A DNA stretch of 64,000 nucleotides. Origin: a virus. Its lineage: Duplodnaviria; Heunggongvirae; Uroviricota; Caudoviricetes. The stretch lies in the IMG/VR virus record IMGVR_UViG_3300013121_000003, positions 34,674 through 98,673 of that record; one strand, 5' to 3'. The notes beneath the pieces were generated by a model, which was not told where the DNA came from, ran no database searches, and saw only the letters and a list, made by a program, of their open reading frames with translations. Positions 1-64,000 of the stretch are shown in pieces; within the stretch, counting starts at the first letter, position 1; the number at the start of each line of letters is the position of its first letter. The position numbers were made by a program, and so were the translations under genes.

Positions 1-534
1 AGATTCGTCATAAAGCCAATCTACATTTTCCATGATGCCTTGAACGAAAGCTTCTGGTGCTGAAGGGTCGGCCACAATATCGGCAGGAGTAGATATTCTA
101 AAATCTTCTTGAACTTCCATACCGTTTGCAGTTTGTTTTAGAGAACCTAATCCTCTAGAAGAAACGCCAAGACAAGCTCCACCATCAATTAATCCTCTAG
201 CTATATTTCCACATGGAGTGTCTAGAATTCTTGCTTTACCGATAACTTTACCATTAGATTCCATTTTAAGAGATTCGATAATATGTGAAACTCTTTCCAA
301 ATTTATTGTTGGTGTTTGTGGATGTTGAAGTTCTCCGAAAGCTCTTTTAGTTGCAACTTTCTCTGTTACATATCTATTTACTTCTTTTTCCATAATAGCT
401 TTTGGATAAATTCTTCCATTTTGATTTTTAAAATCATATTGCATGAAGATACCTTCAATGAAGAGGTTCTTCTTTCCATCCTTTTCTTCGTTTAAGACTG
501 CAACGTCTTCAATTTTTTCTACTAATAGTTTCAT
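1..534 (-). CDS. gp21: Prohead protease (T4 gp21-like), 3' end outside the window
   Basis: Translated by hand; absent from the ORF track. MKLLVEKIEDVAV...LFIEGIFMQYDFKNQNGRIYP...AFGELQHP...LGVSSRGLGS...DIVADPSAPEAFVQGIME. Starts in a TAATG overlap with the upstream gene and follows the gp20/core genes as in T4. Confidence 0.93.
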   Translation of the reverse strand, partial: MKLLVEKIEDVAVLNEEKDGKKNLFIEGIFMQYDFKNQNGRIYPKAIMEKEVNRYVTEKVATKRAFGELQHPQTPTINLERVSHIIESLKMESNGKVIGKARILDTPCGNIARGLIDGGACLGVSSRGLGSLKQTANGMEVQEDFRISTPADIVADPSAPEAFVQGIMENVDWLYDES

Positions 535-893
535 TATGGAGTTCCTGTACCTTGACCTTCTTTTTTCAATTCGATCATGATATGAGCATTTGCACCTGTT
601 CCAACGAATTCAATAACTACGTTGGCTGTTTTATCGATTCCAACTAATTGACCGTCATAATACTGATATCCAGAACCAGAAACGGTAAATACGAGGTTGG
701 AACCACGCTTGACATTGCAATGACCAGCCGCCATTCCAAACCACATTCTGGAAATGGAAGCCCCCGTCAAAACCTGCGAAGTCGTGGCGATATTTGAAAC
801 TGTATTATTTCCAGCAATCACGACTGTTGCGTTGGCTGTTGCATGAATACAGATAGAATCTTTTCTTAAATTAACGTATGATAAAGTTGCCAT
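534..893 (-). CDS. Small beta-rich protein in the prohead core cluster (gp68 position), function unknown
   Basis: 119-aa ORF tightly packed between the 499-aa ORF and gp21. Confidence 0.65.
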   Translation of the reverse strand: MATLSYVNLRKDSICIHATANATVVIAGNNTVSNIATTSQVLTGASISRMWFGMAAGHCNVKRGSNLVFTVSGSGYQYYDGQLVGIDKTANVVIEFVGTGANAHIMIELKKEGQGTGTP

Positions 894-896
894 TTA

Positions 897-2396
897 TTAT
901 CTCTTTTTATTTTTATTTAGAACATCGATATATGTCATTCTTGGTTTAGGTTTCTTATTTACAAAATCTAAATATAAAGGTTTTTCAGGAATTGGCCTTG
1001 GTTTATTCGGAATTCTTCTTCCGTTGGCATCAATTTGATCTGATTTTTTTAAATAATTAAAATCTTCATCAATGTGATAATTTTTTGTTGATTTAATTGA
1101 ATGATCAACTTTTGCTTTACTAACTTTAGATTCATGTGGATAATCAAAATTATCTTCTACATTAACAGCTTTAATTGCTTTCCAACCGTGTTTTTTTCCT
1201 AATTTACCATTAGCAACTCTATCAACATCATCCCATTTATTGGATTGGAAAATTACATTATGATCAGCATCACATAAAGTATGTAAATCTTTACTTGGAA
1301 GATGACCAGTTCCCATTTTCAATTTAGAAAAATCTGTTTCTTCTTGAATATTTTTTGGTTTTGGTCCTAACCAAGCTTTAACAAATTTATCAACATCTCC
1401 TGTATCATAATGACCAAGATTAAAACTATGACGATCTTTTTCTGGAATTAAATGTCTAAAGTGTTTCTTGAACTCATTGTTCCATTTTGAAGATTCACGT
1501 TCTGCTTTATCCCATCTTTTTTGATTATACCTTTTTTCTTTAGCTCCACGATTCAAATATTGATCATGTTCTTCCCAACTAGCATCATTATAACTATTAA
1601 CAATATGAGACATTTTCTTATGAGATTCTAGGATAACACCTTCTTCTTGAACATCTTTGTTCCAATCAGAATCGTTTTTCCAATTATAGGTATGATTAGA
1701 ATTATAAGTTGGGTTGGCTGAAGTTGGCTTGACGTTCGAAGCCTTAAATATTTCATCACCATTGCCGTTGCGATCATCCCAAGTTTTGGTGTTTGATTTT
1801 ACCCATCCTAAGACTTTCTTTGTGAGATTGCTCATAGGAGCATTTTCTTCAAATAAGTGTTTCATTTCTTCTCCTATATGACTTACGCCACCAAGATTAT
1901 CTCTATCGGCTACTTTATCTAAATTATTCTTTTTCTTTCCGCCCAATCTCTTTTTATTCTTGGGGCCTAATGGACCTTCATAACCAGTTTGTGAAGCAAG
2001 AACTTCATCAATCGAATTTTTGATTTTGATATCAAGATGTCGAATTCTTCCTGCAAATTTCTGGGAAGGATGACCAGAATAGTCTCTCCATTGACGATGA
2101 AATGCAGGAAGTGGAAGCGGATGATGATTAGAATTCACACAATGATTACAATAGCTTTCATAAGCATGAGTAGTTGTAACTGAATCTCCAAATGATTTAG
2201 AAACGTATTTGTGATGCCAATCCTTTACACTCGGAGAAATAACTGATGTGTCTGTTTCAGGATGTGTTTCACTATCGCTTTCAAATTCAGGAAAACGCTC
2301 ACGTGGCAAAGGTGGGGGAGAAGATGTTTTCTCCCCTCTTTCCCTAAGTCTTTTTAAAGCATATGCGTTTAATGAAACAATATTTGAAATAGACAT
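897..2396 (-). CDS. Large charged prohead core/internal head protein candidate (gp68 position)
   Basis: 499 aa, K/H/D/E-rich, located between the gp67-like gene and gp21. Repeated L/I/V-x-E-E motifs (IGEE, LFEE, VQEE, IQEE) resemble gp21 cleavage sites. Confidence 0.55.
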   Translation of the reverse strand: MSISNIVSLNAYALKRLRERGEKTSSPPPLPRERFPEFESDSETHPETDTSVISPSVKDWHHKYVSKSFGDSVTTTHAYESYCNHCVNSNHHPLPLPAFHRQWRDYSGHPSQKFAGRIRHLDIKIKNSIDEVLASQTGYEGPLGPKNKKRLGGKKKNNLDKVADRDNLGGVSHIGEEMKHLFEENAPMSNLTKKVLGWVKSNTKTWDDRNGNGDEIFKASNVKPTSANPTYNSNHTYNWKNDSDWNKDVQEEGVILESHKKMSHIVNSYNDASWEEHDQYLNRGAKEKRYNQKRWDKAERESSKWNNEFKKHFRHLIPEKDRHSFNLGHYDTGDVDKFVKAWLGPKPKNIQEETDFSKLKMGTGHLPSKDLHTLCDADHNVIFQSNKWDDVDRVANGKLGKKHGWKAIKAVNVEDNFDYPHESKVSKAKVDHSIKSTKNYHIDEDFNYLKKSDQIDANGRRIPNKPRPIPEKPLYLDFVNKKPKPRMTYIDVLNKNKKR

Positions 2397-2731
2397 TACT
2401 CACCACCGGAACCGGGTTCTATATCGTCGTCATTTTCTTCAGAGTCATCACCTTCATCTTCTGATTCATCGCCAGAAACATCTTCGTATTCTTCACCGGA
2501 ATCGTCGTCTAGAAGATCGAGATCATCGATTTCATCCCAATCAATATTCTCTTCGTCATAATCAGCACCACCATCGCCACCGTCATCTTCGAAGAATAGA
2601 TTTTGTGATACAGCTAATGCTTCTCGTTCAATCAAGAATTCAAGCTTTTCGGTAAGTGCTTCATCAAAAGCTTCTTGTAGAGCAATTGGATTATCTTCCA
2701 GGATTGCAACTAAAATTTCTCTACTTCCCAT
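2396..2731 (-). CDS. gp67: Prohead core protein, gp67-like, with an acidic tail
   Basis: 111 aa directly after the portal; helical N-terminus (ILVAILEDNPIALQEAFDEAL) and D/E-rich C-terminus. Confidence 0.6.
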   Translation of the reverse strand: MGSREILVAILEDNPIALQEAFDEALTEKLEFLIEREALAVSQNLFFEDDGGDGGADYDEENIDWDEIDDLDLLDDDSGEEYEDVSGDESEDEGDDSEENDDDIEPGSGGE

Positions 2732-4271
2732 TATTATTTGCTCCTTCTACTTGGGCTAATTCAATTTGAGTTCTAAGCTCATATGGCATAAATTGTTCGT
2801 TCTCGGCTTCTGCGGCAATTAGTTCGTCTTCCATCTCGATTTCTTCGTCAGTCTGCTTACAAACATTCTTTCTGACACTTTCATTTGAGAAGAAACGGCC
2901 GATATATGGATTCATCATTTCAAGAATTCCCATTCTTTCTTTCATGATTTCAATCTCTTTTAGTTCAGAAGCCAAGTTATCTTTCAAGAACCTGAACTTT
3001 ATTTTGTTTCTAATCATCTGATAATCATCTGGTGTAACGATATTTTTCAATACTAGTTGCTTTTCTAGAGCATCTAAGAATAAACAAGAAAATCTACTCC
3101 TAACTCTATCTATGAATTTTGCGAAATTAATTTCGTCACGAGTGATTTCCGTGGCTCTTCCAATCGAATAAACTGAATCTGGTTTGAGTCTCGATAAAGG
3201 AACTTGAAGTGCACGATAGAGTTTGTCTTCAAAGAGTTGAACAGCCTCAAGTAACTGAGACAATTGAGTTCCTTCTTGAAGTGTTTCGATTTGAGTTCCC
3301 CGGCCACCTTCACGTCTCTGAAGCCAGAAGTCTTCAAGCATCGACATGGTTTTGGAAGAATCTTTGACTTCACCAGTTTCTTGGTTATAAGAAAGCTTTG
3401 TCTTATATTGTTTGATTAACTGTTCCATGTATTCCTTGGCCTTGACGTGAGGCATAGAACCAGTATCAACATAGAAAACTCGTCTTTGTGGAGAACGACT
3501 TAGGAAGTAAATAAGTGACGAATCTTCGATTGACCGAAGCATATTCATTGGCTTAATTGAAGGATGGAGATATGAATAGACTAATTGTCCACGAACATCC
3601 GTCAAACCAGAAACAGTATGAATTATAGAATCTTTGTGAATTTTGATTCCTTGTTGACCAGTTCCCGTTTCCATTTTACCAGTATCGTTTATTCCATTTT
3701 CGTTATAGATGTAATATTCATCTACTGGAATTTTGATAGACGTGTTTGTTTCAGGGTCTTTCTTACTCTGAATTTCACGGATTTTTCTTATTTTACGTGG
3801 GTCGATATATCTAAGTTCTTTGATGCCTTCTTGAACGTTCTTTTCATCGATAATGACGTGATAATATGATCTTCCATCAATATACCATCTCTTGAAAATG
3901 TCATAGGCAGTGTTGTTGAAATTGAGAATATCTAGAATTCCTTTGAATTCTTCGACAATCACTTCTTTGATTCGATCATCAATTTGAATTTCATCAAGAA
4001 TTAACTCGACAATTGGATTGTTTTCTTCAGTAATAATTGCTTCGTTACAGATTTCATTAACAGCTTTATCAATTTCTGGTTGAAGAGCTAGTTGTCGATA
4101 TCTCGTAACCAGAAGCGTTTCAGACGCAACGATTCCTTCAAGATCAATGTATTGACCATACATTCCACCAGAAGCAACAACGATTGCTCCATCATCATAG
4201 TTTGCAGGAGCAAAAGACTTTAGTTTCTCTGGGTCTTCTGCTCTCTTAAACTCAAAACCAAAAATTCTCAT
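2721..4271 (-). CDS. gp20: Portal vertex protein
   Basis: 516 aa; YRQLALQPEIDKAVNEICNEAI, WYIDGRSYYH, LRYIDPRKIRKIR, RSPQRRVFYVDTG, EDFWLQRREGGRGTQIETL, EITRDEINFAKFIDRVRSRF. Confidence 0.97.
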   Translation of the reverse strand: MRIFGFEFKRAEDPEKLKSFAPANYDDGAIVVASGGMYGQYIDLEGIVASETLLVTRYRQLALQPEIDKAVNEICNEAIITEENNPIVELILDEIQIDDRIKEVIVEEFKGILDILNFNNTAYDIFKRWYIDGRSYYHVIIDEKNVQEGIKELRYIDPRKIRKIREIQSKKDPETNTSIKIPVDEYYIYNENGINDTGKMETGTGQQGIKIHKDSIIHTVSGLTDVRGQLVYSYLHPSIKPMNMLRSIEDSSLIYFLSRSPQRRVFYVDTGSMPHVKAKEYMEQLIKQYKTKLSYNQETGEVKDSSKTMSMLEDFWLQRREGGRGTQIETLQEGTQLSQLLEAVQLFEDKLYRALQVPLSRLKPDSVYSIGRATEITRDEINFAKFIDRVRSRFSCLFLDALEKQLVLKNIVTPDDYQMIRNKIKFRFLKDNLASELKEIEIMKERMGILEMMNPYIGRFFSNESVRKNVCKQTDEEIEMEDELIAAEAENEQFMPYELRTQIELAQVEGANNNGK

Positions 4272-4289
4272 AATGAAATCTTTATGTTA

Positions 4290-4961
4290 TTAGGAAGAAA
4301 TTGTTACGAACGGGCCTGGGGCTGCTCCATTTTGAAGACCCATACCAGAAATGTTAACTGGTTCCCAATAGTCGTAAGTAAATGTAACGTCAAACTGTTC
4401 AACTTCGTTGATTCTTTCCCAATCTAGTGAAATTGCATCAATTGAAATTGGGAATGCCCCGACAAGTGTATATTCATAAATTGGTTGGGCATCCGAACCA
4501 GTGATTATACCTTGTCCACCACCAGGAGATTGACCAGTCTTTCCATATTGAGTAACAAGAATATCTCTCTTATAGAAATGAGGACCAGAAAGACCTTCAC
4601 CAGCTTGAAGGTTTTGTTCACGTGCATTGATAGCTTGATGCCATCCTTCAAATGCCCGACGAATCATGAAATCTTCGTCGTTCATAACTGTAATAGCCCA
4701 ATCAGAAAACGTTCTATCTCCATTTACACGAATTTTACGTGACATATATGGAACGTCAATATAATCGATATTTGAAGGTGGAAGAGAAGCAGCCTTGGCC
4801 AAGAATCGAATTTTAGTTGAAATAGTTGTTCCTGAAGGTTGTGCCGCACCACCGTTTAACGAAAGGTTTGGGAAATCAGGGATATAGACAGAAAACTGTG
4901 ATGGACGTGCACCACCATGAACTAACCCTTGATGTTTAAATTCTTCGATAGAAAAGGTCAT
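4290..4961 (-). CDS. gp19: Tail tube protein
   Basis: GGARPSQF, FLAKAASLP, VPYMSRKIRVNGDRTFSDWAITVMNDEDFMIRRAFEGW, GAFPISIDAISLDW, EQFDVTFTYDYW. Confidence 0.95.
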   Translation of the reverse strand: MTFSIEEFKHQGLVHGGARPSQFSVYIPDFPNLSLNGGAAQPSGTTISTKIRFLAKAASLPPSNIDYIDVPYMSRKIRVNGDRTFSDWAITVMNDEDFMIRRAFEGWHQAINAREQNLQAGEGLSGPHFYKRDILVTQYGKTGQSPGGGQGIITGSDAQPIYEYTLVGAFPISIDAISLDWERINEVEQFDVTFTYDYWEPVNISGMGLQNGAAPGPFVTISS

Positions 4962-4988
4962 TAAATACTCCCTGTAATTCTTATTGAT

Positions 4989-5005
4989 TATTTATTGTAC
5001 TTATA
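4989..5005 (-). promoter_or_regulatory. Tandem T4-late-type promoter motifs (TATAAGTA, AATAAATA) upstream of gp19
   Basis: tacttata at 4998-5005 and tatttatt at 4989-4996 on the plus strand; the T4 late consensus is TATAAATA. Confidence 0.6.
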
Positions 5006-5035
5006 CAAAAAGAAAGGGCACCCTTACGGATGCCC
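5006..5035 (-). terminator. Intrinsic terminator after the 5060-5671 gene
   Basis: Minus strand reads GGGCATCC-GTAA-GGGTGCCC-TTTCTTTTT. Confidence 0.85.
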
Positions 5036-5059
5036 AATTTCTTCAGATTTTCTTATTTT

Positions 5060-5671
5060 TTAGAAAAGGTGCTCGGTTCGATTGAAGAATGAGATCGGAG
5101 AAATGAAGTATCCGAAGACTTCGATTTTCTTTCCTTCACTTTCAGCGAACTCGAACCGCTTTTTCCCTCTTTGCATTCCAGTGAAGTATTGAGTTATATT
5201 TCTGGGATGCCACTTTCCAACGTCTTCTGATTTACCGTAGGCTGGCCAAGCATCAGGATGTTCTTTGGTTCCGATCAACTCTGCATTCTGATTTGGACCT
5301 TTAACCAGAACCGAATCCTGATTATATTTCTTGGCCAGAATTCCCATTTCTTTCTTCATGGCTTCGTGATGTTCAGGTTTCCCGATGACCATCATTGAAC
5401 GCTCTTTGACAACTCTTTCAGTTGGTTCACCACGGTTCTCTATGTAGCCACCTTCAGTTGGGATATGGGACCAACCATACTTTACTCTCAAGGCGTCCAA
5501 GTCCAACTTCAGTTGCTTGTGCCGTTCATTGTTCTCGGCAGGACTCAATTCACCACGGGAAGCCGATATGAAGCCAAGAGTAGAGTTCTGGGTATGTTGA
5601 TGAACACGAGTATATGAAGCTTCCAGGAGCATATACCCGTCGAACGTAAACAATTTGTTAATGTCAACCAT
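5060..5671 (-). CDS. Conserved phage hypothetical protein, standalone cassette between gp18 and gp19
   Basis: 203 aa; EASYTRVHQH...GFISASRG...NNERHKQLK...GGYIEN...ERSMMV...KKYNQDSVL. Has its own RBS (AGGAG) and terminator and looks more GC-rich than its neighbours. Confidence 0.75.
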   Translation of the reverse strand: MVDINKLFTFDGYMLLEASYTRVHQHTQNSTLGFISASRGELSPAENNERHKQLKLDLDALRVKYGWSHIPTEGGYIENRGEPTERVVKERSMMVIGKPEHHEAMKKEMGILAKKYNQDSVLVKGPNQNAELIGTKEHPDAWPAYGKSEDVGKWHPRNITQYFTGMQRGKKRFEFAESEGKKIEVFGYFISPISFFNRTEHLF

Positions 5672-5703
5672 ATTTCTTGACTCCTAGTTACCCCAACATC
5701 ACT

Positions 5704-5732
5704 TAAATAAGCTACTGTGTCAAATTTGTCAA
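5704..5732 (-). promoter_or_regulatory. Putative sigma70-type (early) promoter for the 5060-5671 gene
   Basis: Two TTGACA hexamers (5732-5727 and 5723-5718); the first is followed after 17 nt by TATTTA. Confidence 0.45.
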
Positions 5733-5786
5733 GTGATTTGAAAAACCATGTTCATCATCATCAAACAAGTTGACCTAATTTGAACT

Positions 5787-7151
5787 ATGATATTTAGTAA
5801 AATGAATCAAAAATTTATTGAGGTAACTGTGGCTAAACCTAGAAAATATCCTATCCCATCAAAAAACGTATTAATAAACCTTCATTTCAATGAAAATAAA
5901 TCTATTGAAGATATTAGAAGACTATATAATGTTTCTAGACCAGTTGTTTCTGGTTGGTTTAAAACGTATGATATAATTCCTAGAAATTTTTTAGAAAGAC
6001 AAAATATACCAAGTAAAGAAGAATTAGAACGGCTTCATATTGTAGAAAAAATTCCAGTAAAAACTTTATCATTAATGTTTAATACTGGTTCTCCTATGAT
6101 TAAGAGATGGTTGGCTGATTACGGAATAGATATGTTATTTCATCGAAAGAAAAGAAATGGAGAAAGACCAAGTAAAGAAGAATTAGAACAATTACATTAT
6201 GAAGAGAAAATGACGGTTAAAGAAATATCTAAAAAATTTAATATTTCAGATGTAATGGCTGGAATTTGGTTTAAGGATTATCAAATTCCTGTAAATATCT
6301 ACAGTTCAGGAATATCACAAAATGAAGATGATTTACGAAATATTTTAAACTCATATGGATTTGAATTTAAAACACGTCGGATTTTAAAAAATAATAAAGA
6401 AATTGATTGTTATGATGAAAATTTAAAATTTGGAATTGAATATAATGGATTGCATTGGCATTCTGATAAAAATGAACGTATGTATAAAAATTATCATCTA
6501 GAAAAACTTCAAGAATGTAATGAAAACGGAATCCAGCTTATTTCTATATTTGAAGACGAATGGCTAGAAAAGAAAGAAATTGTTCTTTCTATAATAAAAA
6601 GCAAATTAGGAATTTCTAAGAAAATCTTTGCTAAACATTGTCAAACTGCATGTATAACAAAACCATTGACTAAGAAATTTTTAGAAGAAAATCACCTACA
6701 AGGAGGTAAAATATCGAGTATAAAATTTTCATATGGAATATTCTATAAAAATAATTTAGTTGGTGTTTTAACATTTGGTAATCATCATAGAGGACAAAAT
6801 GTTTTAGTATTAAACAGATTGTGTTTTAAACAAAATACAATTATTGTCGGTGGAGCAGAAAAATTATTTAAAACAGCTTTAGGTGATATAAAAGGAACTA
6901 TTCTTTCTTGGTCGGATAGAAGATGGAGTGAAGGAAAAGTTTATGAAAAATTAGGATTTAAAAAGAAAAATACTTTACCACCTGACTATTCTTATTGTAA
7001 AGGTCAGAAACGTTATTCAAAACAATCTATGAAAAAATCACAAGTTGGTTGTCCAAAACACATTAAAGAAATTCAATTTAATAAAGAAAGAGGATTTGGT
7101 GTAATTTGGGATTGTGGTAAAGATGTTTGGTTATATGAAAATGGAGCCTAA
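5787..7151 (+). mobile_element. Hef-like homing endonuclease: N-terminal HTH-like repeats, Vsr/PD-(D/E)xK-type nuclease motif, C-terminal GNAT-like region
   Basis: Repeats PSKEELE(R/Q)LH; EIDCYDENLKFGIEYNGLHWHS; LISIFEDEW; FLEENHLQG; WSDRRWSEGKVYEKLGF. AT-rich and antisense to the late operon. Confidence 0.8.
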
Positions 7152-7168
7152 CTGGCTCCATTATTTTT
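7139..7168. terminator. Probable bidirectional terminator between the convergent Hef-like gene and gp18
   Basis: AATGGAGCC-TAACT-GGCTCCATT hairpin with A/T tracts on both sides. Confidence 0.75.
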
Positions 7169-7190
7169 CTATCTAAAATTATTTTTAAAC

Positions 7191-9473
7191 CTATCCACCA
7201 AATCTTCCAACAACTTCGTTGAAAGCAACACCAGTTCGAACCGCAACGAAGTTGAGGTAGATATAGTTGATGCTTCTGGCAGGTTTGATGTAAATATCAC
7301 CATAGAATTCATTACGATCAATTCTTTCTGGTGTATTGTTTGTTTCGTCACAAACAACCAAGAAGTCAGTGATTCCACGTCTTCCTTGGATATCCCTTAA
7401 GTAAGGAACAACCATGGATTTAAACTGAGCACGAGTGAACGTGTCGTTGAATTCGAATAGTGAATATCTAGCAGCCTTAGAAATTGCTTTCTTAAGAACG
7501 ATGAACAAGCGCCGAACATTGATTCTATCGAAAGCTGAAGGTTTTCCAAGAAGTGTCTTGTCACCATACAGAATGATGCCTTGTCCTGGGAAATTAACAA
7601 CCGGATTGATTCCATTCTTGTAAAGTTCATCACGATCCGCTTGCCGTGGATTCCAAGCAAGTTTGACGATATTTTTGATATGACCACGATTGAAGCCTGC
7701 TGGCGACCACCATGGATCATTTGTTTCATCGGTTCTTGCACAAAGACCAGCAATATCTCCGTTTAGTGGAACCCATCGGAAAACGTCATTATATCGATCA
7801 TACGTATACTTGTATCCAGAATCGAGAACACCATAAGATGAAGACCTTAGATTGTTTCTGAATGCAATACATGCATCTGCTTCAGAGCCGATATTGTTGA
7901 CTACATCGCCTTTTTGTGGAGAAATAAATGCAACGCAATCTTTTCTATATTCAGTGATGTTGTCAATTAGATAATTGGCAAGAGTGTAAGAACGAGACTT
8001 ACCTTGCATTATTAACGCAACATCAACATCTTCAACAGATTTGAATAGATCATATGATCTAGTTAAGCACGAAACTGGAATATCAGATTCATCTTTTCCA
8101 TCTCTTCCCAATTGGAAAGTAATACTTTCTACATCAAGAGTTGAAGATGTTAAAAGTTCTGAGTTAGCAGAAGGTGCTGTTGAAATATCATTGACAACCC
8201 AAATATATTGTGAAGCGTCATTGATAACTGATTTCCAATAGTTAGTTCCACCGTCAACATTCTTAGCATTTATTCCACGAGAAACAGAACGATATGTTTC
8301 TAGAACTGTTCCTGGAACACCTGTAAACTTTCCACCATTGTCAACAACCACAAGATGGAGTTCGTCCGAGTTAACAGAAGAGTTTCCATAATTGATGTGC
8401 CAATCCGATTGACCAGGAGTTTTATCCACAAAGTTGTGGAATTCCCAGAATCTATCAACAGTTCTCATTGACGAATTAGCGCCATCATAGGCAAACGAAT
8501 CCGACAATGTAAACACGTCTTCGAAGTTTACAGTGAACGTAGCCGTTCCTGTTGTTGAGTTACCTGAAACTGAAGTGTTTCCAAGAGACGTAATCTTTAG
8601 ATATTGCCATCCAACTTGTGAGTTTCCGATTTCAAGTTTATCGGTTACATTTAACAAGGCTTTTAGCGAAGAAGCGTTAGCGCCTGCTGCTGTATTTGAC
8701 GACGTTGTAATCGAGAACGTTGTTGTATTGCTGTTTGGTGTAATTGTGAACGTAGCGTTGGCATAAGAAGCCAAGTTAATCGTTGATTGATATCCAGATG
8801 AGTTTCCGCAAATAGAAACTCTTAGTGAATTTCCAAGTTCACCAGGATAACGAGCAATAAAGTGAACATCTGAATCGAAATTTCCATTCTTGGTATCGAA
8901 ATCATCTTCATTCTTGACAATGCAATAAGTCAAGTTAGCAACAGAACCAGTATTTCCAATTGCCGAGAATACTGAATTAGAAACGAATTGAAAAGAATCG
9001 CCAATTGAGTTTACCAAGGCATGTGCGTTTGTTGAGATAGTAAATGCAGTTGAGTTTACGATAGTTGCAATCGTTGCTCCATTTGAAAGTCCACCGTTTA
9101 ATGCTGAAATGCAAATTAGACCAACTTCAAGTTCAGATGTATTTCCAGTAGTCAGAACAACTGTTGCGTTTGAGGCTTCCGTTGTTGCGGTTACTGATGG
9201 AGAAATACCTGCTGAGTTAGCGGCTCTTGAAACATAAAGTCTATTTGAATAAGATAAAAATGATGCAGCCGTGAACCATGTTTCTGGATTTAGATTTGTA
9301 GGCTTTCCAAAAACTTGAAGAAGTTCATTTTCAGAATCAATTAAGACTCTTTTCTCTAATGGTCCCCAACGGAATACGCCACCAAGGCCACCATCAGAAA
9401 TTGCGACTGATGGAACAACTGTGGTTATGTCAAACTCTGCGGCATGAACGCCAGGGCTTTGTAGTGTTGCCAT
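7191..9473 (-). CDS. gp18: Tail sheath protein
   Basis: 760 aa; LQSPGVHAAEFDITT, FRWGP, ARYPGELGNSL, PWWSPAGFNRG, LYGDKT, SAFDRINVRRLF, YIKPARSINYIYLNFVAVRTG. Confidence 0.97.
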   Translation of the reverse strand: MATLQSPGVHAAEFDITTVVPSVAISDGGLGGVFRWGPLEKRVLIDSENELLQVFGKPTNLNPETWFTAASFLSYSNRLYVSRAANSAGISPSVTATTEASNATVVLTTGNTSELEVGLICISALNGGLSNGATIATIVNSTAFTISTNAHALVNSIGDSFQFVSNSVFSAIGNTGSVANLTYCIVKNEDDFDTKNGNFDSDVHFIARYPGELGNSLRVSICGNSSGYQSTINLASYANATFTITPNSNTTTFSITTSSNTAAGANASSLKALLNVTDKLEIGNSQVGWQYLKITSLGNTSVSGNSTTGTATFTVNFEDVFTLSDSFAYDGANSSMRTVDRFWEFHNFVDKTPGQSDWHINYGNSSVNSDELHLVVVDNGGKFTGVPGTVLETYRSVSRGINAKNVDGGTNYWKSVINDASQYIWVVNDISTAPSANSELLTSSTLDVESITFQLGRDGKDESDIPVSCLTRSYDLFKSVEDVDVALIMQGKSRSYTLANYLIDNITEYRKDCVAFISPQKGDVVNNIGSEADACIAFRNNLRSSSYGVLDSGYKYTYDRYNDVFRWVPLNGDIAGLCARTDETNDPWWSPAGFNRGHIKNIVKLAWNPRQADRDELYKNGINPVVNFPGQGIILYGDKTLLGKPSAFDRINVRRLFIVLKKAISKAARYSLFEFNDTFTRAQFKSMVVPYLRDIQGRRGITDFLVVCDETNNTPERIDRNEFYGDIYIKPARSINYIYLNFVAVRTGVAFNEVVGRFGG

Positions 9474-9517
9474 AAAAAATACTCCCTAAGACAAGTCAAA
9501 TTCTTATTATTTTCAAA

Positions 9518-9548
9518 TACTTATCGATTTGTTGATTTTGGATAAATA
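9518..9548. promoter_or_regulatory. Divergent late-type promoters: GATAAGTA (minus, toward gp18) and GATAAATA (plus, toward gp17)
   Basis: tacttatc at 9518-9525 and gataaata at 9541-9548 in the 105-nt gap between the divergent genes. Confidence 0.6.
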
Positions 9549-9578
9549 GATCAATAGTTAATTTTTTTGGATATATAA

Positions 9579-11252
9579 ATGGTTCAAGTCGTTGAAGGTT
9601 ATAGAGGTTCTACACTCTTAAAACGCCCAAATACTCCTATTCAATGGACACCACATATGGTGGAAGAGTATTTGAAATGTAAAAATTCAATCGAATATTT
9701 TACTGAAAAGTATATGAAGATTGTTTCTAAAGATCACGGTCTGGTTCCATTTATTCTTTATGATTATCAAAGAGAAATCATTTCAACAATTGACGCCAAC
9801 AGATTCACGGTTGTCGAATGCGCTAGACAAGCCGGAAAAACGGCGAGTTTAACTGCCTATGTTCTTCACTATATTCTTTTCCATGAACACAAGGTTGTGG
9901 CCATTGTTGCCAACAAAGGCGATACTGCCAGAAAGATTCTTTCTTCTATTCAGTTCGCATATGAGAGATTGCCACTCTGGCTTCAGCAAGGAATTATTGA
10001 ATGGAACAAGGGTTCATTAGAACTTGAGAATGGATGTAAGATTGTCGCCGCCGCAACAACAGCCGACAACCTTCGTGGATGGTCAATCGACATTCTCTTT
10101 GTTGACGAAGCCGCACACATTGAAAATTGGGAAGCATTTTGGACTTCTATTCGTCCAACTATTTCATCTGGTAAATCGACTAAGGTTGTTCTGGTTTCAA
10201 CCGTCAATGGAATGAATCATTTCCATCAGATTACTCAGGGAGCCAGAAAGAAGGGAACCCCAGAATGGAACGGCTGGCAGCTTATTTCCGTCAAGTGGGA
10301 TCAAGTTCCAGGAAGAGATGAAGCATGGAAAGAAGAAGAACTTCGATCTAACAACTACAATTATGATCTATTCGCACAAGAATATGAAAACGAATATCTT
10401 GGAAGTTCTGGAACTCTAATTGCTGGGTGGAAGTTGAAAGAGTTAATTGCCCAAGATACAGTTAATCCAATATTTGCAGAATACAATATTTTCCAATACA
10501 AAGAACCCAAGCCAGATAGAAGATATCTGTTGGTTGCTGACGTTTCAGAAGGAAAAGGTTTGGATTATTCAGCATTCCAGGTCATTGACATTTCAGAAAT
10601 GCCATATGAACAAGTCTGTTGCTTTAGAGACAATCAAATTGTTCCAGGAGACTTCGCTGAAATTATCAATAGAGTTGGAAGAGCTTACAACGAAGCTTTC
10701 TTATTAGTCGAAATTAATTCAATAGGACAACAAGTTTCTGAAATTCTGTTTAATGACTATGAATACGAAAATATGTTGCATACAGAAAATAAAGGAAGAC
10801 TCGGAAAGAGAGTTATCGTTTCGTTTGGAATCCAACCAGGAAGTGAAAGAGGAATTCGAACAACAACGCCTGTCAAGAGAATTGGTTGTTCTATGTTAAA
10901 AATACTAATTGAACAAAACCAATTGATAATTCACGATTACAATACGATTGCTGAATTAACTTGGTTCATCAAAGACAAGAATACATATAATGCAGAGAAA
11001 GGAAAGAACGACGATCTTGTTTCTTCTCTCTTCTTATTTGCTTGGCTATCGGATCAACCATTCTTCAAAGAAGTCTCTGAAATTCAGACTCTACTCAAGA
11101 TACGAGAAAGGACCACCGAGCAATATCAATCGCTTGGCGGTCCCTTGGTTGTTTCGACGAACGGAGTAGATGACAAGCCAGAATTTCAGAAACGAGGGAA
11201 TGATTACTGGCTTGAATCGGCTGAATTGAAGGACTATTCGAAGCTCTTATAG
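9579..11252 (+). CDS. gp17: Terminase large subunit, inverted relative to its neighbours
   Basis: 557 aa; Walker A CARQAGKT, ILFVDEAAHI, VSTVNGMNHF, FAQEYENEYLGSSGTLI, ADVSEGKGLDYSAFQVID, NDDLVSSL. Confidence 0.97.
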   Translation: MVQVVEGYRGSTLLKRPNTPIQWTPHMVEEYLKCKNSIEYFTEKYMKIVSKDHGLVPFILYDYQREIISTIDANRFTVVECARQAGKTASLTAYVLHYILFHEHKVVAIVANKGDTARKILSSIQFAYERLPLWLQQGIIEWNKGSLELENGCKIVAAATTADNLRGWSIDILFVDEAAHIENWEAFWTSIRPTISSGKSTKVVLVSTVNGMNHFHQITQGARKKGTPEWNGWQLISVKWDQVPGRDEAWKEEELRSNNYNYDLFAQEYENEYLGSSGTLIAGWKLKELIAQDTVNPIFAEYNIFQYKEPKPDRRYLLVADVSEGKGLDYSAFQVIDISEMPYEQVCCFRDNQIVPGDFAEIINRVGRAYNEAFLLVEINSIGQQVSEILFNDYEYENMLHTENKGRLGKRVIVSFGIQPGSERGIRTTTPVKRIGCSMLKILIEQNQLIIHDYNTIAELTWFIKDKNTYNAEKGKNDDLVSSLFLFAWLSDQPFFKEVSEIQTLLKIRERTTEQYQSLGGPLVVSTNGVDDKPEFQKRGNDYWLESAELKDYSKLL

Positions 11253-12230
11253 CTTCGTGTATTTCAGATTTGGCGGAAAGTATTCATTATTTTTGTTGTT
11301 AGGATTATCAACTTCCGACAAGATTTGGTCGATATCCTTGGAACTTCCGTGCTGGATATGGAACATATGAAGGGGAACGAACTCTTTCAGATGTGGATCG
11401 TGTTCAACCAGCTTGTGGAAAGCACCTTTTTGAATGGAACGATCCTCAACATCCATGAACTGGCTCGATGGCCGATGGAATTGCCACTTCGGAATTCGGC
11501 CAGCCGAGTCTTTCGGGAAGTTCGGATGATTGACCGAAATAACGAACAAATTCTCTTGAGGATGATAGGAACCGAAAGCATTACCCTCATAACGACGGGC
11601 TTGTGCCTGTTCTGGTGAGAGACCTTTCTTGATCAGATCGTCATAGCGATCCGAAGCCGTGCACCAACGAGTGCCCTTGCCATAGAGGCAAGCACCTTCG
11701 ATGGTCTTGATGCGATGGATCATCACACCAGAAGTTGGATTGTGATAGACGAGATCGGCACCTTCAGCCTTCTTCAATCGCTCTTTCTCGTTCTCCGAGA
11801 CGGCTTCAACATCCTTGAGCGGATGAACAACGGCTTCCAAGTCATGGAGAGACTTGTAGGAATTCAAGTCTTTGTTGGCAATCTTTCCCTTGTGTTTCTC
11901 GAAAATGGACAAAGCTTCGTGCATCCGGCCAGCGTCTTCTTGCTTGAGGCCACCACGATGATACATGTTCACCAAATTTTGGGTATACTTCTTATTATCG
12001 GACGGATCGGCGTGCTTGGCAATGTGATCGATGATTTCGTCGTTAGTGGTCAACTTGCCACGAGGATCGTGCGTTGAAGCATGTTCAGGAGTATAGAGAG
12101 TTTTCTTAGCCCACTGACCCTTGATGAAGTTGATGCGAGCATCAAACTTGTTCTCAAGGATGGTGGTAAATCGTTTGAACGACAACATATCTTTTCCTTT
12201 ATTCTCTTCTTTCAATTTCTTGTCTGCCAT
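11247..12230 (-). CDS. Phage hypothetical protein with a GKGTRWCT motif; second possible start at 12188 (MLSFKRF)
   Basis: DPSDNKKYTQNL, KDLNSYKSL, ACLYGKGTRWCTA, KWQFH, QFMDVEDR. Looks GC-rich. AAGGA RBS precedes the 12188 ATG. Confidence 0.75.
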   Translation of the reverse strand: MADKKLKEENKGKDMLSFKRFTTILENKFDARINFIKGQWAKKTLYTPEHASTHDPRGKLTTNDEIIDHIAKHADPSDNKKYTQNLVNMYHRGGLKQEDAGRMHEALSIFEKHKGKIANKDLNSYKSLHDLEAVVHPLKDVEAVSENEKERLKKAEGADLVYHNPTSGVMIHRIKTIEGACLYGKGTRWCTASDRYDDLIKKGLSPEQAQARRYEGNAFGSYHPQENLFVISVNHPNFPKDSAGRIPKWQFHRPSSQFMDVEDRSIQKGAFHKLVEHDPHLKEFVPLHMFHIQHGSSKDIDQILSEVDNPNNKNNEYFPPNLKYTKL

Positions 12231-12264
12231 TTGTTCGCTCTCTATCTAGGATGATGGACGATGA

Positions 12265-12292
12265 ACCATATCATAGAGAACATGCTTGTCAA
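12265..12292 (-). promoter_or_regulatory. Putative sigma70-type promoter for the 11247-12230 gene
   Basis: TTGACA (12292-12287), 16-nt spacer, TATGGT (12270-12265). Confidence 0.5.
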
Positions 12293-12697
12293 TTATTTTT
12301 TCCCTTGACTCTCGATCATTCGTGCCAAATCAGCGGTCGAACAGACTAGGATGTTGTTAACTGGTGATTTATTGTCACCAGCTTCGGGAGACATACTTTT
12401 GTCTAATTTTTTAATTTCAAGTAATTCACGATTTGCTTCAACCATTGTCTTTAAAAGTAATGTCATATTTTCAAAGAAACGAGCATGTTGTGTTTGCATT
12501 GCCAATGATTTACATTCGGCAATAGCATCTGCGCCTTCTTTCATTAGTTCAATTAAATTACCTTTAGCAATTTCATATTCATTGTCATCCGAATCAACAA
12601 TATTGTCTAAACGCTTCCGTAATTCAGAAGGTTCACGAATTATATTTTCTGGTTCTATGTCTAAAGCATTTGTCAAATCATCGAAAACCGAACGCAT
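12293..12697 (-). CDS. gp16: Terminase small subunit
   Basis: 134 aa after gp15; EYEIAKGNLIELMKEGADAI, HARFFENMTLLLKTMVEANRELL, NNILVCSTADLARMI. Confidence 0.85.
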   Translation of the reverse strand: MRSVFDDLTNALDIEPENIIREPSELRKRLDNIVDSDDNEYEIAKGNLIELMKEGADAIAECKSLAMQTQHARFFENMTLLLKTMVEANRELLEIKKLDKSMSPEAGDNKSPVNNILVCSTADLARMIESQGKK

Positions 12698-12734
12698 TTA
12701 TTTACTCCAAAAGTTTATTATGAATATTTAGTAA

Positions 12735-13580
12735 TTACTCAAAACTTATTGGCCCAGAAGTAAATTCTTCGATAAATCCAAAGTCCGTATTTGCGAAAAT
12801 GGTATTTGCGTTGACAGTCAATGATGCGTTCGATGTTGCGACTCCATTGGCATCTTGACCAGGAGAGACAACAATTTCTTGCAGAACATCTGTGTTTGCA
12901 ACAGAATCATCAATGTCAGAAGTAGAAGAAATAATAAATCGTTCGTGGGCAAACTTGATAATTGGCTTCGACTTGATTGGTCCAAAGAAGGCGGTCTTGA
13001 CAGTAAAGCTTAGAGTCCAAATAAAGACTCGTCTATCTGTAAAGTTTCCATCATATTTGTCTTCAAATGAAACGTTTTTAAGTTCAACAGGAATGTCAAG
13101 TGAAATTCCCATTTCTGGAATGATATTGACACTTAATGTCCAGTCTGGGGTGAAGAACGGAATGATTTGTTCAATGATCTTATTTCCATCTTCTATGTTG
13201 TTAACATAGACATAGAGATTGAAATTCATGTCATAAGGAACTTGGATGTATTGTCTCATAAGTTTGTTAGAGTTGTCGTCATCTCTGACAACATATCTCG
13301 TCATATGAGACATTCTTCTTTCTGCTGCGTATCGGAAAGGTGGAATGATTTCAAACGCCATACGAGGCAAAACGATAGCAGCTTCTTTTGTAGCGTCTGG
13401 ATCAACATCAGCACGAAGCAGAAGTTTATTCTTGGGTGCATAAGTTAATGGAACACGGATAATTTGTGAGACACTTCCATCTGCTGCGTATCTGTGGAAG
13501 TGAATGTCATTGAACATTGTTCCAAACATAGCAACCATTTTACGAATAGTTGAGTGATAAAATGGTGCGTTTCCGAGCAT
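12735..13580 (-). CDS. gp15: Tail sheath stabiliser/terminator
   Basis: FYHSTIRKMVAMFGTMFNDI, VPLTYAPKNK, LPRMAFEI, VPYDMNFNL, IIEQIIPFFTPD, GNFTDRRVFIWTLSFTVK. Confidence 0.95.
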   Translation of the reverse strand: MLGNAPFYHSTIRKMVAMFGTMFNDIHFHRYAADGSVSQIIRVPLTYAPKNKLLLRADVDPDATKEAAIVLPRMAFEIIPPFRYAAERRMSHMTRYVVRDDDNSNKLMRQYIQVPYDMNFNLYVYVNNIEDGNKIIEQIIPFFTPDWTLSVNIIPEMGISLDIPVELKNVSFEDKYDGNFTDRRVFIWTLSFTVKTAFFGPIKSKPIIKFAHERFIISSTSDIDDSVANTDVLQEIVVSPGQDANGVATSNASLTVNANTIFANTDFGFIEEFTSGPISFE

Positions 13581-13582
13581 GA

Positions 13583-14083
13583 TTAAACTTTAATCCTCTG
13601 TTTTCCGTTGTTGTCGAAATGACCAAGTTGTTTCAATTTTTCTCTATGAGAATCGTCGCCATGTCTCCAAATTAATCTGGCTGTATCGCTATTTAATTTA
13701 TGTTTATTCATGAGGTTATGAAGCTGTTCATGATCTGAACGATAAGCAATTTCATATTTAGTACAATCATCTAAATCATGTTCATTAACTAATCTATCAA
13801 TATTTTTCTCTGATCCTTTTTTCGCAATTTCTTCTTTAGCGACATGTGGTAAAGGTCCGTTTAATAATTTATGATGAAACTCTGGAAAAAAATAAGCAAC
13901 TCGAAATTTACAATTATCACTTAATTTATGTTTTTCTAGCAATTTTCTAACATGATTTTTGTTTTGTTTAATAATAATTCCTGTATACTCTTCTTCAGAC
14001 AAATGAGGTTTATCAATAAGTTTATCCACATAACCAGGATGATCTTTTTCGATTAATTTACAAGATGAAAATTTATCTAGCAT
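13583..14083 (-). CDS. MLDKY-family 26-aa helical-repeat protein (copy 1)
   Basis: MLDKFSS start; repeats such as IAKKGSEKNIDRLVNEHDLDDCTKYEIAY; TAATG overlap with the gp14 stop. Confidence 0.75.
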   Translation of the reverse strand: MLDKFSSCKLIEKDHPGYVDKLIDKPHLSEEEYTGIIIKQNKNHVRKLLEKHKLSDNCKFRVAYFFPEFHHKLLNGPLPHVAKEEIAKKGSEKNIDRLVNEHDLDDCTKYEIAYRSDHEQLHNLMNKHKLNSDTARLIWRHGDDSHREKLKQLGHFDNNGKQRIKV

Positions 14084-14814
14084 TAGTAATTCTTCTCACT
14101 AAATGGATTGCTTTCCGTAAAATCTACAATTGTGTCTTCATTCTGTTCTGTTTGGATAGCGACGTTATCATCTCCCATGTCAATGTCTAAAACGGTCTGA
14201 TAACCAGACGAGACGATCATAGAACCATCATGACTGACCATGTAATAATTCGAATGATCGATGATGCCATGATCGATGATGTTTTGAGTATGCGTTCTGA
14301 ACATAACGTCGATTGCATCGATTCCAGTGATGAATTTTTCTGACGAGTATTCATAGACTTCACAAGTCATATTGAAAGTTTGAAGATGTCCGAGTTGATA
14401 AAACGTAGGCTTATTGTCCACGAACATGATTTGGAAAATCTTTCTGTTCATGGGGAAGTAAATTAAGTCACCTTCTCTGGGAGCCAATATATCTTCAGGA
14501 GTTCCGATTTCTAGGTCGAAACGTCTCCGAGAAATTGTAAAGATTATTTGATCACGAATTTCCACGTCAAATTTAGACATGAAAATTCTATCACCACTGA
14601 ACCCATCAATAGATTTAATATACATTTCAACAGGATAAGCAGTGTCGAATGTTGACTGATCATCCGAATAAGTTAATTGATCAAAGTTGTTTCTTCTTCT
14701 GGGGAGATAAAGAAATTCCTGTCCATATTGCTTGATCGACTCGATAACCAAGTCTTCTAGCAAGTTTTGTTCTGATGTTCTTTTATCTGTTAAGAAGAAT
14801 GTGTTAAGAGTCAT
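14083..14814 (-). CDS. gp14: Neck protein
   Basis: [67 protein letters not shown]. Start placed at the ATGA overlap with the HNH stop. Confidence 0.95.
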
Positions 14815-15287
14815 TTTAGATGATTCCAAATTTTTCTATGTTTTATATAAGATATTAATCCAGGAGAAACACAATAATCCTTTGCAATTTTTGTGTGTTT
14901 TTCGTTGTTATTAATTCTCTTTCTAATTTCTAAAACATCATTATCTTTTAATTTTGATAAACCGTGCCGTTCACCTTTAGAATTAATTTTTCTTCCTTTT
15001 GAATCTCTATCTAAAGAATTTTCATATGGTGTTCCTAAAAATAAATGATTAGGATTACAACAACTAGGGTTATCACATTTATGACAAACTAATAATGAAC
15101 CTGGATCAATTTTAAAAGTTAATATCCAAGATGCTCTATGTGCTCTAATATCATTTTTTTCGAATAATTTCCAAAATTTTCCATAACCATCTTTATCTTT
15201 ACCACATTTCCATTCCCAACAAGAATCCTTATCTAAAATATTAACTTTTGACCAAAATCTATCTATAGGATTTAATTTTTTTTTCAT
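14811..15287 (-). mobile_element. Free-standing HNH homing endonuclease
   Basis: [56 protein letters not shown]-rich; overlaps the gp13 stop (TGATG) and the gp14 start (ATGA). Confidence 0.9.
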
Positions 15288-16270
15288 CAAGATACTATGT
15301 CCAATACTGGTATACTCCAACTGTTAAGAAGTTCATCGTCTAGAACTTTTAATTCTTCAACAGCTTCATCGTATATCGTTTGACCAGAAAAAACAATGCC
15401 TCCTGGCAACATCATTCCACTGAACTTCTTCAGATTCGTTCCCCATTGTTTCTTCATGAGTTCTGTGGCATAGCGAATGAGCCAACGATCCTTCCAAATA
15501 TCTGTATACGTATCAGGATCAAGAACATTATAGCATTCAAAAACAATATATTCGCCTAATGTCAATCTCTGTTTGGCTTTATCAATATAGAGTCGATTAT
15601 GGTTCTTATTATAACGAAATGGAGTCTGTCCAACCAGAACATCGTGGAACAACTGAAGATGCTGCATTGACATGTAGTAAGGAACTAACTGAGAATTCGT
15701 CAATGTATAGATGTTGTTTAATGCCATTTGGTAGTTAATTGAAAACATATCGGCACCAGTTGACAAGTATGAAAGTGGAAAGACTCTAGAGATTCCGATT
15801 ATGTTTTCTGGCAATTCGATATAACCACCGAGTTCCGCTGTAATCGAAGCACCAGAACCACCAGATGTTGTGATAGAAATTGTTGGGGTTGTTGCGTATC
15901 CAGCACCATTGTTAGCTAGATTGACCGCAGTGATTGTTCCGTTTCCATTTGTGGTAATTGTTGCTTCTGCATTTGCAGAAAGAGCATGATGCCCATTAGA
16001 AGAAAAAACAACAGTATCAGAATTCGAATATCCGGTTCCACCAGATACAAGAGTTAAATGATGAATAGCGTCTGAGAATAGATTAGCTACTACTTGATAT
16101 TTGTAATAATGCTTGATGGTTCCATCGAAATGATATTCAGCATACTTAGAAAGTGCATAGTCAATTTGATTCTGAATTTGCTCTTCAGCCAAATTGATTT
16201 CGAGAACCGGAGCACCAAGCTGTTCTAGACAATATTCTTTGAATTCTGTTCTACTTGCAGGAAGAGCCAT
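15287..16270 (-). CDS. gp13: Neck protein with an inserted beta-rich module
   Basis: [95 protein letters not shown]. Confidence 0.95.
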
Positions 16271-16300
16271 ATGAAATACCTACTATTGTTATTTTGTAGG

Positions 16301-16308
16301 TATTTATA
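16301..16308 (-). promoter_or_regulatory. T4-late-type promoter TATAAATA upstream of gp13
   Basis: Exact T4 late consensus about 30 nt before the gp13 start. Confidence 0.75.
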
Positions 16309-16564
16309 AACCCTTTTTATTCAATCGTCTTAATATGTCCTGATGAAGAAGAGGATCATGATGTTTGGAAAATAAATGATTGATTATCTTATGTTGGTTT
16401 TCGTGAGACATTTCATATGTTTCATGAGTAAATCTTTTTCGTTGAAATATTCTATATGAAATTCCATTTGTAACAGAAGAATTTATAGGGAAATTATCAA
16501 TTACATTTAGAAATATAGGGTTGATATCCAGACTTGTAGATGCTCTTGACCGTGTGAAAATCAA
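16304..16564 (-). CDS. Small hypothetical protein coupled to the radical SAM gene
   Basis: 86 aa; ATGA overlap with the radical SAM stop; fills the gap to the gp13 promoter. Confidence 0.5.
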   Translation of the reverse strand: MIFTRSRASTSLDINPIFLNVIDNFPINSSVTNGISYRIFQRKRFTHETYEMSHENQHKIINHLFSKHHDPLLHQDILRRLNKKGL

Positions 16565-17898
16565 GCTCTATCTTGTCCCCACAAGTCTTGTCGTTCTTTG
16601 GGAAGTTCGTATCCATGAGCTTCAATCCTAAACGGCAACCATCCTGTCATGAACTCTATAAATGTGGCGAAAAATGGGATATGGTCAGAATAAGCATTGT
16701 CGCATGACTTTGAGAATAATTCTCCCTTCAAGAACATGCAGGAGCCTTGACACGCCTGAAGAACTGGACAGTTTGAACATGATTCTCTGTGTTTCCAATG
16801 AGTTGCCGTCGTCAATTTAACTTTTTCTAGATTGTTCAGATGACCAATCAAATGACTTCTTCCATTTGGTGCCGTGGATACAGATGAAACATTTTGACAT
16901 GTCAATACGTTTCCACGAAGATCAACGGCCAAAGCTCCTGGGTCGTCCATTCCACACTTCTGGCCAAGTGTATCGGCATGTCTCTGTGCAACAATAGAAT
17001 CATACCATGTTTTAAATCTAGAACGAAGAATTATAAAATTGTTTATTTGTTTTTCTCTGATTTGAAATACCGTTTCTCTTCTGAAATCATAATGAAGTTT
17101 TTTGTCATCAATCAAATTATTTAAACCACCTTCATCATATGCGTCGATAAATCCACCTTCACCAATATTAAACTCAGAATGACCAAGAACATTCGTGAAA
17201 AAATCTTGAATTTCTTTTCTATTAAAATTTCTGCGATGGAGCATAGAATTAAATGAAGTATTTTTCGGTCTTTTTTCGAATAAAGTTAATATATTCTTTC
17301 TAATATCCGCATCTTCAAAAGGGTCTGGGCCACGAATAGATTGACCAGGACCATCGTGTGAAATTCCAACATTTACATTCAATTCTTCAATCCAATCTAT
17401 AACTTCAGATGTTAATAAAGAACCGTTTGTGATCATCAAGAATGATGCTTTTGGATAGAGTTCTTTGAGTTTATATGAAAGAGGTTTGATTGTCTTCCAA
17501 TATACTAATGGCTCTCCACCCCAAAATTGAATATTCTTAGGAGATTCAGAAAGTTTTTTTGAAACCATCTTAATGAAATGGTCGATATGTTTGTTAGAAG
17601 TTTCTTCAGCCGTTGGAACAAATCTCTGAAGACAATATTCACACGAATAATTGCATGATAAACCAAGTTGAATTTTCAGAGTATGAATTTTGTCGGATTT
17701 ACCAACAGGATTTTGTTCAGAAGTAGCAAAAACATTCTTATTAAATTTAATATTGAATTTATTCTCAAATTCGAATGGTTTTCCGTCTTCATCCCATAAT
17801 TCAGACGTTTGATTGTCATACGTCAGTTTTCCAATTTTTATATCTTTAATTTGATTATTTTCAAAAACAGGTTTAGTACACCATAATGTAAACTTCAT
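16561..17898 (-). CDS. Radical SAM enzyme with a C-terminal SPASM domain (peptide/protein maturase type)
   Basis: CNYSCEYC (CxxxCxxC), FWGGEPL, ITNG, GISHDGP; SPASM C-x13-G-x4-C (CGMDDPGALAVDLRGNVLTC) and C-x2-C-x5-C-x3-C (CSNCPVLQACQGSC) plus a further Cys; AAGGA RBS. Confidence 0.95.
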   Translation of the reverse strand: MKFTLWCTKPVFENNQIKDIKIGKLTYDNQTSELWDEDGKPFEFENKFNIKFNKNVFATSEQNPVGKSDKIHTLKIQLGLSCNYSCEYCLQRFVPTAEETSNKHIDHFIKMVSKKLSESPKNIQFWGGEPLVYWKTIKPLSYKLKELYPKASFLMITNGSLLTSEVIDWIEELNVNVGISHDGPGQSIRGPDPFEDADIRKNILTLFEKRPKNTSFNSMLHRRNFNRKEIQDFFTNVLGHSEFNIGEGGFIDAYDEGGLNNLIDDKKLHYDFRRETVFQIREKQINNFIILRSRFKTWYDSIVAQRHADTLGQKCGMDDPGALAVDLRGNVLTCQNVSSVSTAPNGRSHLIGHLNNLEKVKLTTATHWKHRESCSNCPVLQACQGSCMFLKGELFSKSCDNAYSDHIPFFATFIEFMTGWLPFRIEAHGYELPKERQDLWGQDRA

Positions 17899-17915
17899 AA
17901 TTTATCCTTTTGATT

Positions 17916-18191
17916 TTAACCACCACCGTCGCCATCGCCACAAACACATGCACATACACATATACAATTTCCATATATTCCCCTCATATCAGAAAAACCT
18001 ATAGAACTAGAAACTGAGGGAAATGCTTTATATGAAGCACCAGTATAATAATATTTTCCTCTATAAAAATTTAAGTTATATAAATCTGAATCTGTTGTTC
18101 CAAAAGAAGAAGGATTAGGTGTAGTTACACCATAAAATTCATTTCTAATATCTGTGAATGAAATAGGATTTGGAACAATAGGTGTTACCAT
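17916..18191 (-). CDS. Small protein with a fibre-tip-like N-terminus and a C-terminal CxCxCxCxC-GDGDGGG core; candidate radical SAM substrate
   Basis: 91 aa ending GNCICVCACVCGDGDGGG. Overlaps the fibre stop (ATGGTAA) and ends 17 nt before the radical SAM start. Confidence 0.7.
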   Translation of the reverse strand: MVTPIVPNPISFTDIRNEFYGVTTPNPSSFGTTDSDLYNLNFYRGKYYYTGASYKAFPSVSSSIGFSDMRGIYGNCICVCACVCGDGDGGG

Positions 18192-19861
18192 TTAAATTTA
18201 CTTTCCAAATATTCAACCTTGAGTGAAAGTTCTTTGATTGCTTCGATCAACAGAGGAATCAATTTTTCATATTGAACTGTCAAATAATTTTCACCAGACT
18301 TAGAGACAGAATTACCATCAACGTCTTCAATATCAAATGGAGCCAATTTAACAGCTTCGGGAAGAACTTTTTCAATCTCTTGTGCGATAACTCCGACTTG
18401 TCTAGAGTAATTATGATATCCAAATTTCTCGGCAACTTTATTCTGAGTATAATATACACCACTAATAGAAAGAACTTTGTTCAATGCAGCATCTATTCTT
18501 GAAATGTCTTTCTTGAGACGTTTGTCTGAATAATAAGCAGTAATGTTATTAGTAGCTCGAATTTCACCAGCCGTTGCGGATGCCGATGTTCCGACCCCTA
18601 ATCCACCTGATAAACTTGCATTATTACCAGTCAATTCCCATCGAGCCGTTGTTGCTCCTAAAGCGGTTCCAACAGTATTTGATTCTGGATTTACTCCACC
18701 CGAAGAAGTAATTGCGCCAGAAAAATTACCAGTATTAGCAACTACAACAAATCTGGCAGTTGTTGAACCCAATGTTTGGCCAACAGTATTTGAAGCAGGA
18801 AAGAACCCACCTGAAGAAGTAACTGTGCTCGAAAAATCAGCAACGTTTCCATATAGATAAAATCTTGCTGTTGTTTGGCCTAATGTTGCGCCAACAGTAT
18901 TCGAAACACAATATAATCCGTTTGAAGTCGTTACCGCATTTCCTAGAAGATTGAATCTTGCTGATTCGCCTCCAAGATTGGTTCCGTTGGCCGTGGGCGT
19001 GATATCTCCTGAGAAGTTACCAGTATTGGCATTGAGAATAAATCTCGCTGTAGATGCTCCTAAAGACGTTCCAGAAGTATTTGAATCACAAAAAATTCCA
19101 TTAGAAGTCGTTACAGCATTGGCGAATAAATTGAACCTTTGGGCAAGAGCACCAAGAACTTGTCCAACCGTGTTTGATTCAGGAAAGAAACCTGTTCCTG
19201 AAGTCACTGAACCAGAAAATGTTCCGGCAGCACCCCAAATGATGAAACGATTGGTTGTATTTCCGGCTGTAATCGAGTTAGAAGACGGAAGAACAGAACC
19301 AGTTAAAGTTCCACCAGCCAAGGGAAGATATAAAGAAGCAGCCGAAGTTGCGGCATCGGAAACAGCATTTGAATGTGCAGCAATTGCCGCAGTTTGAGCA
19401 GAAGCAGCCCGAGTATTAGCGGCAATTGCACGATCATATGCATTCTTGACAGAATTAGCGGACGCTGCAATTAGAATTGAAGTATTGGTAACAGAATCCA
19501 ATACCATAAGAATTCCGTTAGCCGTGGAATTGGCTTTGGGAAGTCTGGCGTCATCAATAGTTCCAGAAACAATATCGGCAGCGTCGTGAGTGTGTGAACC
19601 AGAAGAACCGCCGATTGCCCCCCAAGCTCCATTGGCATAACCTTCGAAAGCATTTGTTTCAGAGTTATATCGGAAAACACCATTTGCTCCTGTTGGTCTT
19701 TGTCCTGTATTTCCTACAGGAACAAGAATTCCATCCGTGCCGATGATGTTGAGATTGTACGTTAAAGTTGCGGTATTGATACCGACTTTGGCTTGGTATG
19801 CATAGAATTCAGTGTTTCCTACTGAAATTCCATGATGAACTCTGAAAACTTTTGCTGTCAA
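18185..19861 (-). CDS. Tail fibre with a C-terminal intramolecular chaperone (peptidase S74-like)
   Basis: YYSDKRLKKDI, VGVIAQEIEKVLPEAV, YLTVQYEKLIPLLIEAIKEL; about 7 SNT.G..LG...ARF repeats; TTG start after GGGGAG. Confidence 0.88.
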   Translation of the reverse strand: MTAKVFRVHHGISVGNTEFYAYQAKVGINTATLTYNLNIIGTDGILVPVGNTGQRPTGANGVFRYNSETNAFEGYANGAWGAIGGSSGSHTHDAADIVSGTIDDARLPKANSTANGILMVLDSVTNTSILIAASANSVKNAYDRAIAANTRAASAQTAAIAAHSNAVSDAATSAASLYLPLAGGTLTGSVLPSSNSITAGNTTNRFIIWGAAGTFSGSVTSGTGFFPESNTVGQVLGALAQRFNLFANAVTTSNGIFCDSNTSGTSLGASTARFILNANTGNFSGDITPTANGTNLGGESARFNLLGNAVTTSNGLYCVSNTVGATLGQTTARFYLYGNVADFSSTVTSSGGFFPASNTVGQTLGSTTARFVVVANTGNFSGAITSSGGVNPESNTVGTALGATTARWELTGNNASLSGGLGVGTSASATAGEIRATNNITAYYSDKRLKKDISRIDAALNKVLSISGVYYTQNKVAEKFGYHNYSRQVGVIAQEIEKVLPEAVKLAPFDIEDVDGNSVSKSGENYLTVQYEKLIPLLIEAIKELSLKVEYLESKFKW

Positions 19862-19896
19862 GGTTCCAATATCTCCCCTTGTTTATTGTTATTTTT

Positions 19897-19972
19897 TGGC
19901 GAGGGCTGCTGGATTTGCACCAACTCTTTCGATTTTGGAGATCGACGTGCTCCTGTTAAACACTAAACCGAC
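19897..19972 (-). tRNA. trnW: tRNA-Trp (CCA), 76 nt with encoded CCA end and an imperfect acceptor stem
   Basis: Minus strand GTCGGTT TA GTGT TTAACAGGA GCAC G TCGAT CTCCAAA ATCGA AAGA GTTGG TGCAAAT CCAGC AGCCCTC G CCA. D, anticodon and T arms pair; positions 2:71 and 3:70 are mismatched. Confidence 0.8.
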
Positions 19973-19986
19973 GCATTTAATTTTAT

Positions 19987-20625
19987 TTATGAAGTTAGCG
20001 GTTTTACTAATATAAAAGAACCATCTGGTAAGTATTGTCTTCTCTTTCCTTTTGCGGATTGTGATATCTTATTTCTTAAGTTTTCTTTTTCTTCTTTAGT
20101 TCTATTATTCCAAACAGATTTCATTCCTTTAGATTTTTTCTTTTTTATATCATTTAATTCTTCAATACTTTTATTGTAATAAGTTTTTTTCCAATTTTCG
20201 GAATGTTGTTTTAAATGTAGTTTTCTTGTGTTATGAATTTTTTCATATAATATCTTTTTCTCTTCTTCCGTCATTTTCTGATGTCGTCTTTTACCAACAT
20301 CTGAAAGTTTTTGTCTAGTAATTTTCTTTTCATCTTCTGTAAGAAGAGCGTAAAGATTTCCTCCACGAGCATTTTTACTTATATTATATCCATGTTTTCT
20401 TCGTTCATATGATTGATAAAAATTTATCCAATATTCTTCTGCTTCATCCAATTCTTCTTGAGTTGAACATTCTTGAAGAATTGTTTTTGTAAAATTTTCT
20501 TTACCATATTTTTTAATAGCATTTAAAATTAATCGGCCAGAACCATAATAATTCGGCCGATTTTTAGAATCTTGTCCTACGTATATTTTATTGTTTATAT
20601 TGTTAGTAATTAAATATACTTGCAA
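19987..20625 (-). mobile_element. GIY-YIG (Seg-like) homing endonuclease
   Basis: VYLITNNINNKIYVGQ...YYGSG..ILNAIKKYGKENF..TILQEC...ELDEAEEYWI...GYNI; very AT-rich; TTG start. Confidence 0.9.
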
Positions 20626-20745
20626 TTAAACATCTTTCTTTTTGAACATACCTTTTACTTTTTCAAATAATGTCTTAGCCCATTCTGGTTGTGGAACATG
20701 CCAACCAACAACAAGTCCAACGGCAACACCTACTAAAAATTCCAT
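20626..20745 (-). CDS. 39-aa single-TM membrane protein (not in ORF track)
   Basis: MEFLVGVAVGLVVGWHVPQPEWAKTLFEKVKGMFKKKDV; strong AAGGAG RBS; its stop abuts the GIY-YIG start. Confidence 0.7.
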   Translation of the reverse strand: MEFLVGVAVGLVVGWHVPQPEWAKTLFEKVKGMFKKKDV

Positions 20746-20778
20746 GTTTAAACTCCTTTAAATGTCTTTAGTTTCTTC

Positions 20779-20786
20779 TATTTATG
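20779..20786 (-). promoter_or_regulatory. Late-type promoter CATAAATA
   Basis: tatttatg on the plus strand, about 35 nt upstream of the 39-aa gene. Confidence 0.5.
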
Positions 20787-20789
20787 TTA

Positions 20790-21125
20790 CTAGAAATATG
20801 ATGGAATATATCCTAAATGTTTTGTCAAATATTCCTTTTGTTCTTGAGTTCCATATTTATATATTTGTCTTTTATGAGAATTGTTCAATTTTTGATGTTT
20901 TAATAAGGTGGTATGATGTGAACTATGTTTGAAAGCAATTATAAGATCGTGTTCATCAGAATCTAATTTGTGATTTTTGATTAATTTATCAACTTGTTCA
21001 TCGTCCCCATGATAAGCAATATCGTATTTGTGTTCATCTGACAAATTCGGATCATTTAGACAGTTGTCGATTGTTGGTTTATGACCTTTTCGAATTAAGG
21101 CAGATATGGAATATTTGTCTAGCAT
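20790..21125 (-). CDS. MLDKY-family repeat protein (copy 2)
   Basis: MLDKYSIS...NPNLSDEHKYDIAYHG-type opening; 26-aa period; TAATG overlap with the holin-like stop. Confidence 0.75.
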   Translation of the reverse strand: MLDKYSISALIRKGHKPTIDNCLNDPNLSDEHKYDIAYHGDDEQVDKLIKNHKLDSDEHDLIIAFKHSSHHTTLLKHQKLNNSHKRQIYKYGTQEQKEYLTKHLGYIPSYF

Positions 21126-21586
21126 TACTTGACAGAATCCTTATTCAAAAACCTTGATCCGAAGTAGAAACCAATTATGATGGTGATGATCGAGATCGTT
21201 GTGTCATCCAAAATGATCTTAGTTGCTGCTTCCATGTTCTCAATATTTAAACCAGATTGGAGCAAAACAATGGCTGTTGTTACTTTAACACCATAAAAGA
21301 GAGAGAAACACGAATACGTAATGAAAGGACGAACAGAAGCACGCCAAGTTTCCATCCACGAGTTTCCATATCCAGCGTCAGATTCCCTTGACTTTTGAAT
21401 ATCTGCAAAAGTTTCTTCTATCGTTTTCAGTTCTTTATTGACTTCGGCATTCCTCAAAGAAGCTTCAAGTTTGAGAGTAGCGAGTTGAAGTTCAAACTTA
21501 TACTTCTGTTTCATTTCGAAATAACGAAATATAACTGGAATAGCCGAAGATAAAAGCCCTGCAATGGTTGTCAGAATAACTAACAT
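21125..21586 (-). CDS. Holin-like membrane protein (3TM holin type)
   Basis: N-terminal hydrophobic helix, WMETWRASVRPFITY, C-terminal TM IISIITIIIGFYFGSR-like end. Confidence 0.65.
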   Translation of the reverse strand: MLVILTTIAGLLSSAIPVIFRYFEMKQKYKFELQLATLKLEASLRNAEVNKELKTIEETFADIQKSRESDAGYGNSWMETWRASVRPFITYSCFSLFYGVKVTTAIVLLQSGLNIENMEAATKIILDDTTISIITIIIGFYFGSRFLNKDSVK

Positions 21587-21589
21587 ATA

Positions 21590-21826
21590 TCAATCCATTC
21601 TTCTTAATTTAGCTCTATGTTCTTCATTTCCGGAAAGCGCAATCCATCTTTTTGTTATATAGTCTAGTTCATGTTCGTCTAATAACTTATGTTTTTGAAC
21701 ATTACTTCCAAAAAAAGCTATTTCACGTTTTTCTATATGAGATACATTAGGATTAGACAAACATTTGTCTATCCATCCTGGATGCTTACGAATGATTAGT
21801 TCTACAGATGAATATTGGTCTAACAT
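21590..21826 (-). CDS. MLDKY-family repeat protein (copy 3)
   Basis: MLDQYSSVELI...WIDKCLSNPNVSHIEKREIAFFG; 26-aa period; TAATG overlap. Confidence 0.75.
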   Translation of the reverse strand: MLDQYSSVELIIRKHPGWIDKCLSNPNVSHIEKREIAFFGSNVQKHKLLDEHELDYITKRWIALSGNEEHRAKLRRMD

Positions 21827-22185
21827 TATTTTTTCACTTCTGGTTCAACTTCTGGTTCAATATCTGGCTCTGGTGAAGGCGGAACCTTAAAGGCAACTGA
21901 AGTCAATGTCTCTAGGATTTTCATCTTCTCCTGTCCACGAGAATAAGCCGTGACGCCAACAATCAACATCATTGAGATATGATAAAGGCCACCGGAACCC
22001 AATGTGATTGGATTCCAGGGAACGAAATCATGTGCAGAATAGTATTGTGACTGAAATATGGCATTCATGATTGGAGCTATCAAGAAATCAAATAAACAGA
22101 TTACCAGATAGCTCCATCCCATTGATGGACGCCATAATCGCTGATACCAAGATTTATCAGCTATTTTGGATTGAAATTCATCCAT
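21826..22185 (-). CDS. Second holin-like membrane protein (3TM holin type)
   Basis: WYQRLWRPSMGWSYLVICLFDF, LYHISMMLIVGVTAYSRGQEK. Confidence 0.65.
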   Translation of the reverse strand: MDEFQSKIADKSWYQRLWRPSMGWSYLVICLFDFLIAPIMNAIFQSQYYSAHDFVPWNPITLGSGGLYHISMMLIVGVTAYSRGQEKMKILETLTSVAFKVPPSPEPDIEPEVEPEVKK

Positions 22186-22493
22186 TATTCTTTTTCGATT
22201 TCTTCGTTAATTCGTCCAAGAAATAGTGGAGGGAAATGTGGATGCTCGGCTACACACTTCTTGATCAAAACAGCTTCTTCGCTGGTAATCTTGACTGGTG
22301 CAGTTGCTCTCCATAGCTTTTGTTGAAGCATATAACGATCAAGCTTCTTGTCCATTGTCATCTTCTCACCTTCACCGGCAGGAAGATCAAGAGCATTGAC
22401 AGCAATCGTTCCAAGAGTAATTTCCTTACCCTCTTCATCCTTCATTGGTTCGTTATCACGATTCAGAAGTGACTTGTGTGCATTAAATAACAT
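22185..22493 (-). CDS. Small fibre-region hypothetical protein
   Basis: MLFNAHKSLLNRDNEPM...; GGAG RBS and a GATAAATA motif at 22547-22540 support the 22493 start. Confidence 0.65.
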   Translation of the reverse strand: MLFNAHKSLLNRDNEPMKDEEGKEITLGTIAVNALDLPAGEGEKMTMDKKLDRYMLQQKLWRATAPVKITSEEAVLIKKCVAEHPHFPPLFLGRINEEIEKE

Positions 22494-22519
22494 TTTGTAT
22501 TTTCTCCGTAAGTTAATAA

Positions 22520-23173
22520 TTAAACAGTCCAATCATAGCTATTTATCTGATCAATTGTAGTGATTTCATCCGAATTGATCTTACTAATAACATCAGCTTG
22601 TTTTTCGAAAAGCGCTTTGACTCGGGCAATGATTGCTGCATAGATTGCCTTGAACTGTAGTCCAGTTAAATTGACCACATTTCCAGATACAACGAATGGA
22701 GCAGTATCTTCATCGGCCATTGAGCCAGCAGAACCCATCAAAAGTAATTTGGCACGATCATCTGTTGGAACAGACATTCCAGCAAAAGTCATACCACCAA
22801 CTTCAAGATTCCAACGTTTCTCACCAACATAGGCAATTAGTTTTGCCTTGGCTGCTTCTGGTGAAAGTTGTTCGATAGCAACTTCTGGAACGTTATTATC
22901 AACAATATTTGCGTAGGCATTTAATGTTGATTGAATCTTGTCGGTTACTTCTTGGGAAGTAGGTGCTGGTGTTTGTGAATTATACCAGATTCCCATTACC
23001 CATTGTAGATAATCAGTATCAGTTTCAAACAACGGCTCAAGGTTTTCTGTTTTACCTTGGTTAGCAGCTTCTCTTGTTTGGTTAGATAAAGCTTTCTTTT
23101 CTCCCAATGCCGCCAATTGTTCTGGTGACATTACGAATTCAAAAACTGTATTTCCAATTGTAATTGATGACAT
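22520..23173 (-). CDS. Tail-fibre assembly/accessory protein, DUF4376-like C-terminus
   Basis: KRWNLEVGGMTFAGMSVPTDDRAKLLL...VKALFEKQ; directly downstream of the long fibre. Confidence 0.6.
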   Translation of the reverse strand: MSSITIGNTVFEFVMSPEQLAALGEKKALSNQTREAANQGKTENLEPLFETDTDYLQWVMGIWYNSQTPAPTSQEVTDKIQSTLNAYANIVDNNVPEVAIEQLSPEAAKAKLIAYVGEKRWNLEVGGMTFAGMSVPTDDRAKLLLMGSAGSMADEDTAPFVVSGNVVNLTGLQFKAIYAAIIARVKALFEKQADVISKINSDEITTIDQINSYDWTV

Positions 23174-23192
23174 TTATTTTTCCTTTATATTA

Positions 23193-26100
23193 TTACCATG
23201 TTGAAATAGCAGCACGTTTCCAAGTATCGGTTGCCGTGCAAATATAAGCATAAGAAGAATCCCAACGAACTTCACCAGCCGTTCCGGTATCCGAAGCTGT
23301 TGTTGGAGCCGAAGCAGTTTCTAGATATAGTTTAGCACGAATGAATGAATATGCTGAATCATCCGCTAAACGAACATGAATATCAGTAGTTGATCTTTTT
23401 AGTGCTGGATAAGAAGATGTTGTTCCACCAAATTGAAGCCGACCAAAATCTGCATTAGAACTATCTGCTAAACGAGCAATACCATCAGCAGAACTAGTAA
23501 TTTGTCCTCTTGAACCTCCTGGTGCTCCAAATTGGAACGCATAATTTTCTGAATAGAAAACTGGTGAAACAACTGATGTTCCAAAATATCCAGTTCTTGG
23601 TCTAGTTGCACCAGAAGCACCGATATCATAAGTGTTATCTGATTCAGCTAAAAGATGACCACCAGAACCACTAATTTGCCAGCGATTTGTGTTATTTGTT
23701 TGAAAACTAATTTCATGGCTGGTTGTGGTTCCAATATAAAAAATACCACCAGTTCCGGTTCCTGCTACTTGTGATTGAACAACAAAATTTCCACCACCGC
23801 TTGCAAAAACAGCCAATCTAGCATAATTAGAAGCATCAGTATAAGTCTTATAGATTCTTAGAGTTTGTGCAGATGTAGAATTTCTAAGTGCTAAAACAGC
23901 AGCAGCATCACGAAATAAACGGAGATCAACAGCAGCTTCGGCATTATTATTAGTTCCAGACCAACACAAATCACCGTTTGCTACAATTACAACATGCCCA
24001 CCATTTGAACCAAGTGCACCATCTGTTCTAAGAGCAAAATATGAAGTTGATATAGCAAAACTAAGTCTTAAATAATAATTAGTCAATGCAGATATTGTTC
24101 TATCAGTGCTTACATTTGTAGATGTTAATGATAATGCAGTTTTATACGGATTTACAGTTGAACCAGTAGAACCAGCAGTAGTCGTTTGGAAAATAATACT
24201 TCCACCAGCACCAGTTCCAGTTCCAGCAGAACCACGGAAAATCCAATCAGCACCAGCAGTATTTGTTGTTCCAGAAACTACCGAACCAATTCCAGAATAA
24301 ACAGCAAGTGGAGCGGCAACATCTGTATAGTCAGAACTCTTCAAGAATGGAACGGTAGCGGTATGTGTTCCAGATTGTGAACCAGAAGTATTGATTGCAG
24401 TTCCGCCAACCGTCGCTGCTAATTGGAATGTATTGGTAGAAGCATTTACGACATAATAAGCAGTAGAAGCTGATAATCCTGTTGGAAGAGCACCAGTTGT
24501 TGTCAGGTAAACTCTAGTTCCATTTGATAGACCATGTGAAGTCCAAGTAATTACTCCCGGAGAAGCAATCGTCATCGTTACTGTTGAAGTATATGTTCCA
24601 CGTGATATATAAGTATCACCGGTTCCACCATCAGAACGATTTGAACTTCTCCAAGAAAATATAGCTTGTGCACCAAGTCTAAATTCAGCAGGTCCACCAG
24701 ACCCGGTTGTGTCTCCAATTATCTGATAATGATAACCTACTGCATTAGAACATACACCAATAGTTCTGTTAGATGATCCTCCAATAGCTATGAAATCATT
24801 TATGGTGGTTCCTAAATATTTGATTGTTCCATTAACCCAAATATCTTTTACTCTATAAGAAGAACTTCCAATATCGTAAGTATTATCAGTTCCGGGAATT
24901 AAGTGTCCAGCAGCTTGCATAACCCAAACAAGAGAACTTCCTGTATTTCCACCAGTATGGAAACGCATTTGATCACCATGCAAATGTAATTGTCTGGCGG
25001 TACTTGTTCCGGTTCCAGCGGCTTCAGGTAAAATTTTGAAATCAGTTGCATTATACCAACCAATCAACATTCGAGCATAGTTAGAAGCATCTGTATACGT
25101 TGAATAGATATGTTGAGCTTGATATGTTGTTGAGTTTTTAATAGAAACAGTTCCAGCAACATCTAGAGTTGTTATTGGAGAAGTTGTTCCAATGCCGACA
25201 TTACCGCCAATAAACGCTATGTTTCTAGTAGTTCCAGTTCCAGCAGCTTGAGTTCCTATAGAAAGAACATTGCTTGTTGTGGCCCAATCAAGAACAAATC
25301 TTTCATAGTTGCTTGAATCAGTATATGTATTATAGATTCTAAGTGTTTGTGCAGATGTAGAATTTCTTAGAGCAAGAGTGTTCGCTGCATCCCGCCGTAA
25401 AATAGTATCTGTATTGAATATGAGCGGCATATCATTAAGAATAGAAACTGCTGATGGAGAAACAGTTAGATTTGCAGCATTTTGAGCATAAAAAAACAAT
25501 GATGAACCACTAGAAAACATTCCTTGTGCATCACTGTTTCCTTCAGCAGAACCAAAGAAATCAGAAATCACTCGACCTGATTTCTTGACTGACATTTTTG
25601 AAACACCACCAACTTGCAAATCCATCAATAATGAACCAGAAGCAGAAGCGGTATCAGTTACATTGAATTTCAATCCAGTGAAAGTTACACCAGAAGCATT
25701 CCATGTTTGTGATAGATTCAGGATTGGATTAGAAGTGGTGACGGTTGCTCCGGTCAACGTCAGAGAACGATTGGTTTCGTCCCAAGAACTTCCACCCATT
25801 CCTCCGATAACACCAGAAGCATTGTATTGAACAGAATTGTTGGAACCACCAGCCGAACCAACTGGTAGCCAAGAACTTCCATTATAAACTGTTGCTGAAC
25901 CTGTCGTGGAATTGAATATCAAAGAACCAGCAGAAGGTGAAGCCAAAGCATTCATTTGTGCTGTTGTTAGATTCTTGAGAACTAATCCAGGAGTTGTGGT
26001 TCCACCAAATGAAATATTACCGTTAGAAGAAATATGACTAGAAACACCAAGACTTCCTGATAAAGAAGCAGAACCAGTCAAGGACATTAAACCGTCCTTG

Positions 26101-26255
26101 CTGATCTTGAACATTGTTGTTGAGTTTCTTACGACTTTAATAAGAGAAGAATTGGCATCAGAAGACGTATCGGTAACATCGAGTTTGATGCCATCATATT
26201 CAACTGAACTATTTGACCAAGTGTCTTGAATATTATAGACGTAAGTATTTGCCAT
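23193..26255 (-). CDS. Long tail fibre/spike-like virion protein
   Basis: 1020 aa, S/T/G/N-rich; internal repeats LALRNSTSAQTLRIY.TYTD.SNY; C-terminal GEVRWDSSYAYICTATDTWKRAAISTW. Confidence 0.75.
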   Translation of the reverse strand: MANTYVYNIQDTWSNSSVEYDGIKLDVTDTSSDANSSLIKVVRNSTTMFKISKDGLMSLTGSASLSGSLGVSSHISSNGNISFGGTTTPGLVLKNLTTAQMNALASPSAGSLIFNSTTGSATVYNGSSWLPVGSAGGSNNSVQYNASGVIGGMGGSSWDETNRSLTLTGATVTTSNPILNLSQTWNASGVTFTGLKFNVTDTASASGSLLMDLQVGGVSKMSVKKSGRVISDFFGSAEGNSDAQGMFSSGSSLFFYAQNAANLTVSPSAVSILNDMPLIFNTDTILRRDAANTLALRNSTSAQTLRIYNTYTDSSNYERFVLDWATTSNVLSIGTQAAGTGTTRNIAFIGGNVGIGTTSPITTLDVAGTVSIKNSTTYQAQHIYSTYTDASNYARMLIGWYNATDFKILPEAAGTGTSTARQLHLHGDQMRFHTGGNTGSSLVWVMQAAGHLIPGTDNTYDIGSSSYRVKDIWVNGTIKYLGTTINDFIAIGGSSNRTIGVCSNAVGYHYQIIGDTTGSGGPAEFRLGAQAIFSWRSSNRSDGGTGDTYISRGTYTSTVTMTIASPGVITWTSHGLSNGTRVYLTTTGALPTGLSASTAYYVVNASTNTFQLAATVGGTAINTSGSQSGTHTATVPFLKSSDYTDVAAPLAVYSGIGSVVSGTTNTAGADWIFRGSAGTGTGAGGSIIFQTTTAGSTGSTVNPYKTALSLTSTNVSTDRTISALTNYYLRLSFAISTSYFALRTDGALGSNGGHVVIVANGDLCWSGTNNNAEAAVDLRLFRDAAAVLALRNSTSAQTLRIYKTYTDASNYARLAVFASGGGNFVVQSQVAGTGTGGIFYIGTTTSHEISFQTNNTNRWQISGSGGHLLAESDNTYDIGASGATRPRTGYFGTSVVSPVFYSENYAFQFGAPGGSRGQITSSADGIARLADSSNADFGRLQFGGTTSSYPALKRSTTDIHVRLADDSAYSFIRAKLYLETASAPTTASDTGTAGEVRWDSSYAYICTATDTWKRAAISTW

Positions 26256-26294
26256 TTATTAAGAAGTCTCCTAGATTTAATAGTTCATGGCAAA

Positions 26295-26507
26295 TTAAGT
26301 AATCACAACGGTTTTTCTACTTAGGTCAGTTATAACCCGAGCGTTTCGAGTAACAATATAATTTCCATTCCTATCTAAAATGAAATCTCCATTCCTATTT
26401 AATAGATATCCATTTTCTGATGAATAGGTAATACGATAAGATGGTCGATTGGAACTTTCTCCAATCACAACCGTTTTGATAGGGGTATTTGAAAGTGTTA
26501 CTCGCAT
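26295..26507 (-). CDS. Small virion-region hypothetical protein
   Basis: 70 aa with LLNRNGDFILDRNGNYIVTR; late-type motifs at 26526-26537. Confidence 0.5.
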   Translation of the reverse strand: MRVTLSNTPIKTVVIGESSNRPSYRITYSSENGYLLNRNGDFILDRNGNYIVTRNARVITDLSRKTVVIT

Positions 26508-26532
26508 CCGATTTCTCCTATCGGATATTTAT

Positions 26533-26859
26533 TTATCGAGTAACTTCGGGAGAAACAGTTACCATTCCTGATAAAACTCTCTTGACAGTTCCATCAACGT
26601 TATTTGTAATCTGTATATCATAAACATAAAGTCCATGAGAAATATTGGCGGTTGTAGTTGCGTTCATCGTAAAATAGAGTTCACCGTCCGATAAGGTAAT
26701 GTCGAAATCATAAGCAGTATTTGAAGTCCAGTGTTTCCGAACTTGACCAGTTCCAGTCCAGCCTGAAACCTCAAATTCTGAACCATCAGAATCAAGAATT
26801 GTAATTGTCTTGGTGAATGTTGCGCCTTGTTCTATTTCTATATTAAGTTTCTGAGACAT
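26533..26859 (-). CDS. Small Ig-like virion protein (BppU N-terminal-like)
   Basis: IEIEQGATFTKTITILD, GQVRKHW, GLYVYDIQIT, KRVLSGMVTVSPEVTR. Confidence 0.65.
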   Translation of the reverse strand: MSQKLNIEIEQGATFTKTITILDSDGSEFEVSGWTGTGQVRKHWTSNTAYDFDITLSDGELYFTMNATTTANISHGLYVYDIQITNNVDGTVKRVLSGMVTVSPEVTR

Positions 26860-27524
26860 TAGAGAGCAACCACCGTTTTAGATGCCTTGACTTGTGTGTT
26901 AGATTGAACAGGAGTGATGTAGAGCCGTGCGTGCGTTGTGTTGGCATTGGCTGTATATGTGGCCATGTAAGAGTTTGAATGAGAATCAGCATAGACTTGA
27001 ATGTAGGCATCCAAACCCGAATCGTGATAGACAAGAGCTTTAGTGAATTGAAAATTGTTAGCTCCATTGTCCGAAACAGCAATGATATATTCAGCGCCAC
27101 GGAAAGATGATTTGAGGAACGAATCGACTAGTTGAGCCGATGTTCCAGAAGTTTGAACGTTGATTTGTTCTTGGAGAGTTTGAACGCTTCTACCTTGAAT
27201 GTAGATGGTAGAAGAATTAGCCATAACGTTGACAGTCGAGTTACCGATATAGAGATAATTGGAAGACGAATTGATATGAAGGTTTGAAACTACAGCCAAG
27301 TTTGCAGCAGATTGAACGTTACCACCACGAAGATTCGAAGTTGTTAAAGTTGTGGAAAATAGAATACCAGACAAGTAAGCATTACCAACAGTCACGGAAC
27401 CATTAGCATTCGTGTTTGCCGTCATGAATTCGGTATTGGCAGCAGTGATCATTTCGTTGAAACGATCAATCCAGACTTGGAATGTATCGGATGCTGGTGT
27501 AATTGCCGTAAGTTGTTTGGTCAT
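26859..27524 (-). CDS. Virion structural protein, fibre-connector-like
   Basis: DTFQVWIDRFNEM N-terminus; VDSFLKSSFRGAEYIIAVSD C-terminal module. Confidence 0.6.
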   Translation of the reverse strand: MTKQLTAITPASDTFQVWIDRFNEMITAANTEFMTANTNANGSVTVGNAYLSGILFSTTLTTSNLRGGNVQSAANLAVVSNLHINSSSNYLYIGNSTVNVMANSSTIYIQGRSVQTLQEQINVQTSGTSAQLVDSFLKSSFRGAEYIIAVSDNGANNFQFTKALVYHDSGLDAYIQVYADSHSNSYMATYTANANTTHARLYITPVQSNTQVKASKTVVAL

Positions 27525-27531
27525 TTAACTT

Positions 27532-27735
27532 TTAAACTTTCAAATGTGTTTTGATCAATTGTTCCAAATCACAAACCTTACTGTTCAATTCGTCCAACAT
27601 TCTTTTGATTCTATTTTGCTCATGTTGTTTCTCACGTGCCGCTAGAATTTGCTCATATTCACCTTGATTGGTATTTATGACCGTTCCTGTCTTTTTATCT
27701 TTAGTAAATCCAGGAACATTTGTTTTTTCTTGCAT
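27532..27735 (-). CDS. Small coiled-coil protein following the VrlC-like genes
   Basis: VPGFTKDKKTGTVINTN...ELNSKVCDLEQLIK. Confidence 0.65.
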   Translation of the reverse strand: MQEKTNVPGFTKDKKTGTVINTNQGEYEQILAAREKQHEQNRIKRMLDELNSKVCDLEQLIKTHLKV

Positions 27736-27760
27736 TGGTCAATTCCTTATATTTTAGTAA

Positions 27761-30397
27761 TTACGCTGAAAGTCCGACCACCTGAATTGAATCGATGCGA
27801 CTTGTTCTGTGTGGAGTATCCGATAGGAAAACCACTTTGATCATTGCCTTATCATATCCATCAAATTTAGTGTTTGAAGTATTGTGATAACGAACAACAT
27901 TGTCTTTTTGAATATTATTGAAAGCTTGATTTGGGTAAGTAAATTTATCAATTTTCAACCCTTCAGCGACTAATGATGTATTTGTAATTGCTTCTGTCAA
28001 TGTTAACGAAGTGTTTGATGTAATTGAATTCACAACAGCCACGATATGGTTATTGGGAAATAGTTCTTGTCTTAAGAGAACCAAAGAACCAACTGATAAT
28101 TCAGATTCAAATAAAGTATTCGAACCAGTTACCGTAGCTGAAGATAATGATGTTGAAACGATTCCAGTTAATACAGTTCTGTCTTGTGGATATTGATAGA
28201 ACCCATAAGTCTGTTCAACATAATCCGAAGTATCAGCCATAGATGATCTTGGTGGAATTCCTTTGAGTTCAAGTAATGTCCAATCCTTATCGTCAAATGC
28301 ATCTGGGTCTTCATTCTTATAGATTCGAGCATAAACCTTGATATCACAATTTGATGGATTATAGGCAGTCAAGAAAACTCTAATATCTTCAGCAGGACGA
28401 TCAAAATTGAAAATCTTGGTAATGTGCTTGGCCATCGCATTACCAGAATCAGTATGTTCGTTCGTATAATCATTATTGACAATATATTTCGAGAAGTGAA
28501 CTGAAGGAAGTCCCTTGATCATTGCACAAGTATAATCAGAATTTGAAGAAACATTTCCAACTAATCTAAATGCAACTGATGAATATGAATCAGCATTAGT
28601 GATCTTGTCATTGACTGAACCATCTGAATATCGAATAACATATTCATTTGATTTTGAAGGAAGAACAGGAACGTATTGAACTGATTCGGTATAGTTTGTT
28701 GCGTACATTGAAAGTGTGATTCTATTGGCTTCTGAGTTTGCAGAAACATAATAGGCATTATTACCGATGACTGCTGCATCCGTTGTTTTGTAATAAGGCA
28801 TATCGATCTGGAATGTATAATCAGAACCAGGAGGATTCTTCAATTCGAGATATGGAATGAATTCCGAAACATCTAAGTTTCTTACTTTACATTCACGGAA
28901 AATATTTGGTGTTAATTCTGTTAAGAGCGTTGCCCCAACTGTATAAGAGAACGTTGCGCCAGAACCGGCAGATGTGTTTGAAGTCGTATTGGCTGAAGTG
29001 GAATTGGCTATTGTTGCGCTCATGGCAGCGGTATTCGAGAATCCACAACCCAGATTCGAGAAGTAGATATCTGTTATTCCACCAGTCGAGTTGGTGACTA
29101 AATTAGCCTTGGCAGCATATCCACCACGAACTTTATTAGTTACTTCTTCCCAACCATTGATATAGAGAATATCACCATTTGAATAACCAGAACCACCAGC
29201 AGTGATTGAAATACTTTCGATTGTCGAATTGACAAATCGAACAGTCGAATTAGCTGTTGAGTTGGCGATTTGAACAAACGATTCAGAAATACCAAATGGA
29301 GAGTTCTTGTCGAAACCACTGACAGTTCCAGTTGGTGTTATCATGAATTGTGCAGCAGAGTTCGTAAAGGTAAGAGGTTCGTCTACTCTGATTTGAGTAT
29401 TTGAAAGAATAGCCACAACGTTTCTAATATTGTAGTTATTACCAGATTTGAAGACGACAACTTTTTGATTCGAGTTTGCTGTAAATATATCTGACCAAAC
29501 GAACGCTGAAGAATTTGGAAGAGTCGTGTTGGCTGTTACAATGACGTTTCCTGAATTACAATTGACTGCATGAGAAGTTTTAGTGGCAATATATCCACCT
29601 GGATAGGAGAAAGTATTCTGGAAAATTCTTTGTCCACCAACGAACGCATATTTAACCGAGTTTGCTTGATTGTATGAAACGTATTCATAGGAACCAAACT
29701 TAATATCAAAATTTGTTATATTAGACGTATAAGTCGTATTGGCTAATTCGTTTTCATGAATCAAAGAAACATCAATTGAAGAATTAGCGCCAACTGGATA
29801 TCCAGAATGTGCAAATCGAGCCAAGTAAACGTCGAATTTTAAATCAACATCAGAAACAGGACGCCAATTCTTGAGATACTGATCCAAGTCGGTTGTATCA
29901 TCAGCAATGAACATATTGAAAAAATCAAAATAGTTTCCTGTATATTTACCAGAAGGACCAGATGAAACTTGGTTGGTTGTTCCCACAAGAATATCACCTT
30001 GCTTGGAAGTCCATAAGACGAATTGATCTAACTGATCAAATCTCCAAATAAAGGCATATTCTTTATCGGTATCAACAAGAACTGGCATGTTGAAACGAAA
30101 TGTAGTTGGAATAGATGCATCAGATGATGTTTGAATATCGAAATACCCAACACGAGCAATTCCTTCACCATTAAATATTCCACTTTGACGTGAAATTCTT
30201 GGAACACCATAAACTGTTTCTGCGATGAAGAGAGTTACACCAGGAGTTGATGCACCAGAAAAGTTGGCATTGATTGCTGGTTTATGTTTAAAATAAAGAT
30301 TGATCGCCGAAATCATGACTTGTTGAGCACCAGCCACCTTTGTCGGATCAATGAAAAATGTTTGTGCCCCGTTAAATACTTCGGCTCTAACTGTCAT
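27761..30397 (-). CDS. Large virion protein, C-terminal part of the VrlC/DUF4815-like module
   Basis: AQTFFID, SAINLYFKHKP, TTFRFNMPV, EYAFI, DLKFDVYLARF, AKHITKIFNF, DIRVFL, RIDSIQVVGL. Confidence 0.7.
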   Translation of the reverse strand: MTVRAEVFNGAQTFFIDPTKVAGAQQVMISAINLYFKHKPAINANFSGASTPGVTLFIAETVYGVPRISRQSGIFNGEGIARVGYFDIQTSSDASIPTTFRFNMPVLVDTDKEYAFIWRFDQLDQFVLWTSKQGDILVGTTNQVSSGPSGKYTGNYFDFFNMFIADDTTDLDQYLKNWRPVSDVDLKFDVYLARFAHSGYPVGANSSIDVSLIHENELANTTYTSNITNFDIKFGSYEYVSYNQANSVKYAFVGGQRIFQNTFSYPGGYIATKTSHAVNCNSGNVIVTANTTLPNSSAFVWSDIFTANSNQKVVVFKSGNNYNIRNVVAILSNTQIRVDEPLTFTNSAAQFMITPTGTVSGFDKNSPFGISESFVQIANSTANSTVRFVNSTIESISITAGGSGYSNGDILYINGWEEVTNKVRGGYAAKANLVTNSTGGITDIYFSNLGCGFSNTAAMSATIANSTSANTTSNTSAGSGATFSYTVGATLLTELTPNIFRECKVRNLDVSEFIPYLELKNPPGSDYTFQIDMPYYKTTDAAVIGNNAYYVSANSEANRITLSMYATNYTESVQYVPVLPSKSNEYVIRYSDGSVNDKITNADSYSSVAFRLVGNVSSNSDYTCAMIKGLPSVHFSKYIVNNDYTNEHTDSGNAMAKHITKIFNFDRPAEDIRVFLTAYNPSNCDIKVYARIYKNEDPDAFDDKDWTLLELKGIPPRSSMADTSDYVEQTYGFYQYPQDRTVLTGIVSTSLSSATVTGSNTLFESELSVGSLVLLRQELFPNNHIVAVVNSITSNTSLTLTEAITNTSLVAEGLKIDKFTYPNQAFNNIQKDNVVRYHNTSNTKFDGYDKAMIKVVFLSDTPHRTSRIDSIQVVGLSA

Positions 30398-30409
30398 TTA
30401 TATTCCTTG

Positions 30410-30871
30410 TTAATCATGTTGTTCTATGCGATTTACGTCACCTTTAATAATACAGATATGAAAGTGCATTTGTGCTGTTGCGTATGACTGACTATCTGCC
30501 GATCTAATTTCAAATACTTTATATTGAACCTGAACTACATCTTCCATTCTTTTATTTTTATTATTTATTCTGTTTGAATAATAGGCAATAGATTCGGGAG
30601 TTTTTGTTTCATAGACGGCTGGTCTAGAAAACGGAATTTCATAATAAACATGAACTTTGGCTACTCCGTTTATATCAGTGATAATATCTTCACCAAGATT
30701 TTGCCCCCAACCTCGACATGCCCAAGTATAATCAACCCCATCAAGATAAACTTTGTGTTTTGTTGAAGGTCTTAATCCAGTGAAAGTCATTTTGTAACAA
30801 TGAACACCACTTCTATGTGTATCTTCAATTGTTGTGGAGATAGATGTATTTGAAAAAGAATTAAACGACAT
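30410..30871 (-). CDS. Middle segment of the VrlC/DUF4815-like module
   Basis: FTGLRPSTKHKVYLDGVD, DINGVAKVH. Confidence 0.55.
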   Translation of the reverse strand: MSFNSFSNTSISTTIEDTHRSGVHCYKMTFTGLRPSTKHKVYLDGVDYTWACRGWGQNLGEDIITDINGVAKVHVYYEIPFSRPAVYETKTPESIAYYSNRINNKNKRMEDVVQVQYKVFEIRSADSQSYATAQMHFHICIIKGDVNRIEQHD

Positions 30872-30886
30872 TAATATTACCTTTCT

Positions 30887-33800
30887 TTATGGACATCCAC
30901 CAGCATCACCACAACCATCGCCAGCGCCACCGGCACCACCACCCGAACCAGCGCCTCCGTCGCCACCACCACCATCTCCATAGCTAAATGTAAATGAAGA
31001 CGTAAATGTTCCTGGAACACCGGGTACACCGGGAACTCCTGGAATACCGGGAACTCCTGGAACTCCAGGAACTCCTGGAACTCCTGGCGTTCCTGGCGCT
31101 GGTGGCGGGCACCCGAGGGTCAAACGATCAATTGGATATTCAAGTAAATATCTCCACCGATAAGCACCAGAACCCTTAGTGACCTTGATCGTGTATTTAC
31201 GGCCAAGTCTAGGATTATGTGTCCATGTTAATTTTCCAAGATTCTTGGCATAAGAACCAGAAATGGTTGTGTCGATTCCATAGACCGAGAATTGGTCATC
31301 AAACCATTTACCAACAGTTGGAGAAACAACCATTGTTTTTTCTGAAGAAGTTAACACAACCGCATTTGCTGTTGAAACAATTAACGTATTTCCTTGATAG
31401 ACTTCAATCTTGGAATATGTATCGTAATTATAGAAATATAATGTTGCCGCAGAATTTGTATATGAAATAACACCATTGGCGAGTTCAGCCGAGCCAGCCG
31501 CAAAGTCATAAATCTTAGAATCTGTAAATCCAGAAACAGTGTTGCCGACTTCTAGATTATAGAATTGAGTTCTATAAGCATATGTGTTGGCAATTTGAGT
31601 ATCAGGCAAACATTCTGGTTCAGGAGCATCAATAGGAACTGTAGCGTTCTCTTGTGAAATCAAGAGTTCATCTACATAGGCACAACGAGGAATGTCAGAA
31701 CGATTGAAACGAGCAACCCAACCCATTTTAGATGGAAGTGCATCATCTTCATCGATCATAGCAGCGTAGGTTGGATTTTCTGTATCTGTGAATTTGTATG
31801 AAGAGAAATCATCAACAAAGAAACCAAACTTGAAACGATTCATGGTTCTATCATTAGAAGATGGAATAATTCTATCTTTCAATTCTGTTTCAAGTAATGA
31901 TAATGAAACGTAATATTCCAAATCAGAAATTCTTTTCTCAAGTCTTCCGATATCGACTTGATTATATCCTTTTGGTTGAACAAACATCGAACCAACAGTT
32001 TTATCTGTTACATACTGAATAGTTCTATCCATTAATCTTGTGTGTAGATATCTAATGTTCATCACTCGTGTATTAATAATCATAGACAATTCTTCTGTTC
32101 TGGCAATTGGAAGTGATGGATATGCTGGAACATAAAGATCAATCAACTTCATTAGAGAAGAATCGGCAAATTCAACGGGACTAATATTATCAATATCAGT
32201 TCCGGGAGCCGATGACATTACAGAAAACTTTCCATGACGATCAAGAACAACAGAATCAACTCTTGACAAGTATTGTTCAACAGTCGCCGTAAAATTCTTG
32301 TCTGGTGAAGGGAACTTCAGATCATTTGCCGGATCGGCTGTATTTCCAAAGGAAAGAGTTTCAGTTGGATTAATTGGTGCTGAACCATGAGTAGCAGCAG
32401 GAGCAGCCGTATTTGAAACTGAAGGTCGGAAATCGAAATGGTTGATTAAATCAATTGTTTTTCCATCATAGTTTGTTATTTCTGGAATTTCAAATGATGA
32501 AACTTCAGATGTTAATGAAGACAAAGCAATTGAATCATTTAATTGTCTCTGTGTTGAGTTTGCAGACACATATGAAACTGTATCGTGGAACCCAACACCC
32601 GAAGTTGTAAAGTAATCAAATTCAACAAGTAGATAATCGGAAGAAGTCAAATTTAATGTTGTCTTGGGAATCGTATAGAGATAAGAAAGGCCCAAGTAAT
32701 TTGGATTTTGATTATGATCCACATAGAATTGTGAAATATAATTTGTATCGGTATTCGCAACACCAGATGATTGTGCGATATAAACACCACGAAGTCTGAA
32801 TACATCTGGAACACCAAGACACCACGGACCAGTTGTTCCACCAGTGTTATTAGCGGTTCTGATCTTGACAAATTTCTTACGATTAGGAGATTTGGTTTCT
32901 TGAGAAACACCAACTCTATTTACATCAACACCCAATGCTGTATTAACTGATGTTGAAGAATCAATTCTAAGTGCTCCACCATTTGATGAATATGTCATTG
33001 TTAATGTCAAGATATTTCCATTGGCATCAACGTTTCCAGTTAATCCGGCTCTTGAACCGAATGGAATTGGAACATATTTTGGAAAAGCTCGTCTAACTTT
33101 AGCTGTTGCGTTTGCGTAAGAACCATTTGAAGAAATCGTAATTTGTGTTGAGTTCGTAACCGAAACAACTCGTCTGATATCTCCACCACCTGTCGAATTA
33201 GCTAATAGATAAACATAATCACCAGCAGTCAATTCAGAAGTGAAATCTGTTCCGTTTCCAACAACTGTTGTTGAGGTTGTGTTGATAGAAACGTTTCCTG
33301 TTAGATTGTTAGACGCAATCAGGTTATTAGCAATTGGGGCAATATAGAGAGTTGACAACTGTGAATTCGACATTGTTCCTGAGAATGGGAAGAATTCGGA
33401 TGGAGTTGCCGAAATATCTTTAGTCAAAACACCAGTGTTTGAAAATGCTGTAGTCTGATAAATTGTTCTATATGGATATGTAATTCCATTGGCATTCTTT
33501 AATGATTTAACACCAGAATAGAATAATAGAGAATTTCGTTCGATATCACCAAGTTGAGTAATATCTGTATTGTTCGTTGGTGAATAAACTTGAATTACGT
33601 CTGCAATTCCTTTGTAAGTTCCATCATAATAAATCGATTTCGTATCAGCAAAGTTCTTTCCTGCATTCATTCGAATATCGAACAGATACATTTTATATTG
33701 AGCTTCAGAAGACCCAATTAGATTTTCTGGTGCAATGTTATTGATAGCCACAAGAGAACGAATTCTGGCTGTTCCGATTTGTGTTCCAACAGGAGAAATA

Positions 33801-35518
33801 TCACTAGCCGAAAATGCAGCAGCGTTAGATAAGAATGTCTTGAATGAACTATAGAGTTTGACGGTATCACCAGTTGAGTATTGGAAAACACCACCAACTT
33901 CATTGACATACACATAGTTCCCATAATTCATAGAAACGATTTGTGGAGTTGTCTTAGTAGCAACCGATTTGGCTACATCTAGCGTAAATGTATCTTCCGT
34001 TCTGACACGATATCCATCAATATAAGCCGTACCGGGATCAACTTTCAATTTATAGTTCGAAGCATCAAGAGTATTGGAAGTTGTTGTTGTGGTAATGAGG
34101 AATTTGTCAATAACGAAGTTACCAGAAGTATCTTTAGTTCTTCTGGCCATTTCATCATTTATCTTATTGTATTGTGTTGTCTTGTTTTGCCTAAAGGGTC
34201 TTCCATCTGACCATTCACATAGAACAAAGAAATCTGAATTGGCAGCAGCATCATCTGTAGTCAAAACCTGAAGTGTAGGAACTACCTTCAAACGATTTGC
34301 ACCAGGAGCTTGATAGTTCTCTGATAAAGGAGGACCAGCAGGATCAAGTAATGAAGTGTCTTCAAACGATGTAATAATTTCTTCCGAAGAATTGAAACCA
34401 ACAACAACATCATCTGGCGTTGTCGAATATTTCTCAATTATAACTTTCTGTGCATTGACTTTGAGGAAATATCCTTTGTGATAGCAAACACCTTCTGTAA
34501 TTCCGAATGCATATCCATTTCCTACAGCACCAGAAACAGTTGAAACAGTTACGTTAGCCAAATAGTTTCTAGCCAGAACATTTAAAGTTCCAATTCCAGA
34601 AGAATTATTAGCCGATTTAATTCTAACATTTGGAGCGGTTGTGTAATTAGTTCCTGAAGATGTGACTGAGATTGTTAGAATCTTACCAACAGAATCCGTA
34701 GTAACTTGTCCTTGAAGACCAGAACCGATAATTCCTTCAATAACACCAGTTACCGTATTTGAAGCATTCGAAATAGAATCTCCATTAGCCAACGTCCATG
34801 CTGATGAGGTAATTGTAGCGTTGGCCAAATCAGCAGTTCTTGGTTGAAGTGAAAGAATGACTTGGTTTGAAGTCAAGAGTGTATTTGCGTCAATAGCAAC
34901 GATTTGAAGATTAGCGCCAGTTCCATTGTAGATATATTCACCGTTAGAGAACGAAGCAGATGCATTGACAATGACGGCAGAAGTTACAATAACTGAATCT
35001 GCATTTGAGAATGCAGAACCACCATTTATTACATCAAACTTATGAACTTTGGAATTGATATCACTAACCTTTAAAACTTCACCAGAAGTAAAAGCAAATG
35101 TATTTGAGTTAGTTCCAGAATTGATATACTTGAGATACAGAGTTTTTAGATCGGGATCATTTGCTTCGAAACCATCATAATAATCTGTAACATATGCTTT
35201 TAGACCTGTTGTTGAAGAATATAAGAAATGAGAAACATATGAAGAAGGAACCGCAGTTGTTCCGTCTACTTCAAGGTCAACTATTTTGATATATGGAAGT
35301 GGATTGTAGAAAACGAAATTGCAACCATCAACAATAGTTCCACGCTTAAATATATTATCACCAAATCTTTCGATTTGTTTTTGAAGCATTGATTGAAGTT
35401 CATTTAGTTCACGAACTTGAACTGAAACTCCGGGTTGAAAAAGAGTTTTGACAAATTGTTTATTTTCGTCGAAAGTATCATAATAAGGTGATTGATTTAG
35501 ATTCGTTTCTATTGGCAT
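30887..35518 (-). CDS. Very large virion protein, VrlC/DUF4815-like
   Basis: 1543 aa; TNLNQSPYYDTFDE, LFQPGVSVQVRELNELQSML, APGANRLK, EMARRTKDTSGNF, DIGRLEKRISDLEYYVSLSLLE, RFKFGFFVDDF. Confidence 0.85.
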   Translation of the reverse strand: MPIETNLNQSPYYDTFDENKQFVKTLFQPGVSVQVRELNELQSMLQKQIERFGDNIFKRGTIVDGCNFVFYNPLPYIKIVDLEVDGTTAVPSSYVSHFLYSSTTGLKAYVTDYYDGFEANDPDLKTLYLKYINSGTNSNTFAFTSGEVLKVSDINSKVHKFDVINGGSAFSNADSVIVTSAVIVNASASFSNGEYIYNGTGANLQIVAIDANTLLTSNQVILSLQPRTADLANATITSSAWTLANGDSISNASNTVTGVIEGIIGSGLQGQVTTDSVGKILTISVTSSGTNYTTAPNVRIKSANNSSGIGTLNVLARNYLANVTVSTVSGAVGNGYAFGITEGVCYHKGYFLKVNAQKVIIEKYSTTPDDVVVGFNSSEEIITSFEDTSLLDPAGPPLSENYQAPGANRLKVVPTLQVLTTDDAAANSDFFVLCEWSDGRPFRQNKTTQYNKINDEMARRTKDTSGNFVIDKFLITTTTTSNTLDASNYKLKVDPGTAYIDGYRVRTEDTFTLDVAKSVATKTTPQIVSMNYGNYVYVNEVGGVFQYSTGDTVKLYSSFKTFLSNAAAFSASDISPVGTQIGTARIRSLVAINNIAPENLIGSSEAQYKMYLFDIRMNAGKNFADTKSIYYDGTYKGIADVIQVYSPTNNTDITQLGDIERNSLLFYSGVKSLKNANGITYPYRTIYQTTAFSNTGVLTKDISATPSEFFPFSGTMSNSQLSTLYIAPIANNLIASNNLTGNVSINTTSTTVVGNGTDFTSELTAGDYVYLLANSTGGGDIRRVVSVTNSTQITISSNGSYANATAKVRRAFPKYVPIPFGSRAGLTGNVDANGNILTLTMTYSSNGGALRIDSSTSVNTALGVDVNRVGVSQETKSPNRKKFVKIRTANNTGGTTGPWCLGVPDVFRLRGVYIAQSSGVANTDTNYISQFYVDHNQNPNYLGLSYLYTIPKTTLNLTSSDYLLVEFDYFTTSGVGFHDTVSYVSANSTQRQLNDSIALSSLTSEVSSFEIPEITNYDGKTIDLINHFDFRPSVSNTAAPAATHGSAPINPTETLSFGNTADPANDLKFPSPDKNFTATVEQYLSRVDSVVLDRHGKFSVMSSAPGTDIDNISPVEFADSSLMKLIDLYVPAYPSLPIARTEELSMIINTRVMNIRYLHTRLMDRTIQYVTDKTVGSMFVQPKGYNQVDIGRLEKRISDLEYYVSLSLLETELKDRIIPSSNDRTMNRFKFGFFVDDFSSYKFTDTENPTYAAMIDEDDALPSKMGWVARFNRSDIPRCAYVDELLISQENATVPIDAPEPECLPDTQIANTYAYRTQFYNLEVGNTVSGFTDSKIYDFAAGSAELANGVISYTNSAATLYFYNYDTYSKIEVYQGNTLIVSTANAVVLTSSEKTMVVSPTVGKWFDDQFSVYGIDTTISGSYAKNLGKLTWTHNPRLGRKYTIKVTKGSGAYRWRYLLEYPIDRLTLGCPPPAPGTPGVPGVPGVPGVPGIPGVPGVPGVPGTFTSSFTFSYGDGGGGDGGAGSGGGAGGAGDGCGDAGGCP
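31011..31098 (-). repeat. 9-nt tandem repeat encoding about 10 PG(V/T/I) collagen-like triplets
   Basis: PGTPGVPGVPGVPGVPGIPGVPGVPGVPGT near the C-terminus of the 1543-aa protein. Confidence 0.9.
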
Positions 35519-35528
35519 CCATTAACCT

Positions 35529-37556
35529 TCAAAAAGTGAAATTGATTCTAACTGTTTCGGATTGATTGTTTTGTCGTGTAACTGGTAACAAATTTTCCAC
35601 AAACAATATTTCCCCCGAACCTTCAAATATCTCTGGCTTATAGGAACTACTTATAGAAGCAATTGCAAGAGATGTTACGCCAACAATATTTCCTGTAGTG
35701 AATTCTCCTTGTGGATTTGTGATATAGACTGTCAAAGTTCCACCATCGAGTGTTGCAGAATGTATGCGACCAATTGCCGTAGCTGTTGCGTAAGATGCAC
35801 CCTGATAAACAACTTCATCAGTCGTGAAAGTTCCAGAAGAATATGTTCCAACTAATTTAACCATCTGAATAAACGTGTTGAAATCCTTGGTCACGGCCGA
35901 ACGGATAACAGAACTGACAACAGCTTGACCACCAGAAGAATTTCCAACGAACACATCATTACTTTGAAAAACACCTTGAACAGAAGATATGTTGATGATT
36001 GTCGAATTTGATTGAGAAACGAAAATAGCATTAGACGAAACATTTGCTTGATAAACCAAAGCAGATGTGCACGCAAAGAAACCATTAGATGTAACGTTTA
36101 TTACTGTTGAATTCACAACATCATTGACACGAGCCAACATATGTGAGGTTCCATTTGACGCCTTAATATAGACGAAATCGTTGGCCGCTAACTGATTTTC
36201 GAAATCTCCACCAGAAACCGTAACCAACGAACTTGTCGTGTTGATTGTTGCGTTTGTTGCGATTCTAACTGGATTTATTTTGTAAATCGTCTCGTCTGCC
36301 AAAAATAGGCCATTTGAAGAAGAAATGACTAGTGTGGTATTACCAAAGATTGGGTCTTTAATTACACCAACTTGTTGGAACTTATTTACAGCCGGAATTG
36401 TATTTGTTTCAGTGTTTGAAAATTTAACTGAGAACATCAAACCATCTGCATGAAGCTCTGAAGCGGCATCATATCCATGTCCATGATATGGAGAATAGAT
36501 TGGACGAACAATAGCAGCAGATTGAACAGAAACGACTGAGTTTGCAATAACGTTGGCCGAAGCAAATACATATCCAGAACCACGATTCATCATCTCAACA
36601 CGATAAATGGAATTCTGTGAAGAAGCATTGACAAGTGCACGAGCAACAGCATTTACCAAATCTCTTCCGTGACCAGTCACGATAACTTCTGGATTAATTT
36701 GCCATTGTGAACCGTTTACAGGAGTTACCGTCAATTCATTTGAAAGTTCAATAAAATTTCCAATAGAATTTACATAATAGTCACTGATTCTGGAATATTC
36801 ACCAGCACCAGTTCCAGAAGAAATGTAAAGAAGACAGCCTGTATAGAACCCATTTGTTACTTGAATATTGGTATTAGTAATTCTGTATAAATTTGGATCG
36901 CCATCATATCTGATTTGAGAAGCAGTAAAAGTTCCACTTAAATAATTGTGATAACCTGAACCTTCACCATCAATTTTAATAATATCGATTGAGCCATTGA
37001 CGGCTTGTGAAGAAACTGTTGCGTTTGCTTGAAGAGGAAAGTAATCATCAGTCGAGAACTTATCCTTGATCGTTGAAGACACTGAATACATGTATTTCCA
37101 ACGATATCCATCTGATGTTTGATAGACGTAAGTGTTGGCACCAGAAATATGAGAAAAATCAGGTTCAATTGTGCTATTTGCACCAAGGTTATTATCTAAG
37201 CATTTATAGACATGATAGTAAGAAGAAGCATTGACAATCACATAATAATCTGAATCGACCAATTCATCATCTTCATCATCATACATATCATAAACTGTTC
37301 CAGAAACATATGGAATATTACGGATAGTTAATATAGCATCATTTGATGAAACTCGTTTACCGACTTCCATATTCTGGTACGGATCAAATTGAGTTTCGAC
37401 AATTGATTCTGCAATTTCTGTGATTGCAGAATTTGTCTTGGGAATGTGATCACCCAGAAAAACATAATATGCTGAATTCGATTGTTCTGAAATCGATTCT
37501 AGCATTTGTCTCGCTAAATGAAGTTTATGTTTACGTGTTGTTATTTTTGTTGTCAT
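35529..37556 (-). CDS. gp8: Baseplate wedge subunit
   Basis: YYVFLG, YYVIVNASSYYHVYKCLDNN, TSDGYRWKYMYSV, ILFVENLLPVTRQNNQSETVRINFTF. Confidence 0.85.
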   Translation of the reverse strand: MTTKITTRKHKLHLARQMLESISEQSNSAYYVFLGDHIPKTNSAITEIAESIVETQFDPYQNMEVGKRVSSNDAILTIRNIPYVSGTVYDMYDDEDDELVDSDYYVIVNASSYYHVYKCLDNNLGANSTIEPDFSHISGANTYVYQTSDGYRWKYMYSVSSTIKDKFSTDDYFPLQANATVSSQAVNGSIDIIKIDGEGSGYHNYLSGTFTASQIRYDGDPNLYRITNTNIQVTNGFYTGCLLYISSGTGAGEYSRISDYYVNSIGNFIELSNELTVTPVNGSQWQINPEVIVTGHGRDLVNAVARALVNASSQNSIYRVEMMNRGSGYVFASANVIANSVVSVQSAAIVRPIYSPYHGHGYDAASELHADGLMFSVKFSNTETNTIPAVNKFQQVGVIKDPIFGNTTLVISSSNGLFLADETIYKINPVRIATNATINTTSSLVTVSGGDFENQLAANDFVYIKASNGTSHMLARVNDVVNSTVINVTSNGFFACTSALVYQANVSSNAIFVSQSNSTIINISSVQGVFQSNDVFVGNSSGGQAVVSSVIRSAVTKDFNTFIQMVKLVGTYSSGTFTTDEVVYQGASYATATAIGRIHSATLDGGTLTVYITNPQGEFTTGNIVGVTSLAIASISSSYKPEIFEGSGEILFVENLLPVTRQNNQSETVRINFTF

Positions 37557-40309
37557 TAACTTACACTAATTTCCATTGTTGCATTGGATGAAAGTTCAGC
37601 GTCAGTATCATGATAGAAAGCTCCAAACGGAATAGTTCCAGCGACGTGAACAACTGATTTTAGCATATTTATGTACTTGTCTAATGTCCTTGAAGAACGA
37701 ATTTCATAGGAATAATTCTGCCAATAATATCCATCAAAGAGTTTCTTATTATGTGAAAGGAAACCGCCATTACGGAGATAGAAACCAGATGCGATTCCAT
37801 GAGTTGAAACATTTGCATATCCAGTTAAAGACTGATCATCATATGTCAATGTCAATTCTTCACCAGGAAGATATCCGAAACCAGAATCTAAAATTTCGAG
37901 TTCCGTGATTGCTCCATTTGAAATATTAATTTCTGTATCAATCAAAGCATTTTCTCCAAGATGAAGAGATAAATCTTCTAAAACAACTAGATCAATGTTG
38001 GCTGTTGCTCCTGATAAAGAACTTTCGATTATTGTTGTTGCATTGACTGTAGAAACGAAATGATTTTCAGGGCTATATCTAAGTCGTTCAACCTCTAATA
38101 CAGTATCATTGGCAGAAATGACTAACCCACGAGCATTCGTTGCAGATTGAGTAATGATTTCTCCTTCAACGAATGAAGTAGAAACATTTGAAACCGTTAA
38201 TGAATATTTTCCAATTTTTTTGAAGGTAAACACGAATGGATCAATAATCTTAATAACTGGTGGATAATTGTAAAGAGTTCCCATATTCATAGATGTTATA
38301 TGAGATAATTTTCCAACTTCAGTATTTGCGTATGTTAAAATATCTTCTAGAACACCATAGCTTATGTTGGCAGCAGTGTTTCCTGGAAATCCATATGTAG
38401 ACGCATTGAGAGCAATATTTGCGTATGGTTCAATAAAATCTGTATTGAAATCTATAAACTCTGAATACAGAAGTGAATTTGACAATGAAAACGAAGCACC
38501 AGAACCAGTAGAAATGTCTGTTATAGTTCCAGTTATTTCTACATTTGGTGAATAAATGTAATTACTTTCTTCAGAAGAAAAATTATTATTTCCTTCGACA
38601 ATAACACCAACTCTTATTTCGGATGTAATGACATTTGCTTGTGCCAATGAGTTTGCATCAATGATTGGATAATTTGTATTAAATGCACCATGAACATTTG
38701 ATACTGTTAAGAATCCTGAAATTGTAGATAAATTTGAAGAAACTGTTCCGAAAGCAGTTACAGTATTTGAACCATTTACTTGATAAAGATAATCTCCACG
38801 AGTAAATGAATCGGTTGCAGAGTTTACAGTTAATGTCCAAATATCAACCATTCCAACAACATTACCTGTTGCGGTTAAATCTGTATATGCGTTCGAACCA
38901 GCAACGTTTGCATATATTCCATTAGATTCAGAAAAAACAACGGTTCCTTCTAGATTTCCAGAACGAACAGCAACCTTCAAAGTTCCTGCAATTGAATTGG
39001 ACATTTCATTTGAAAGAATCGTTCCAAAGCCTTTTTGAAGGTTATTAGCATGATATGTGTAGATGTTAGAAGTAGCTGTAAACGTTCCATTTGAGTTAAC
39101 ATAATTAATATATGCCATTGGTTGATAGATGTTATCATACAAATCGAACATTTCTGTCAATGATGTATTCGTGTAAACAATATTAGAAATTCTTAATACT
39201 TTTTCGGAAATGATAATATCAACATTCGAAGTATATCCATATCCACCACTATCAAGATTAAAAGTTACTTGACCAGATGTGTTTGATGTAGTTTTAACTC
39301 TAGCTCTTCCTTGGCGTCCTCTTAGAGACGATATGTTCAATACATTTCCAACTTCAAAACCAGAACCAATTCCTGATTCAGAAATAACAACTGAATTTAA
39401 TGAACCTGTAATCTTTGGACAATCTTGAATGTCAAGTAAATTATCAGATGTATTGATTGGTTCTCCGTTCTGGAATGTTCCATGAATTTGAGAAATGTAA
39501 ATGACATCTTCGAATTTGCCTTCTACTGTTCTTCGAATGACAGATTCAGCAAAGGCAGTTGCTCCCGATTTCAAACCAACGATCTGTTTATCCACGAATA
39601 AGTGGGTTGAAGGATTGATCGAGACTTCAAGATATTTGGGGATTTTCCATGAACCATCAGATAATCTGAATAGATCAGTTGATGGATAATAAACCTTGGG
39701 AGTAATACCGAACGCCAATCTAAAGAGAAGTTCAATAGAGCGCTCAGTTCCTTTCGATCTATAGAGATCGAGTGAATGTTTAATGAGAGTTTTAGTTTCT
39801 GTGGTATTTACGAACTGAAGTGATTTCAGATACTTTTCTTTAAAATAGACTAGGAAGTTATCAAGAGTTTCGTCAACATCCTTGACTTCGAAATAGTTTC
39901 TCAGGAAATAAACTGGATTTCCTGTATTAGCCACCTTGGTATATTTCGTTCTCTCAATTGACCAATCTGGACTAGCAGTGATCGTCAAGATCGTGTTGTT
40001 AGAAACAGAATTTACTGTAAAGACTTCATACTTCTTATCGGTGTTATCTCTTGAAATGGCAATAGAACATCCATTCGTGAAGTTGTTCGTGAAAACGGTA
40101 TTTGTTCCCAGAATAGTTGTATTACCAGATTGAATCGTCACGTAAGAAAGGTTTTCATTGATCCATTTCGTCTGTCGAGATTTAGTTACGTTTTCTAACC
40201 ATTCGTAATATACACGAACGAACTCAATGAACAATGGTCCTTCAGAAGCATAAAAACTGGGAAACTGTGAAGAAACTAATGAACTGATTTTCTTGAAAAG
40301 AATATCCAT
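37556..40309 (-). CDS. gp7: Baseplate wedge initiator
   Basis: FIEFVRVYYEWLE, LDLYRSKGTERSIELLFRL, YYWQNYSYEIRS, VVHVAG; lies between gp6 and gp8. Confidence 0.8.
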   Translation of the reverse strand: MDILFKKISSLVSSQFPSFYASEGPLFIEFVRVYYEWLENVTKSRQTKWINENLSYVTIQSGNTTILGTNTVFTNNFTNGCSIAISRDNTDKKYEVFTVNSVSNNTILTITASPDWSIERTKYTKVANTGNPVYFLRNYFEVKDVDETLDNFLVYFKEKYLKSLQFVNTTETKTLIKHSLDLYRSKGTERSIELLFRLAFGITPKVYYPSTDLFRLSDGSWKIPKYLEVSINPSTHLFVDKQIVGLKSGATAFAESVIRRTVEGKFEDVIYISQIHGTFQNGEPINTSDNLLDIQDCPKITGSLNSVVISESGIGSGFEVGNVLNISSLRGRQGRARVKTTSNTSGQVTFNLDSGGYGYTSNVDIIISEKVLRISNIVYTNTSLTEMFDLYDNIYQPMAYINYVNSNGTFTATSNIYTYHANNLQKGFGTILSNEMSNSIAGTLKVAVRSGNLEGTVVFSESNGIYANVAGSNAYTDLTATGNVVGMVDIWTLTVNSATDSFTRGDYLYQVNGSNTVTAFGTVSSNLSTISGFLTVSNVHGAFNTNYPIIDANSLAQANVITSEIRVGVIVEGNNNFSSEESNYIYSPNVEITGTITDISTGSGASFSLSNSLLYSEFIDFNTDFIEPYANIALNASTYGFPGNTAANISYGVLEDILTYANTEVGKLSHITSMNMGTLYNYPPVIKIIDPFVFTFKKIGKYSLTVSNVSTSFVEGEIITQSATNARGLVISANDTVLEVERLRYSPENHFVSTVNATTIIESSLSGATANIDLVVLEDLSLHLGENALIDTEINISNGAITELEILDSGFGYLPGEELTLTYDDQSLTGYANVSTHGIASGFYLRNGGFLSHNKKLFDGYYWQNYSYEIRSSRTLDKYINMLKSVVHVAGTIPFGAFYHDTDAELSSNATMEISVS

Positions 40310-42105
40310 TATAATCTAAGTTCCTCAACTTCAATATCGATTTCATCGGTTTCAATTGTCAAGATTGTATTTTGTGATACAACGATATCAGCATCCTTGG
40401 GCTTGACATAAATCTTGATGTAATCGCCATAGAAAGAATCAATAATCAGATTATTGATTTTGACTAATCCAGTTTCATAATCAAGTGAACCAACTGTATC
40501 GATCATTTCATAATTAGAACCTTTGATTTTCATGATTCTGATTAATCCAGAACCATCGTCTTCGAAAATGCATTGTTCACCAGCAAATTGGAATACTGAA
40601 GAACGAAGCGTCACAACATCATTGATATCATGGATTTTCTCTTTCTCGGGAACATCATCTTTCAAGGCAACATTGAACTTCAATTCGTGATTCTCACGAG
40701 TTCCTAATGTTGGTGAAAGCTTCTTGTAGAGCCAGATATCCGTCAGTGATGAAACGATAGATTCATCTGCACCATCGATTGCAGCAGCTAATTTCGAACC
40801 ACGAAGAATTGTATTAAAGTCATTCAAGTTTTCATCTCGATAATCCGAGACAGCATTGATGACCAGTGTTTTGATATTTTCAGATGAAAGTGCTGTTACG
40901 TTGACGTTAAATCTGACCTTTGAAATGACTGATAGATACGAGAACTCTGGTTCAATGAAAATAGGTTCGATTGTGAATGGTGAACGCCTCTTGATAAAAT
41001 CGTAATATTTCTTTCTCTTGGAATCAGGTAATCCAGAAACATCAGATACATCAACAGAAATTAAAACTCTTCCAAATTGTGGTGGAGTTAATTCTTCACC
41101 ACCATAAGCATGAACTGCATTGATTTCTGGAAATTCAGTCTTCAATGCAATCTCATAGTCTTGTGCAGTTACCGCTCTCTCTTGAACCTGGAAATGTCGT
41201 GGTGCATAATACTTGATAGATTCAAGTGTTTCTTCAGAACCACCACCAGAAGCAGACTCAAGAAGATCGACTGTTATCGAAGATGTAAGTTCGTCATAGG
41301 CAGTTGGATCGAAATCACATGTAAATGTCTTGGCACCATTAGCAATATCACCAGAAGATACTCTATATTCTAGAGTGATGATTGCATTGTCTTTTGGTTC
41401 TCTTCCGATGTTACCGTCACCGAAGATGACTTCATATGAACCTTCTTCATTTGGCTGAAGAAAGAAAACTTTGGATGTAGCAGAAACATCGAGAAGTGTG
41501 CTTGAATATCGGTAAAGATCACCAACGGTTTTATTATCTTCAAAGACGACAACGGCCAAGGAACGAGTATCAACATTCTTATTTGTTATCTTGAATCTTT
41601 GGTTTAGAACTCCACGTTGATAGGTATACGAATCTTGAACGAATTGTCCTTCATAGACTGTAGTGGTAAATGAAAATGAACTATTCGTTGAAGAAACGAT
41701 AATTGATTCTGGATTAGTGAAAACGAATGATTGGTTCTTGACAATTGTAGAGAATGGTTTCCCTTTAGGAATAACATATGGAGCATGTTCGGTTGTTGCT
41801 GTAAATGAAACTCTGATCTTTGCACTAGCCGAACGAACTGATCTGGGAAGATAGTTGAGTTCCTTGGCGTGTGATAATACTGAATTTCTTAAAACAGCAG
41901 AATCCAGAAACGATTCTGCCAAAAGCATGTTTGTCAAGAAAGCTAGTTTATGAGAATTGTAGGCATGAATGTCCAGGAGGATATTGATATCTGATGCTTC
42001 ATAGTCATAATCTCTAAAGACTTCTTGTGTCTTTAGATAATTCTTGAAAGACTGTTTTAGATCATCGAAATCTAATGATGTTAAATCGATTGATGTATTA
42101 GCCAT
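40309..42105 (-). CDS. gp6: Baseplate wedge subunit
   Basis: LDFDDLKQSFKNYLKTQEVFRDYDYEAS, SFLDSAVLRNSVLSHAKELNYLPRS, FGDGNIG, QERAVTAQDY. Confidence 0.95.
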   Translation of the reverse strand: MANTSIDLTSLDFDDLKQSFKNYLKTQEVFRDYDYEASDINILLDIHAYNSHKLAFLTNMLLAESFLDSAVLRNSVLSHAKELNYLPRSVRSASAKIRVSFTATTEHAPYVIPKGKPFSTIVKNQSFVFTNPESIIVSSTNSSFSFTTTVYEGQFVQDSYTYQRGVLNQRFKITNKNVDTRSLAVVVFEDNKTVGDLYRYSSTLLDVSATSKVFFLQPNEEGSYEVIFGDGNIGREPKDNAIITLEYRVSSGDIANGAKTFTCDFDPTAYDELTSSITVDLLESASGGGSEETLESIKYYAPRHFQVQERAVTAQDYEIALKTEFPEINAVHAYGGEELTPPQFGRVLISVDVSDVSGLPDSKRKKYYDFIKRRSPFTIEPIFIEPEFSYLSVISKVRFNVNVTALSSENIKTLVINAVSDYRDENLNDFNTILRGSKLAAAIDGADESIVSSLTDIWLYKKLSPTLGTRENHELKFNVALKDDVPEKEKIHDINDVVTLRSSVFQFAGEQCIFEDDGSGLIRIMKIKGSNYEMIDTVGSLDYETGLVKINNLIIDSFYGDYIKIYVKPKDADIVVSQNTILTIETDEIDIEVEELRL

Positions 42106-42821
42106 TACCTACCTTTGTTTATTTTATTCCAATGATCAGTAAATTCTTGTTCTGATGGAACCCTCATATGTGGAGCACTCTTTTGATAATCATATTTAAA
42201 GTTTCCATAGGCTTGTGGACCAGTTAAATGATGATGGTCTGGATTATCTTCGTGCCAAGCTGAAATTAGAGCATGATTTTTATTTACAGTATGCTGTTTT
42301 ATATCATCAGCAAAATTTGCATATTTTACTGACCATTCTTTTATAGCATTAGTAAATCTTTTGTTTTCTTCATCATCATGGTTTTTGCCTCTTAAAGTAT
42401 CATATATTTTTCTTCCAGTTCTGGCTACACCAGCCAAAGAACTATGGAATGGATTTCTTTTATGTTTTATGTCACTTACTGCTAATTCAACATGTGTATT
42501 GAGACTATTCATTGGAGACATATTCCAATGCTTGGCAATATCAGGAAAGTGTTGATGATATAAATCTAGATGCCGAGCAACTTCTTTGGAACGTTTCTCG
42601 ATATCATCAATAGGAATTCTGACTATTCCATGTTTCTTATGAAATGCATCACGGGATGCTGTATCTTGTGGATGTTCATCACCATCAGAATCAATCGGGC
42701 TTTGTTTACGATGAATTTGATCATGAAAAATATTTAATTGTCTAGAAGCTTCTTCAGGATATATTTCAATTTCTCTATGATCATTTCCACTTTTTTGAAC
42801 AAAATGTTTGAAACTAAGCAT
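42105..42821 (-). CDS. His-rich hypothetical protein inserted between gp25 and gp6
   Basis: 238 aa, MLSFKHFVQK start, AT-rich, abuts both neighbours. Confidence 0.6.
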   Translation of the reverse strand: MLSFKHFVQKSGNDHREIEIYPEEASRQLNIFHDQIHRKQSPIDSDGDEHPQDTASRDAFHKKHGIVRIPIDDIEKRSKEVARHLDLYHQHFPDIAKHWNMSPMNSLNTHVELAVSDIKHKRNPFHSSLAGVARTGRKIYDTLRGKNHDDEENKRFTNAIKEWSVKYANFADDIKQHTVNKNHALISAWHEDNPDHHHLTGPQAYGNFKYDYQKSAPHMRVPSEQEFTDHWNKINKGR

Positions 42822-43244
42822 TTATCTTACCCTCTGAAAATAGACATCTAGATTTACTGGTGGACCTATTATATTAATTATCGTAAATTGAAATTGAACG
42901 TAATATGCATTTCGGTCTATATCTTCTTTCAGATAAATCCATAATCCATCGATTCTAGGTTCATATGTTCTAATCAAGGTTCCTAATTGTAACTTGAGCA
43001 TTTCCCATTCACCAGGATCAAATTGTTCGAATAAAGATCGCTTGATTGTTGATCCTTTTTGATGATCATAGAAACGTTCACCAACATCAGTCAAAACTAA
43101 ATTCTTCAAAGCTTGTTTAACAGCTTCTTCATTAGTCTTCATTGAGAGAGAACCCGTAATTGGATTCTTTTCAAATGAGTTTGAAAAATCTCTGTAGATG
43201 ATTGTTTTCTTGCGTTCAATCGTATGAAAATCTGCTAGGGCCAT
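42822..43244 (-). CDS. gp25: Baseplate wedge/sheath initiator
   Basis: IYRDFSNSFEKNPITG, NEEAVKQALKNLVLTDVGERF, IRTYEPRI; start chosen from the AAGGAAG RBS. Confidence 0.9.
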   Translation of the reverse strand: MALADFHTIERKKTIIYRDFSNSFEKNPITGSLSMKTNEEAVKQALKNLVLTDVGERFYDHQKGSTIKRSLFEQFDPGEWEMLKLQLGTLIRTYEPRIDGLWIYLKEDIDRNAYYVQFQFTIINIIGPPVNLDVYFQRVR

Positions 43245-43312
43245 ACTCTTCCTTATTCTCGACACAGTTGGATGTATGGAGTATTTATCACAGTCAACCA
43301 GGGAGTTAGAAT

Positions 43313-43567
43313 ATGACTGATGACAAATATCCGATGGAAAAAAAGACACCCATATCTGACCTTCTAGCCGATGTTGCGTTTCGAATTCGAAACGGCAGTT
43401 CTGTTCGTTTGGATGATTTTATTCATCAAGGAACATATTGTGTCGGTTCCGATGTAGCAGCCGTGATTGCTACGCTCATTGAACAGAACAACGGCTTCGT
43501 CAAAACGCAAAGCGTGAATGGTCTTGTCAGCCATACTCCCATCAAGAAAATGGAGTTCAAAGGATGA
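43313..43567 (+). CDS. Hypothetical protein
   Basis: 84-aa ORF with an upstream GGAG and an ATGA overlap with the next gene. Confidence 0.6.
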   Translation: MTDDKYPMEKKTPISDLLADVAFRIRNGSSVRLDDFIHQGTYCVGSDVAAVIATLIEQNNGFVKTQSVNGLVSHTPIKKMEFKG

Positions 43568-44085
43568 AGAAAATCATCGTTCTAGCAATGGCTCTAGGAT
43601 TGATTTCTGGGGCCGTGGAGCCACGTTTTATCTCTTCGGTAGCTGAAGCCGTTCCGAAAGAGAAACCCAACCCAGCGCCAAATTTGAAGGGAAAGAAGAA
43701 AAAGAAAACTGAACTGACGAACAATACTACCGACGTTGAAGAGATGTTGACTGGAAATATCTTTAAATTAATCAGAAGTGAACCAGACGAAAAAATATTG
43801 GCAGCAAATATTTCTTATGTTTATCGAGATTTAGTCAACGAATGGCGGAAATATTTAATTTATCGTGAAACCAAAAAATTGGTTCAACTAGATAAAGAAA
43901 CTTCAACCAAGTATGTAAAGGTTTATGTAAGAGATGGTGAAATTTGGGGAACAATAATTTTTCCTGAATATAACAGTTATTACTTTTCAATAAATTTAAC
44001 TAAAGAAGAACCAACAGGAAAATTTGCCAGATATGAGAATGGATTTAATAAAGGACACTCAAGAAGATGGAATATCGTATTCTAA
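43564..44085 (+). CDS. Hypothetical exported protein with a signal peptide
   Basis: MKKIIVLAMALGLISGA...VAEA N-terminus; hairpin immediately downstream. Confidence 0.6.
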   Translation: MKKIIVLAMALGLISGAVEPRFISSVAEAVPKEKPNPAPNLKGKKKKKTELTNNTTDVEEMLTGNIFKLIRSEPDEKILAANISYVYRDLVNEWRKYLIYRETKKLVQLDKETSTKYVKVYVRDGEIWGTIIFPEYNSYYFSINLTKEEPTGKFARYENGFNKGHSRRWNIVF

Positions 44086-44093
44086 AAATGTTT

Positions 44094-44120
44094 TGGGGGA
44101 GCTTAACCAAGGCTCCCCCA
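44094..44120. terminator. Hairpin between convergent genes
   Basis: TGGGGGAGC-9 nt-GCTCCCCCA, a 9-bp stem. Confidence 0.65.
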
Positions 44121-44126
44121 TTCGGT

Positions 44127-44219
44127 TTAAAGTCTTCCGGTTTGATATATAGCGATGATCACTAGAACTCCGACAACTATTATTAAAGCTGTTCCACCAC
44201 CAACTAAAACAAATTCCAT
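44127..44219 (-). CDS. 30-aa single-TM peptide (not in ORF track)
   Basis: MEFVLVGGGTALIIVVGVLVIIAIYQTGRL; AGGAG RBS. Confidence 0.6.
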   Translation of the reverse strand: MEFVLVGGGTALIIVVGVLVIIAIYQTGRL

Positions 44220-44227
44220 ATAGTCTC

Positions 44228-44692
44228 CTATCCAAGAAGCGTATCTCTTGCCAAATTAACTTGTTTGGTCAAGAACGATGAACCACCAACATCTGGATGA
44301 ACAGCCTTGAGAATTCTCTTGAAGGCTTTCTCAATCTGTTCCTTCGAAGCACCTTCCTGAAGATCAAGAACTTCCAAGGCTTCTTTTCGAGAAAGCTTGA
44401 AGTTGATCGATTTGGTTTCCTCGACTTTCGGTGCTTCCATCAACCTTTGAATTAAGACTTCCAGATAAGTCTGACCGAATTCCAATGCTTCTTGCTTTTG
44501 AGCAAAAGAAACATCGGGAAGCAAGCCAATGTTTCCAGACGCCATTTTCTTACCAATGCGCCAGACGACTTTCGTTGAACCACGCTTGCTTCTGACATTC
44601 ACCGGAACCAGAAGAATGTTCACCGGATGATACATATGAACAGAATAGTAGCCTTCGTTGGTGCGGTGCGAAACGAACTTGTCCATGGTCAA
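44228..44692 (-). CDS. J-domain (DnaJ-type) co-chaperone
   Basis: C-terminal LSRKEALEVLDL..GASKEQIEKAFKRILKAVHPDVGGSSFLTKQVNLARDTLL with an HPD motif. Confidence 0.88.
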   Translation of the reverse strand: MTMDKFVSHRTNEGYYSVHMYHPVNILLVPVNVRSKRGSTKVVWRIGKKMASGNIGLLPDVSFAQKQEALEFGQTYLEVLIQRLMEAPKVEETKSINFKLSRKEALEVLDLQEGASKEQIEKAFKRILKAVHPDVGGSSFLTKQVNLARDTLLG

Positions 44693-44716
44693 TCTCCCGT
44701 CAGGTTGTTGACCATG

Positions 44717-44745
44717 GATATATCAAATATAGAAATATTAGTCAA
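44717..44745 (-). promoter_or_regulatory. Putative sigma70-type promoter for the J-domain gene
   Basis: TTGACT-17 nt-TATATC followed by CAACAAC...GGGAG. Confidence 0.5.
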
Positions 44746-44766
44746 ACGAATTAAATTGAATTTGGT

Positions 44767-44919
44767 TTAGTCTCTTCTGAGAGACAGCAGCAAACAAATC
44801 GAACCTAAGATTACATAAAGCCAAACAATGAAGGTTGACGGTTTATCAAATACTTTGAAAGCATACATTCCTTCCCAGAAAGCAATTGCAAAGTACCAAG
44901 TAGACATAAATCGGAGCAT
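44767..44919 (-). CDS. 50-aa two-TM membrane peptide (not in ORF track)
   Basis: MLRFMSTWYFAIAFWEGMYAFKVFDKPSTFIVWLYVILGSICLLLSLRRD; starts 3 nt after the upstream stop. Confidence 0.5.
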   Translation of the reverse strand: MLRFMSTWYFAIAFWEGMYAFKVFDKPSTFIVWLYVILGSICLLLSLRRD

Positions 44920-44922
44920 AGT

Positions 44923-45945
44923 TCATCCTTTCTCGTATTGGTATGTTCTCTTCTTAATTCCGAGGCTAGGATCACCACGATAATGATCCTTTACCCAAAT
45001 CCATGCCGATGGTTCTAGTAGTCTTCCAGCCTTGAACTTGCGATAGAAGCCACGAACCGGATGTTGGCCAACTCGTCTACCACTACCGCCTTCATAGTCA
45101 TTCTGATAACGAATTCTGATTGTGTCTTGCAGTCCACACTTCACTCTGACCAAAACATCGGGAATAAGTGTGAAATCGTTGCCAGACATTTCATTTGACG
45201 GATTGTTTTTTCCTTTACGGAATATGGTTCCTGTTGTTTTGGCTTCATTGAGAACCCGAGCAATAGGTAGCACAACCCATGAACCCAGAACCATTTGCTG
45301 ATAATGCTGCCTACGTGACATTGGAGCTTGTCCAGTCAATCGATTGAATGCAGCATCAATCTCAGTGATCGAATTAACTTCAGTTCCCAACATCACTGAA
45401 CGCATCTGTGCATGTGGATCAAGACTTTGATATCCAGACATGTCTTTGACAGCTTCATCACCAAATGCAAAACCACCAATGACTGTTAGGATGTTATTGT
45501 TGTCTTTCTTTTTAGAGAAATGGATGAACTGTCCCTGTTGAGACAACAGATCGGTGTTTCGACCATGCATAGGTTCAGTGATAGGAGATTGCGCTTGTGG
45601 AGCATAGAAGTAGAGCATTCCGAACTGGTAAACTTCAGTCTCAAACTCTATCCACATGACGCCAATTGGCCATCGCCACAAATCAATCTCTCTTGTTTCT
45701 GGCAATCTCAGCATTGCGGCTTGTTCACCTACAACTCTGTTCGGCTCATATTCGTTGGATACCGAAATGCCATAAGCTTCAGTGACAATCTTCTCGGCCA
45801 TCTCTTCGTCGAATGAAAAGGGGATAGCCATCAACATCAATCGACGCCATGCCTTGACACGATGATTGTTCGATACACGATTGAATGCCCAATGGTTATC
45901 GAACAACTCTTCCCGGAAGGTGAACTTTGGGCGATGGCGAGCCAT
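44923..45945 (-). CDS. Phage hypothetical protein with a C-terminal H.VRG..R...WV..H.RG motif
   Basis: 340 aa ending GQHPVRGFYRK...WIWVKDHYRGDPSLG; GGGAG RBS. Confidence 0.7.
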   Translation of the reverse strand: MARHRPKFTFREELFDNHWAFNRVSNNHRVKAWRRLMLMAIPFSFDEEMAEKIVTEAYGISVSNEYEPNRVVGEQAAMLRLPETREIDLWRWPIGVMWIEFETEVYQFGMLYFYAPQAQSPITEPMHGRNTDLLSQQGQFIHFSKKKDNNNILTVIGGFAFGDEAVKDMSGYQSLDPHAQMRSVMLGTEVNSITEIDAAFNRLTGQAPMSRRQHYQQMVLGSWVVLPIARVLNEAKTTGTIFRKGKNNPSNEMSGNDFTLIPDVLVRVKCGLQDTIRIRYQNDYEGGSGRRVGQHPVRGFYRKFKAGRLLEPSAWIWVKDHYRGDPSLGIKKRTYQYEKG

Positions 45946-45956
45946 TGGTTTTCTCC

Positions 45957-46427
45957 CTATTTGTCTTCGATTGCACGTGCCTTATATGACGGAACTATAT
46001 AATAGTTTTCTGGGAGTGTCATTGATTTTCTTACCTTGGCAGCATCTTCGTATGTTTCGAAGATGCCCTGAACATGCGGAAAAACTTTAATAATTCCATT
46101 TTGTATTTCAGAGGACAAATAACAAAGAGCAAAGAAGTTTTGAGTAAATATAAATTCAATTTTGTATGTTTTTGGTTTCTCAGAAATTTGTTGTTTTTTA
46201 ATTTCAGGTTCCTTTTTTGGCTGTTCTGATGATTCTGTTAGCCTACAATGATAAATCGTACCTTCTAGATTGTTGTCTTCATATCCCCACCAGAATGAAG
46301 ATACGACTCCTGTTCTTGAATCGCCATAAATATTCTTGACTTCAACCATTGCATCATCTGGAAACGGCTTCCACTGTTGATATGGCATCGAAGCATCAAC
46401 GAATCGATTTAGCCATTTGTTAGTCAT
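45957..46427 (-). CDS. Hypothetical protein
   Basis: 156-aa ORF with an AAGGA RBS. Confidence 0.6.
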   Translation of the reverse strand: MTNKWLNRFVDASMPYQQWKPFPDDAMVEVKNIYGDSRTGVVSSFWWGYEDNNLEGTIYHCRLTESSEQPKKEPEIKKQQISEKPKTYKIEFIFTQNFFALCYLSSEIQNGIIKVFPHVQGIFETYEDAAKVRKSMTLPENYYIVPSYKARAIEDK

Positions 46428-46442
46428 TGTTGTTTTCCTTTG

Positions 46443-46613
46443 TTATTTGATATTTTCCGGTTCCTGTTTCTTGTTCTTGACGAAGATTTTCAACGTTCTT
46501 TCGTCGTCTTGATAGGAGAATTCAAGATGTTCAACATTCCGGTTGACATATCTTCTTCCGGTTTCATCGATCACTTCGAACCGAGCGACTTTCTTTAGAC
46601 CATTGTCTTTCAT
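46443..46613 (-). CDS. 56-aa phage hypothetical protein (not in ORF track)
   Basis: MKDNGLKKVARFEVIDETGRRYVNRNVEHLEFSYQDDERTLKIFVKNKKQEPENIK; fills the gap between annotated ORFs. Confidence 0.6.
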   Translation of the reverse strand: MKDNGLKKVARFEVIDETGRRYVNRNVEHLEFSYQDDERTLKIFVKNKKQEPENIK

Positions 46614-46869
46614 TGTTCTTTTTTCCAGTTATAGGGAACACCCACTTTTCAAAACCAACACAAATTCCTTTAGTAACTTTTGATAATAACATAATTCCGA
46701 TGAATTTGTTTTCTGTGGATATTCCATATAATTTAATAATATCATGAGTTATTGTTCGTCCAGGAGTTGAAAGCTTTTCACGACTTCCATCAGATTTTAT
46801 GATGTTTGCAAATTCAACGTTCATTTCGATTCTGTGTTTGAAGGCCGGAGTTCCGAAATGAAATTTCAT
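46564..46869 (-). CDS. Hypothetical protein
   Basis: 101-aa ORF; ATGA overlap with the upstream gene. Confidence 0.5.
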   Translation of the reverse strand: MKFHFGTPAFKHRIEMNVEFANIIKSDGSREKLSTPGRTITHDIIKLYGISTENKFIGIMLLSKVTKGICVGFEKWVFPITGKKNNERQWSKESRSVRSDR

Positions 46870-47051
46870 CGGAAGTCTCCGTTGTCTGGATAGTCAAACG
46901 CCAGCATCATCAAACCAATTGCTGCGAAGGCACAAACACCCGCAAAGAGATAGTTGATTAGATGATCGGTAGTTAGAAATTTGTCGAACGCAACTAAACC
47001 AAATCCAAAAGACGCCAGAACATAAAATACCGTTTTCAAGAAATCCATCAT
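46866..47051 (-). CDS. Small two-TM membrane protein
   Basis: 61 aa with two hydrophobic segments; AGGAG RBS. Confidence 0.6.
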   Translation of the reverse strand: MMDFLKTVFYVLASFGFGLVAFDKFLTTDHLINYLFAGVCAFAAIGLMMLAFDYPDNGDFR

Positions 47052-47072
47052 TGGAGTTCTCCTGAAGGTTAG

Positions 47073-47110
47073 GGAGTTATCTACAGTTTCCGATTTCTGT
47101 AGATAACTCC
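47073..47110. repeat. Perfect 14-bp inverted repeat downstream of the helicase
   Basis: GGAGTTATCTACAG-10 nt-CTGTAGATAACTCC. Confidence 0.85.
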
Positions 47111-47120
47111 TATTTCTCGA

Positions 47121-48677
47121 TTAGCCCACCAGCGTCAACTTCTGCTTCGCCCGAGTGATGGCCACATAGATGATATTCTTCTCTTGCTCTTTCTCCCACT
47201 CTTGCTTGGCCATCGGGGACGGCATGTACTCACCGAACCCGAGGATGTAGACCGAATTCCACTCCCGACCTTTCGATTTGTGAACCGTCGAGAGCGTCAA
47301 AGTCTTAACCTGCTTGGCATTGTCGTCATGTTGATCAGCGAAGATGTTGTTGATCTTGGCGACAACTTCATCGATCATCTTGCAACCTTCACAGATCACC
47401 CGGATCGTTTCAACCTTATCGGTAATCTGTTCGGCCAGCAAGTTCTTCTTCTTCTCGATTGCCTTCTTGATCTGGGCACACGACCACTTTTCGAGCTTCT
47501 CAAGATACTTCTCGACCGACTTAACTTTCCACTTGGTAATCATTTCGATCAAGTTCTTGCCGATGTCCCGACCTTCGACGTGGCAGGCGATACCTTTCCG
47601 AATGAGAGTGTAAGCCAGTTCGACCAACGGTGCAGTCTTGCGGCAAAGGATAGCATCTTCCTTGGTCAGCTTATCGAAGACTTCAGAAAACTTATCCCGA
47701 GGCATCGCACCAACCGAACCAACCGGAGCCGTCTCATGTGCCTGGATATGAGAAACATAGTTCTGGGCACAACGAACGACTTCCTTGGGGCAACGATACG
47801 TGACAGTCAGAGGCAGAGCCGTGCACTTGAAGTCCTGCATGATCTGTTCAACAGAGTCAGCATCGGCGCCAGTGAAACCATAGATTGCCTGATACCGATC
47901 ACCAACCCAAACCATCCGACCATTGGGAGCAACCATCTTCGAAGCGAGTGCACGACGAGCCGGGTTCGTATCTTGAGCTTCATCAACCAGAACCCAATCA
48001 TGGGGAAGCATCTTAATTTGCTTCAGAACCGGCAGATAGATCATATCATCGAAATCGATCTTTTGCCGTCCCATATCGTTCGAAACATGAAGTGTCTGAA
48101 TTGCGAATTCGATACCAACTTCGACCTTCGAGTCCTTATCCAGATCAGCTTCAAGGTTGTGATGATCAACAATCTGATTCCAGTTCTGGCGATCATCGAT
48201 CATGCCGAAATGACCAAGAGCGGCTTGCTTAGCCAGTGAAACCAGCTTGCAAACAAACGAGCGATAAAGCTCAACAATCCGGTCCTTAGAGAGAACTTCG
48301 CCAGCTTCATCACAAAGCACGATATCACTTTCACGAACAATGTTCGTAAAGATGTTCGAAACTTTGTAGCCATCGACGAAATCCCGAGGCGGATACTTGT
48401 GGCCGCAATGGAACTTCCAAGCGTTCAAGCCGAACGAATGGAACGTGCCTGCGAAACACTTGATGCCACGAGCAACCGTCTTTTCCTTCAGTTCGTCAGC
48501 AATCTTCTTATTGTAGGCAACGAAGGCAACCTTGCCCTGCATGAAGGCAGCACCCTCAAGAAGAGAAGTGGTCTTGCCAGCGCCAGCGACAGCCTCAAGA
48601 AAGGCATTGCCAGAACCGTTCTTGATCCAGTCAAAGTAAGTTGCCTGCTGGGGGGAAGGAAGGAAAGCCATTGTCAA
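47121..48677 (-). CDS. UvrD/Rep-like superfamily 1 helicase
   Basis: LEAVAGAGKTT, AYNKKIA, TFHSFG, IDFDDMI, VLVDEAQD, VGDRYQAIYGFTGA, LTVTYRCP, STVHKSKGREW, IYVAITRAK. Confidence 0.93.
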   Translation of the reverse strand: MTMAFLPSPQQATYFDWIKNGSGNAFLEAVAGAGKTTSLLEGAAFMQGKVAFVAYNKKIADELKEKTVARGIKCFAGTFHSFGLNAWKFHCGHKYPPRDFVDGYKVSNIFTNIVRESDIVLCDEAGEVLSKDRIVELYRSFVCKLVSLAKQAALGHFGMIDDRQNWNQIVDHHNLEADLDKDSKVEVGIEFAIQTLHVSNDMGRQKIDFDDMIYLPVLKQIKMLPHDWVLVDEAQDTNPARRALASKMVAPNGRMVWVGDRYQAIYGFTGADADSVEQIMQDFKCTALPLTVTYRCPKEVVRCAQNYVSHIQAHETAPVGSVGAMPRDKFSEVFDKLTKEDAILCRKTAPLVELAYTLIRKGIACHVEGRDIGKNLIEMITKWKVKSVEKYLEKLEKWSCAQIKKAIEKKKNLLAEQITDKVETIRVICEGCKMIDEVVAKINNIFADQHDDNAKQVKTLTLSTVHKSKGREWNSVYILGFGEYMPSPMAKQEWEKEQEKNIIYVAITRAKQKLTLVG

Positions 48678-48750
48678 AGTCTCCCTCTTTTGCTATAAAT
48701 CTTTCACCAACGGATTGTCCGTTGCAATTATTAATAAAGGGAGTTGCGCC

Positions 48751-49041
48751 ATGAGTCAAGAGAAAAGTGCATTTAAGTACGAAAAAAATCTGATGGATTA
48801 CTGGACAATCATTGCCCTTTCCAAGAAGTGCAATGTGGTTGTTCACAAAATCTATGAAGCTGCTGAAAACAAACATTATTTTGTCATGTTCGTGGAAGAC
48901 ATATCATCCAAGGGAAGACGGTTCATCGCCAAGAAAGAGTTGAGTGTTGATATGGTCAAGATGATCGTTTACGGATCAGCGTTCAATAGAATCCGAACGA
49001 ACCTTCGTCCCATGGATAAAGAGCAATTGGTTCGTCTGTAA
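48751..49041 (+). CDS. Hypothetical protein
   Basis: ATG at 48751 follows an AAGGGAG RBS; divergent from the helicase. Confidence 0.6.
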   Translation: MSQEKSAFKYEKNLMDYWTIIALSKKCNVVVHKIYEAAENKHYFVMFVEDISSKGRRFIAKKELSVDMVKMIVYGSAFNRIRTNLRPMDKEQLVRL

Positions 49042-49060
49042 TTTGACCGGGAGAGCACCG

Positions 49061-49324
49061 ATGCTTGATGAATTTTCGATTAGACAACTTTCCACACAAG
49101 GAAATATACAGGTAATTATAAAAAACGCTAAAAGAAAATCAGACTATTGTTACATTGTAATTATTATTATTTATCATATTTATTGGCAAGAAGAATATAG
49201 ACGTTATCGACGATATACTAAAGAATTTAGATTTAACATAGACCCGTTATTGTATAATAAAGTGTTTATGCAATCATATTATCATTGGCACGACATTAGA
49301 AACGACTGTTCGTATATCTACTAA
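49061..49324 (+). CDS. Diverged, possibly decayed MLDKY-family member (copy 4)
   Basis: MLDEFSIRQL start; very AT-rich; a +1-frame segment IIFIGKKNIDVIDDILKNLDLT fits the repeat register. Confidence 0.45.
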   Translation: MLDEFSIRQLSTQGNIQVIIKNAKRKSDYCYIVIIIIYHIYWQEEYRRYRRYTKEFRFNIDPLLYNKVFMQSYYHWHDIRNDCSYIY

Positions 49325-49391
49325 TTTCGAAATAGATAGATCAAAATTTCTCGAACTTAGACATTATGTTCGTCCAACTATTTACTGAAAT

Positions 49392-49414
49392 GAAAAAGGG
49401 GCCTTCCGGCCCCC
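49392..49414 (-). terminator. Intrinsic terminator after the 49424-49741 gene
   Basis: Minus strand GGGGCC-GGAA-GGCCCC-TTTTT. Confidence 0.8.
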
Positions 49415-49423
49415 ATTTCGTTT

Positions 49424-49741
49424 TCAAAAACTTGGGTCTTGTTTGGCGTTCCAGGTTCCCAGATGAAGAGTTCCAGAACTTTCACTCTTAGGTCCGAATC
49501 GCTTGTATTTCCGTTTCCAGGTGAAGATTTCCGTTCGGCCCTTCTCGTTTCGGATGATCTTCCAATGTTGCTGTCCAAAGTAATCATGCTTCTTCTCTTT
49601 GTCGGCAACAAAGTTGTCGTATTGAACAACTATTTCTCGAAAGTTCCGGTAAACCTCGATGACAGTTACCGGATATGCATCTGAACCAATCGAGTAAGTT
49701 CCGTGCATTCCGACTTCAACCTTGATTTCTGGCTTGCTCAT
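49424..49741 (-). CDS. Phage hypothetical protein, standalone cassette
   Basis: 105 aa; VGMHGTYSIGSDAYPVTVIEV...WNAKQDPSF; own RBS, promoter-like site and terminator. Confidence 0.7.
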   Translation of the reverse strand: MSKPEIKVEVGMHGTYSIGSDAYPVTVIEVYRNFREIVVQYDNFVADKEKKHDYFGQQHWKIIRNEKGRTEIFTWKRKYKRFGPKSESSGTLHLGTWNAKQDPSF

Positions 49742-49767
49742 TACCCGCTCCCGTTGTTGATTTCTTA

Positions 49768-49796
49768 TATTTAAATCGATTCGTTTAAAAAGTCAA
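49768..49796 (-). promoter_or_regulatory. Putative sigma70-type promoter overlapping the PAAR stop codon
   Basis: TTGACT-17 nt-TAAATA(TAAG) followed by CAACAACGGGAG, similar to the 44717-44745 site. Confidence 0.45.
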
Positions 49797-50071
49797 TAGG
49801 CTGAAACTGACCCCGAATGCCCTTTAGTTGCGTCTGCACTTCCAGAATGAAATAATCCATCGATCTGAGCTTGATCTGGATTGTGAACAATTACTTTTTT
49901 TCCAGCAATTGTGACGGAACCTTTTGAAGCAATCAATTCACCAGCGCCATGTGAATTTTCATCGCCTTCAACGGCCCAAAGTCGGCCGTTCACGGTAACA
50001 GAACGCTGCCCCACGACGATTGTGGTAGCAGCGCACTGTCTTGCATCACCTTGTCTGTGTGCTCCTGGCAT
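49793..50071 (-). CDS. PAAR-like spike tip protein (gp5.4-like)
   Basis: MPGAHRQGDARQC, SVTVNGRLWAVEGDENSHG, SVTIAGKKV; downstream of gp5. Confidence 0.8.
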   Translation of the reverse strand: MPGAHRQGDARQCAATTIVVGQRSVTVNGRLWAVEGDENSHGAGELIASKGSVTIAGKKVIVHNPDQAQIDGLFHSGSADATKGHSGSVSAY

Positions 50072-50994
50072 TACCCAAGAGTTTCCTTGATCATGGCGTG
50101 GATCATCTGATCTTCACCAGTCAGGACCGACTTGTGCTTGTAGTCCTTGGCTGCTTCAACGTCCGTGAACTTCATGGCATCAGCTTCATCACCAACCCAA
50201 TTGGTGATGCCATTCATCGAGCCGCCGAAGAACATGCCGTCTTGACGCTGGATTGCATAGTTCTTGGGCTTGTTCGTGATCTGGGGAACAGGACCACGAG
50301 TCGGAGCTTCGTCGTAGATCACCTTGTATTCCTGTTCGATCATCGGAACAGGTTCGGCCCGAAGTGGAGTCGGAACCTTCTGGCCGAAATTGAAGCCGAG
50401 GTTCTTGCCGACCGACTTCACGAACATCTCATGAGCCGAGTAGAAGAGGCCATCGAGTTCGAACCCACCCATGGTTGTCATGGGAACGTCTTCCATTCTC
50501 TTGTAGGCAGTGAGTTGCAGATCACGAACGGCGATCTTGCAAATCGCCGTCTCTTCGGGAGTCTTTTCTTTTCTGAGACAATACATTGATTTATCCTCTA
50601 TTCCATGGCCACCGTCAGCCATAGCATCACGTTTAACAGACTTCTTAACCTCAGTCAACTCAACTTGAAGAGCATTTCTTTCTTTTCTGAGATCGGTGAG
50701 TTCTTGTGACATCTGTTCGATGATTTTCCACATTATATCTTGTGTTTTGGTATCATTTGTTTCCGTTATATATGGATTTGGTTGTCCATAAATGTAAGTT
50801 GGATTTATTGTATATGGACTTGTCGAATAGTATTCAAAAGGCAATGTAGTTGTCGTTGTTGTTCCTGAACCAATTACAAGAGAACCTGAATAGGTTGTTA
50901 AATCGGAAAGTTTATATTCAGCTTTGTTCCAATCTGTTAGAGATTTTTCAGTTCCTTCGGCTACATTATTTGTGTATAAAGTATTTTCTGTCAT
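50071..50994 (-). CDS. Hypothetical protein between gp5C and PAAR, apparently chimeric
   Basis: 308 codons from MTENT after an AAAGGAA RBS; AT-rich T/Y/P-rich N-half and GC-richer C-half. Confidence 0.6.
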   Translation of the reverse strand: MTENTLYTNNVAEGTEKSLTDWNKAEYKLSDLTTYSGSLVIGSGTTTTTTLPFEYYSTSPYTINPTYIYGQPNPYITETNDTKTQDIMWKIIEQMSQELTDLRKERNALQVELTEVKKSVKRDAMADGGHGIEDKSMYCLRKEKTPEETAICKIAVRDLQLTAYKRMEDVPMTTMGGFELDGLFYSAHEMFVKSVGKNLGFNFGQKVPTPLRAEPVPMIEQEYKVIYDEAPTRGPVPQITNKPKNYAIQRQDGMFFGGSMNGITNWVGDEADAMKFTDVEAAKDYKHKSVLTGEDQMIHAMIKETLG

Positions 50995-51004
50995 ATATTT
51001 TCCT

Positions 51005-51583
51005 TTATGCTGTATATCCGCTTCCACCATCTGATGGATTGAGCGCTAAATTTGTTGCTTGAATTGTATGTTGAGAACCAGAACCATGATACATGGTCCC
51101 TTGAGCTTGAATGTTCATGTTGCCCATCGCATTCATATTTATAGAGCCCTTAGCAGCGAGATACATATTTCCATTTACGGAAAGACCTAAATCGCCAAGA
51201 ACGGCCATTGCGGTTTTACCACCAATGACAACGCCAGCATCCCCTTGAATTTCCACATGAGTTCCGCCAGCGACAGTCATTTTATGATGTCCGCCGATAT
51301 GAATATCACTGTTTTCATCAACAGTAATTGTGACGCCACCTTTATTATATTGCTTGTTTTCTCCGATAGTCATGGTGGCTAATTTGCCATCGGGGAAAAA
51401 TTCTACATAAGTTCCAGAAGGATGAAAAAGTTTAATTGCTTCTTTTCCTCTTTCATCACCAACAACGAGCCGAACACCACCAGGAAATTGCCATACGTTA
51501 TTGTATGGATATTGACTTTCTGGTGTTTCGTCTGTCTCTATTCTATCTTTAGTAGGTTTATTATAAACTTCTTCTGCTGCCAT
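51005..51583 (-). CDS. gp5: Central spike, C-terminal beta-helix part (gp5C-like)
   Basis: ESQYPYNNV, GDERGKEAIKLFHPSGTYVEFFPDG, followed by 8-residue-like V.I.G repeats. Confidence 0.85.
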   Translation of the reverse strand: MAAEEVYNKPTKDRIETDETPESQYPYNNVWQFPGGVRLVVGDERGKEAIKLFHPSGTYVEFFPDGKLATMTIGENKQYNKGGVTITVDENSDIHIGGHHKMTVAGGTHVEIQGDAGVVIGGKTAMAVLGDLGLSVNGNMYLAAKGSINMNAMGNMNIQAQGTMYHGSGSQHTIQATNLALNPSDGGSGYTA

Positions 51584-51589
51584 TACTTT

Positions 51590-51873
51590 TTATCTGACTC
51601 CAAGTTGTATTCCATAATTTCTTAAAGCAAATTTAACGTCATCATCCATATTTTGATGTTTAATTATGTTGTCTATATGTTTTTCATTTCCGTCTTTTTA
51701 TTATTTACCAATTGGTTATAATATATCCAAAATTGAACAACTGTTCCAAAACGAATTATAGCATCACCTTCTTCTATAGATAATGGTTGAACTATCATTT
51801 TCTTTAAAAGTTTATCTGTATATCCTGGATATTTTTGTTTGATCAACTCTTTAGAAGAGTATTTATCTATCAT
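51590..51873 (-). pseudogene. Frameshifted MLDKY-family member (copy 5)
   Basis: MIDKYSSKELI frame stops at 51673, but the -1 frame from 51697 reads DGNEKHIDNIIKHQNMDDDVKFALRNYGIQLGVR* (stop at 51590), an in-register 26-aa repeat. Confidence 0.65.
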
Positions 51874-51877
51874 TTCT

Positions 51878-52216
51878 TTACCACCAAGCACGGCTTTTAA
51901 GAGCACCATAATTTTTTGCTGTTTGTCGAGTAAGATCATTTCCAAGAAAATATATGTACCACAAAGATTTTTGTGATACTTTATGACAACGCATCAAACA
52001 AAGACGTTCTCTATTATTTCCCTTATGTGCAATTTTAAATTTAGCGTTTGCATGTAATTTAAAATTCTTGATTAAGTAGATTTTTTGTTTGGTAGTTCCT
52101 TTTTCTGCAATAGCTAGTTTTTCAACGGATGAAATTTTTTTATTCTTTAAACATTTGTTTATCCATTTAATATTACCATGATAAATAATGGATGCTGACG
52201 TATATTTGTCTATCAT
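51878..52216 (-). CDS. MLDKY-family repeat protein (copy 6)
   Basis: MIDKYTSASII..WINKCLKNKKISSVEKLAIAEKG; ATGA overlap with the gp5N stop. Confidence 0.75.
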   Translation of the reverse strand: MIDKYTSASIIYHGNIKWINKCLKNKKISSVEKLAIAEKGTTKQKIYLIKNFKLHANAKFKIAHKGNNRERLCLMRCHKVSQKSLWYIYFLGNDLTRQTAKNYGALKSRAWW

Positions 52217-53151
52217 GACGTTGGAACCGAGTTGGCGCTACTTGGGTTGTTGTTCAGTTCGTCGTTCTCTTCTTGCAGTCTCTTCAACTCTTCTTCTTTT
52301 TGCTGATCTTCTTCATCTTTCTTCTTCTTGTGCTTCTTAATCAAATTCATGATAGAAGTCAATGCGTTAATGATATTGTTCATTCCACCGATGGAATTCG
52401 GCATCCTGGGATTTGAACCAGTTTCGGCTGTTTTCTTGAGTGATTCGAGCATGTTAACGGCACCATCAATCAATTCTGAACGTGGTGTAGATTGAACTTG
52501 TCTCTGTGAGTTTCTACCTAAATCCCATGGTAGAACTGAGAATGGCATTGGTTTTTGGCCTTCTGGAATTCTAGCGCTTTCTCTTTCATTATATTGTGGA
52601 GAACCAGCAGCTATATTAATTCCACGTTTCTTATCGTTTGGACCTACTCTTGTCCATTGAATTGGAGTTTCTGAATTCATTATACTAAGAACTGCACTCG
52701 TGATTGTTTCGAGTTCGTTTAATTGCTGTCCGCCTCTTAAGATTCGTCTATGTTCCCGTTGTCCATCACGAACTTTAACTGGTGATGTGGAAGTTGATTC
52801 TGGATGCCGATCTTCTTTTCCAGGAGTTGTTTCGGAATTTGTCAGGGAACCGATGACAACGAAACCTTGTTGACCAAGATTTTGCATCATGATTCGAGTT
52901 CCAGGTAAATAAGCACCACCAGCCGGAAATCTACCAACTCCCTTGGTCTGTGAATATCCGTTTGTTAAAACTGGATACCATGGAAGTTTGTCATCTGGAA
53001 CTTGAGATAAATCTTCTTGTTCACCAACGATTCTAACTTTGATTCGTCCTGTTTCATTTGGGTCTTTATTATCGACAACAACACCAATAACAACAGATTG
53101 TTCTCTAGTTAATCCAGATTTATCAGACGGATTTTTTTCGTCGTAACTCAT
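52213..53151 (-). CDS. gp5: Central spike/hub, N-terminal OB-fold part (gp5N-like), no lysozyme domain
   Basis: VIGVVVDNKDPNETGRIKVRIVG, IPDDKLPW-type motif (VPDDKLPWYPVL), QGFVVIGSL. Confidence 0.85.
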   Translation of the reverse strand: MSYDEKNPSDKSGLTREQSVVIGVVVDNKDPNETGRIKVRIVGEQEDLSQVPDDKLPWYPVLTNGYSQTKGVGRFPAGGAYLPGTRIMMQNLGQQGFVVIGSLTNSETTPGKEDRHPESTSTSPVKVRDGQREHRRILRGGQQLNELETITSAVLSIMNSETPIQWTRVGPNDKKRGINIAAGSPQYNERESARIPEGQKPMPFSVLPWDLGRNSQRQVQSTPRSELIDGAVNMLESLKKTAETGSNPRMPNSIGGMNNIINALTSIMNLIKKHKKKKDEEDQQKEEELKRLQEENDELNNNPSSANSVPTS

Positions 53152-53488
53152 TGATCTCCTTCAAAATATTATTAAATGCTTTAATATCTACACAATGTCT
53201 AATAGTATTTAAAATAACTCGATCATCATTAGTTAAACCTTTTGTAGTCATAATATGAACATACAAAATAGCACTATTCATATTGTCACCACTTATAGCG
53301 ATTCTCATTTTTGTATTATAATCAAGTTCGAAAATATTGTTTAATAATTGTCTTCTATGTTTATGATTTCCATAAAAAGCAATATCATATTTTTCTCTGT
53401 CAGATAAATTAGGATTTCTAAGGAGTATATCTATCCATTTCTCGTTTTTACTTTTTAGAAGAGTTCTGGTTGAATACTTATCTAACAT
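53123..53488 (-). CDS. MLDKY-family repeat protein (copy 7)
   Basis: MLDKYSTRTLL..WIDILLRNPNLSDREKYDIAFYG; its ATGTTAGATAA supplies the upstream gene's TAA. Confidence 0.75.
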   Translation of the reverse strand: MLDKYSTRTLLKSKNEKWIDILLRNPNLSDREKYDIAFYGNHKHRRQLLNNIFELDYNTKMRIAISGDNMNSAILYVHIMTTKGLTNDDRVILNTIRHCVDIKAFNNILKEINELRRKKSV

Positions 53489-53867
53489 CGGAATCATCCT
53501 TTGATTCTTTCTGCCGTTGAACTCTTCGTTCATCAAAAATTCTGTTTATTACATGACGATTTCCATAAGAATAGATCATTGATATTAAGTATCGGTCGCT
53601 TTTGTTTAATGGAATTGGTTTTCGAAGTTCAATCTCTTCCAATAAAACAACTCTATGAAAATCTGTTCCCCATATAACAATTCTTCGTTTGGTCATAATG
53701 TCGAGATTGTTAATGTTCATTAAAAGTTTATCTCTATGTTTATCTGTTCCATATCGAGCAATATTGTATTTTTCAAGATTCGATATATAAGGACTATCCA
53801 AACGAATATCAATCCATTTTGTGATTCCTCTAAATATCAAAAGATCGGATGAATATTTGTCTAACAT
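53478..53867 (-). CDS. MLDKY-family repeat protein (copy 8)
   Basis: MLDKYSSDLLI..WIDIRLDSPYISNLEKYNIARYG; its ATGTTAG supplies the upstream gene's TAG. Confidence 0.75.
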   Translation of the reverse strand: MLDKYSSDLLIFRGITKWIDIRLDSPYISNLEKYNIARYGTDKHRDKLLMNINNLDIMTKRRIVIWGTDFHRVVLLEEIELRKPIPLNKSDRYLISMIYSYGNRHVINRIFDERRVQRQKESKDDSDVR

Positions 53868-54187
53868 GGCCATCCTCTATTTCTCAGTTCGATCATATGT
53901 TTCTCGTTTCCAAACCTTAGAATGGTATTAACTATGCATCGATTTAAAGTATGGTTTTTTATCAATTTCATTCTATGTCTGTGAAATCCTTTAAATGCAA
54001 TTCGTCTTTTTATCATATACGATATGTTTTTATATTCTAATACTTTATCAAATATTTTAATTTTTCCGTAAAATGTAATCCAATCTAAATCATAATTGGA
54101 TATATGACATTTAGTATTTAAAAGTTTTTCAATATGATTGTGTTTGTTTAATTTGATAATTTTCCTGATTGAATAATCATCTAGCAT
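53861..54187 (-). CDS. MLDKY-family repeat protein (copy 9)
   Basis: MLDDYSIRKII...IKRRIAFKG...ILRFGNEKH. Confidence 0.7.
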   Translation of the reverse strand: MLDDYSIRKIIKLNKHNHIEKLLNTKCHISNYDLDWITFYGKIKIFDKVLEYKNISYMIKRRIAFKGFHRHRMKLIKNHTLNRCIVNTILRFGNEKHMIELRNRGWPC

Positions 54188-54190
54188 AGT

Positions 54191-54424
54191 TCACCTATGA
54201 TGTTTCTTGACATACTGGCGAATCGGCTTGTTGCCAAAACGTGCGATCTTGTCTATCGTATACGGATCGAGAGTGTGGTTCTTGAGTAATTCCCACCGAT
54301 GTTCATGTGTTCCGAATTGTGCTATCCAATCCTTTATATCGTTCGTTACGTTCGGGTCTTTGAGAACTTCGTTGATCGTTCGTTCGTTTCCCTTACGCAT
54401 CTTAAACAATACAGATGGTTTCAT
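54191..54424 (-). CDS. MLDKY-type repeat protein lacking the MLDKY start (copy 10)
   Basis: DPNVTNDIKDWIAQFGTHEHRWELLKNHTLDPYTIDKIARFG, 26-aa period. Confidence 0.65.
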   Translation of the reverse strand: MKPSVLFKMRKGNERTINEVLKDPNVTNDIKDWIAQFGTHEHRWELLKNHTLDPYTIDKIARFGNKPIRQYVKKHHR

Positions 54425-54426
54425 AG

Positions 54427-55665
54427 CTATCCCTTCAATTCTACACCAAATATATCAGTTGTCCCGTTGACAGTCACTTCTTTTCTGTCTTTCCCTTCAG
54501 TGAACCTTAGTTCATGTATGAGCCTCGCTACCCATAGTTTTTTGACACCGATCATCCTATCAGATATAGGATATGTAATTTGTATACGATCTCCAACCGT
54601 TACGTCAATCCCTGTCTGCATGGGAACTGAAGTCCAATATTTTGGTGAATATGTCAATTTTGTGATGAAGGCATCTTCTTTAGACTGAAATCCACCAGGA
54701 CCATTCTTGTCAATGTTAAGATGTTGTCTGAGTGAATCGGCAACATATTTGGAAATTTGGCTTCCATACTTTACACCAAATCCTCCACTTCCTGTCTTGG
54801 CAATACCTTGAGCTAGATCAACAATTGCTGGAACTTTATTTAATCCCTCATGTTCGTTTCGAGAAGCAGCCGAACGGTCTTCACCAGGGGGAGCCATTGG
54901 TCTAAAGTTGATGACCTTATCATATCCTCTTAACGTAATATCTAAAGAAGCTCCACCAGCCGGAACATGAACAAAGTTTCCGGTAATTGGCGCAGAAGTA
55001 ATCAAATATTCTAATGGAGCAACTACATATCCATTCTTGCTTCTAAAGTAAACTCCTGGACCAGAACTTGGAACAGGAAAGACTGCTTTATCCAATAAGT
55101 CATGAATCGCTTTAGATGGAGCTTTAGATAGAATTTGATGTGGATGAAGTTGTTGACCAATCATTCCTAGAGAATCAAATACATCAATATTTCCATTTGC
55201 TTTAATATACTTTTCATGAATTTGTCTGATTGCATGAGTTGCAATTTGATTTGAAATATTCATCTGAACTTGTTCAGACTTGTCCTTGAAGTATTCTTCA
55301 CCAAGTAAAGAAATAGTAATGATCATTGAATTCTCGATATCTCCTTCACGTGGTTTAGATTCATAGGAATAAATTCTAAATCTTTCGGTGTAGATTTTAT
55401 TGTTTGGTGGAGATATGAAAGAAATTTCGACTGGTGCTTTTGGTTCAACGTATTGCTCGAAAGTATTTTGATGAGCTTCGATAACCAGTTGTCCAGTGAA
55501 GTAGAATTTACAGTTATCTTCGAAGATTCTAAGTTCTTGAACATGGAAAATGTTCAATGGTTGTCCAGAACGATTTTCAACGAACGGAACTCCATTGATT
55601 GTGCAACTGATTAAAGCTGCTTTGGTTGGTTGTATAATATAATTTGGTGTTTGCTGAACTGTCAT
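54427..55665 (-). CDS. Baseplate hub protein (gp27-like)
   Basis: 412 aa between gp53 and gp5; ELRIFEDNCKFYFTGQLVI, VPMQTGIDVTVGDRIQI, KLWVARLIHEL. Called mainly from position and size. Confidence 0.6.
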   Translation of the reverse strand: MTVQQTPNYIIQPTKAALISCTINGVPFVENRSGQPLNIFHVQELRIFEDNCKFYFTGQLVIEAHQNTFEQYVEPKAPVEISFISPPNNKIYTERFRIYSYESKPREGDIENSMIITISLLGEEYFKDKSEQVQMNISNQIATHAIRQIHEKYIKANGNIDVFDSLGMIGQQLHPHQILSKAPSKAIHDLLDKAVFPVPSSGPGVYFRSKNGYVVAPLEYLITSAPITGNFVHVPAGGASLDITLRGYDKVINFRPMAPPGEDRSAASRNEHEGLNKVPAIVDLAQGIAKTGSGGFGVKYGSQISKYVADSLRQHLNIDKNGPGGFQSKEDAFITKLTYSPKYWTSVPMQTGIDVTVGDRIQITYPISDRMIGVKKLWVARLIHELRFTEGKDRKEVTVNGTTDIFGVELKG

Positions 55666-56543
55666 TAAGTATTCGACATCTTGTTTACGAAATCATTTAT
55701 TAAGAATGGAGTAACTTCTTTTCCTAATATGTTGATAATTTTGTTTTCTTCATTCTTGGCAACTTCATAATCATAATAATAAACTGGCGACCAATAAGCT
55801 CCTTCTTCTGTCGAAATGTTAGTTACCACAACGTTTGACGAATTTGCTGTTGCGTTGGCCGCAGAAGTTTCACCAACAATGTAAGTATTTGTTGACGAAT
55901 TGGCAAAAGAGTTTCCTGAAATTGATTGAACACGAACAACAGACGAATTGGAAAAGACAACTTCAGCGTTGGCAATCTGATTTCCAGGAACGAAGATATC
56001 AACAAGTTCACCAGAAGTGAATGAGTTTCCAGATACAAATGAAATTGTGTAATCAACGAACATGTTGGTATTCATCGTATGATTTACACGCTTCCTTCTA
56101 TATCCCAAAATCTTGTTATTTTCAGAATAAATGGGTTCCCAATATTTCTTGAGAGCCAAAGAAAGATTGTTGTTGTAATATGATTCTTCGATAATTGTTT
56201 CGGCATTCTCATGCCAGTTGTTCATGTAATATTTGATCTTCTTCTTGGCAGTTTCGGCAGAACCATATTTGTCGATGATTGCTGATTCTAATTGGTCTTG
56301 ACGAATATACCAACCATAGTATGGATCGACAATATCATTCGAAAGATATATCAACCAATCGAGTTGTGCATTATCATAATAATAAGCAGCAAGTTGATCA
56401 GAACGAAGATAAGTCTTCAATTCATATGGATAGAAAATATATGGAGAACTTCCATCATTACTTTTTAAAGCAATGCGTCTTGTGATATCCACCACTTCTT
56501 TATTATCATATTCTATCTTGGGAAATGTTGCGAAATATTTCAT
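55665..56543 (-). CDS. gp53: Baseplate wedge subunit
   Basis: MKYFATFPKIEY, DITRRI, RSDQLAAYYYDNAQLDWLIYLSNDIVDPYYGW, YYDYEVAKNEENKIINIL. Confidence 0.9.
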   Translation of the reverse strand: MKYFATFPKIEYDNKEVVDITRRIALKSNDGSSPYIFYPYELKTYLRSDQLAAYYYDNAQLDWLIYLSNDIVDPYYGWYIRQDQLESAIIDKYGSAETAKKKIKYYMNNWHENAETIIEESYYNNNLSLALKKYWEPIYSENNKILGYRRKRVNHTMNTNMFVDYTISFVSGNSFTSGELVDIFVPGNQIANAEVVFSNSSVVRVQSISGNSFANSSTNTYIVGETSAANATANSSNVVVTNISTEEGAYWSPVYYYDYEVAKNEENKIINILGKEVTPFLINDFVNKMSNT

Positions 56544-56547
56544 TGTT

Positions 56548-57486
56548 TTATTGGCTTTCAGGTGTGCTATTTATACCTGCCCCTGGAATTGAAGGTGTTG
56601 AAGGTGTTGAAGGTGTTGAAGGTGCCGGGTTTGAATTTTCTTCAAAAATTTTAGTTCTATCAGAATTTCCGAATAGTCCTCTATTGAAATCATTTTCAAG
56701 CCAATAATCGATTTCAAGAAAATTGATTCTCATGATAATAGATTCAGGAGCACCAGTTTCTTTATAGAAAATATTTCGATGATTTCCGCCTTGATAATCA
56801 AATTGAATTCCTGTTATTACGGCTGGTTTAAAATTATAAAGATATTCAAAATTTGGAAAAAAGAAGCATAAGAAAATATTAGGAAATCCAAACACAAAAG
56901 GAGTTCCGATAACAGGCACAGTTCCACTTTGTCGAGGATGCATTCCTTTCTTTATTTGCATTTCGATTCTTTTAATTCTTTCTGATTCTTCTTTATTTTT
57001 TGGTGATAATTTCCATTCAAACGAATAACTTCTAAATTGTGGAGCCTGTAAAGTAACTTGTTTATAATTATTTACACTGAATCCTAAAACACTACTTAAT
57101 GCATTTCCAATATTTCTGTCATTAATTCCTACTACTGATGATATTGCACCAAGCCAATTAAAACCATGATCATATTGAACTTCATATCCATCAGATAATT
57201 GTGATGGAAGTGGAAGTCTATATCCTCTTTTAACAGTTAAATTATTTCCCCAAAATGGGTTTGTTCCTCCAAGTCCAGGTTCCATTTCTATAATACCAAA
57301 ATAATATTTTGGTAGATCAAACGGAAAATTGAGAAAAGATGGAGACGATAAAAGTGATTGTTCTTGATTTACAATTCTTTCTACATTTCCATTAACTCTC
57401 AAACCATTGAACAACGGATTTGTAATAACCTGATTTGCAGTTGGTCTAGAAACCAAATTGTTTCTGATATTATTGGAAATTGCCAT
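56548..57486 (-). CDS. gp48: Baseplate tail-tube cap
   Basis: YRLPLPSQLSDGY, APQFRSYSFEWKLSPKNKEESERI, FGFPNIF, KPAVITGIQFDY, RINFLEI. Confidence 0.8.
   Translation of the reverse strand: MAISNNIRNNLVSRPTANQVITNPLFNGLRVNGNVERIVNQEQSLLSSPSFLNFPFDLPKYYFGIIEMEPGLGGTNPFWGNNLTVKRGYRLPLPSQLSDGYEVQYDHGFNWLGAISSVVGINDRNIGNALSSVLGFSVNNYKQVTLQAPQFRSYSFEWKLSPKNKEESERIKRIEMQIKKGMHPRQSGTVPVIGTPFVFGFPNIFLCFFFPNFEYLYNFKPAVITGIQFDYQGGNHRNIFYKETGAPESIIMRINFLEIDYWLENDFNRGLFGNSDRTKIFEENSNPAPSTPSTPSTPSIPGAGINSTPESQ
56568..56575 (-). promoter_or_regulatory. T4-late-type promoter TATAAATA upstream of gp53, inside the 3' end of gp48
   Basis: Exact consensus about 25 nt before the gp53 start. Confidence 0.65.
56589..56624 (-). 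repeat. 9-nt tandem repeat (4 copies of TTGAAGGTG on the plus strand) encoding a Pro/Ser/Thr linker in the gp48 tail
   Basis: APSTPSTPSTPSIP. Confidence 0.85.
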
Positions 57487-57523
57487 AAGTATCCTTCGTA
57501 TTAAATCTAGTTAATTACTTATA
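57484..57523. promoter_or_regulatory. Overlapping divergent late-type promoters: CATAAGTA (plus, toward gp4) and TATAAGTA (minus, toward gp48)
   Basis: cataagta at 57484-57491 and tacttata at 57516-57523 in a 45-nt divergent gap. Confidence 0.55.
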
Positions 57524-57531
57524 AGAGAAAA

Positions 57532-58002
57532 ATGAAACCAAACATAGATTCTAAAAGTAAAACACTCAAGACTATATTCAAACCAAAAAATCCGCAGAAA
57601 TATAAAGGTGACTGCACTAAAATCATATCGAGAAGTTCATATGAACTGAAGTGTATGTTAATGTTCGATTCAAATCCAAATGTCATTTGGTGGCAATCCG
57701 AAGAACGTTCTATCGCCTATCGTTCTCCTGTTGATAACTCTCTCCATCGATACTTCCCAGACTTCATTATCTGTATCAAAGGCAAGGATGGAAAGCAGAA
57801 GATCAAAATGATTGAAGTAAAGCCGAAATCACAAACTAAAGTTCCTGTCAAGACCCCCAAGAAGAAAAAATACTTGACCGAGGTTGTTCGGTACTCTATC
57901 AACATCGCCAAATGGAAAGCAGCCAAAACATATTGCGAACGCAAAGGTTGGGAATTCGAAATCCTCACTGAAGATGAAATCTTCGGGAAACGAACATGCT
58001 AG
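57532..58002 (+). CDS. gp4: Head completion nuclease (TnsA N-terminal-like)
   Basis: FKPKNPQKYKGD, RSSYELKCM, WWQSEE, YRSPVDNSLHRYFPDF, IEVKP, NIAKWKAAKTYCERKGWEFEILTE. Confidence 0.92.
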   Translation: MKPNIDSKSKTLKTIFKPKNPQKYKGDCTKIISRSSYELKCMLMFDSNPNVIWWQSEERSIAYRSPVDNSLHRYFPDFIICIKGKDGKQKIKMIEVKPKSQTKVPVKTPKKKKYLTEVVRYSINIAKWKAAKTYCERKGWEFEILTEDEIFGKRTC

Positions 58003-58313
58003 ACAAATATTCGTCTGTGATTCTAATCCAGAAATATCATACACAATGGATAGATAAGTGTTTGTCTAATCCTAATATTTCTGATATAGAAAAAAGTTAT
58101 ATTGCTGGTTATGGAACGGATGACCATAGAACTAAATTACTCGAAAATCATAGATTAGATAATTATACAAAACTTTGTATGGCTTATAATGGAAATGATG
58201 TTAATAGAACTAAATTACTTGAACATCATAATTTAGATTTCCACACAATATATTGGATTCGGCGCAAGGGAACTGATGAACACAGACAAAAACTAAGGAG
58301 AATGGGGCTCTAA
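57996..58313 (+). CDS. MLDKY-family repeat protein (copy 11)
   Basis: MLDKYSSVILI..WIDKCLSNPNISDIEKSYIAGYG; exact 26-aa G-to-G period; its ATGCTAG supplies the gp4 TAG. Confidence 0.78.
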   Translation: MLDKYSSVILIQKYHTQWIDKCLSNPNISDIEKSYIAGYGTDDHRTKLLENHRLDNYTKLCMAYNGNDVNRTKLLEHHNLDFHTIYWIRRKGTDEHRQKLRRMGL

Positions 58314-58606
58314 TGCTAGACAAATATTATTCTTTCAAATTAATCGAAATAAAAAACGAACGATGGATAAATAAATGTTTGTCCAATCCTAAACTGACAA
58401 ACGAAGAAAAATTTCGTATTTGTGTATTTGGAAGTGATTACGAAAAAAGGTTATTGATCGAAAGACATAATTTAAATTATGCATGTATTCAAGACTTATA
58501 TAGATATGGAAATGATGTTCACAGAATAGCTTTAAGAAGGAAAATATTGTCAACTAAATACCATGACAAAAGACAAATGGAATGGTTTAGGAATCGATTT
58601 GGCTAA
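58313..58606 (+). CDS. MLDKY-family repeat protein (copy 12)
   Basis: MLDKYYSFKLI..WINKCLSNPKLTNEEKFRICVFG; TAATG overlap. Confidence 0.75.
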   Translation: MLDKYYSFKLIEIKNERWINKCLSNPKLTNEEKFRICVFGSDYEKRLLIERHNLNYACIQDLYRYGNDVHRIALRRKILSTKYHDKRQMEWFRNRFG

Positions 58607-59225
58607 GATATTAAACAATATAGAAGGTAAATATTCGGAAGAATTGAAGAAAGCTTCTAAAGATGCGTCTTTGAAGGCTATCGATTCATTCAAAGCAATG
58701 GCCGCTGAACTCAAAAAAGTTCCAGTAACAGGCAATGATATTCTTGCGGATAAATCTAGATTGATCGTCAAGATTCAACCAGTTCACATTGGCCGATTGG
58801 TCATGTTTTACTATCAACCAAAACTCCGTGAAACTCTTCCTTATTACGACAGATTTCCACTCGTTATGCCGATTGAAATTTATCATGATGGATTTCTAGG
58901 ATTAAACTTCCACTATTTACCTCATAAGTACAGAGCGCTTTTACTTGATGAAATCAACGATAAAGTCATCAAGAAGAAGCATCTAAAAGAAAGTCACCAA
59001 ATCAGAATATCTTATCATATTCTCAAGAGAGCACTGAGAATTAGACACTACGTTCCTTGTATCAAAAGATACCTTCAAGGATATCTTCGTTCAAGGATTT
59101 ATAAAGTTCCAGTTGATTCGTGGAATGTTGTCATTTTCCTTCCACTTGAGAGATTTGATAAGAAGTCAATGGGCAGAGTTCATCAGGATTCATTAAGAAA
59201 GATCAGGAACGTTGGGCGTTTTTAA
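58563..59225 (+). CDS. gp2: DNA end protector protein
   Basis: IGRLVMFYYQPK, TLPYYDRFPLV, GFLGLNFHYLP, PCIKRYL, VIFLPLERF; ACTAAATA just upstream. Confidence 0.9.
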   Translation: MTKDKWNGLGIDLAKILNNIEGKYSEELKKASKDASLKAIDSFKAMAAELKKVPVTGNDILADKSRLIVKIQPVHIGRLVMFYYQPKLRETLPYYDRFPLVMPIEIYHDGFLGLNFHYLPHKYRALLLDEINDKVIKKKHLKESHQIRISYHILKRALRIRHYVPCIKRYLQGYLRSRIYKVPVDSWNVVIFLPLERFDKKSMGRVHQDSLRKIRNVGRF

Positions 59226-59817
59226 TTTAGAAGATTTCAAAGCAGTTATCCATTCTAAAAATGGATTTGCAAAACCGAACAGATTCAAAGTTTCATTAAC
59301 TCCACCATTGGCTCTAGACAAGAACAATGTGAAGAATGAAATTGAATTCTTTTGCATGGCCACGAACATGCCTGGGGTTCAATTACAAACTTCTGACGTA
59401 ATGCGGTATGGTTATGGTCCTGTTGAGAAACGACCATTCGCAGCACATATGAATTCTGTGCAAATGGAAATTATGTCTGATGGTCAAGGACAAATGTGGA
59501 AGTTCTTCAATAACTGGATTCAGTTTATTATTCCACACTCAATAGAAAATGGACTTCACGTTCGCCTTAACAATGAATTAGCAGCCGGATCGACACCATC
59601 TTATCCATACGAGATTTCTTATAAGAATACATATGTTACCGACATGGTTATTATTCATTACAATGAAAATGGAAACATTATATCAACAACAGTCTTGAGA
59701 GACGCTTTTCCTTCCCAAGTTTCAGACCAAGTTTTGAATTGGGATGAAAATGGAAGAATATCCTTGTTTTCTGTTCAAATTGAATATCTTGATTGGTCGC
59801 TATGGGTTACACCATAA
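59212..59817 (+). CDS. gp54: Baseplate tail-tube initiator (gp54-like, tube-fold paralogue)
   Basis: GFAKPNRFKV, FFCMATNMPG, FFNNWIQFI, LRDAFPSQV, FSVQIEY; TTG start after AGGA. Confidence 0.7.
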   Translation: MGVFNLEDFKAVIHSKNGFAKPNRFKVSLTPPLALDKNNVKNEIEFFCMATNMPGVQLQTSDVMRYGYGPVEKRPFAAHMNSVQMEIMSDGQGQMWKFFNNWIQFIIPHSIENGLHVRLNNELAAGSTPSYPYEISYKNTYVTDMVIIHYNENGNIISTTVLRDAFPSQVSDQVLNWDENGRISLFSVQIEYLDWSLWVTP

Positions 59818-59835
59818 TTTATTATAGGAGTTATT

Positions 59836-60546
59836 ATGCCATTACCAAAGATTAAAGAAACTATTTTCGATGTTGAAGTTCCCTCTACCAAAAAGAAAGT
59901 AAAAATCCGTCAGATGAAAGTGTCTGATGAAAAAATTCTCTTGACAGCACGCCAAGCAGGAGAAGTTGCTGATTTCTTTAAGGCCATTTCTCAAGTCGTC
60001 AATAACTGTTTGGTTGACAAAACAGATGTTATGAAGATGCCTTTGTTTGATGTTGAATATGTCTTTACAAAGATCAGATCACTATCAATTTCGAATATTT
60101 CGAAAGTTGCTTATGTTGATCAAGAAGACCAGGAGACATATTCATTTGATATTAACTTGGATAAGATCAAGGTTGTCTTTCCAGAAGATGTATCGAACAA
60201 AATCAAAGTCAATGATGATGTTATGATTCTTCTGAGATATCCACCCATGGAACTTTATACATCATCTGAATTTTTCGATCTAGCTGATGATAAGATGTTC
60301 GATAAGCTTATCGTTAATTGTGTCGAGAAAATATATGAAGGCGAAACTGTCTATGAAATTAAAGACTTTAAACCAGACGAACTTCTAGAATTCATTAACT
60401 CGCTTCCTGCACATAAATATTCCGAAATGAGAAAGTTTTTCTCTGAATTTCCGTCAATGTATAATGAAATTGAATATACGAATAAGAAAGGAACTAAGAG
60501 AAAGATCGTACAGAAGACTATAGAAGATTTTTTTACGTTTGGATGA
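59836..60546 (+). CDS. gp26: Baseplate hub assembly protein
   Basis: MPLPKIKETIFDVEVPSTKKKVKIRQMKVSDEKILL, LFDVEYVFTKIRSLSI, LRYPP, IEDFF. Confidence 0.9.
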   Translation: MPLPKIKETIFDVEVPSTKKKVKIRQMKVSDEKILLTARQAGEVADFFKAISQVVNNCLVDKTDVMKMPLFDVEYVFTKIRSLSISNISKVAYVDQEDQETYSFDINLDKIKVVFPEDVSNKIKVNDDVMILLRYPPMELYTSSEFFDLADDKMFDKLIVNCVEKIYEGETVYEIKDFKPDELLEFINSLPAHKYSEMRKFFSEFPSMYNEIEYTNKKGTKRKIVQKTIEDFFTFG

Positions 60547-60755
60547 GCTATTCATCCCTAGAAAAATACTATTCTGATTTGTTTATTATGTGGCACGAAC
60601 AAAAGCTTCCTTTCTCTGAACATGAAGCTTTAATTCCATTTGAACGTGATATTATCTTTAATCTTCTGAGAACAAGATTGGCCGAAGAAGCCGAACGTAA
60701 ACGACTTGAAGAAAAGCAAATGGAATTGATCAGGAATGGCGGACGAAAACTCTAA
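60543..60755 (+). CDS. gp51: Baseplate hub assembly catalyst
   Basis: SSLEKYYSDLFIMWHEQKLPFSEHEALIPFERDIIFNLL; follows gp26. Confidence 0.8.
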   Translation: MSYSSLEKYYSDLFIMWHEQKLPFSEHEALIPFERDIIFNLLRTRLAEEAERKRLEEKQMELIRNGGRKL

Positions 60756-63700
60756 ACCAGAAAAACCAAAAACAAAAAGGCAGCAAGCAATTGATGCTGC
60801 TGCCCAAGCTCGTCGAGAAAACGATGCTTTGGCTCTTTCATCTTCAACTCGTTTCTTTTCTGGAAAAAACGAACAAGGTGAAGACGATCCTGGCATTTTT
60901 AAAATTGCGGGCGCTCGTGCCAAACGTGACCTTGAGGTAAAATTAACTCGACCTCTTGGGGTTTTCGGCGAAGGAATCATGAATGCCAGAAGAGCCGCTT
61001 CTGGTGAAAAATTAAGTGCGTTTGGAAAAACACTCAAGAACGCTTTTGCCGCTAGAATTTCTGGTTCAAGATATGGAATTGTTGGTGAAGTTTGGTCTAA
61101 CAAAATATTTTCTTCTTTATCATCTTGGGATGATGATAATCTTCCACAAAGATTCAATCAAATTGCTTCCGCAATGGGCCAAGAGCTTGGAGTTGTTCAA
61201 CTTAATTTCAACAACGTCAACAAGATGTTTGAAGCTGTTGGGAAACAATTCGATAAGGTTGGAGAAGACCTCAAGAAGATAAACGAAAACGTCAAATTAA
61301 TCAAAGCTGAAAAAAAAGACAATATTCGTGTCAAGAGAATTCAGGAAAAATTCTTTGAAAAAGAAATGAAGATTGTTGATGCAAGATTTAAATTACATAC
61401 AGACAACATTGATAGATTAGATTTAAATTTTCACAACATCGAAGAAAGAATAGACAAATTTGAATCTTTGACACACTCCGAACTTGATGAAATTCACTCA
61501 CGTCTTGATAATATGGAAGGTGATAATGGAATAAAACGTCCTAGAAAAAGAGAAAGAACAAAAACTAGGAAAGTTAAGCTTCGCAATCCAAAGAATTCAC
61601 GAAATATGGGACGATCTATGCTTTCCGATTCCAAGAAAGTTGGATATGAAAATTCATTTGGAAGATTCGGAAATGCAGCTAAAAGTGTAGTTGGAAATAT
61701 TGGTGGAAATCTATCCAAATCATTAGGTGGAATTGGTTCTGCGGCTGGTACTCGTCTTTTAGCAGGTGGCGCACGATATGCTGCACCAGTTTTGTTAGGT
61801 TTAGCAGGCGCAGGACTTCAAGCATGGAAATTATATGATACATTTACTAAAAATAAACCACTTGATAGACAAAATCAAATATTGAATAAACAAAAGCCAA
61901 TTGAAGGTCAAGGAAATGCACCAGGAGGAATTGTTCCTGAAAAAAGACAACCTTCAAGAAATATAAGAAATAGAGGAAATGATCTGTCTTCATTATTGGA
62001 TAGAAGAGCTATCGAAGAACAGAAAAAACGATTTATGATGTTTGGTGAATTGCCTTCTGGATTCGAATTCCTTGAAGGTAATCGAGGCCGTTTAGGAATG
62101 CCCGCAAGTGTTGCGGCTGGTGGCGCACAACCATTAAGTGGTGATTATGGTGTTTCAAGAGGACCAGGAGGCCCAACAGGTTTCAATCAAGGTCCATCAT
62201 TTGATATTCCACCTTTAGGAACTCCAAGAAGTGGAATGCCCAGAAATAGTTCTCCTGGACAACCAATAACTGGTTCGCCTAGTCAACCATATCCAACAAA
62301 TAGTGAAATATCACCAAATATTTCAAGAACTGGAATAACTATTGCTTTACAAGAACAACGCCGACGATTATTCGAACGTTTAGATGAAAATCCAGCTCTT
62401 AAGAGAAAATTCATGGCTATTGCTGCTAATGAACAAGGAACTAATCCTGAAGGAATTCAAGCAATTATGGAATCTCTTATCAATCGTGCAATTGTTCGTG
62501 GCGGCGGGGTTGAAGGTGGACTAAAAAGACTTGAAAAAGAAATAAGATTTACTTCTGAAGGTGGATATTACGAAGATACAAGAGGACAACAAAGAGCTTG
62601 GAGTACAATAAATAATGTCAAAAATATAGACATATTTAATCAAGCATATGAAAACGTTCGTTCTGGATCAAATATTTCTAATTTCGGTTATGGTAACGCC
62701 AGCGCTGGGGTTGCTGCTAGAAAAATGGACCCAAGAAGTAGATTAAGAGCCGAACGAACATTTTATGTAAATGGGGAAACAATCTTCGGTCCTAATAGTG
62801 ATGAACGTCTGTATATTAAAAATTATAGTATTTGGAAAAAACAAATAGCAGATAGAGCTTCACAAATTGGTGACAACGAACTTCCGCCACTTCAATTATT
62901 TAAACCACAAGCATCTATTAAACCAACATCAGGAGAACAACCTATATTTGTTGGTGATTCTGTTGCACGTGGATTAGCTAAAAATTCAAAATCCAATTTA
63001 GACTTAACTCAAGAAGGAATTGGTCCGGCAGAAATATTAAGAAGAATTAAATCTACTGATCCAGCAATGTGGAAAGGAAAAACTGTTGTTTTATCTTCTG
63101 GACTTTTAAATGCACCAGGAATTAAACTAGATGATATTGAAAATCAAATCAAATACCTTAAAGATGCTGGTGCAAACGTTCGTTTAGTTGGGGGACCAAA
63201 CTCAAAGGTTGCTAGAACTGATTTAAACGGAGTTAATGATTCTTTACAAAAAATAGCAGAAAAACATGGAATTCCATTTTTAGGTGATTACCAAAGTCAA
63301 GATGGTGTTCATCCAAATTCATATAAAAATTATGGAATACTTCCAAATGCTACAGGTTCAACGCCTCAATCGTTATTTTTCGATTCTAATAAACCATATT
63401 CAAGAAGTAGAATTGATGAAATTGTTAAACAACATGGAACTAATGCAATCATTGGACAAAACCATTTAGATGATCAAAGTTCTTTAGCATATGCTCGTCA
63501 GAAAGGATTGAAAACTCATTGGTATATGATTGGTGCAGGAGAACCAGCTAAAGGATATGATGGTAAAGGAGTTAAATTCCCGACTGATCAAAAAGAAATC
63601 GAGAAAAATTTAGCTGAAATGAATATGACACGTGAACAATGGGATTCTGGTGGCTGGTTAGAATGGCATAAGAAAAAATTACTTGAAGCCAAACAAAAAG

Positions 63701-64000
63701 GAACTGCACCTGATTTTGCCGAATTTGATTCTATCAATAATCATGATCCAGAAACAGTTGGAAGATTGATTTCAGATTTCAGTAAATGGAGAACAGAAAA
63801 TCAAATTGGAACTCAATTAGTTCCTAAAAATTTGAGTAAAGAATATTATGCCAAATTAGACGAATTAATTAAGTCTGGTGCAATTGATAAGAATGCTTTA
63901 GCTCCATATCAAATACACGAAGAAAGTTCTACTCGGCAGCAAATGGCTGATGCTAGAACTTGGGGGAATCAAAGAAATATGGCAACTTTCCAAACACAAA
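60736..64000 (+). CDS. gp29/tape-measure-like hub protein with enzymatic domains, 3' end outside the window
   Basis: Open frame checked by hand from ATG 60736 to the window end (>1088 codons; absent from the ORF track). Coiled-coil and G/A-rich N-part, a SleB-like motif at 62401-62490, GDS at 62953 and DGVHP at 63301; follows gp26-gp51. Confidence 0.75.
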   Translation, partial: MADENSKPEKPKTKRQQAIDAAAQARRENDALALSSSTRFFSGKNEQGEDDPGIFKIAGARAKRDLEVKLTRPLGVFGEGIMNARRAASGEKLSAFGKTLKNAFAARISGSRYGIVGEVWSNKIFSSLSSWDDDNLPQRFNQIASAMGQELGVVQLNFNNVNKMFEAVGKQFDKVGEDLKKINENVKLIKAEKKDNIRVKRIQEKFFEKEMKIVDARFKLHTDNIDRLDLNFHNIEERIDKFESLTHSELDEIHSRLDNMEGDNGIKRPRKRERTKTRKVKLRNPKNSRNMGRSMLSDSKKVGYENSFGRFGNAAKSVVGNIGGNLSKSLGGIGSAAGTRLLAGGARYAAPVLLGLAGAGLQAWKLYDTFTKNKPLDRQNQILNKQKPIEGQGNAPGGIVPEKRQPSRNIRNRGNDLSSLLDRRAIEEQKKRFMMFGELPSGFEFLEGNRGRLGMPASVAAGGAQPLSGDYGVSRGPGGPTGFNQGPSFDIPPLGTPRSGMPRNSSPGQPITGSPSQPYPTNSEISPNISRTGITIALQEQRRRLFERLDENPALKRKFMAIAANEQGTNPEGIQAIMESLINRAIVRGGGVEGGLKRLEKEIRFTSEGGYYEDTRGQQRAWSTINNVKNIDIFNQAYENVRSGSNISNFGYGNASAGVAARKMDPRSRLRAERTFYVNGETIFGPNSDERLYIKNYSIWKKQIADRASQIGDNELPPLQLFKPQASIKPTSGEQPIFVGDSVARGLAKNSKSNLDLTQEGIGPAEILRRIKSTDPAMWKGKTVVLSSGLLNAPGIKLDDIENQIKYLKDAGANVRLVGGPNSKVARTDLNGVNDSLQKIAEKHGIPFLGDYQSQDGVHPNSYKNYGILPNATGSTPQSLFFDSNKPYSRSRIDEIVKQHGTNAIIGQNHLDDQSSLAYARQKGLKTHWYMIGAGEPAKGYDGKGVKFPTDQKEIEKNLAEMNMTREQWDSGGWLEWHKKKLLEAKQKGTAPDFAEFDSINNHDPETVGRLISDFSKWRTENQIGTQLVPKNLSKEYYAKLDELIKSGAIDKNALAPYQIHEESSTRQQMADARTWGNQRNMATFQTQ

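Follow-up and report, generated by a model that had tools for sequence, protein, structure and literature searches.

An uncultured, T4-like phage from activated sludge, whose whole genome spans 163 kb, carries about 20 copies of a gene family, here termed MLDKY after the conserved N-terminus of its products, which in our judgement probably constitutes a lineage-specific, fast-evolving family of small stand-alone LRV-type alpha-solenoids forming a diversified panel of putative binders. The profile-HMM scan proposed in a preliminary description of this DNA recovered at least 19 intact copies across the genome, and within the window, i.e. the whole stretch of 64,000 nt that was analysed, 10 intact copies and one frameshifted copy were found. 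About 12 paralogues had been claimed for the window, 11 of which are real (one of them broken), whereas the candidate at 49061 is unsupported. The copies, along with this candidate, are the following.

13583-14083, minus strand: family copy of 166 aa (HMM, 152 bits) between gp14 (14083-14829) and gp15 (12735-13580); in the junction sequence its start overlaps the gp14 stop (TAATG), neighbours being assigned by PHROGs.
20790-21125, minus strand: family copy of 111 aa, directly after the gene of a 153-aa membrane protein, with a TAATG overlap.
21590-21826, minus strand: family copy of 78 aa, between a holin-like gene (21826-22185) and the 153-aa gene.
51593-51873, minus strand: broken copy between the N-part and C-part of gp5, recognised by three-frame translation and HMM.
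51878-52216, minus strand: family copy of 112 aa, its start overlapping the gp5 N-part stop by 4 nt.
53123-53488, minus strand: family copy of 121 aa, fourth and last of a tandem of four that separates the hub gene from the gp5 N-part, overlapping the start of the latter by 29 nt at its 3' end.
53478-53867, minus strand: family copy of 129 aa, third in the tandem, its TAA stop lying within the 5' motif of the next copy.
53861-54187, minus strand: family copy of 108 aa, second in the tandem, its stop being the TAG within ATGTTAG of the next copy.
54191-54424, minus strand: family copy of 77 aa, first after the hub gene, without an MLDKY start.
57996-58313, plus strand: family copy of 105 aa, nearest to the family consensus; the gp4 stop is the TAG within its ATGCTAG start.
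58313-58606, plus strand: family copy of 97 aa, with a TAATG overlap with the copy before it; the probable TTG start of gp2, at 58599, falls within its final 8 nt.
49061-49324, plus strand: doubtful ORF from the earlier list, GC 0.28, family-like in its first ~10 residues alone.

True copies reach 55-260 bits in the family HMM, while shuffled sequences (5 per ORF plus 200 per member) gave a single match of 17 bits, so that the family likeness is not compositional, contrary to a possibility raised beforehand. In the broken copy, the N-terminal 66 codons occupy one frame and the last repeat together with the C-terminal end another, the HMM matches in this region being 51676-51993 and 51593-51697. 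For 49061-49324 no family HMM match was obtained in any frame, even with filters off; this ORF is doubtful as a member and may be what is left of a far-decayed copy, or resemble the family by chance.

In 16 of 19 copies, self-similarity peaks at an offset of 26 residues (z up to 22). The repeat described earlier as strict is therefore present but overstated in this one word, since some units comprise 25 or 27 residues and two copies deviate. At the DNA level, the copy at 57996 contains an internal direct repeat of 78 nt (73% identical); Tandem Repeats Finder reported no array in the window copies, and a single-unit repeat HMM proved too strict for counting units in diverged copies. For a 186-aa member, AlphaFold2 yielded a model of pLDDT 96.4 with 14 helices, two per 26 residues. 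The best period-matched solved structure for this model is 1LRV (1lrv_A), which aligns with Z 10.7 and rmsd 3.0, 172 residues falling onto 172 consecutive ones at the same period; since helical repeats often give middling Z values, this match signifies shared architecture and does not by itself prove common ancestry. In the ESM Atlas, the nearest clusters, some of them viral, carry Pfam LRV, LRV_2, HEAT or DUF2336 at TM 0.7-0.77, the LRV clusters lying at 0.71-0.77. Both period and model display what marks the LRV type, namely a tandem unit of ~24-26 residues with two short helices each, and the MLDKY proteins are accordingly modelled as two-helix, right-handed LRV-type alpha-solenoids. The repeat-structure check suggested at the outset thus gave a confident answer, including two points which the earlier reading lacked: the LRV-type identity of the repeat and its sharing with larger phage proteins in which it is fused to an N-terminal domain.

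Sequence profiles place the family at some distance from known ones. No Pfam family was reached by the window copies and no Pfam domain was found in any of them; in particular, LRV (PF01816; cut-off 21.6 bits) was absent at E <= 0.1-1 from the window copies and from the 186-, 194- and 221-aa members. PHROGs offered no direct family match, apart from a weak phrog_20647 at 1e-4 to 5e-5. A family-profile search of 1.8 billion proteins led to 84 matches; two of these relatives, P0016 with 25.8 bits and P0029 with 34.7, lie above the Pfam LRV cut-off. Matches to HEAT (PF02985; cut-off 23.5 bits) came from relatives alone, nearly all at 15-22.5 bits, with P0029 as the sole one to pass (25.8). GenBank phages returned no match by megablast with 10 kb or by tblastn with one copy, the hub protein and a 351-aa repeat arm, nor did a word-indexed protein search with one copy as query. 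Locus scans of IMG/VR and JGI metagenomes, for which the hub protein, the gp5 N-part, one copy and the family alignment served as queries, provided no confirmed relative or usable pattern, and literature searches on LRV or HEAT repeat families in phages brought up nothing relevant.

The substitution pattern indicates that the MLDKY copies are real genes under purifying selection. In the dN/dS check that had been called for, orthologues of the copies show values of 0.17-0.31 compared with 0.07-0.08 for flanking genes, older paralogue pairs range from 0.17 to 0.73, and 19 reading frames are intact although synonymous divergence is saturated. A different picture emerges from three near-identical copies, situated near 0, 19 and 105 kb in the genome (pS 0.01-0.04), which differ almost solely at non-synonymous sites. 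Of the 26 codons in their 78-bp units, 14 are invariant; among the 12 polymorphic ones, 11 are non-synonymous (pN/pS 7.4), and 6 alleles occur at one codon. On a minimum-event count by hand, this excess is marginal (about p = 0.06), and gene conversion among units could contribute to it. Both the fold and this pattern of variation fit the option, put forward in the preliminary description, of a diversified panel of binders.

Comparison with relatives reveals how the family turns over. Relatives with a flanking gene 78-89% identical have some copies in place plus extra ones: L001, whose flanking 153-aa protein is 89% identical, holds extra copies at the same junctions as well as a positional orthologue of the copy at 20790 and an orthologue of that at 21590 (71% identity, compared with 89% for the flanking gene). 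In L030 at least three copies follow the hub gene, including an orthologue of 54191 (57% identity), and these two form a starred clade. Phages 67-68% identical in the hub protein have a single gene in the hub/gp5 junction, that of the 67% phage being the profile match P0012. At 62-63% identity in the hub, the hub/gp5N, gp5N/gp5C and gp4/gp2 junctions, all filled here, are empty and no member occurs within 21 kb, which answers the proposed comparison of empty and filled sites. Four activated-sludge runs examined over 48500-59500 gave contigs of 225-1013 nt with no joints bearing on empty or filled sites, and the loose ends seen where copies begin most likely reflect cross-matching among paralogues. 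Because most copies are old and very diverged, and some are positionally conserved in relatives, birth-and-death evolution describes the family better than a recent burst. The earlier notion of an expanding family therefore stands insofar as the family is still changing, as the extra L001 copies, the near-identical dispersed copies, frameshift decay and the empty junctions attest, but not in the sense of recent proliferation.

With respect to placement, all copies lie on the same strand as the neighbouring genes, just as first described, and they are spread over at least 14 different junctions, mostly dispersed singly or in small tandems genome-wide. The gap to the upstream gene is mostly -1, -4, -7 or -11; most copies overlap both neighbours (gaps -1 to -44), and most junctions are without flanking non-coding DNA. 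PHROGs supports gp15, gp14, the gp5 N and C parts, the hub protein, gp4 and gp2 as neighbours, but just one of the two reported holins matches a holin family. DNA polymerase, gp55, UvsY, primase and nucleotide-metabolism genes are adjoined as well, which removes the proposed restriction to late operons. Homing endonuclease genes are located near two of the loci, at 14811-15320 and 19987-20625. The greater AT content noted at first sight was borne out, with a median GC of 0.281 in the copies versus 0.358 in other genes (Mann-Whitney p = 1.4e-9) and a GC3 of 0.205 versus 0.29 (p = 1.6e-5), the copy at 54191 (GC 0.43) being the exception.

A DNA-level 5' motif is common to the copies, and their start/stop overlaps take the form TAATG, ATGA or ATGNTAG. 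Among the 16 copies that start with ATG, 15 have NTA as codon 2, even though CTA accounts for just 9% of Leu codons elsewhere in the family; this codon builds a TAG into the +1 frame, which serves as the stop for several upstream genes. The motif is no late promoter, with 7 of 8 positions as the best agreement and none of 16 exact TATAAATA sites at copy starts, and Shine-Dalgarno-like motifs upstream are not enriched (12/22 copies, 84/158 other genes). In line with the initial report that transposase and terminal repeats are missing, inspection of flanks and Pfam domains detected no transposase, nuclease or reverse transcriptase in or with the copies, and no terminal inverted repeats or target duplications around them beyond the shared coding motif. 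A transposon or homing-endonuclease element was rejected for lack of any Pfam domain in the copies and of flanking inverted or direct repeats. Likewise, a diversity-generating retroelement target was discarded, as RVT_1 had no match in the 163-kb genome at E <= 1 and some variable sites are not adenine changes (TGG/TGT, GAT/GAA), and so was a cassette of the moron/PeSL type, given that most copies overlap both neighbours and 0 of 16 TATAAATA late promoters precede a copy.

Under the favoured reading, each protein comprises an opening half repeat (the MLDKYS..LI helix), then 2 to 6 units of 26 residues with two helices each and usually a conserved end cap, and its repeat arm is homologous to arms fused elsewhere in phages to a conserved N-terminal domain. 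Each gene is a bare ORF without a visible promoter or terminator of its own, set between two existing same-strand genes with its start overlapping the upstream stop, and is presumably transcribed by read-through and translated by coupling at the time when the surrounding operon is active; no RNA data set was listed as containing the region or the four tandem copies. The family expands through tandem duplication and the spread of copies to remote gene junctions, changes by gaining or losing 78-bp units, and shrinks by frameshift decay. With the helical framework kept under purifying selection and loop and helix-edge positions free to vary, the products may act as protein-binding modules with different surfaces, candidate targets being host factors, defence factors or partners of the large LRV-bearing late protein that the phage itself encodes.

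Nevertheless, a pure variable-binder model alone leaves the N-terminus unexplained, since its 14 residues are the best-conserved part of the family (pairwise identity 47-49% versus 18-30% in the repeats). A doubtful alternative, which this conservation favours, is that the MLDKY proteins are interchangeable arms docking by their conserved N-terminal half repeat onto P0085, the assembled complex travelling in the virion and taking effect as the next infection begins. P0085 is the phage's own 534-aa protein, composed of a conserved N-terminal domain and an LRV repeat arm; a TATAAATA late promoter lies 30 nt upstream of its gene and the 186-aa copy directly downstream with a 4-nt overlap, and its orthologue P0184 is likewise followed by a 178-aa gene. 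As the register was read, P0085 and P0184 end after the first helix of a unit and MLDKY proteins begin with the second, and in P0004, P0021 and P0028 of other phages MLDKY-type repeats are fused to the P0085-type N-terminal domain. In addition, this domain has a homologue in phage PA5oct (pairwise E = 2e-10, shared GKGTxWCTA motif), annotated as a structural protein seen by ESI-MS/MS, although the homology is distant at 23-24% identity; 93 virion-associated proteins are reported for PA5oct (PMC7318152). On the other hand, the family HMM has no match in P0085's own repeat arm, half of the copies are located among early or middle genes, a poor fit to co-assembly with a late protein, and the conserved N-terminus may be a mere solenoid cap or a DNA-level constraint. 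A model of the P0085 N-domain (pLDDT 79) had no match at E <= 0.001 in a fold search against the PDB, and a complex prediction of P0085 with the 57996 copy (score 0.00) speaks neither for nor against binding. In T4 internal proteins, an N-terminal capsid-targeting peptide ends in a prohead-protease site (L/I-x-E); the alignment contains no conserved L/I-x-E after the MLDKY N-terminus. The most specific version, in which all ~20 proteins are specificity arms of one late virion-borne hub and their N-terminal half repeat completes the open C-terminal half repeat of P0085 as a split solenoid, is a rather long shot; if true, one phage could load or eject a combinatorial binder set against variable host factors or defences.

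A selfish mini-cassette, whose ORF ends are adapted to junctions without harm (5' stops in other frames, 3' overlap with the next start) and whose protein is useless to the phage, appears unlikely. Occupation of so many different junctions, copy numbers that vary between close relatives, the low GC3, the synonymous-site constraint at codon 2 that keeps TAG in the +1 frame, the one decaying copy and the homing endonuclease genes near two loci all speak for it, and a partly selfish element would likewise agree with the low GC3 and with the adaptation of the 5' motif to junctions. Opposed to this are the orthologue dN/dS values and the 19 frames intact despite saturated synonymous divergence, the confident fold prediction, the homologous arms that are functional parts of larger conserved proteins, and the absence, noted above, of mobility genes and terminal repeats, so that the purely selfish option of the preliminary description can hardly be upheld. 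Least probable are modular nucleic-acid binders of the PUF/PPR/TALE kind, with each 26-aa unit reading one base via few variable residues: PUF domains with RNA are the best-superposing Foldseek PDB matches (TM 0.6, E about 4e-3) and near-identical units differ at a handful of fixed positions, but these matches are weak and gapped (240-250 alignment columns for 186 residues), 1LRV and the LRV/HEAT clusters fit better, the proteins are short with 2-6 units, and besides Lys their units contain much Asp, Glu and His, no basic groove being evident.

If the targets of the preferred binder panel are host defence or takeover factors, the MLDKY family would belong to a large unexplored class of phage-host interaction proteins and its fold would also be a ready-made small engineering scaffold. 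The way in which the 5' end is built at the DNA level illustrates how a translationally coupled operon can take up a new gene while its neighbours stay unharmed.

Among known systems, LRV proteins (PF01816/PF25591; Azotobacter vinelandii, 1LRV) have in common with MLDKY a tandem helical repeat of the same period (26 positions in the Pfam model), yet the MLDKY motif G.DEHR.KLL.NH.LD..TK..IA departs from the usual DP..VR..VA.NP.TP..L..LA, the copies fall below the Pfam model and are devoid of the Fe-S domain, and they constitute tiny free-standing arrays, of which one phage genome has ~20. The poxvirus ankyrin-repeat and African swine fever virus MGF360/505 families resemble MLDKY as many paralogous repeat-protein genes of strain-variable copy number which are assumed to be host-interaction binders. 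They differ in repeat type, virus realm and host, and cluster at genome ends with their own promoters, unlike the promoter-less MLDKY ORFs within operons. For one ASFV MGF member, action on a host factor is documented (PMC13342108). PeSLs and morons are known routes by which phages acquire accessory genes. In T4-type and other phages, small accessory ORFs between conserved genes that vary between relatives, as MLDKY copies do, were reportedly described as PeSLs by Arbiol et al. in 2010, but PeSLs and morons come with a promoter, plus a stem-loop or terminator, in non-coding DNA on their flanks, and such DNA is mostly missing around MLDKY copies. T4-like phages are thought to vary mainly via small unrelated accessory genes in 'hyperplastic' regions, whereas here one helical-repeat scaffold has been copied ~20 times into the tightest junctions of core operons, and its constant framework with a changing surface would be the signature of a natural binder library, comparable to immune receptors and designed repeat proteins.

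The genes with the MLDKY start form a genuine multigene family encoding LRV-type repeat proteins. They are inserted, as coupled ORFs, into gene junctions across the whole genome of a T4-like phage, most likely encode a panel of binding proteins, and are undescribed in the literature searched. A family HMM, seeded with ten window copies and iterated over all ORFs of the genome, retrieved 20 ORFs scoring 55-260 bits in addition to two weak ones. Since shuffled sequences (five per ORF plus 200 per member) returned only a single match of 17 bits, the similarity is not compositional. The dispersed paralogue family proposed in the preliminary description is thus confirmed by ORF listing, alignment and HMM, as is its 26-residue periodicity, self-similarity being highest at this offset in 16 of 19 copies. 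From the twelve members listed there, ten are intact in the window according to ORF listing and alignment and one (51593-51873) is broken, its N-terminal part and last repeat lying in different frames, whereas the ORF at 49061 is unsupported as a family copy. The copies are indeed more AT-rich than other genes, and this is not only an amino-acid effect, because their GC content is lower at every codon position including the third (GC3 0.205 vs 0.29).

The phage record (163,167 bp, with the window at 34674-98673 thereof; GC 36%) belongs to an uncultured lineage, since the best GenBank relatives of its DNA polymerase, T4-like cyanophages, are only 43% identical; near-identical DNA is contained in activated-sludge runs of several studies. 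According to PHROG matches, the copies are surrounded by genes for gp15, gp14, a split gp5, a gp27-like hub protein, gp53, gp4 and gp2, and genes for gp43, gp55, UvsY, primase and the tail tube protein lie beyond the window. About 12 copies reside in late structural blocks. The proposed spread into late operons holds for the window only, because the remaining copies adjoin genes of replication, recombination, transcription and nucleotide metabolism, and one follows a tRNA gene. At G000:C1:126908-126949 (whole-record coordinates, outside the window), this last copy begins a few bases past the tRNA 3' end (upstream ...GGTTCGAGTCCC...CCA); the protein P0067 of a relative is likewise encoded just after a tRNA gene.

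All copies are tightly packed on the strand of their neighbours, with start and upstream stop sharing bases in TAATG or ATGA; alternatively, the upstream stop lies within the first codons of the copy, as ATGNTAG or ATGTTAGATAA. Of the 16 copies beginning directly at ATG, 15 have NTA as their second codon; it is not kept in the three copies that carry an additional residue ahead of the motif. CTA occupies this position in seven copies, although it accounts for only 9% of leucine codons elsewhere in the family. Judged from these codons, a synonymous-site constraint at codon 2 keeps TAG in the +1 frame. The reported lack of transposition features is borne out, as neither inverted nor direct repeats were found flanking the copies and no copy contains a nuclease or transposase domain. 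Free-standing endonuclease genes of the HNH-like (14811-15320, minus strand) and GIY-YIG-like type (19987-20625, minus strand) are each located one gene from a copy, at 13583 and 20790, respectively, and may have a part in co-converting the DNA next to them. The gp2 ORF (58563-59225, plus strand) as listed carries 12 N-terminal residues absent from relatives; the relatives' gp2 starts align with a TTG at 58599, and an ORF beginning there would share its first 8 nt with the end of the preceding copy.

A late promoter at the 5' end of the copies is not supported, none of the 16 TATAAATA sites falling at a copy start. This T4-type late promoter motif occurs less often genome-wide than the 35 times expected from base composition, and 11 of the 16 sites are positioned 22-33 nt upstream of a same-strand gene start. 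One site (G000:C1 about 841) falls inside a family copy, at its 3' end, and belongs to the gene that follows. The window holds the following sites:

16308, minus strand, TATAAATA late promoter
56575, minus strand, TATAAATA late promoter

In the 312-aa gene at 56548-57486, a perfect 9-bp tandem repeat in four copies (56589-56624) lies at the 3' end and codes for a tail rich in Pro, Ser and Thr; its unit number may vary, because one sludge contig (X1) differs between the two sides of the repeat.

Copying between distant loci is recent, as three genes outside the window, located near 0, 19 and 105 kb in the genome, are mutual closest relatives with pS of 0.01-0.04 and pN of 0.08-0.13. Their eleven complete 78-bp units share 14 of 26 codons, and 11 of the 12 polymorphic unit codons vary non-synonymously (pN/pS 7.4), with six alleles at unit codon 25; expressed as a minimum event count, the non-synonymous excess is marginal (about p = 0.06, hand calculation). 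A diversity-generating retroelement is not the source of this variation, given that no reverse transcriptase is present. The same variants also recur in different combinations from unit to unit, a pattern indicative of gene conversion. The 47-bp 'direct terminal repeat' of the record (G000:C1:1-47 and 163121-163167) lies within the 78-bp tandem units of an end-spanning copy and may represent an assembly overlap inside these units; with the ends joined, this copy comprises five full units, a number that is uncertain.

Comparison with positional orthologues from two close relatives shows that the copies evolve faster than their flanks while being under purifying selection: orthologue versus flank identity is 71% vs 89% in one pair and 57% vs 78% in the other, and dN/dS amounts to 0.17-0.31 for copies against 0.07-0.08 for flanking genes. 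Between older paralogues, a comparison likewise called for at the outset, dN/dS ranges from 0.17 to 0.73 at near-saturated synonymous divergence.

Birth and death shape the family, which is both old and mobile. In its star-like, long-branched tree, only two orthologue pairs are well supported, and one tandem pair and one young trio receive weaker support. In the related locus L001, whose 153-aa flanking protein is 89% identical, an extra copy follows the 153-aa gene and another precedes the 78-aa orthologue, while L030 (hub protein 78% identical) carries at least three copies downstream of the hub gene. At 67-68% hub identity the junction is occupied by a single gene of 180 or 210 aa, the former being the profile match P0012 and the latter resembling P0013 in length only. 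L029 (66%) has a weak 75-aa member together with metabolic cargo between gp4 and gp2, a junction that seems to be a general hot spot for insertions across this phage group; the cargo, at L029:4842-7707, consists of genes carrying PS_Dcarbxylase, DDAH-like and PAD_porph domains. The same locus encodes a UvrD-type helicase of 1113 aa with Hint and LAGLIDADG (intein) domains (L029:12548-15889), whereas the window homologue (47121-48677, 518 aa) is devoid of both. In L028 and L031 (62-63%), the hub/gp5N, gp5N/gp5C and gp4/gp2 genes are directly adjacent and no family member occurs within 21 kb. Junctions are found empty as well as filled, and the copy with a conserved position is the one at 54191. 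This copy has normal GC and no MLDKY start, and may be the founder at the hub junction.

One 186-aa copy directly follows, with a 4-nt overlap, the phage's own late gene for P0085, which has a TATAAATA promoter 30 nt upstream:

G000:C1:17643-19247, plus strand, P0085, 534 aa, outside the window

P0085 comprises an N-terminal domain of roughly 260 aa with an invariant WCT motif, for which no fold match was found in the PDB, and a HEAT/LRV-like C-terminal arm; Atlas neighbours of the N-domain bear LRV, ankyrin, LRR or DUF4116 arms. As a hypothesis, the MLDKY proteins could serve as adaptors of a P0085 hub. Several observations raise this idea: the metagenomic proteins P0004, P0021 and P0028 fuse a P0085-type N-domain (E = 7e-21 and 3e-5) to MLDKY-type repeats; P0085 and its orthologue P0184, which is followed by an overlapping 178-aa gene, both terminate with the first helix of a unit; and Pseudomonas phage PA5oct has a distant homologue (pairwise E = 2e-10), annotated as a virion protein detected by mass spectrometry (PMC7318152).

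With respect to known proteins, the copies match no Pfam family, and phrog_20647, a weak match, is their only PHROG counterpart. Among 1.84 billion representative proteins, the family profile had only 84 matches, two of which pass the Pfam LRV cut-off; those beyond the phage's own genome are metagenomic proteins with up to 13 units of G.DEHR.(K/E)LL...LD..TK..IA. In the repeat register, the MLDKYS..LI start corresponds to the second helix of a unit, so that the proteins are repeat from residue one. Modelling of the 186-aa member with AlphaFold2 from a 28-row alignment (pLDDT 96.4) predicts 14 helices, two per 26 residues, which answers the earlier question about repeat structure in favour of a two-helix solenoid. 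Its ESM Atlas neighbours, several of them viral, belong to LRV, LRV_2, HEAT and DUF2336 clusters (TM 0.7-0.77). In an all-against-representatives search, the top structural scores went to designed armadillo proteins, which need about 280 target residues per 180 aligned; the leucine-rich repeat variant structure 1LRV has the same period as the model and is matched over 172 residues onto 172 consecutive ones (Z 10.7, rmsd 3.0).

What the first reader, a model, noticed from the sequence alone, without database searches (positions are those of the whole stretch)
16561..19861. Tail fibre -> Cys-rich peptide -> radical SAM/SPASM maturase: a RiPP-like system that may modify a virion tip protein
Seen: an S74-chaperone tail fibre overlaps (ATGGTAA) a 91-aa gene ending GNCICVCACVCGDGDGGG. 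Seventeen nt later a complete radical SAM enzyme begins, with CxxxCxxC, GGE and a 7-Cys SPASM domain. The cassette sits in the late virion operon between fibre genes and gp13. Known: SPASM radical SAM enzymes such as AlbA, CteB, QhpD and PapB install thioether crosslinks on adjacent Cys-rich peptides, and PapB uses CX3D motifs (Cys-S to Asp). The core here contains two overlapping CX3D motifs (C-V-C-G-D and C-G-D-G-D). Inference: the N-terminal part (ISFTDIRNEFYG...NFYRG...SIGFSDMRG) resembles small adhesin/tip domains that follow chaperoned fibres. The phage may therefore bolt an enzymatically crosslinked or metal-cluster-bearing peptide onto its fibre tip for receptor binding or stability. 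I know of no characterised example, but cannot confirm novelty without a search.
Basis: partly seen in the sequence, partly recalled or inferred. Interest (0 to 1): 0.88.

Follow-up and report, generated by a model that had tools for sequence, protein, structure and literature searches.

The report
Radical-SAM-matured cysteine tail on phage fibre
An uncultured T4-like phage encodes, directly after a tail-fibre gene, a small protein that ends in a run of alternating cysteines and a radical-SAM enzyme that very probably modifies that run; I found no paper describing this kind of enzymatic modification of a phage host-contact part.

Summary
Three translationally coupled minus-strand genes encode a 558-aa fibre with a self-cleaving S74 chaperone, a 91-aa protein ending NCICVCACVCGDGDGGG, and a complete radical SAM/SPASM enzyme. 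gp13, gp14 and gp15 follow.

The enzyme belongs to a large unnamed family (3223 proteins at E<=1e-10). In 101 of 103 phage or prophage loci with enough flank, it lies within 4 kb of a same-strand protein carrying a (Cys-x)n run. The run is usually the extreme C-terminus of a tail-fibre-type protein, or sits just before a self-cleaving S74 or Hint domain.

The link also holds in reverse. All 36 judgeable viral ORFs ending in (Asn-Cys)5 have the enzyme nearby.

Within the 91-aa protein's own family, 7 of 7 loci with Cys-bearing tails have the enzyme next door. None of 6 homologues with Cys-free tails does, yet most of those loci keep the S74 fibre upstream.

The chemistry (most likely thioether cross-links) and the protein's presence in virions are inferred, not shown.

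I found no paper describing this. This scan has already noted the same enzyme/Cys-tail pairing on other genomes. New here are the minimal 91-aa form and the tail/enzyme covariation.

The parts
18185..19861 (-). Tail fibre, 558 aa, with a C-terminal self-cleaving intramolecular chaperone
   Evidence: ORF. Pfam Peptidase_S74 matches residues 445-505 (E 1e-13). It clusters with the fibre proteins of other loci.
18347..18529 (-). S74 chaperone domain of the fibre. Cleavage is expected before Ser445 (..AYY|SDKRLKKD..)
   Evidence: Pfam coordinates. The cleavage site is inferred from what is known of S74 domains.
17916..18191 (-). 91-aa fibre-associated protein, the presumed substrate. Its start overlaps the fibre's stop (ATGGTAA)
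   Evidence: Homologues are conserved, with 37 representative clusters. No Pfam, NCBIfam or PHROG family matches.
17970..18191 (-). Folded N-terminal domain, residues 1-74, homologous to the MTLPxSG..YYQ domain of larger Asn/Cys-rich phage proteins
   Evidence: AlphaFold2 gives block-mean pLDDT of 78-90 for residues 1-70. hhalign against the MTLPxSG family gives probability 91%, E 1e-6.
17919..17969 (-). C-terminal tail N75-G91: five alternating Cys followed by GDGDGGG. This is the presumed modification site
   Evidence: The sequence itself. C76/78/80/82/84, G85 and D86 are invariant. AlphaFold2 block-mean pLDDT falls to 69, 46 and 36 over residues 71-91, and 79-91 are below 50. The tail is encoded by an imperfect 6-nt tandem repeat.
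16561..17898 (-). Radical SAM/SPASM enzyme, 445 aa, with three predicted [4Fe-4S] sites
   Evidence: PF04055 and TIGR04085 score above their cut-offs. The AlphaFold2 model has pLDDT 91. The nearest solved structures are CteB, anSME, TigE, ChlB, SkfB and SuiB.
17632..17655 (-). CX3CX2C motif (C82, C86, C89) for the SAM-binding cluster
   Evidence: Invariant in 34 homologues.
16702..16956 (-). SPASM domain with seven invariant Cys (315, 334, 374, 377, 383, 387, 399)
   Evidence: TIGR04085 matches residues 315-391. The cysteines are invariant.

Best explanation
The three genes form one late-expressed unit that makes a chemically modified fibre accessory.

The fibre trimerises and cuts off its S74 chaperone. 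The 91-aa protein has a folded domain of about 74 residues that carries a flexible 17-residue tail, N-C-I-C-V-C-A-C-V-C-G-D-G-D-G-G-G.

The radical SAM/SPASM enzyme takes this tail as its substrate. By analogy with CteB, PapB, NxxcB and QhpD, a Cys thiol binds an auxiliary cluster and the 5'-deoxyadenosyl radical abstracts a hydrogen from a nearby residue. A C-S thioether forms, costing 2 Da per link. This would turn an oxidation-prone thiol run into a rigid, non-reducible set of rings or inter-chain staples.

The folded domain then holds the modified tail on or near the distal end of the fibre, in the gene position that gp38-type adhesins occupy. In most relatives the same run is simply the C-terminus of the fibre itself.

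My confidence in each step:
- The enzyme acts on the Cys tail: about 0.8. This rests on comparative genomics.
- The product is a thioether: about 0.5. This is inferred from the enzyme class.
- The protein is a virion or fibre-tip component: about 0.55. This is inferred from fusions and gene order.
For: 1. The enzyme is complete. It has CX3CX2C plus seven SPASM Cys, all invariant. Its SPASM model scores above cut-off. Its fold is closest to peptide-modifying SPASM enzymes (CteB E 1.6e-13, then anSME, TigE, ChlB, SkfB, SuiB).

2. Adjacency. Of 103 viral or bacterial loci with at least 2.5 kb on both flanks, 101 have a same-strand (Cys-x)>=3 ORF within 4 kb. The two exceptions carry a degenerate homologue. 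This holds for enzymes from 35% to 63% identical.

3. Reciprocity. A DNA scan for (Asn-Cys)5 found 47 ORFs of at least 90 aa with the run at or near the C-terminus. All 36 that could be judged have the enzyme in the locus. The other 11 have less than 2.5 kb of downstream sequence.

4. Covariation within the 91-aa family.
- Cys-bearing tails with the enzyme immediately downstream, 7 of 7: window, L083, L084, L085, L175, L183, L184.
- Cys-free tails without it, 6 of 6 homologues: L174, L176/L177, L178, L179/L180, L181, L182.
- L181 has the same fibre, small protein, gp13, gp14 order as the window.

5. Fibre link.
- The run ends collagen-like and JWF-gp028-like tail fibres.
- In other loci it lies directly before an S74 or Hint self-cleaving domain, so it would again become the mature C-terminus.
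- An S74 fibre precedes the small protein in 8 loci, with or without the enzyme.

6. Motif. Across 113 distinct runs, the x residues are N 38%, A 19% and D 15%, and Asn precedes the first Cys in 96. NxxcB makes Cys-to-Asn beta-thioethers in NxxC motifs and tolerates Ala, Gln and Asp as acceptors (PMC9389541). The window's clade keeps C-x-C-G-D, which gives a CX3D spacing.

7. Uniqueness. This is the only such run in the 163-kb genome.
Against: - There is no chemical or proteomic evidence of any kind.
- NCBIfam scores against every characterised maturase family are far below cut-off (PapB 67 vs 340, QhpD 65 vs 453, CcpM 62 vs 500, anSME 47.5 vs 349), so the reaction cannot be read from homology.
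- In the window's clade the x residues are I, V and A rather than N or D. Acceptor rules taken from NxxcB or PapB may therefore not apply.
- No PqqD-like recognition element was detected. The enzyme's N-terminal 35 residues are modelled as all-beta.
- Ralstonia phage RSP15 has a 46%-identical enzyme beside tail genes but no real Cys run anywhere in its genome. Other substrates therefore exist.
- The structural match of the small protein to a fibre-tip adhesin is weak (Z 2.3).
- Nothing shows that the 91-aa protein is in virions.
Confidence: 0.55

Rival explanations
1. The cysteine run is mainly a metal-binding or disulfide-forming structural element of a trimeric tip, like the HxH iron sites of T4 gp37 or P2 gpV. 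The radical SAM enzyme performs Cys chemistry other than thioether cross-linking, for example another oxidation or helping to load a metal or cluster.
For: Alternating Cys places all thiols on one face of a beta-strand. The run sits at the end of proteins that are trimeric by their nature (S74 domains, collagen repeats). The small N, A and D residues between the cysteines would also suit tight packing. The reaction type cannot be assigned from homology.
Against: The characterised SPASM enzymes nearest in fold or in family score to this one form covalent cross-links or oxidise Cys to formylglycine, and none is known to load metals (established knowledge; nearest folds). Disulfides or metal binding would not need a dedicated enzyme, yet the enzyme tracks Cys strictly.
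Confidence: 0.2
2. The 91-aa protein is a fibre assembly factor or chaperone, as gp38 is in T4 itself. It is modified by the enzyme but is not part of the finished virion.
For: It always follows the fibre gene, whether or not the enzyme is present, which is the position of the T4 gp38 and gp57-type assembly genes. It is small and no structural family matches it.
Against: The upstream fibre already carries its own intramolecular S74 chaperone. In most relatives the Cys run is covalently part of the fibre's mature C-terminus, which points to a structural role for the run.
Confidence: 0.1
3. The pair is a true RiPP pathway. The folded domain acts as a leader and the Cys tail is released as a diffusible peptide that acts on the host or on competitors, unrelated to the fibre.
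For: The layout is a small precursor-like protein with a disordered Cys-rich C-terminal core next to a SPASM maturase. Relatives have further tailoring enzymes (Asp/Asn hydroxylase, 2OG oxygenases, a halogenase-like protein).
Against: No protease or exporter lies in the cassette. The run is fused to the ends of real tail fibres and placed before S74 or Hint domains. The small protein stays paired with the fibre when it has no Cys and no enzyme is present.
Confidence: 0.1
4. The adjacency means nothing. The enzyme is an auxiliary metabolic or anti-defence gene that happens to lie beside a low-complexity ORF produced by a TG-rich hexanucleotide repeat.
For: The run is encoded by an imperfect 6-nt tandem repeat. 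A published pelagimyophage survey saw radical SAM cassettes only as variable cargo of the host-recognition cluster (PMC7029224).
Against: Adjacency holds in 101 of 103 loci, the reciprocal test gives 36 of 36, and the covariation is 7 of 7 against 0 of 6. The run is conserved at the protein level under different codons and different x residues.
Confidence: 0.03

Closest known systems
PapB/PapA (freyrasin) and other ranthipeptide systems
   Same: A radical SAM/SPASM enzyme encoded next to a Cys-rich substrate. PapB is the best NCBIfam hit. The window's clade keeps a C-x-C-G-D tail, which gives the CX3D spacing PapB uses.
   Different: The score is 67 against a cut-off of 340, so this is not a PapB equivalog. 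Most family members have Asn-Cys runs with no Asp. The substrate is a folded protein or a whole tail fibre, not a leader-core peptide, and the setting is a phage virion operon.
NxxcB/NxxcA (streptococcal NxxC RaS-RiPP)
   Same: It forms a beta-thioether from Cys to an Asn three residues upstream, and tolerates Ala, Gln and Asp as acceptors (PMC9389541). An N-C-N-C run is a series of overlapping NxxC motifs. N, A and D make up 72% of the x residues.
   Different: Enzyme homology was not tested because no model is available in the libraries. NxxcA has a single motif in a short quorum-regulated peptide, whereas here 4-11 Cys are stacked at a protein's C-terminus.
CteB/CteA (SCIFF, thermocellin)
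   Same: The nearest solved structure (5WHY/5WGG, E 1.6e-13, TM about 0.5). It has three [4Fe-4S] clusters and forms thioethers on a Cys-rich peptide.
   Different: Only 18% identical. CteB has an N-terminal winged-helix recognition element, whereas here the N-terminal 35 residues are modelled as beta-hairpins.
QhpD/QhpC and CrpC/CrpA (protein-level thioether cross-linking)
   Same: These SPASM enzymes install Cys thioethers on a protein subunit rather than on a natural-product peptide. QhpD is the second-best NCBIfam hit. CrpC/CrpA is described in PMC13692751.
   Different: Their substrates are a dehydrogenase subunit and an archaeal Cys-rich protein, not a viral structural protein. The QhpD score is 65 against a cut-off of 453.
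Anaerobic sulfatase-maturating enzyme (anSME, PDB 4K36-4K39)
   Same: The second-closest fold. The JWF homologue was annotated under this name in GenBank. It acts on a Cys within a protein.
   Different: The TIGR03942 score is 47.5 against a cut-off of 349. The substrate lacks the C/S-x-P/A-x-R sulfatase motif, and there is no sulfatase gene.
Fibre-tip elements: the S16 gp38 adhesin on gp37, and the HxH metal sites of T4 gp37/gp12
   Same: A small protein encoded directly after the distal fibre gene. The only PDB match of the 91-aa model is the gp37-docking N-terminus of S16 gp38 (6F45_D). It also has an alternating-residue run at a trimeric tip.
   Different: The match is weak (Z 2.3, 45 residues). 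gp38 has a polyglycine sandwich, not a Cys run, and no known tip element needs a tailoring enzyme.

Membership tests
Radical SAM superfamily (PF04055) | CX3CX2C motif for the SAM-binding cluster, and a Pfam score above the gathering cut-off | tested here: met
   C82/C86/C89 are invariant in 34 homologues. PF04055 scores 37.4 bits against a cut-off of 29.5.
SPASM subfamily (TIGR04085) | A C-terminal domain with the seven-Cys pattern CX9-15GX4C ... CX2CX5CX3C ... C for two auxiliary clusters | tested here: met
   TIGR04085 scores 34.5 bits against a cut-off of 27. C315, G329, C334, C374, C377, C383, C387 and C399 are invariant. The fold matches CteB, anSME and SuiB.
PapB family ranthipeptide maturase (NF047865) | Equivalog score of at least 340 bits | tested here: not met
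   67.4 bits, covering mainly the radical SAM core at residues 71-185.
PapB family ranthipeptide maturase (NF047865) | Substrate with CX3D/E motifs | tested here: inconclusive
   C82-D86 and C84-D88 are present, and G85 and D86 are invariant in the window's clade. Most family members have Asn-Cys runs with no acidic residue after them.
QhpD (TIGR03906) | Equivalog score of at least 453 bits, and a qhp operon context | tested here: not met
   65.3 bits. The neighbours are phage structural genes.
Anaerobic sulfatase-maturating enzyme (TIGR03942) | Equivalog score of at least 349 bits, and a substrate with the C/S-x-P/A-x-R motif | tested here: not met
   47.5 bits. The 91-aa protein has no such motif.
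NxxC-type RaS-RiPP (NxxcB/NxxcA) | Substrate Asn-x-x-Cys motif | tested here: met
   N75-C-I-C78 in the window. Asn precedes the first Cys in 96 of 113 runs.
NxxC-type RaS-RiPP (NxxcB/NxxcA) | Enzyme orthologous to NxxcB | not tested
   No NxxcB model appears among the NCBIfam hits listed (one search shows the best 25 of 47), and no NxxcB sequence was available from a tool.
Canonical RiPP pathway | Precursor gene next to the maturase | tested here: met
   The gap is 17 nt. Adjacency holds in 101 of 103 loci.
Canonical RiPP pathway | A PqqD-like recognition element, a leader protease and an exporter | tested here: inconclusive
   The enzyme has no PqqD or RRE Pfam hit, and its N-terminus is modelled as beta-hairpins. 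No protease or transporter gene was seen among the ORFs from 12000 to 24000. An unrecognised recognition domain cannot be excluded.
CXXX-repeat radical SAM system (TIGR04114/04115, named in earlier scan notes) | Cys at every fourth residue in the target | tested here: not met
   Here Cys is at every second residue. Enzyme relatedness to TIGR04115 was not examined.
S74-chaperoned tail fibre (PF13884) | A C-terminal Peptidase_S74 domain on a fibre protein | tested here: met
   E 1e-13, 51.8 bits against a cut-off of 22, at residues 445-505 of the 558-aa ORF.
gp38-type fibre-tip adhesin | An N-terminal domain with the gp37-docking fold, and a gene directly after the distal fibre gene | tested here: inconclusive
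   The gene position fits. The fold match to 6F45_D is the only PDB hit but is weak (Z 2.3, rmsd 2.1 over 45 residues).

The most novel reading that the evidence does not exclude
Many phages and prophages (thousands of enzyme homologues) use a private radical SAM/SPASM enzyme to weld the cysteine run at the distal end of their tail fibres into thioether-stapled tips. This would be the first radical-enzyme modification of a virion protein. The tail and its tailoring enzyme are exchanged as a module: Cys run with a radical SAM enzyme, or polyproline tail with a 2OG oxygenase. Fibre-tip chemistry, and not only sequence, would then be a variable in host recognition or virion robustness.
Probability: 0.45. 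Interest if true: 0.9.

Novelty: new variant of a known kind. Interest (0 to 1): 0.8.

Why it matters
Phage host range and virion robustness are thought to be set by the sequence and fold of fibre tips. No enzymatic radical modification of a virion protein has been described in the literature I could search.

If the cysteine run is cross-linked, that would add a chemical layer to receptor-binding proteins. It would also give radical SAM/SPASM chemistry a large new class of protein substrates, and it would explain the 'radical SAM cassettes' noted without a function in host-recognition clusters of aquatic myophages (PMC7029224).

It is directly testable. Achromobacter phage JWF is cultured and carries the fused form: fibre, Cys run, Hint domain and the enzyme. 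The 91-aa protein is a minimal substrate that is convenient for mass spectrometry.

Stable thioether-stapled trimer tips could also be useful for engineering phages or fibre-derived binders.

Tried and rejected
- Complex prediction of the enzyme (with three 4Fe-4S clusters and SAM) and the 91-aa protein gave no verdict (score 0.02, mark 0.32). It counts neither for nor against binding.
- Foldseek of the 91-aa model against the PDB found no match. The ESM Atlas gave only unnamed viral clusters. An Atlas search of the class-D C-terminal domain found nothing usable.
- Pfam, NCBIfam and PHROGs have no family for the 91-aa protein or its larger Asn/Cys-rich relatives.
- megablast of the region and tblastn of the 91-aa protein against cultured phages found nothing. 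A word-indexed protein search for the 91-aa protein found only one 69-aa relative.
- Ralstonia phage RSP15: the CxCxCxC DNA pattern matches in its genome are all off-frame or in very short ORFs.
- The T4 late-promoter word TATAAATA occurs 4 times in the window, no more than chance, so I make no promoter claim.
- Sequencing runs: no RNA holder is listed. The DNA is held mainly by one activated-sludge metagenome, which may be the sample the window was assembled from.
- Five full-text literature searches combining radical SAM or SPASM with tail fibre, phage, thioether or cysteine-rich terms, and a check of a paper on a JWF-like phage, found no description of the system. One search was a poorly framed search and added nothing.

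Full report
**Observation.** The window is part of a 163-kb genome of an uncultured, distantly T4-like myovirus. Its gp15 is at most 39% identical to cultured phages, and its DNA is held mainly by one activated-sludge metagenome.

On the minus strand, three genes run head to tail.
- A 558-aa fibre (18185-19861) has Peptidase_S74 at residues 445-505 (E 1e-13).
- A 91-aa ORF (17916-18191) has an ATG that overlaps the fibre's stop in ATGGTAA.
- A 445-aa radical SAM gene (16561-17898) starts 17 nt further on, behind an AAGGA site.

A gp13-like gene comes next (65% identical to a PF26809-bearing protein), then an HNH endonuclease, gp14 and gp15.

The 91-aa protein ends NCICVCACVCGDGDGGG. The enzyme has CX3CX2C (C82/86/89), GGE (127-129) and seven SPASM cysteines. 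PF04055 and TIGR04085 both score above their cut-offs, and all ten cysteines are invariant in 34 homologues. The cysteine run is the only one of its kind in the whole genome.

**The enzyme.** An AlphaFold2 model (pLDDT 91) is closest to CteB (E 1.6e-13), followed by anSME, TigE, ChlB, SkfB and SuiB, all of which are peptide- or protein-modifying SPASM enzymes. NCBIfam ranks PapB, QhpD and CcpM first, but their scores are five- to eight-fold below the cut-offs. The enzyme therefore belongs to none of the characterised families, and its reaction cannot be read from homology. The family is large and unnamed, with 3223 proteins at E<=1e-10.

**Conserved partnership.** The first clue came from two cultured phages with 46%-identical enzymes beside tail genes. 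In Achromobacter phage JWF, the gp36-like fibre gp028 carries NCNCDCNCNCSC immediately before a Hint self-cleaving domain.

I then collected 80 IMG/VR loci and 80 loci from bacterial genomes. The bacterial loci are mostly prophage-like regions of Limnohabitans, Polynucleobacter, other Burkholderiales, Ferrovibrio and Rhodoplanes.

Of 103 loci with at least 2.5 kb on both sides, 101 have a same-strand ORF with a (Cys-x)>=3 run within 4 kb. The two exceptions carry a homologue with a degenerate run.

The carriers fall into four types.
- Tail fibres of 190-620 aa, some with collagen repeats and some with the JWF gp028 N-terminus, that end in the run.
- Small proteins of 125-173 aa that end in the run.
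- Proteins in which the run is followed directly by an S74 domain or a Hint domain.
- Proteins encoded downstream of the enzyme, in which the run is followed by an unknown 170-aa domain with a hydrophobic stretch.

S74 and Hint domains both remove themselves. In three of the four types, the run would therefore be the mature C-terminus.

**Reciprocal test.** I scanned IMG/VR for DNA encoding (Asn-Cys)5 without reference to the enzyme. Among the 80 loci returned, 47 ORFs of at least 90 aa have the run at or near the C-terminus. All 36 that could be judged have the enzyme in the held locus. The other 11 have less than 2.5 kb of downstream sequence. Of the 33 remaining matches, mostly in very short ORFs, one has the enzyme.

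**The 91-aa protein.** Relatives whose enzymes are 58-63% identical keep the same triad: S74 fibre, an 86-93-aa protein, then the enzyme. C76, C78, C80, C82, C84, G85 and D86 are invariant.

Its N-terminal 50 residues are homologous to the MTLPxSG..YYQ domain of the larger Asn/Cys-rich proteins (hhalign probability 91%, E 1e-6). The window's protein is thus a minimal version that lacks their Asn/Cys-rich middle part.

AlphaFold2 with 28 sequences gives a small alpha/beta domain, with block-mean pLDDT of 78-90 for residues 1-70. Confidence then falls through the tail, and residues 79-91 are below 50. Foldseek finds nothing in the PDB. An exhaustive aligner gives one hit at Z>=2, the gp37-docking N-terminus of the S16 gp38 adhesin (Z 2.3, 45 residues). 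That is a lead, not evidence.

**Covariation.** A profile search of 1.8 billion representatives found 37 clusters of this small-protein family. Some members have Hint domains after the run. Others have no cysteine at all: their tails are polyproline or Gly/Ser/Pro-rich, or are absent.

Context look-ups gave a clean split.
- All seven loci with Cys-bearing tails have the enzyme as the next gene. One of them (L175) has a polyproline tail with a single Cys.
- All six Cys-free homologues lack the enzyme.
- Four of those six still have an S74 fibre directly upstream. The other two sit at the start of short contigs, where the upstream gene is missing or could not be identified.
- L181 has the same order as the window (fibre, small protein, gp13, gp14, gp15) but no enzyme.
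- In both polyproline loci that extend far enough (L174, L178), DUF6065 and then a PF13640 2OG-Fe(II) oxygenase follow. PF13640 is the family that includes prolyl hydroxylases.

The sample is small and the loci are not phylogenetically independent. Even so, it indicates that the small protein belongs with the fibre, and that the tail and the downstream enzyme are a matched, exchangeable add-on.

**Likely chemistry (inferred).** Across 113 distinct runs there are 4-11 Cys. The residues between them are N (38%), A (19%) and D (15%), and Asn precedes the first Cys in 96 runs.

An N-C-N-C run is a series of overlapping NxxC motifs. NxxcB forms a Cys-to-Asn beta-thioether in NxxC and tolerates Ala, Gln and Asp as acceptors (PMC9389541). 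The window's clade instead has I, V and A between the cysteines and an invariant C-x-C-G-D, the CX3D spacing used by PapB.

SPASM enzymes that install thioethers on whole proteins are known: QhpD, and CrpC (PMC13692751). I therefore favour thioether cross-links, either within a chain or between the three chains of a fibre. I put only about 0.5 on that.

A metal-binding or disulfide role for the run, with different enzyme chemistry, remains open.

**Rivals.**
- A diffusible RiPP is unlikely. There is no protease or exporter, the run is fused to real fibres, and the small protein stays paired with the fibre when it has no Cys and no enzyme.
- A non-virion assembly factor cannot be excluded.
- Chance adjacency is excluded for practical purposes.

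**Novelty.** Five full-text searches found no description of the system. The nearest published remark is that radical SAM cassettes vary within the host-recognition cluster of pelagimyophages (PMC7029224).

The enzyme-substrate logic is that of known SPASM maturases. The substrate class and setting (phage fibre tips) are new. I therefore call it a new variant of a known kind.

This scan has already noted the same pairing on other genomes. Those are AI notes and I do not count them as independent evidence. I repeated the adjacency and reciprocity tests here. New in this report are the minimal 91-aa form, the Cys/enzyme covariation, the polyproline/oxygenase counterpart and the weak gp38 lead.

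Noticed in passing
L174:1093-2511 and L178:583-2071: Homologues of the 91-aa protein with a polyproline tail instead of the Cys run. Each follows an S74 fibre and is followed by DUF6065 and a PF13640 2OG-Fe(II) oxygenase (the family of prolyl hydroxylases). This may be a second tail/tailoring-enzyme module.
   Followed up: partly
L033:5206-6105 and about 20 similar loci (e.g. L013, L057, L073): Proteins of 290-335 aa encoded downstream of the enzyme. The Asn/Cys region is followed by an unknown 170-aa domain (SKIICAKLYEFGMM..WAADQ..YRGY) with a hydrophobic C-terminal stretch. Their loci also carry an Asp/Asn beta-hydroxylase (PF05118), 2OG oxygenases, a Trp-halogenase-like protein and a fatty-acid-desaturase-like protein.
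   Followed up: partly
window 17939-17966: The Cys run is encoded by an imperfect hexanucleotide tandem repeat (4.7 copies, 81% matches). Run length varies from 4 to 11 Cys among homologues, which would fit expansion and contraction by slippage.
   Followed up: no
L001 (Ralstonia phage RSP15, record 33564-46835): A 46%-identical enzyme lies among tail genes, after a 277-aa protein with an H-x-D motif and before a 1615-aa protein. There is no genuine Cys run anywhere in the genome, so this family has at least one other substrate type.
   Followed up: partly
L003:1-5466 and L004: In the closest IMG/VR contigs (enzyme 55% identical) no small Cys-tailed gene lies upstream. Instead there is a PP-loop-like protein (SGGIDS motif). 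Two genes downstream is an S74 fibre whose released chaperone part ends ..GKCSNCSCGSK.
   Followed up: no
window 19987-20625 and 14811-15320: GIY-YIG and HNH homing-endonuclease-like genes lie on either side of the stretch that holds the fibre, small-protein, enzyme and gp13-like genes. The relative L181, which lacks the enzyme, has no gene between gp13 and gp14 where the window has the HNH gene.
   Followed up: no
window 16304-16564: An 86-aa TTG-start ORF overlaps the enzyme's stop codon. It has no family match. In L083 and L084 a 255-265-aa protein of unknown family overlaps the enzyme's end instead.
   Followed up: no
window 13583-14083, 20790-21125, 21590-21826: Three paralogous small genes start MLDK(F/Y)S or MLDQYS and are scattered through the late region.
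   Followed up: no
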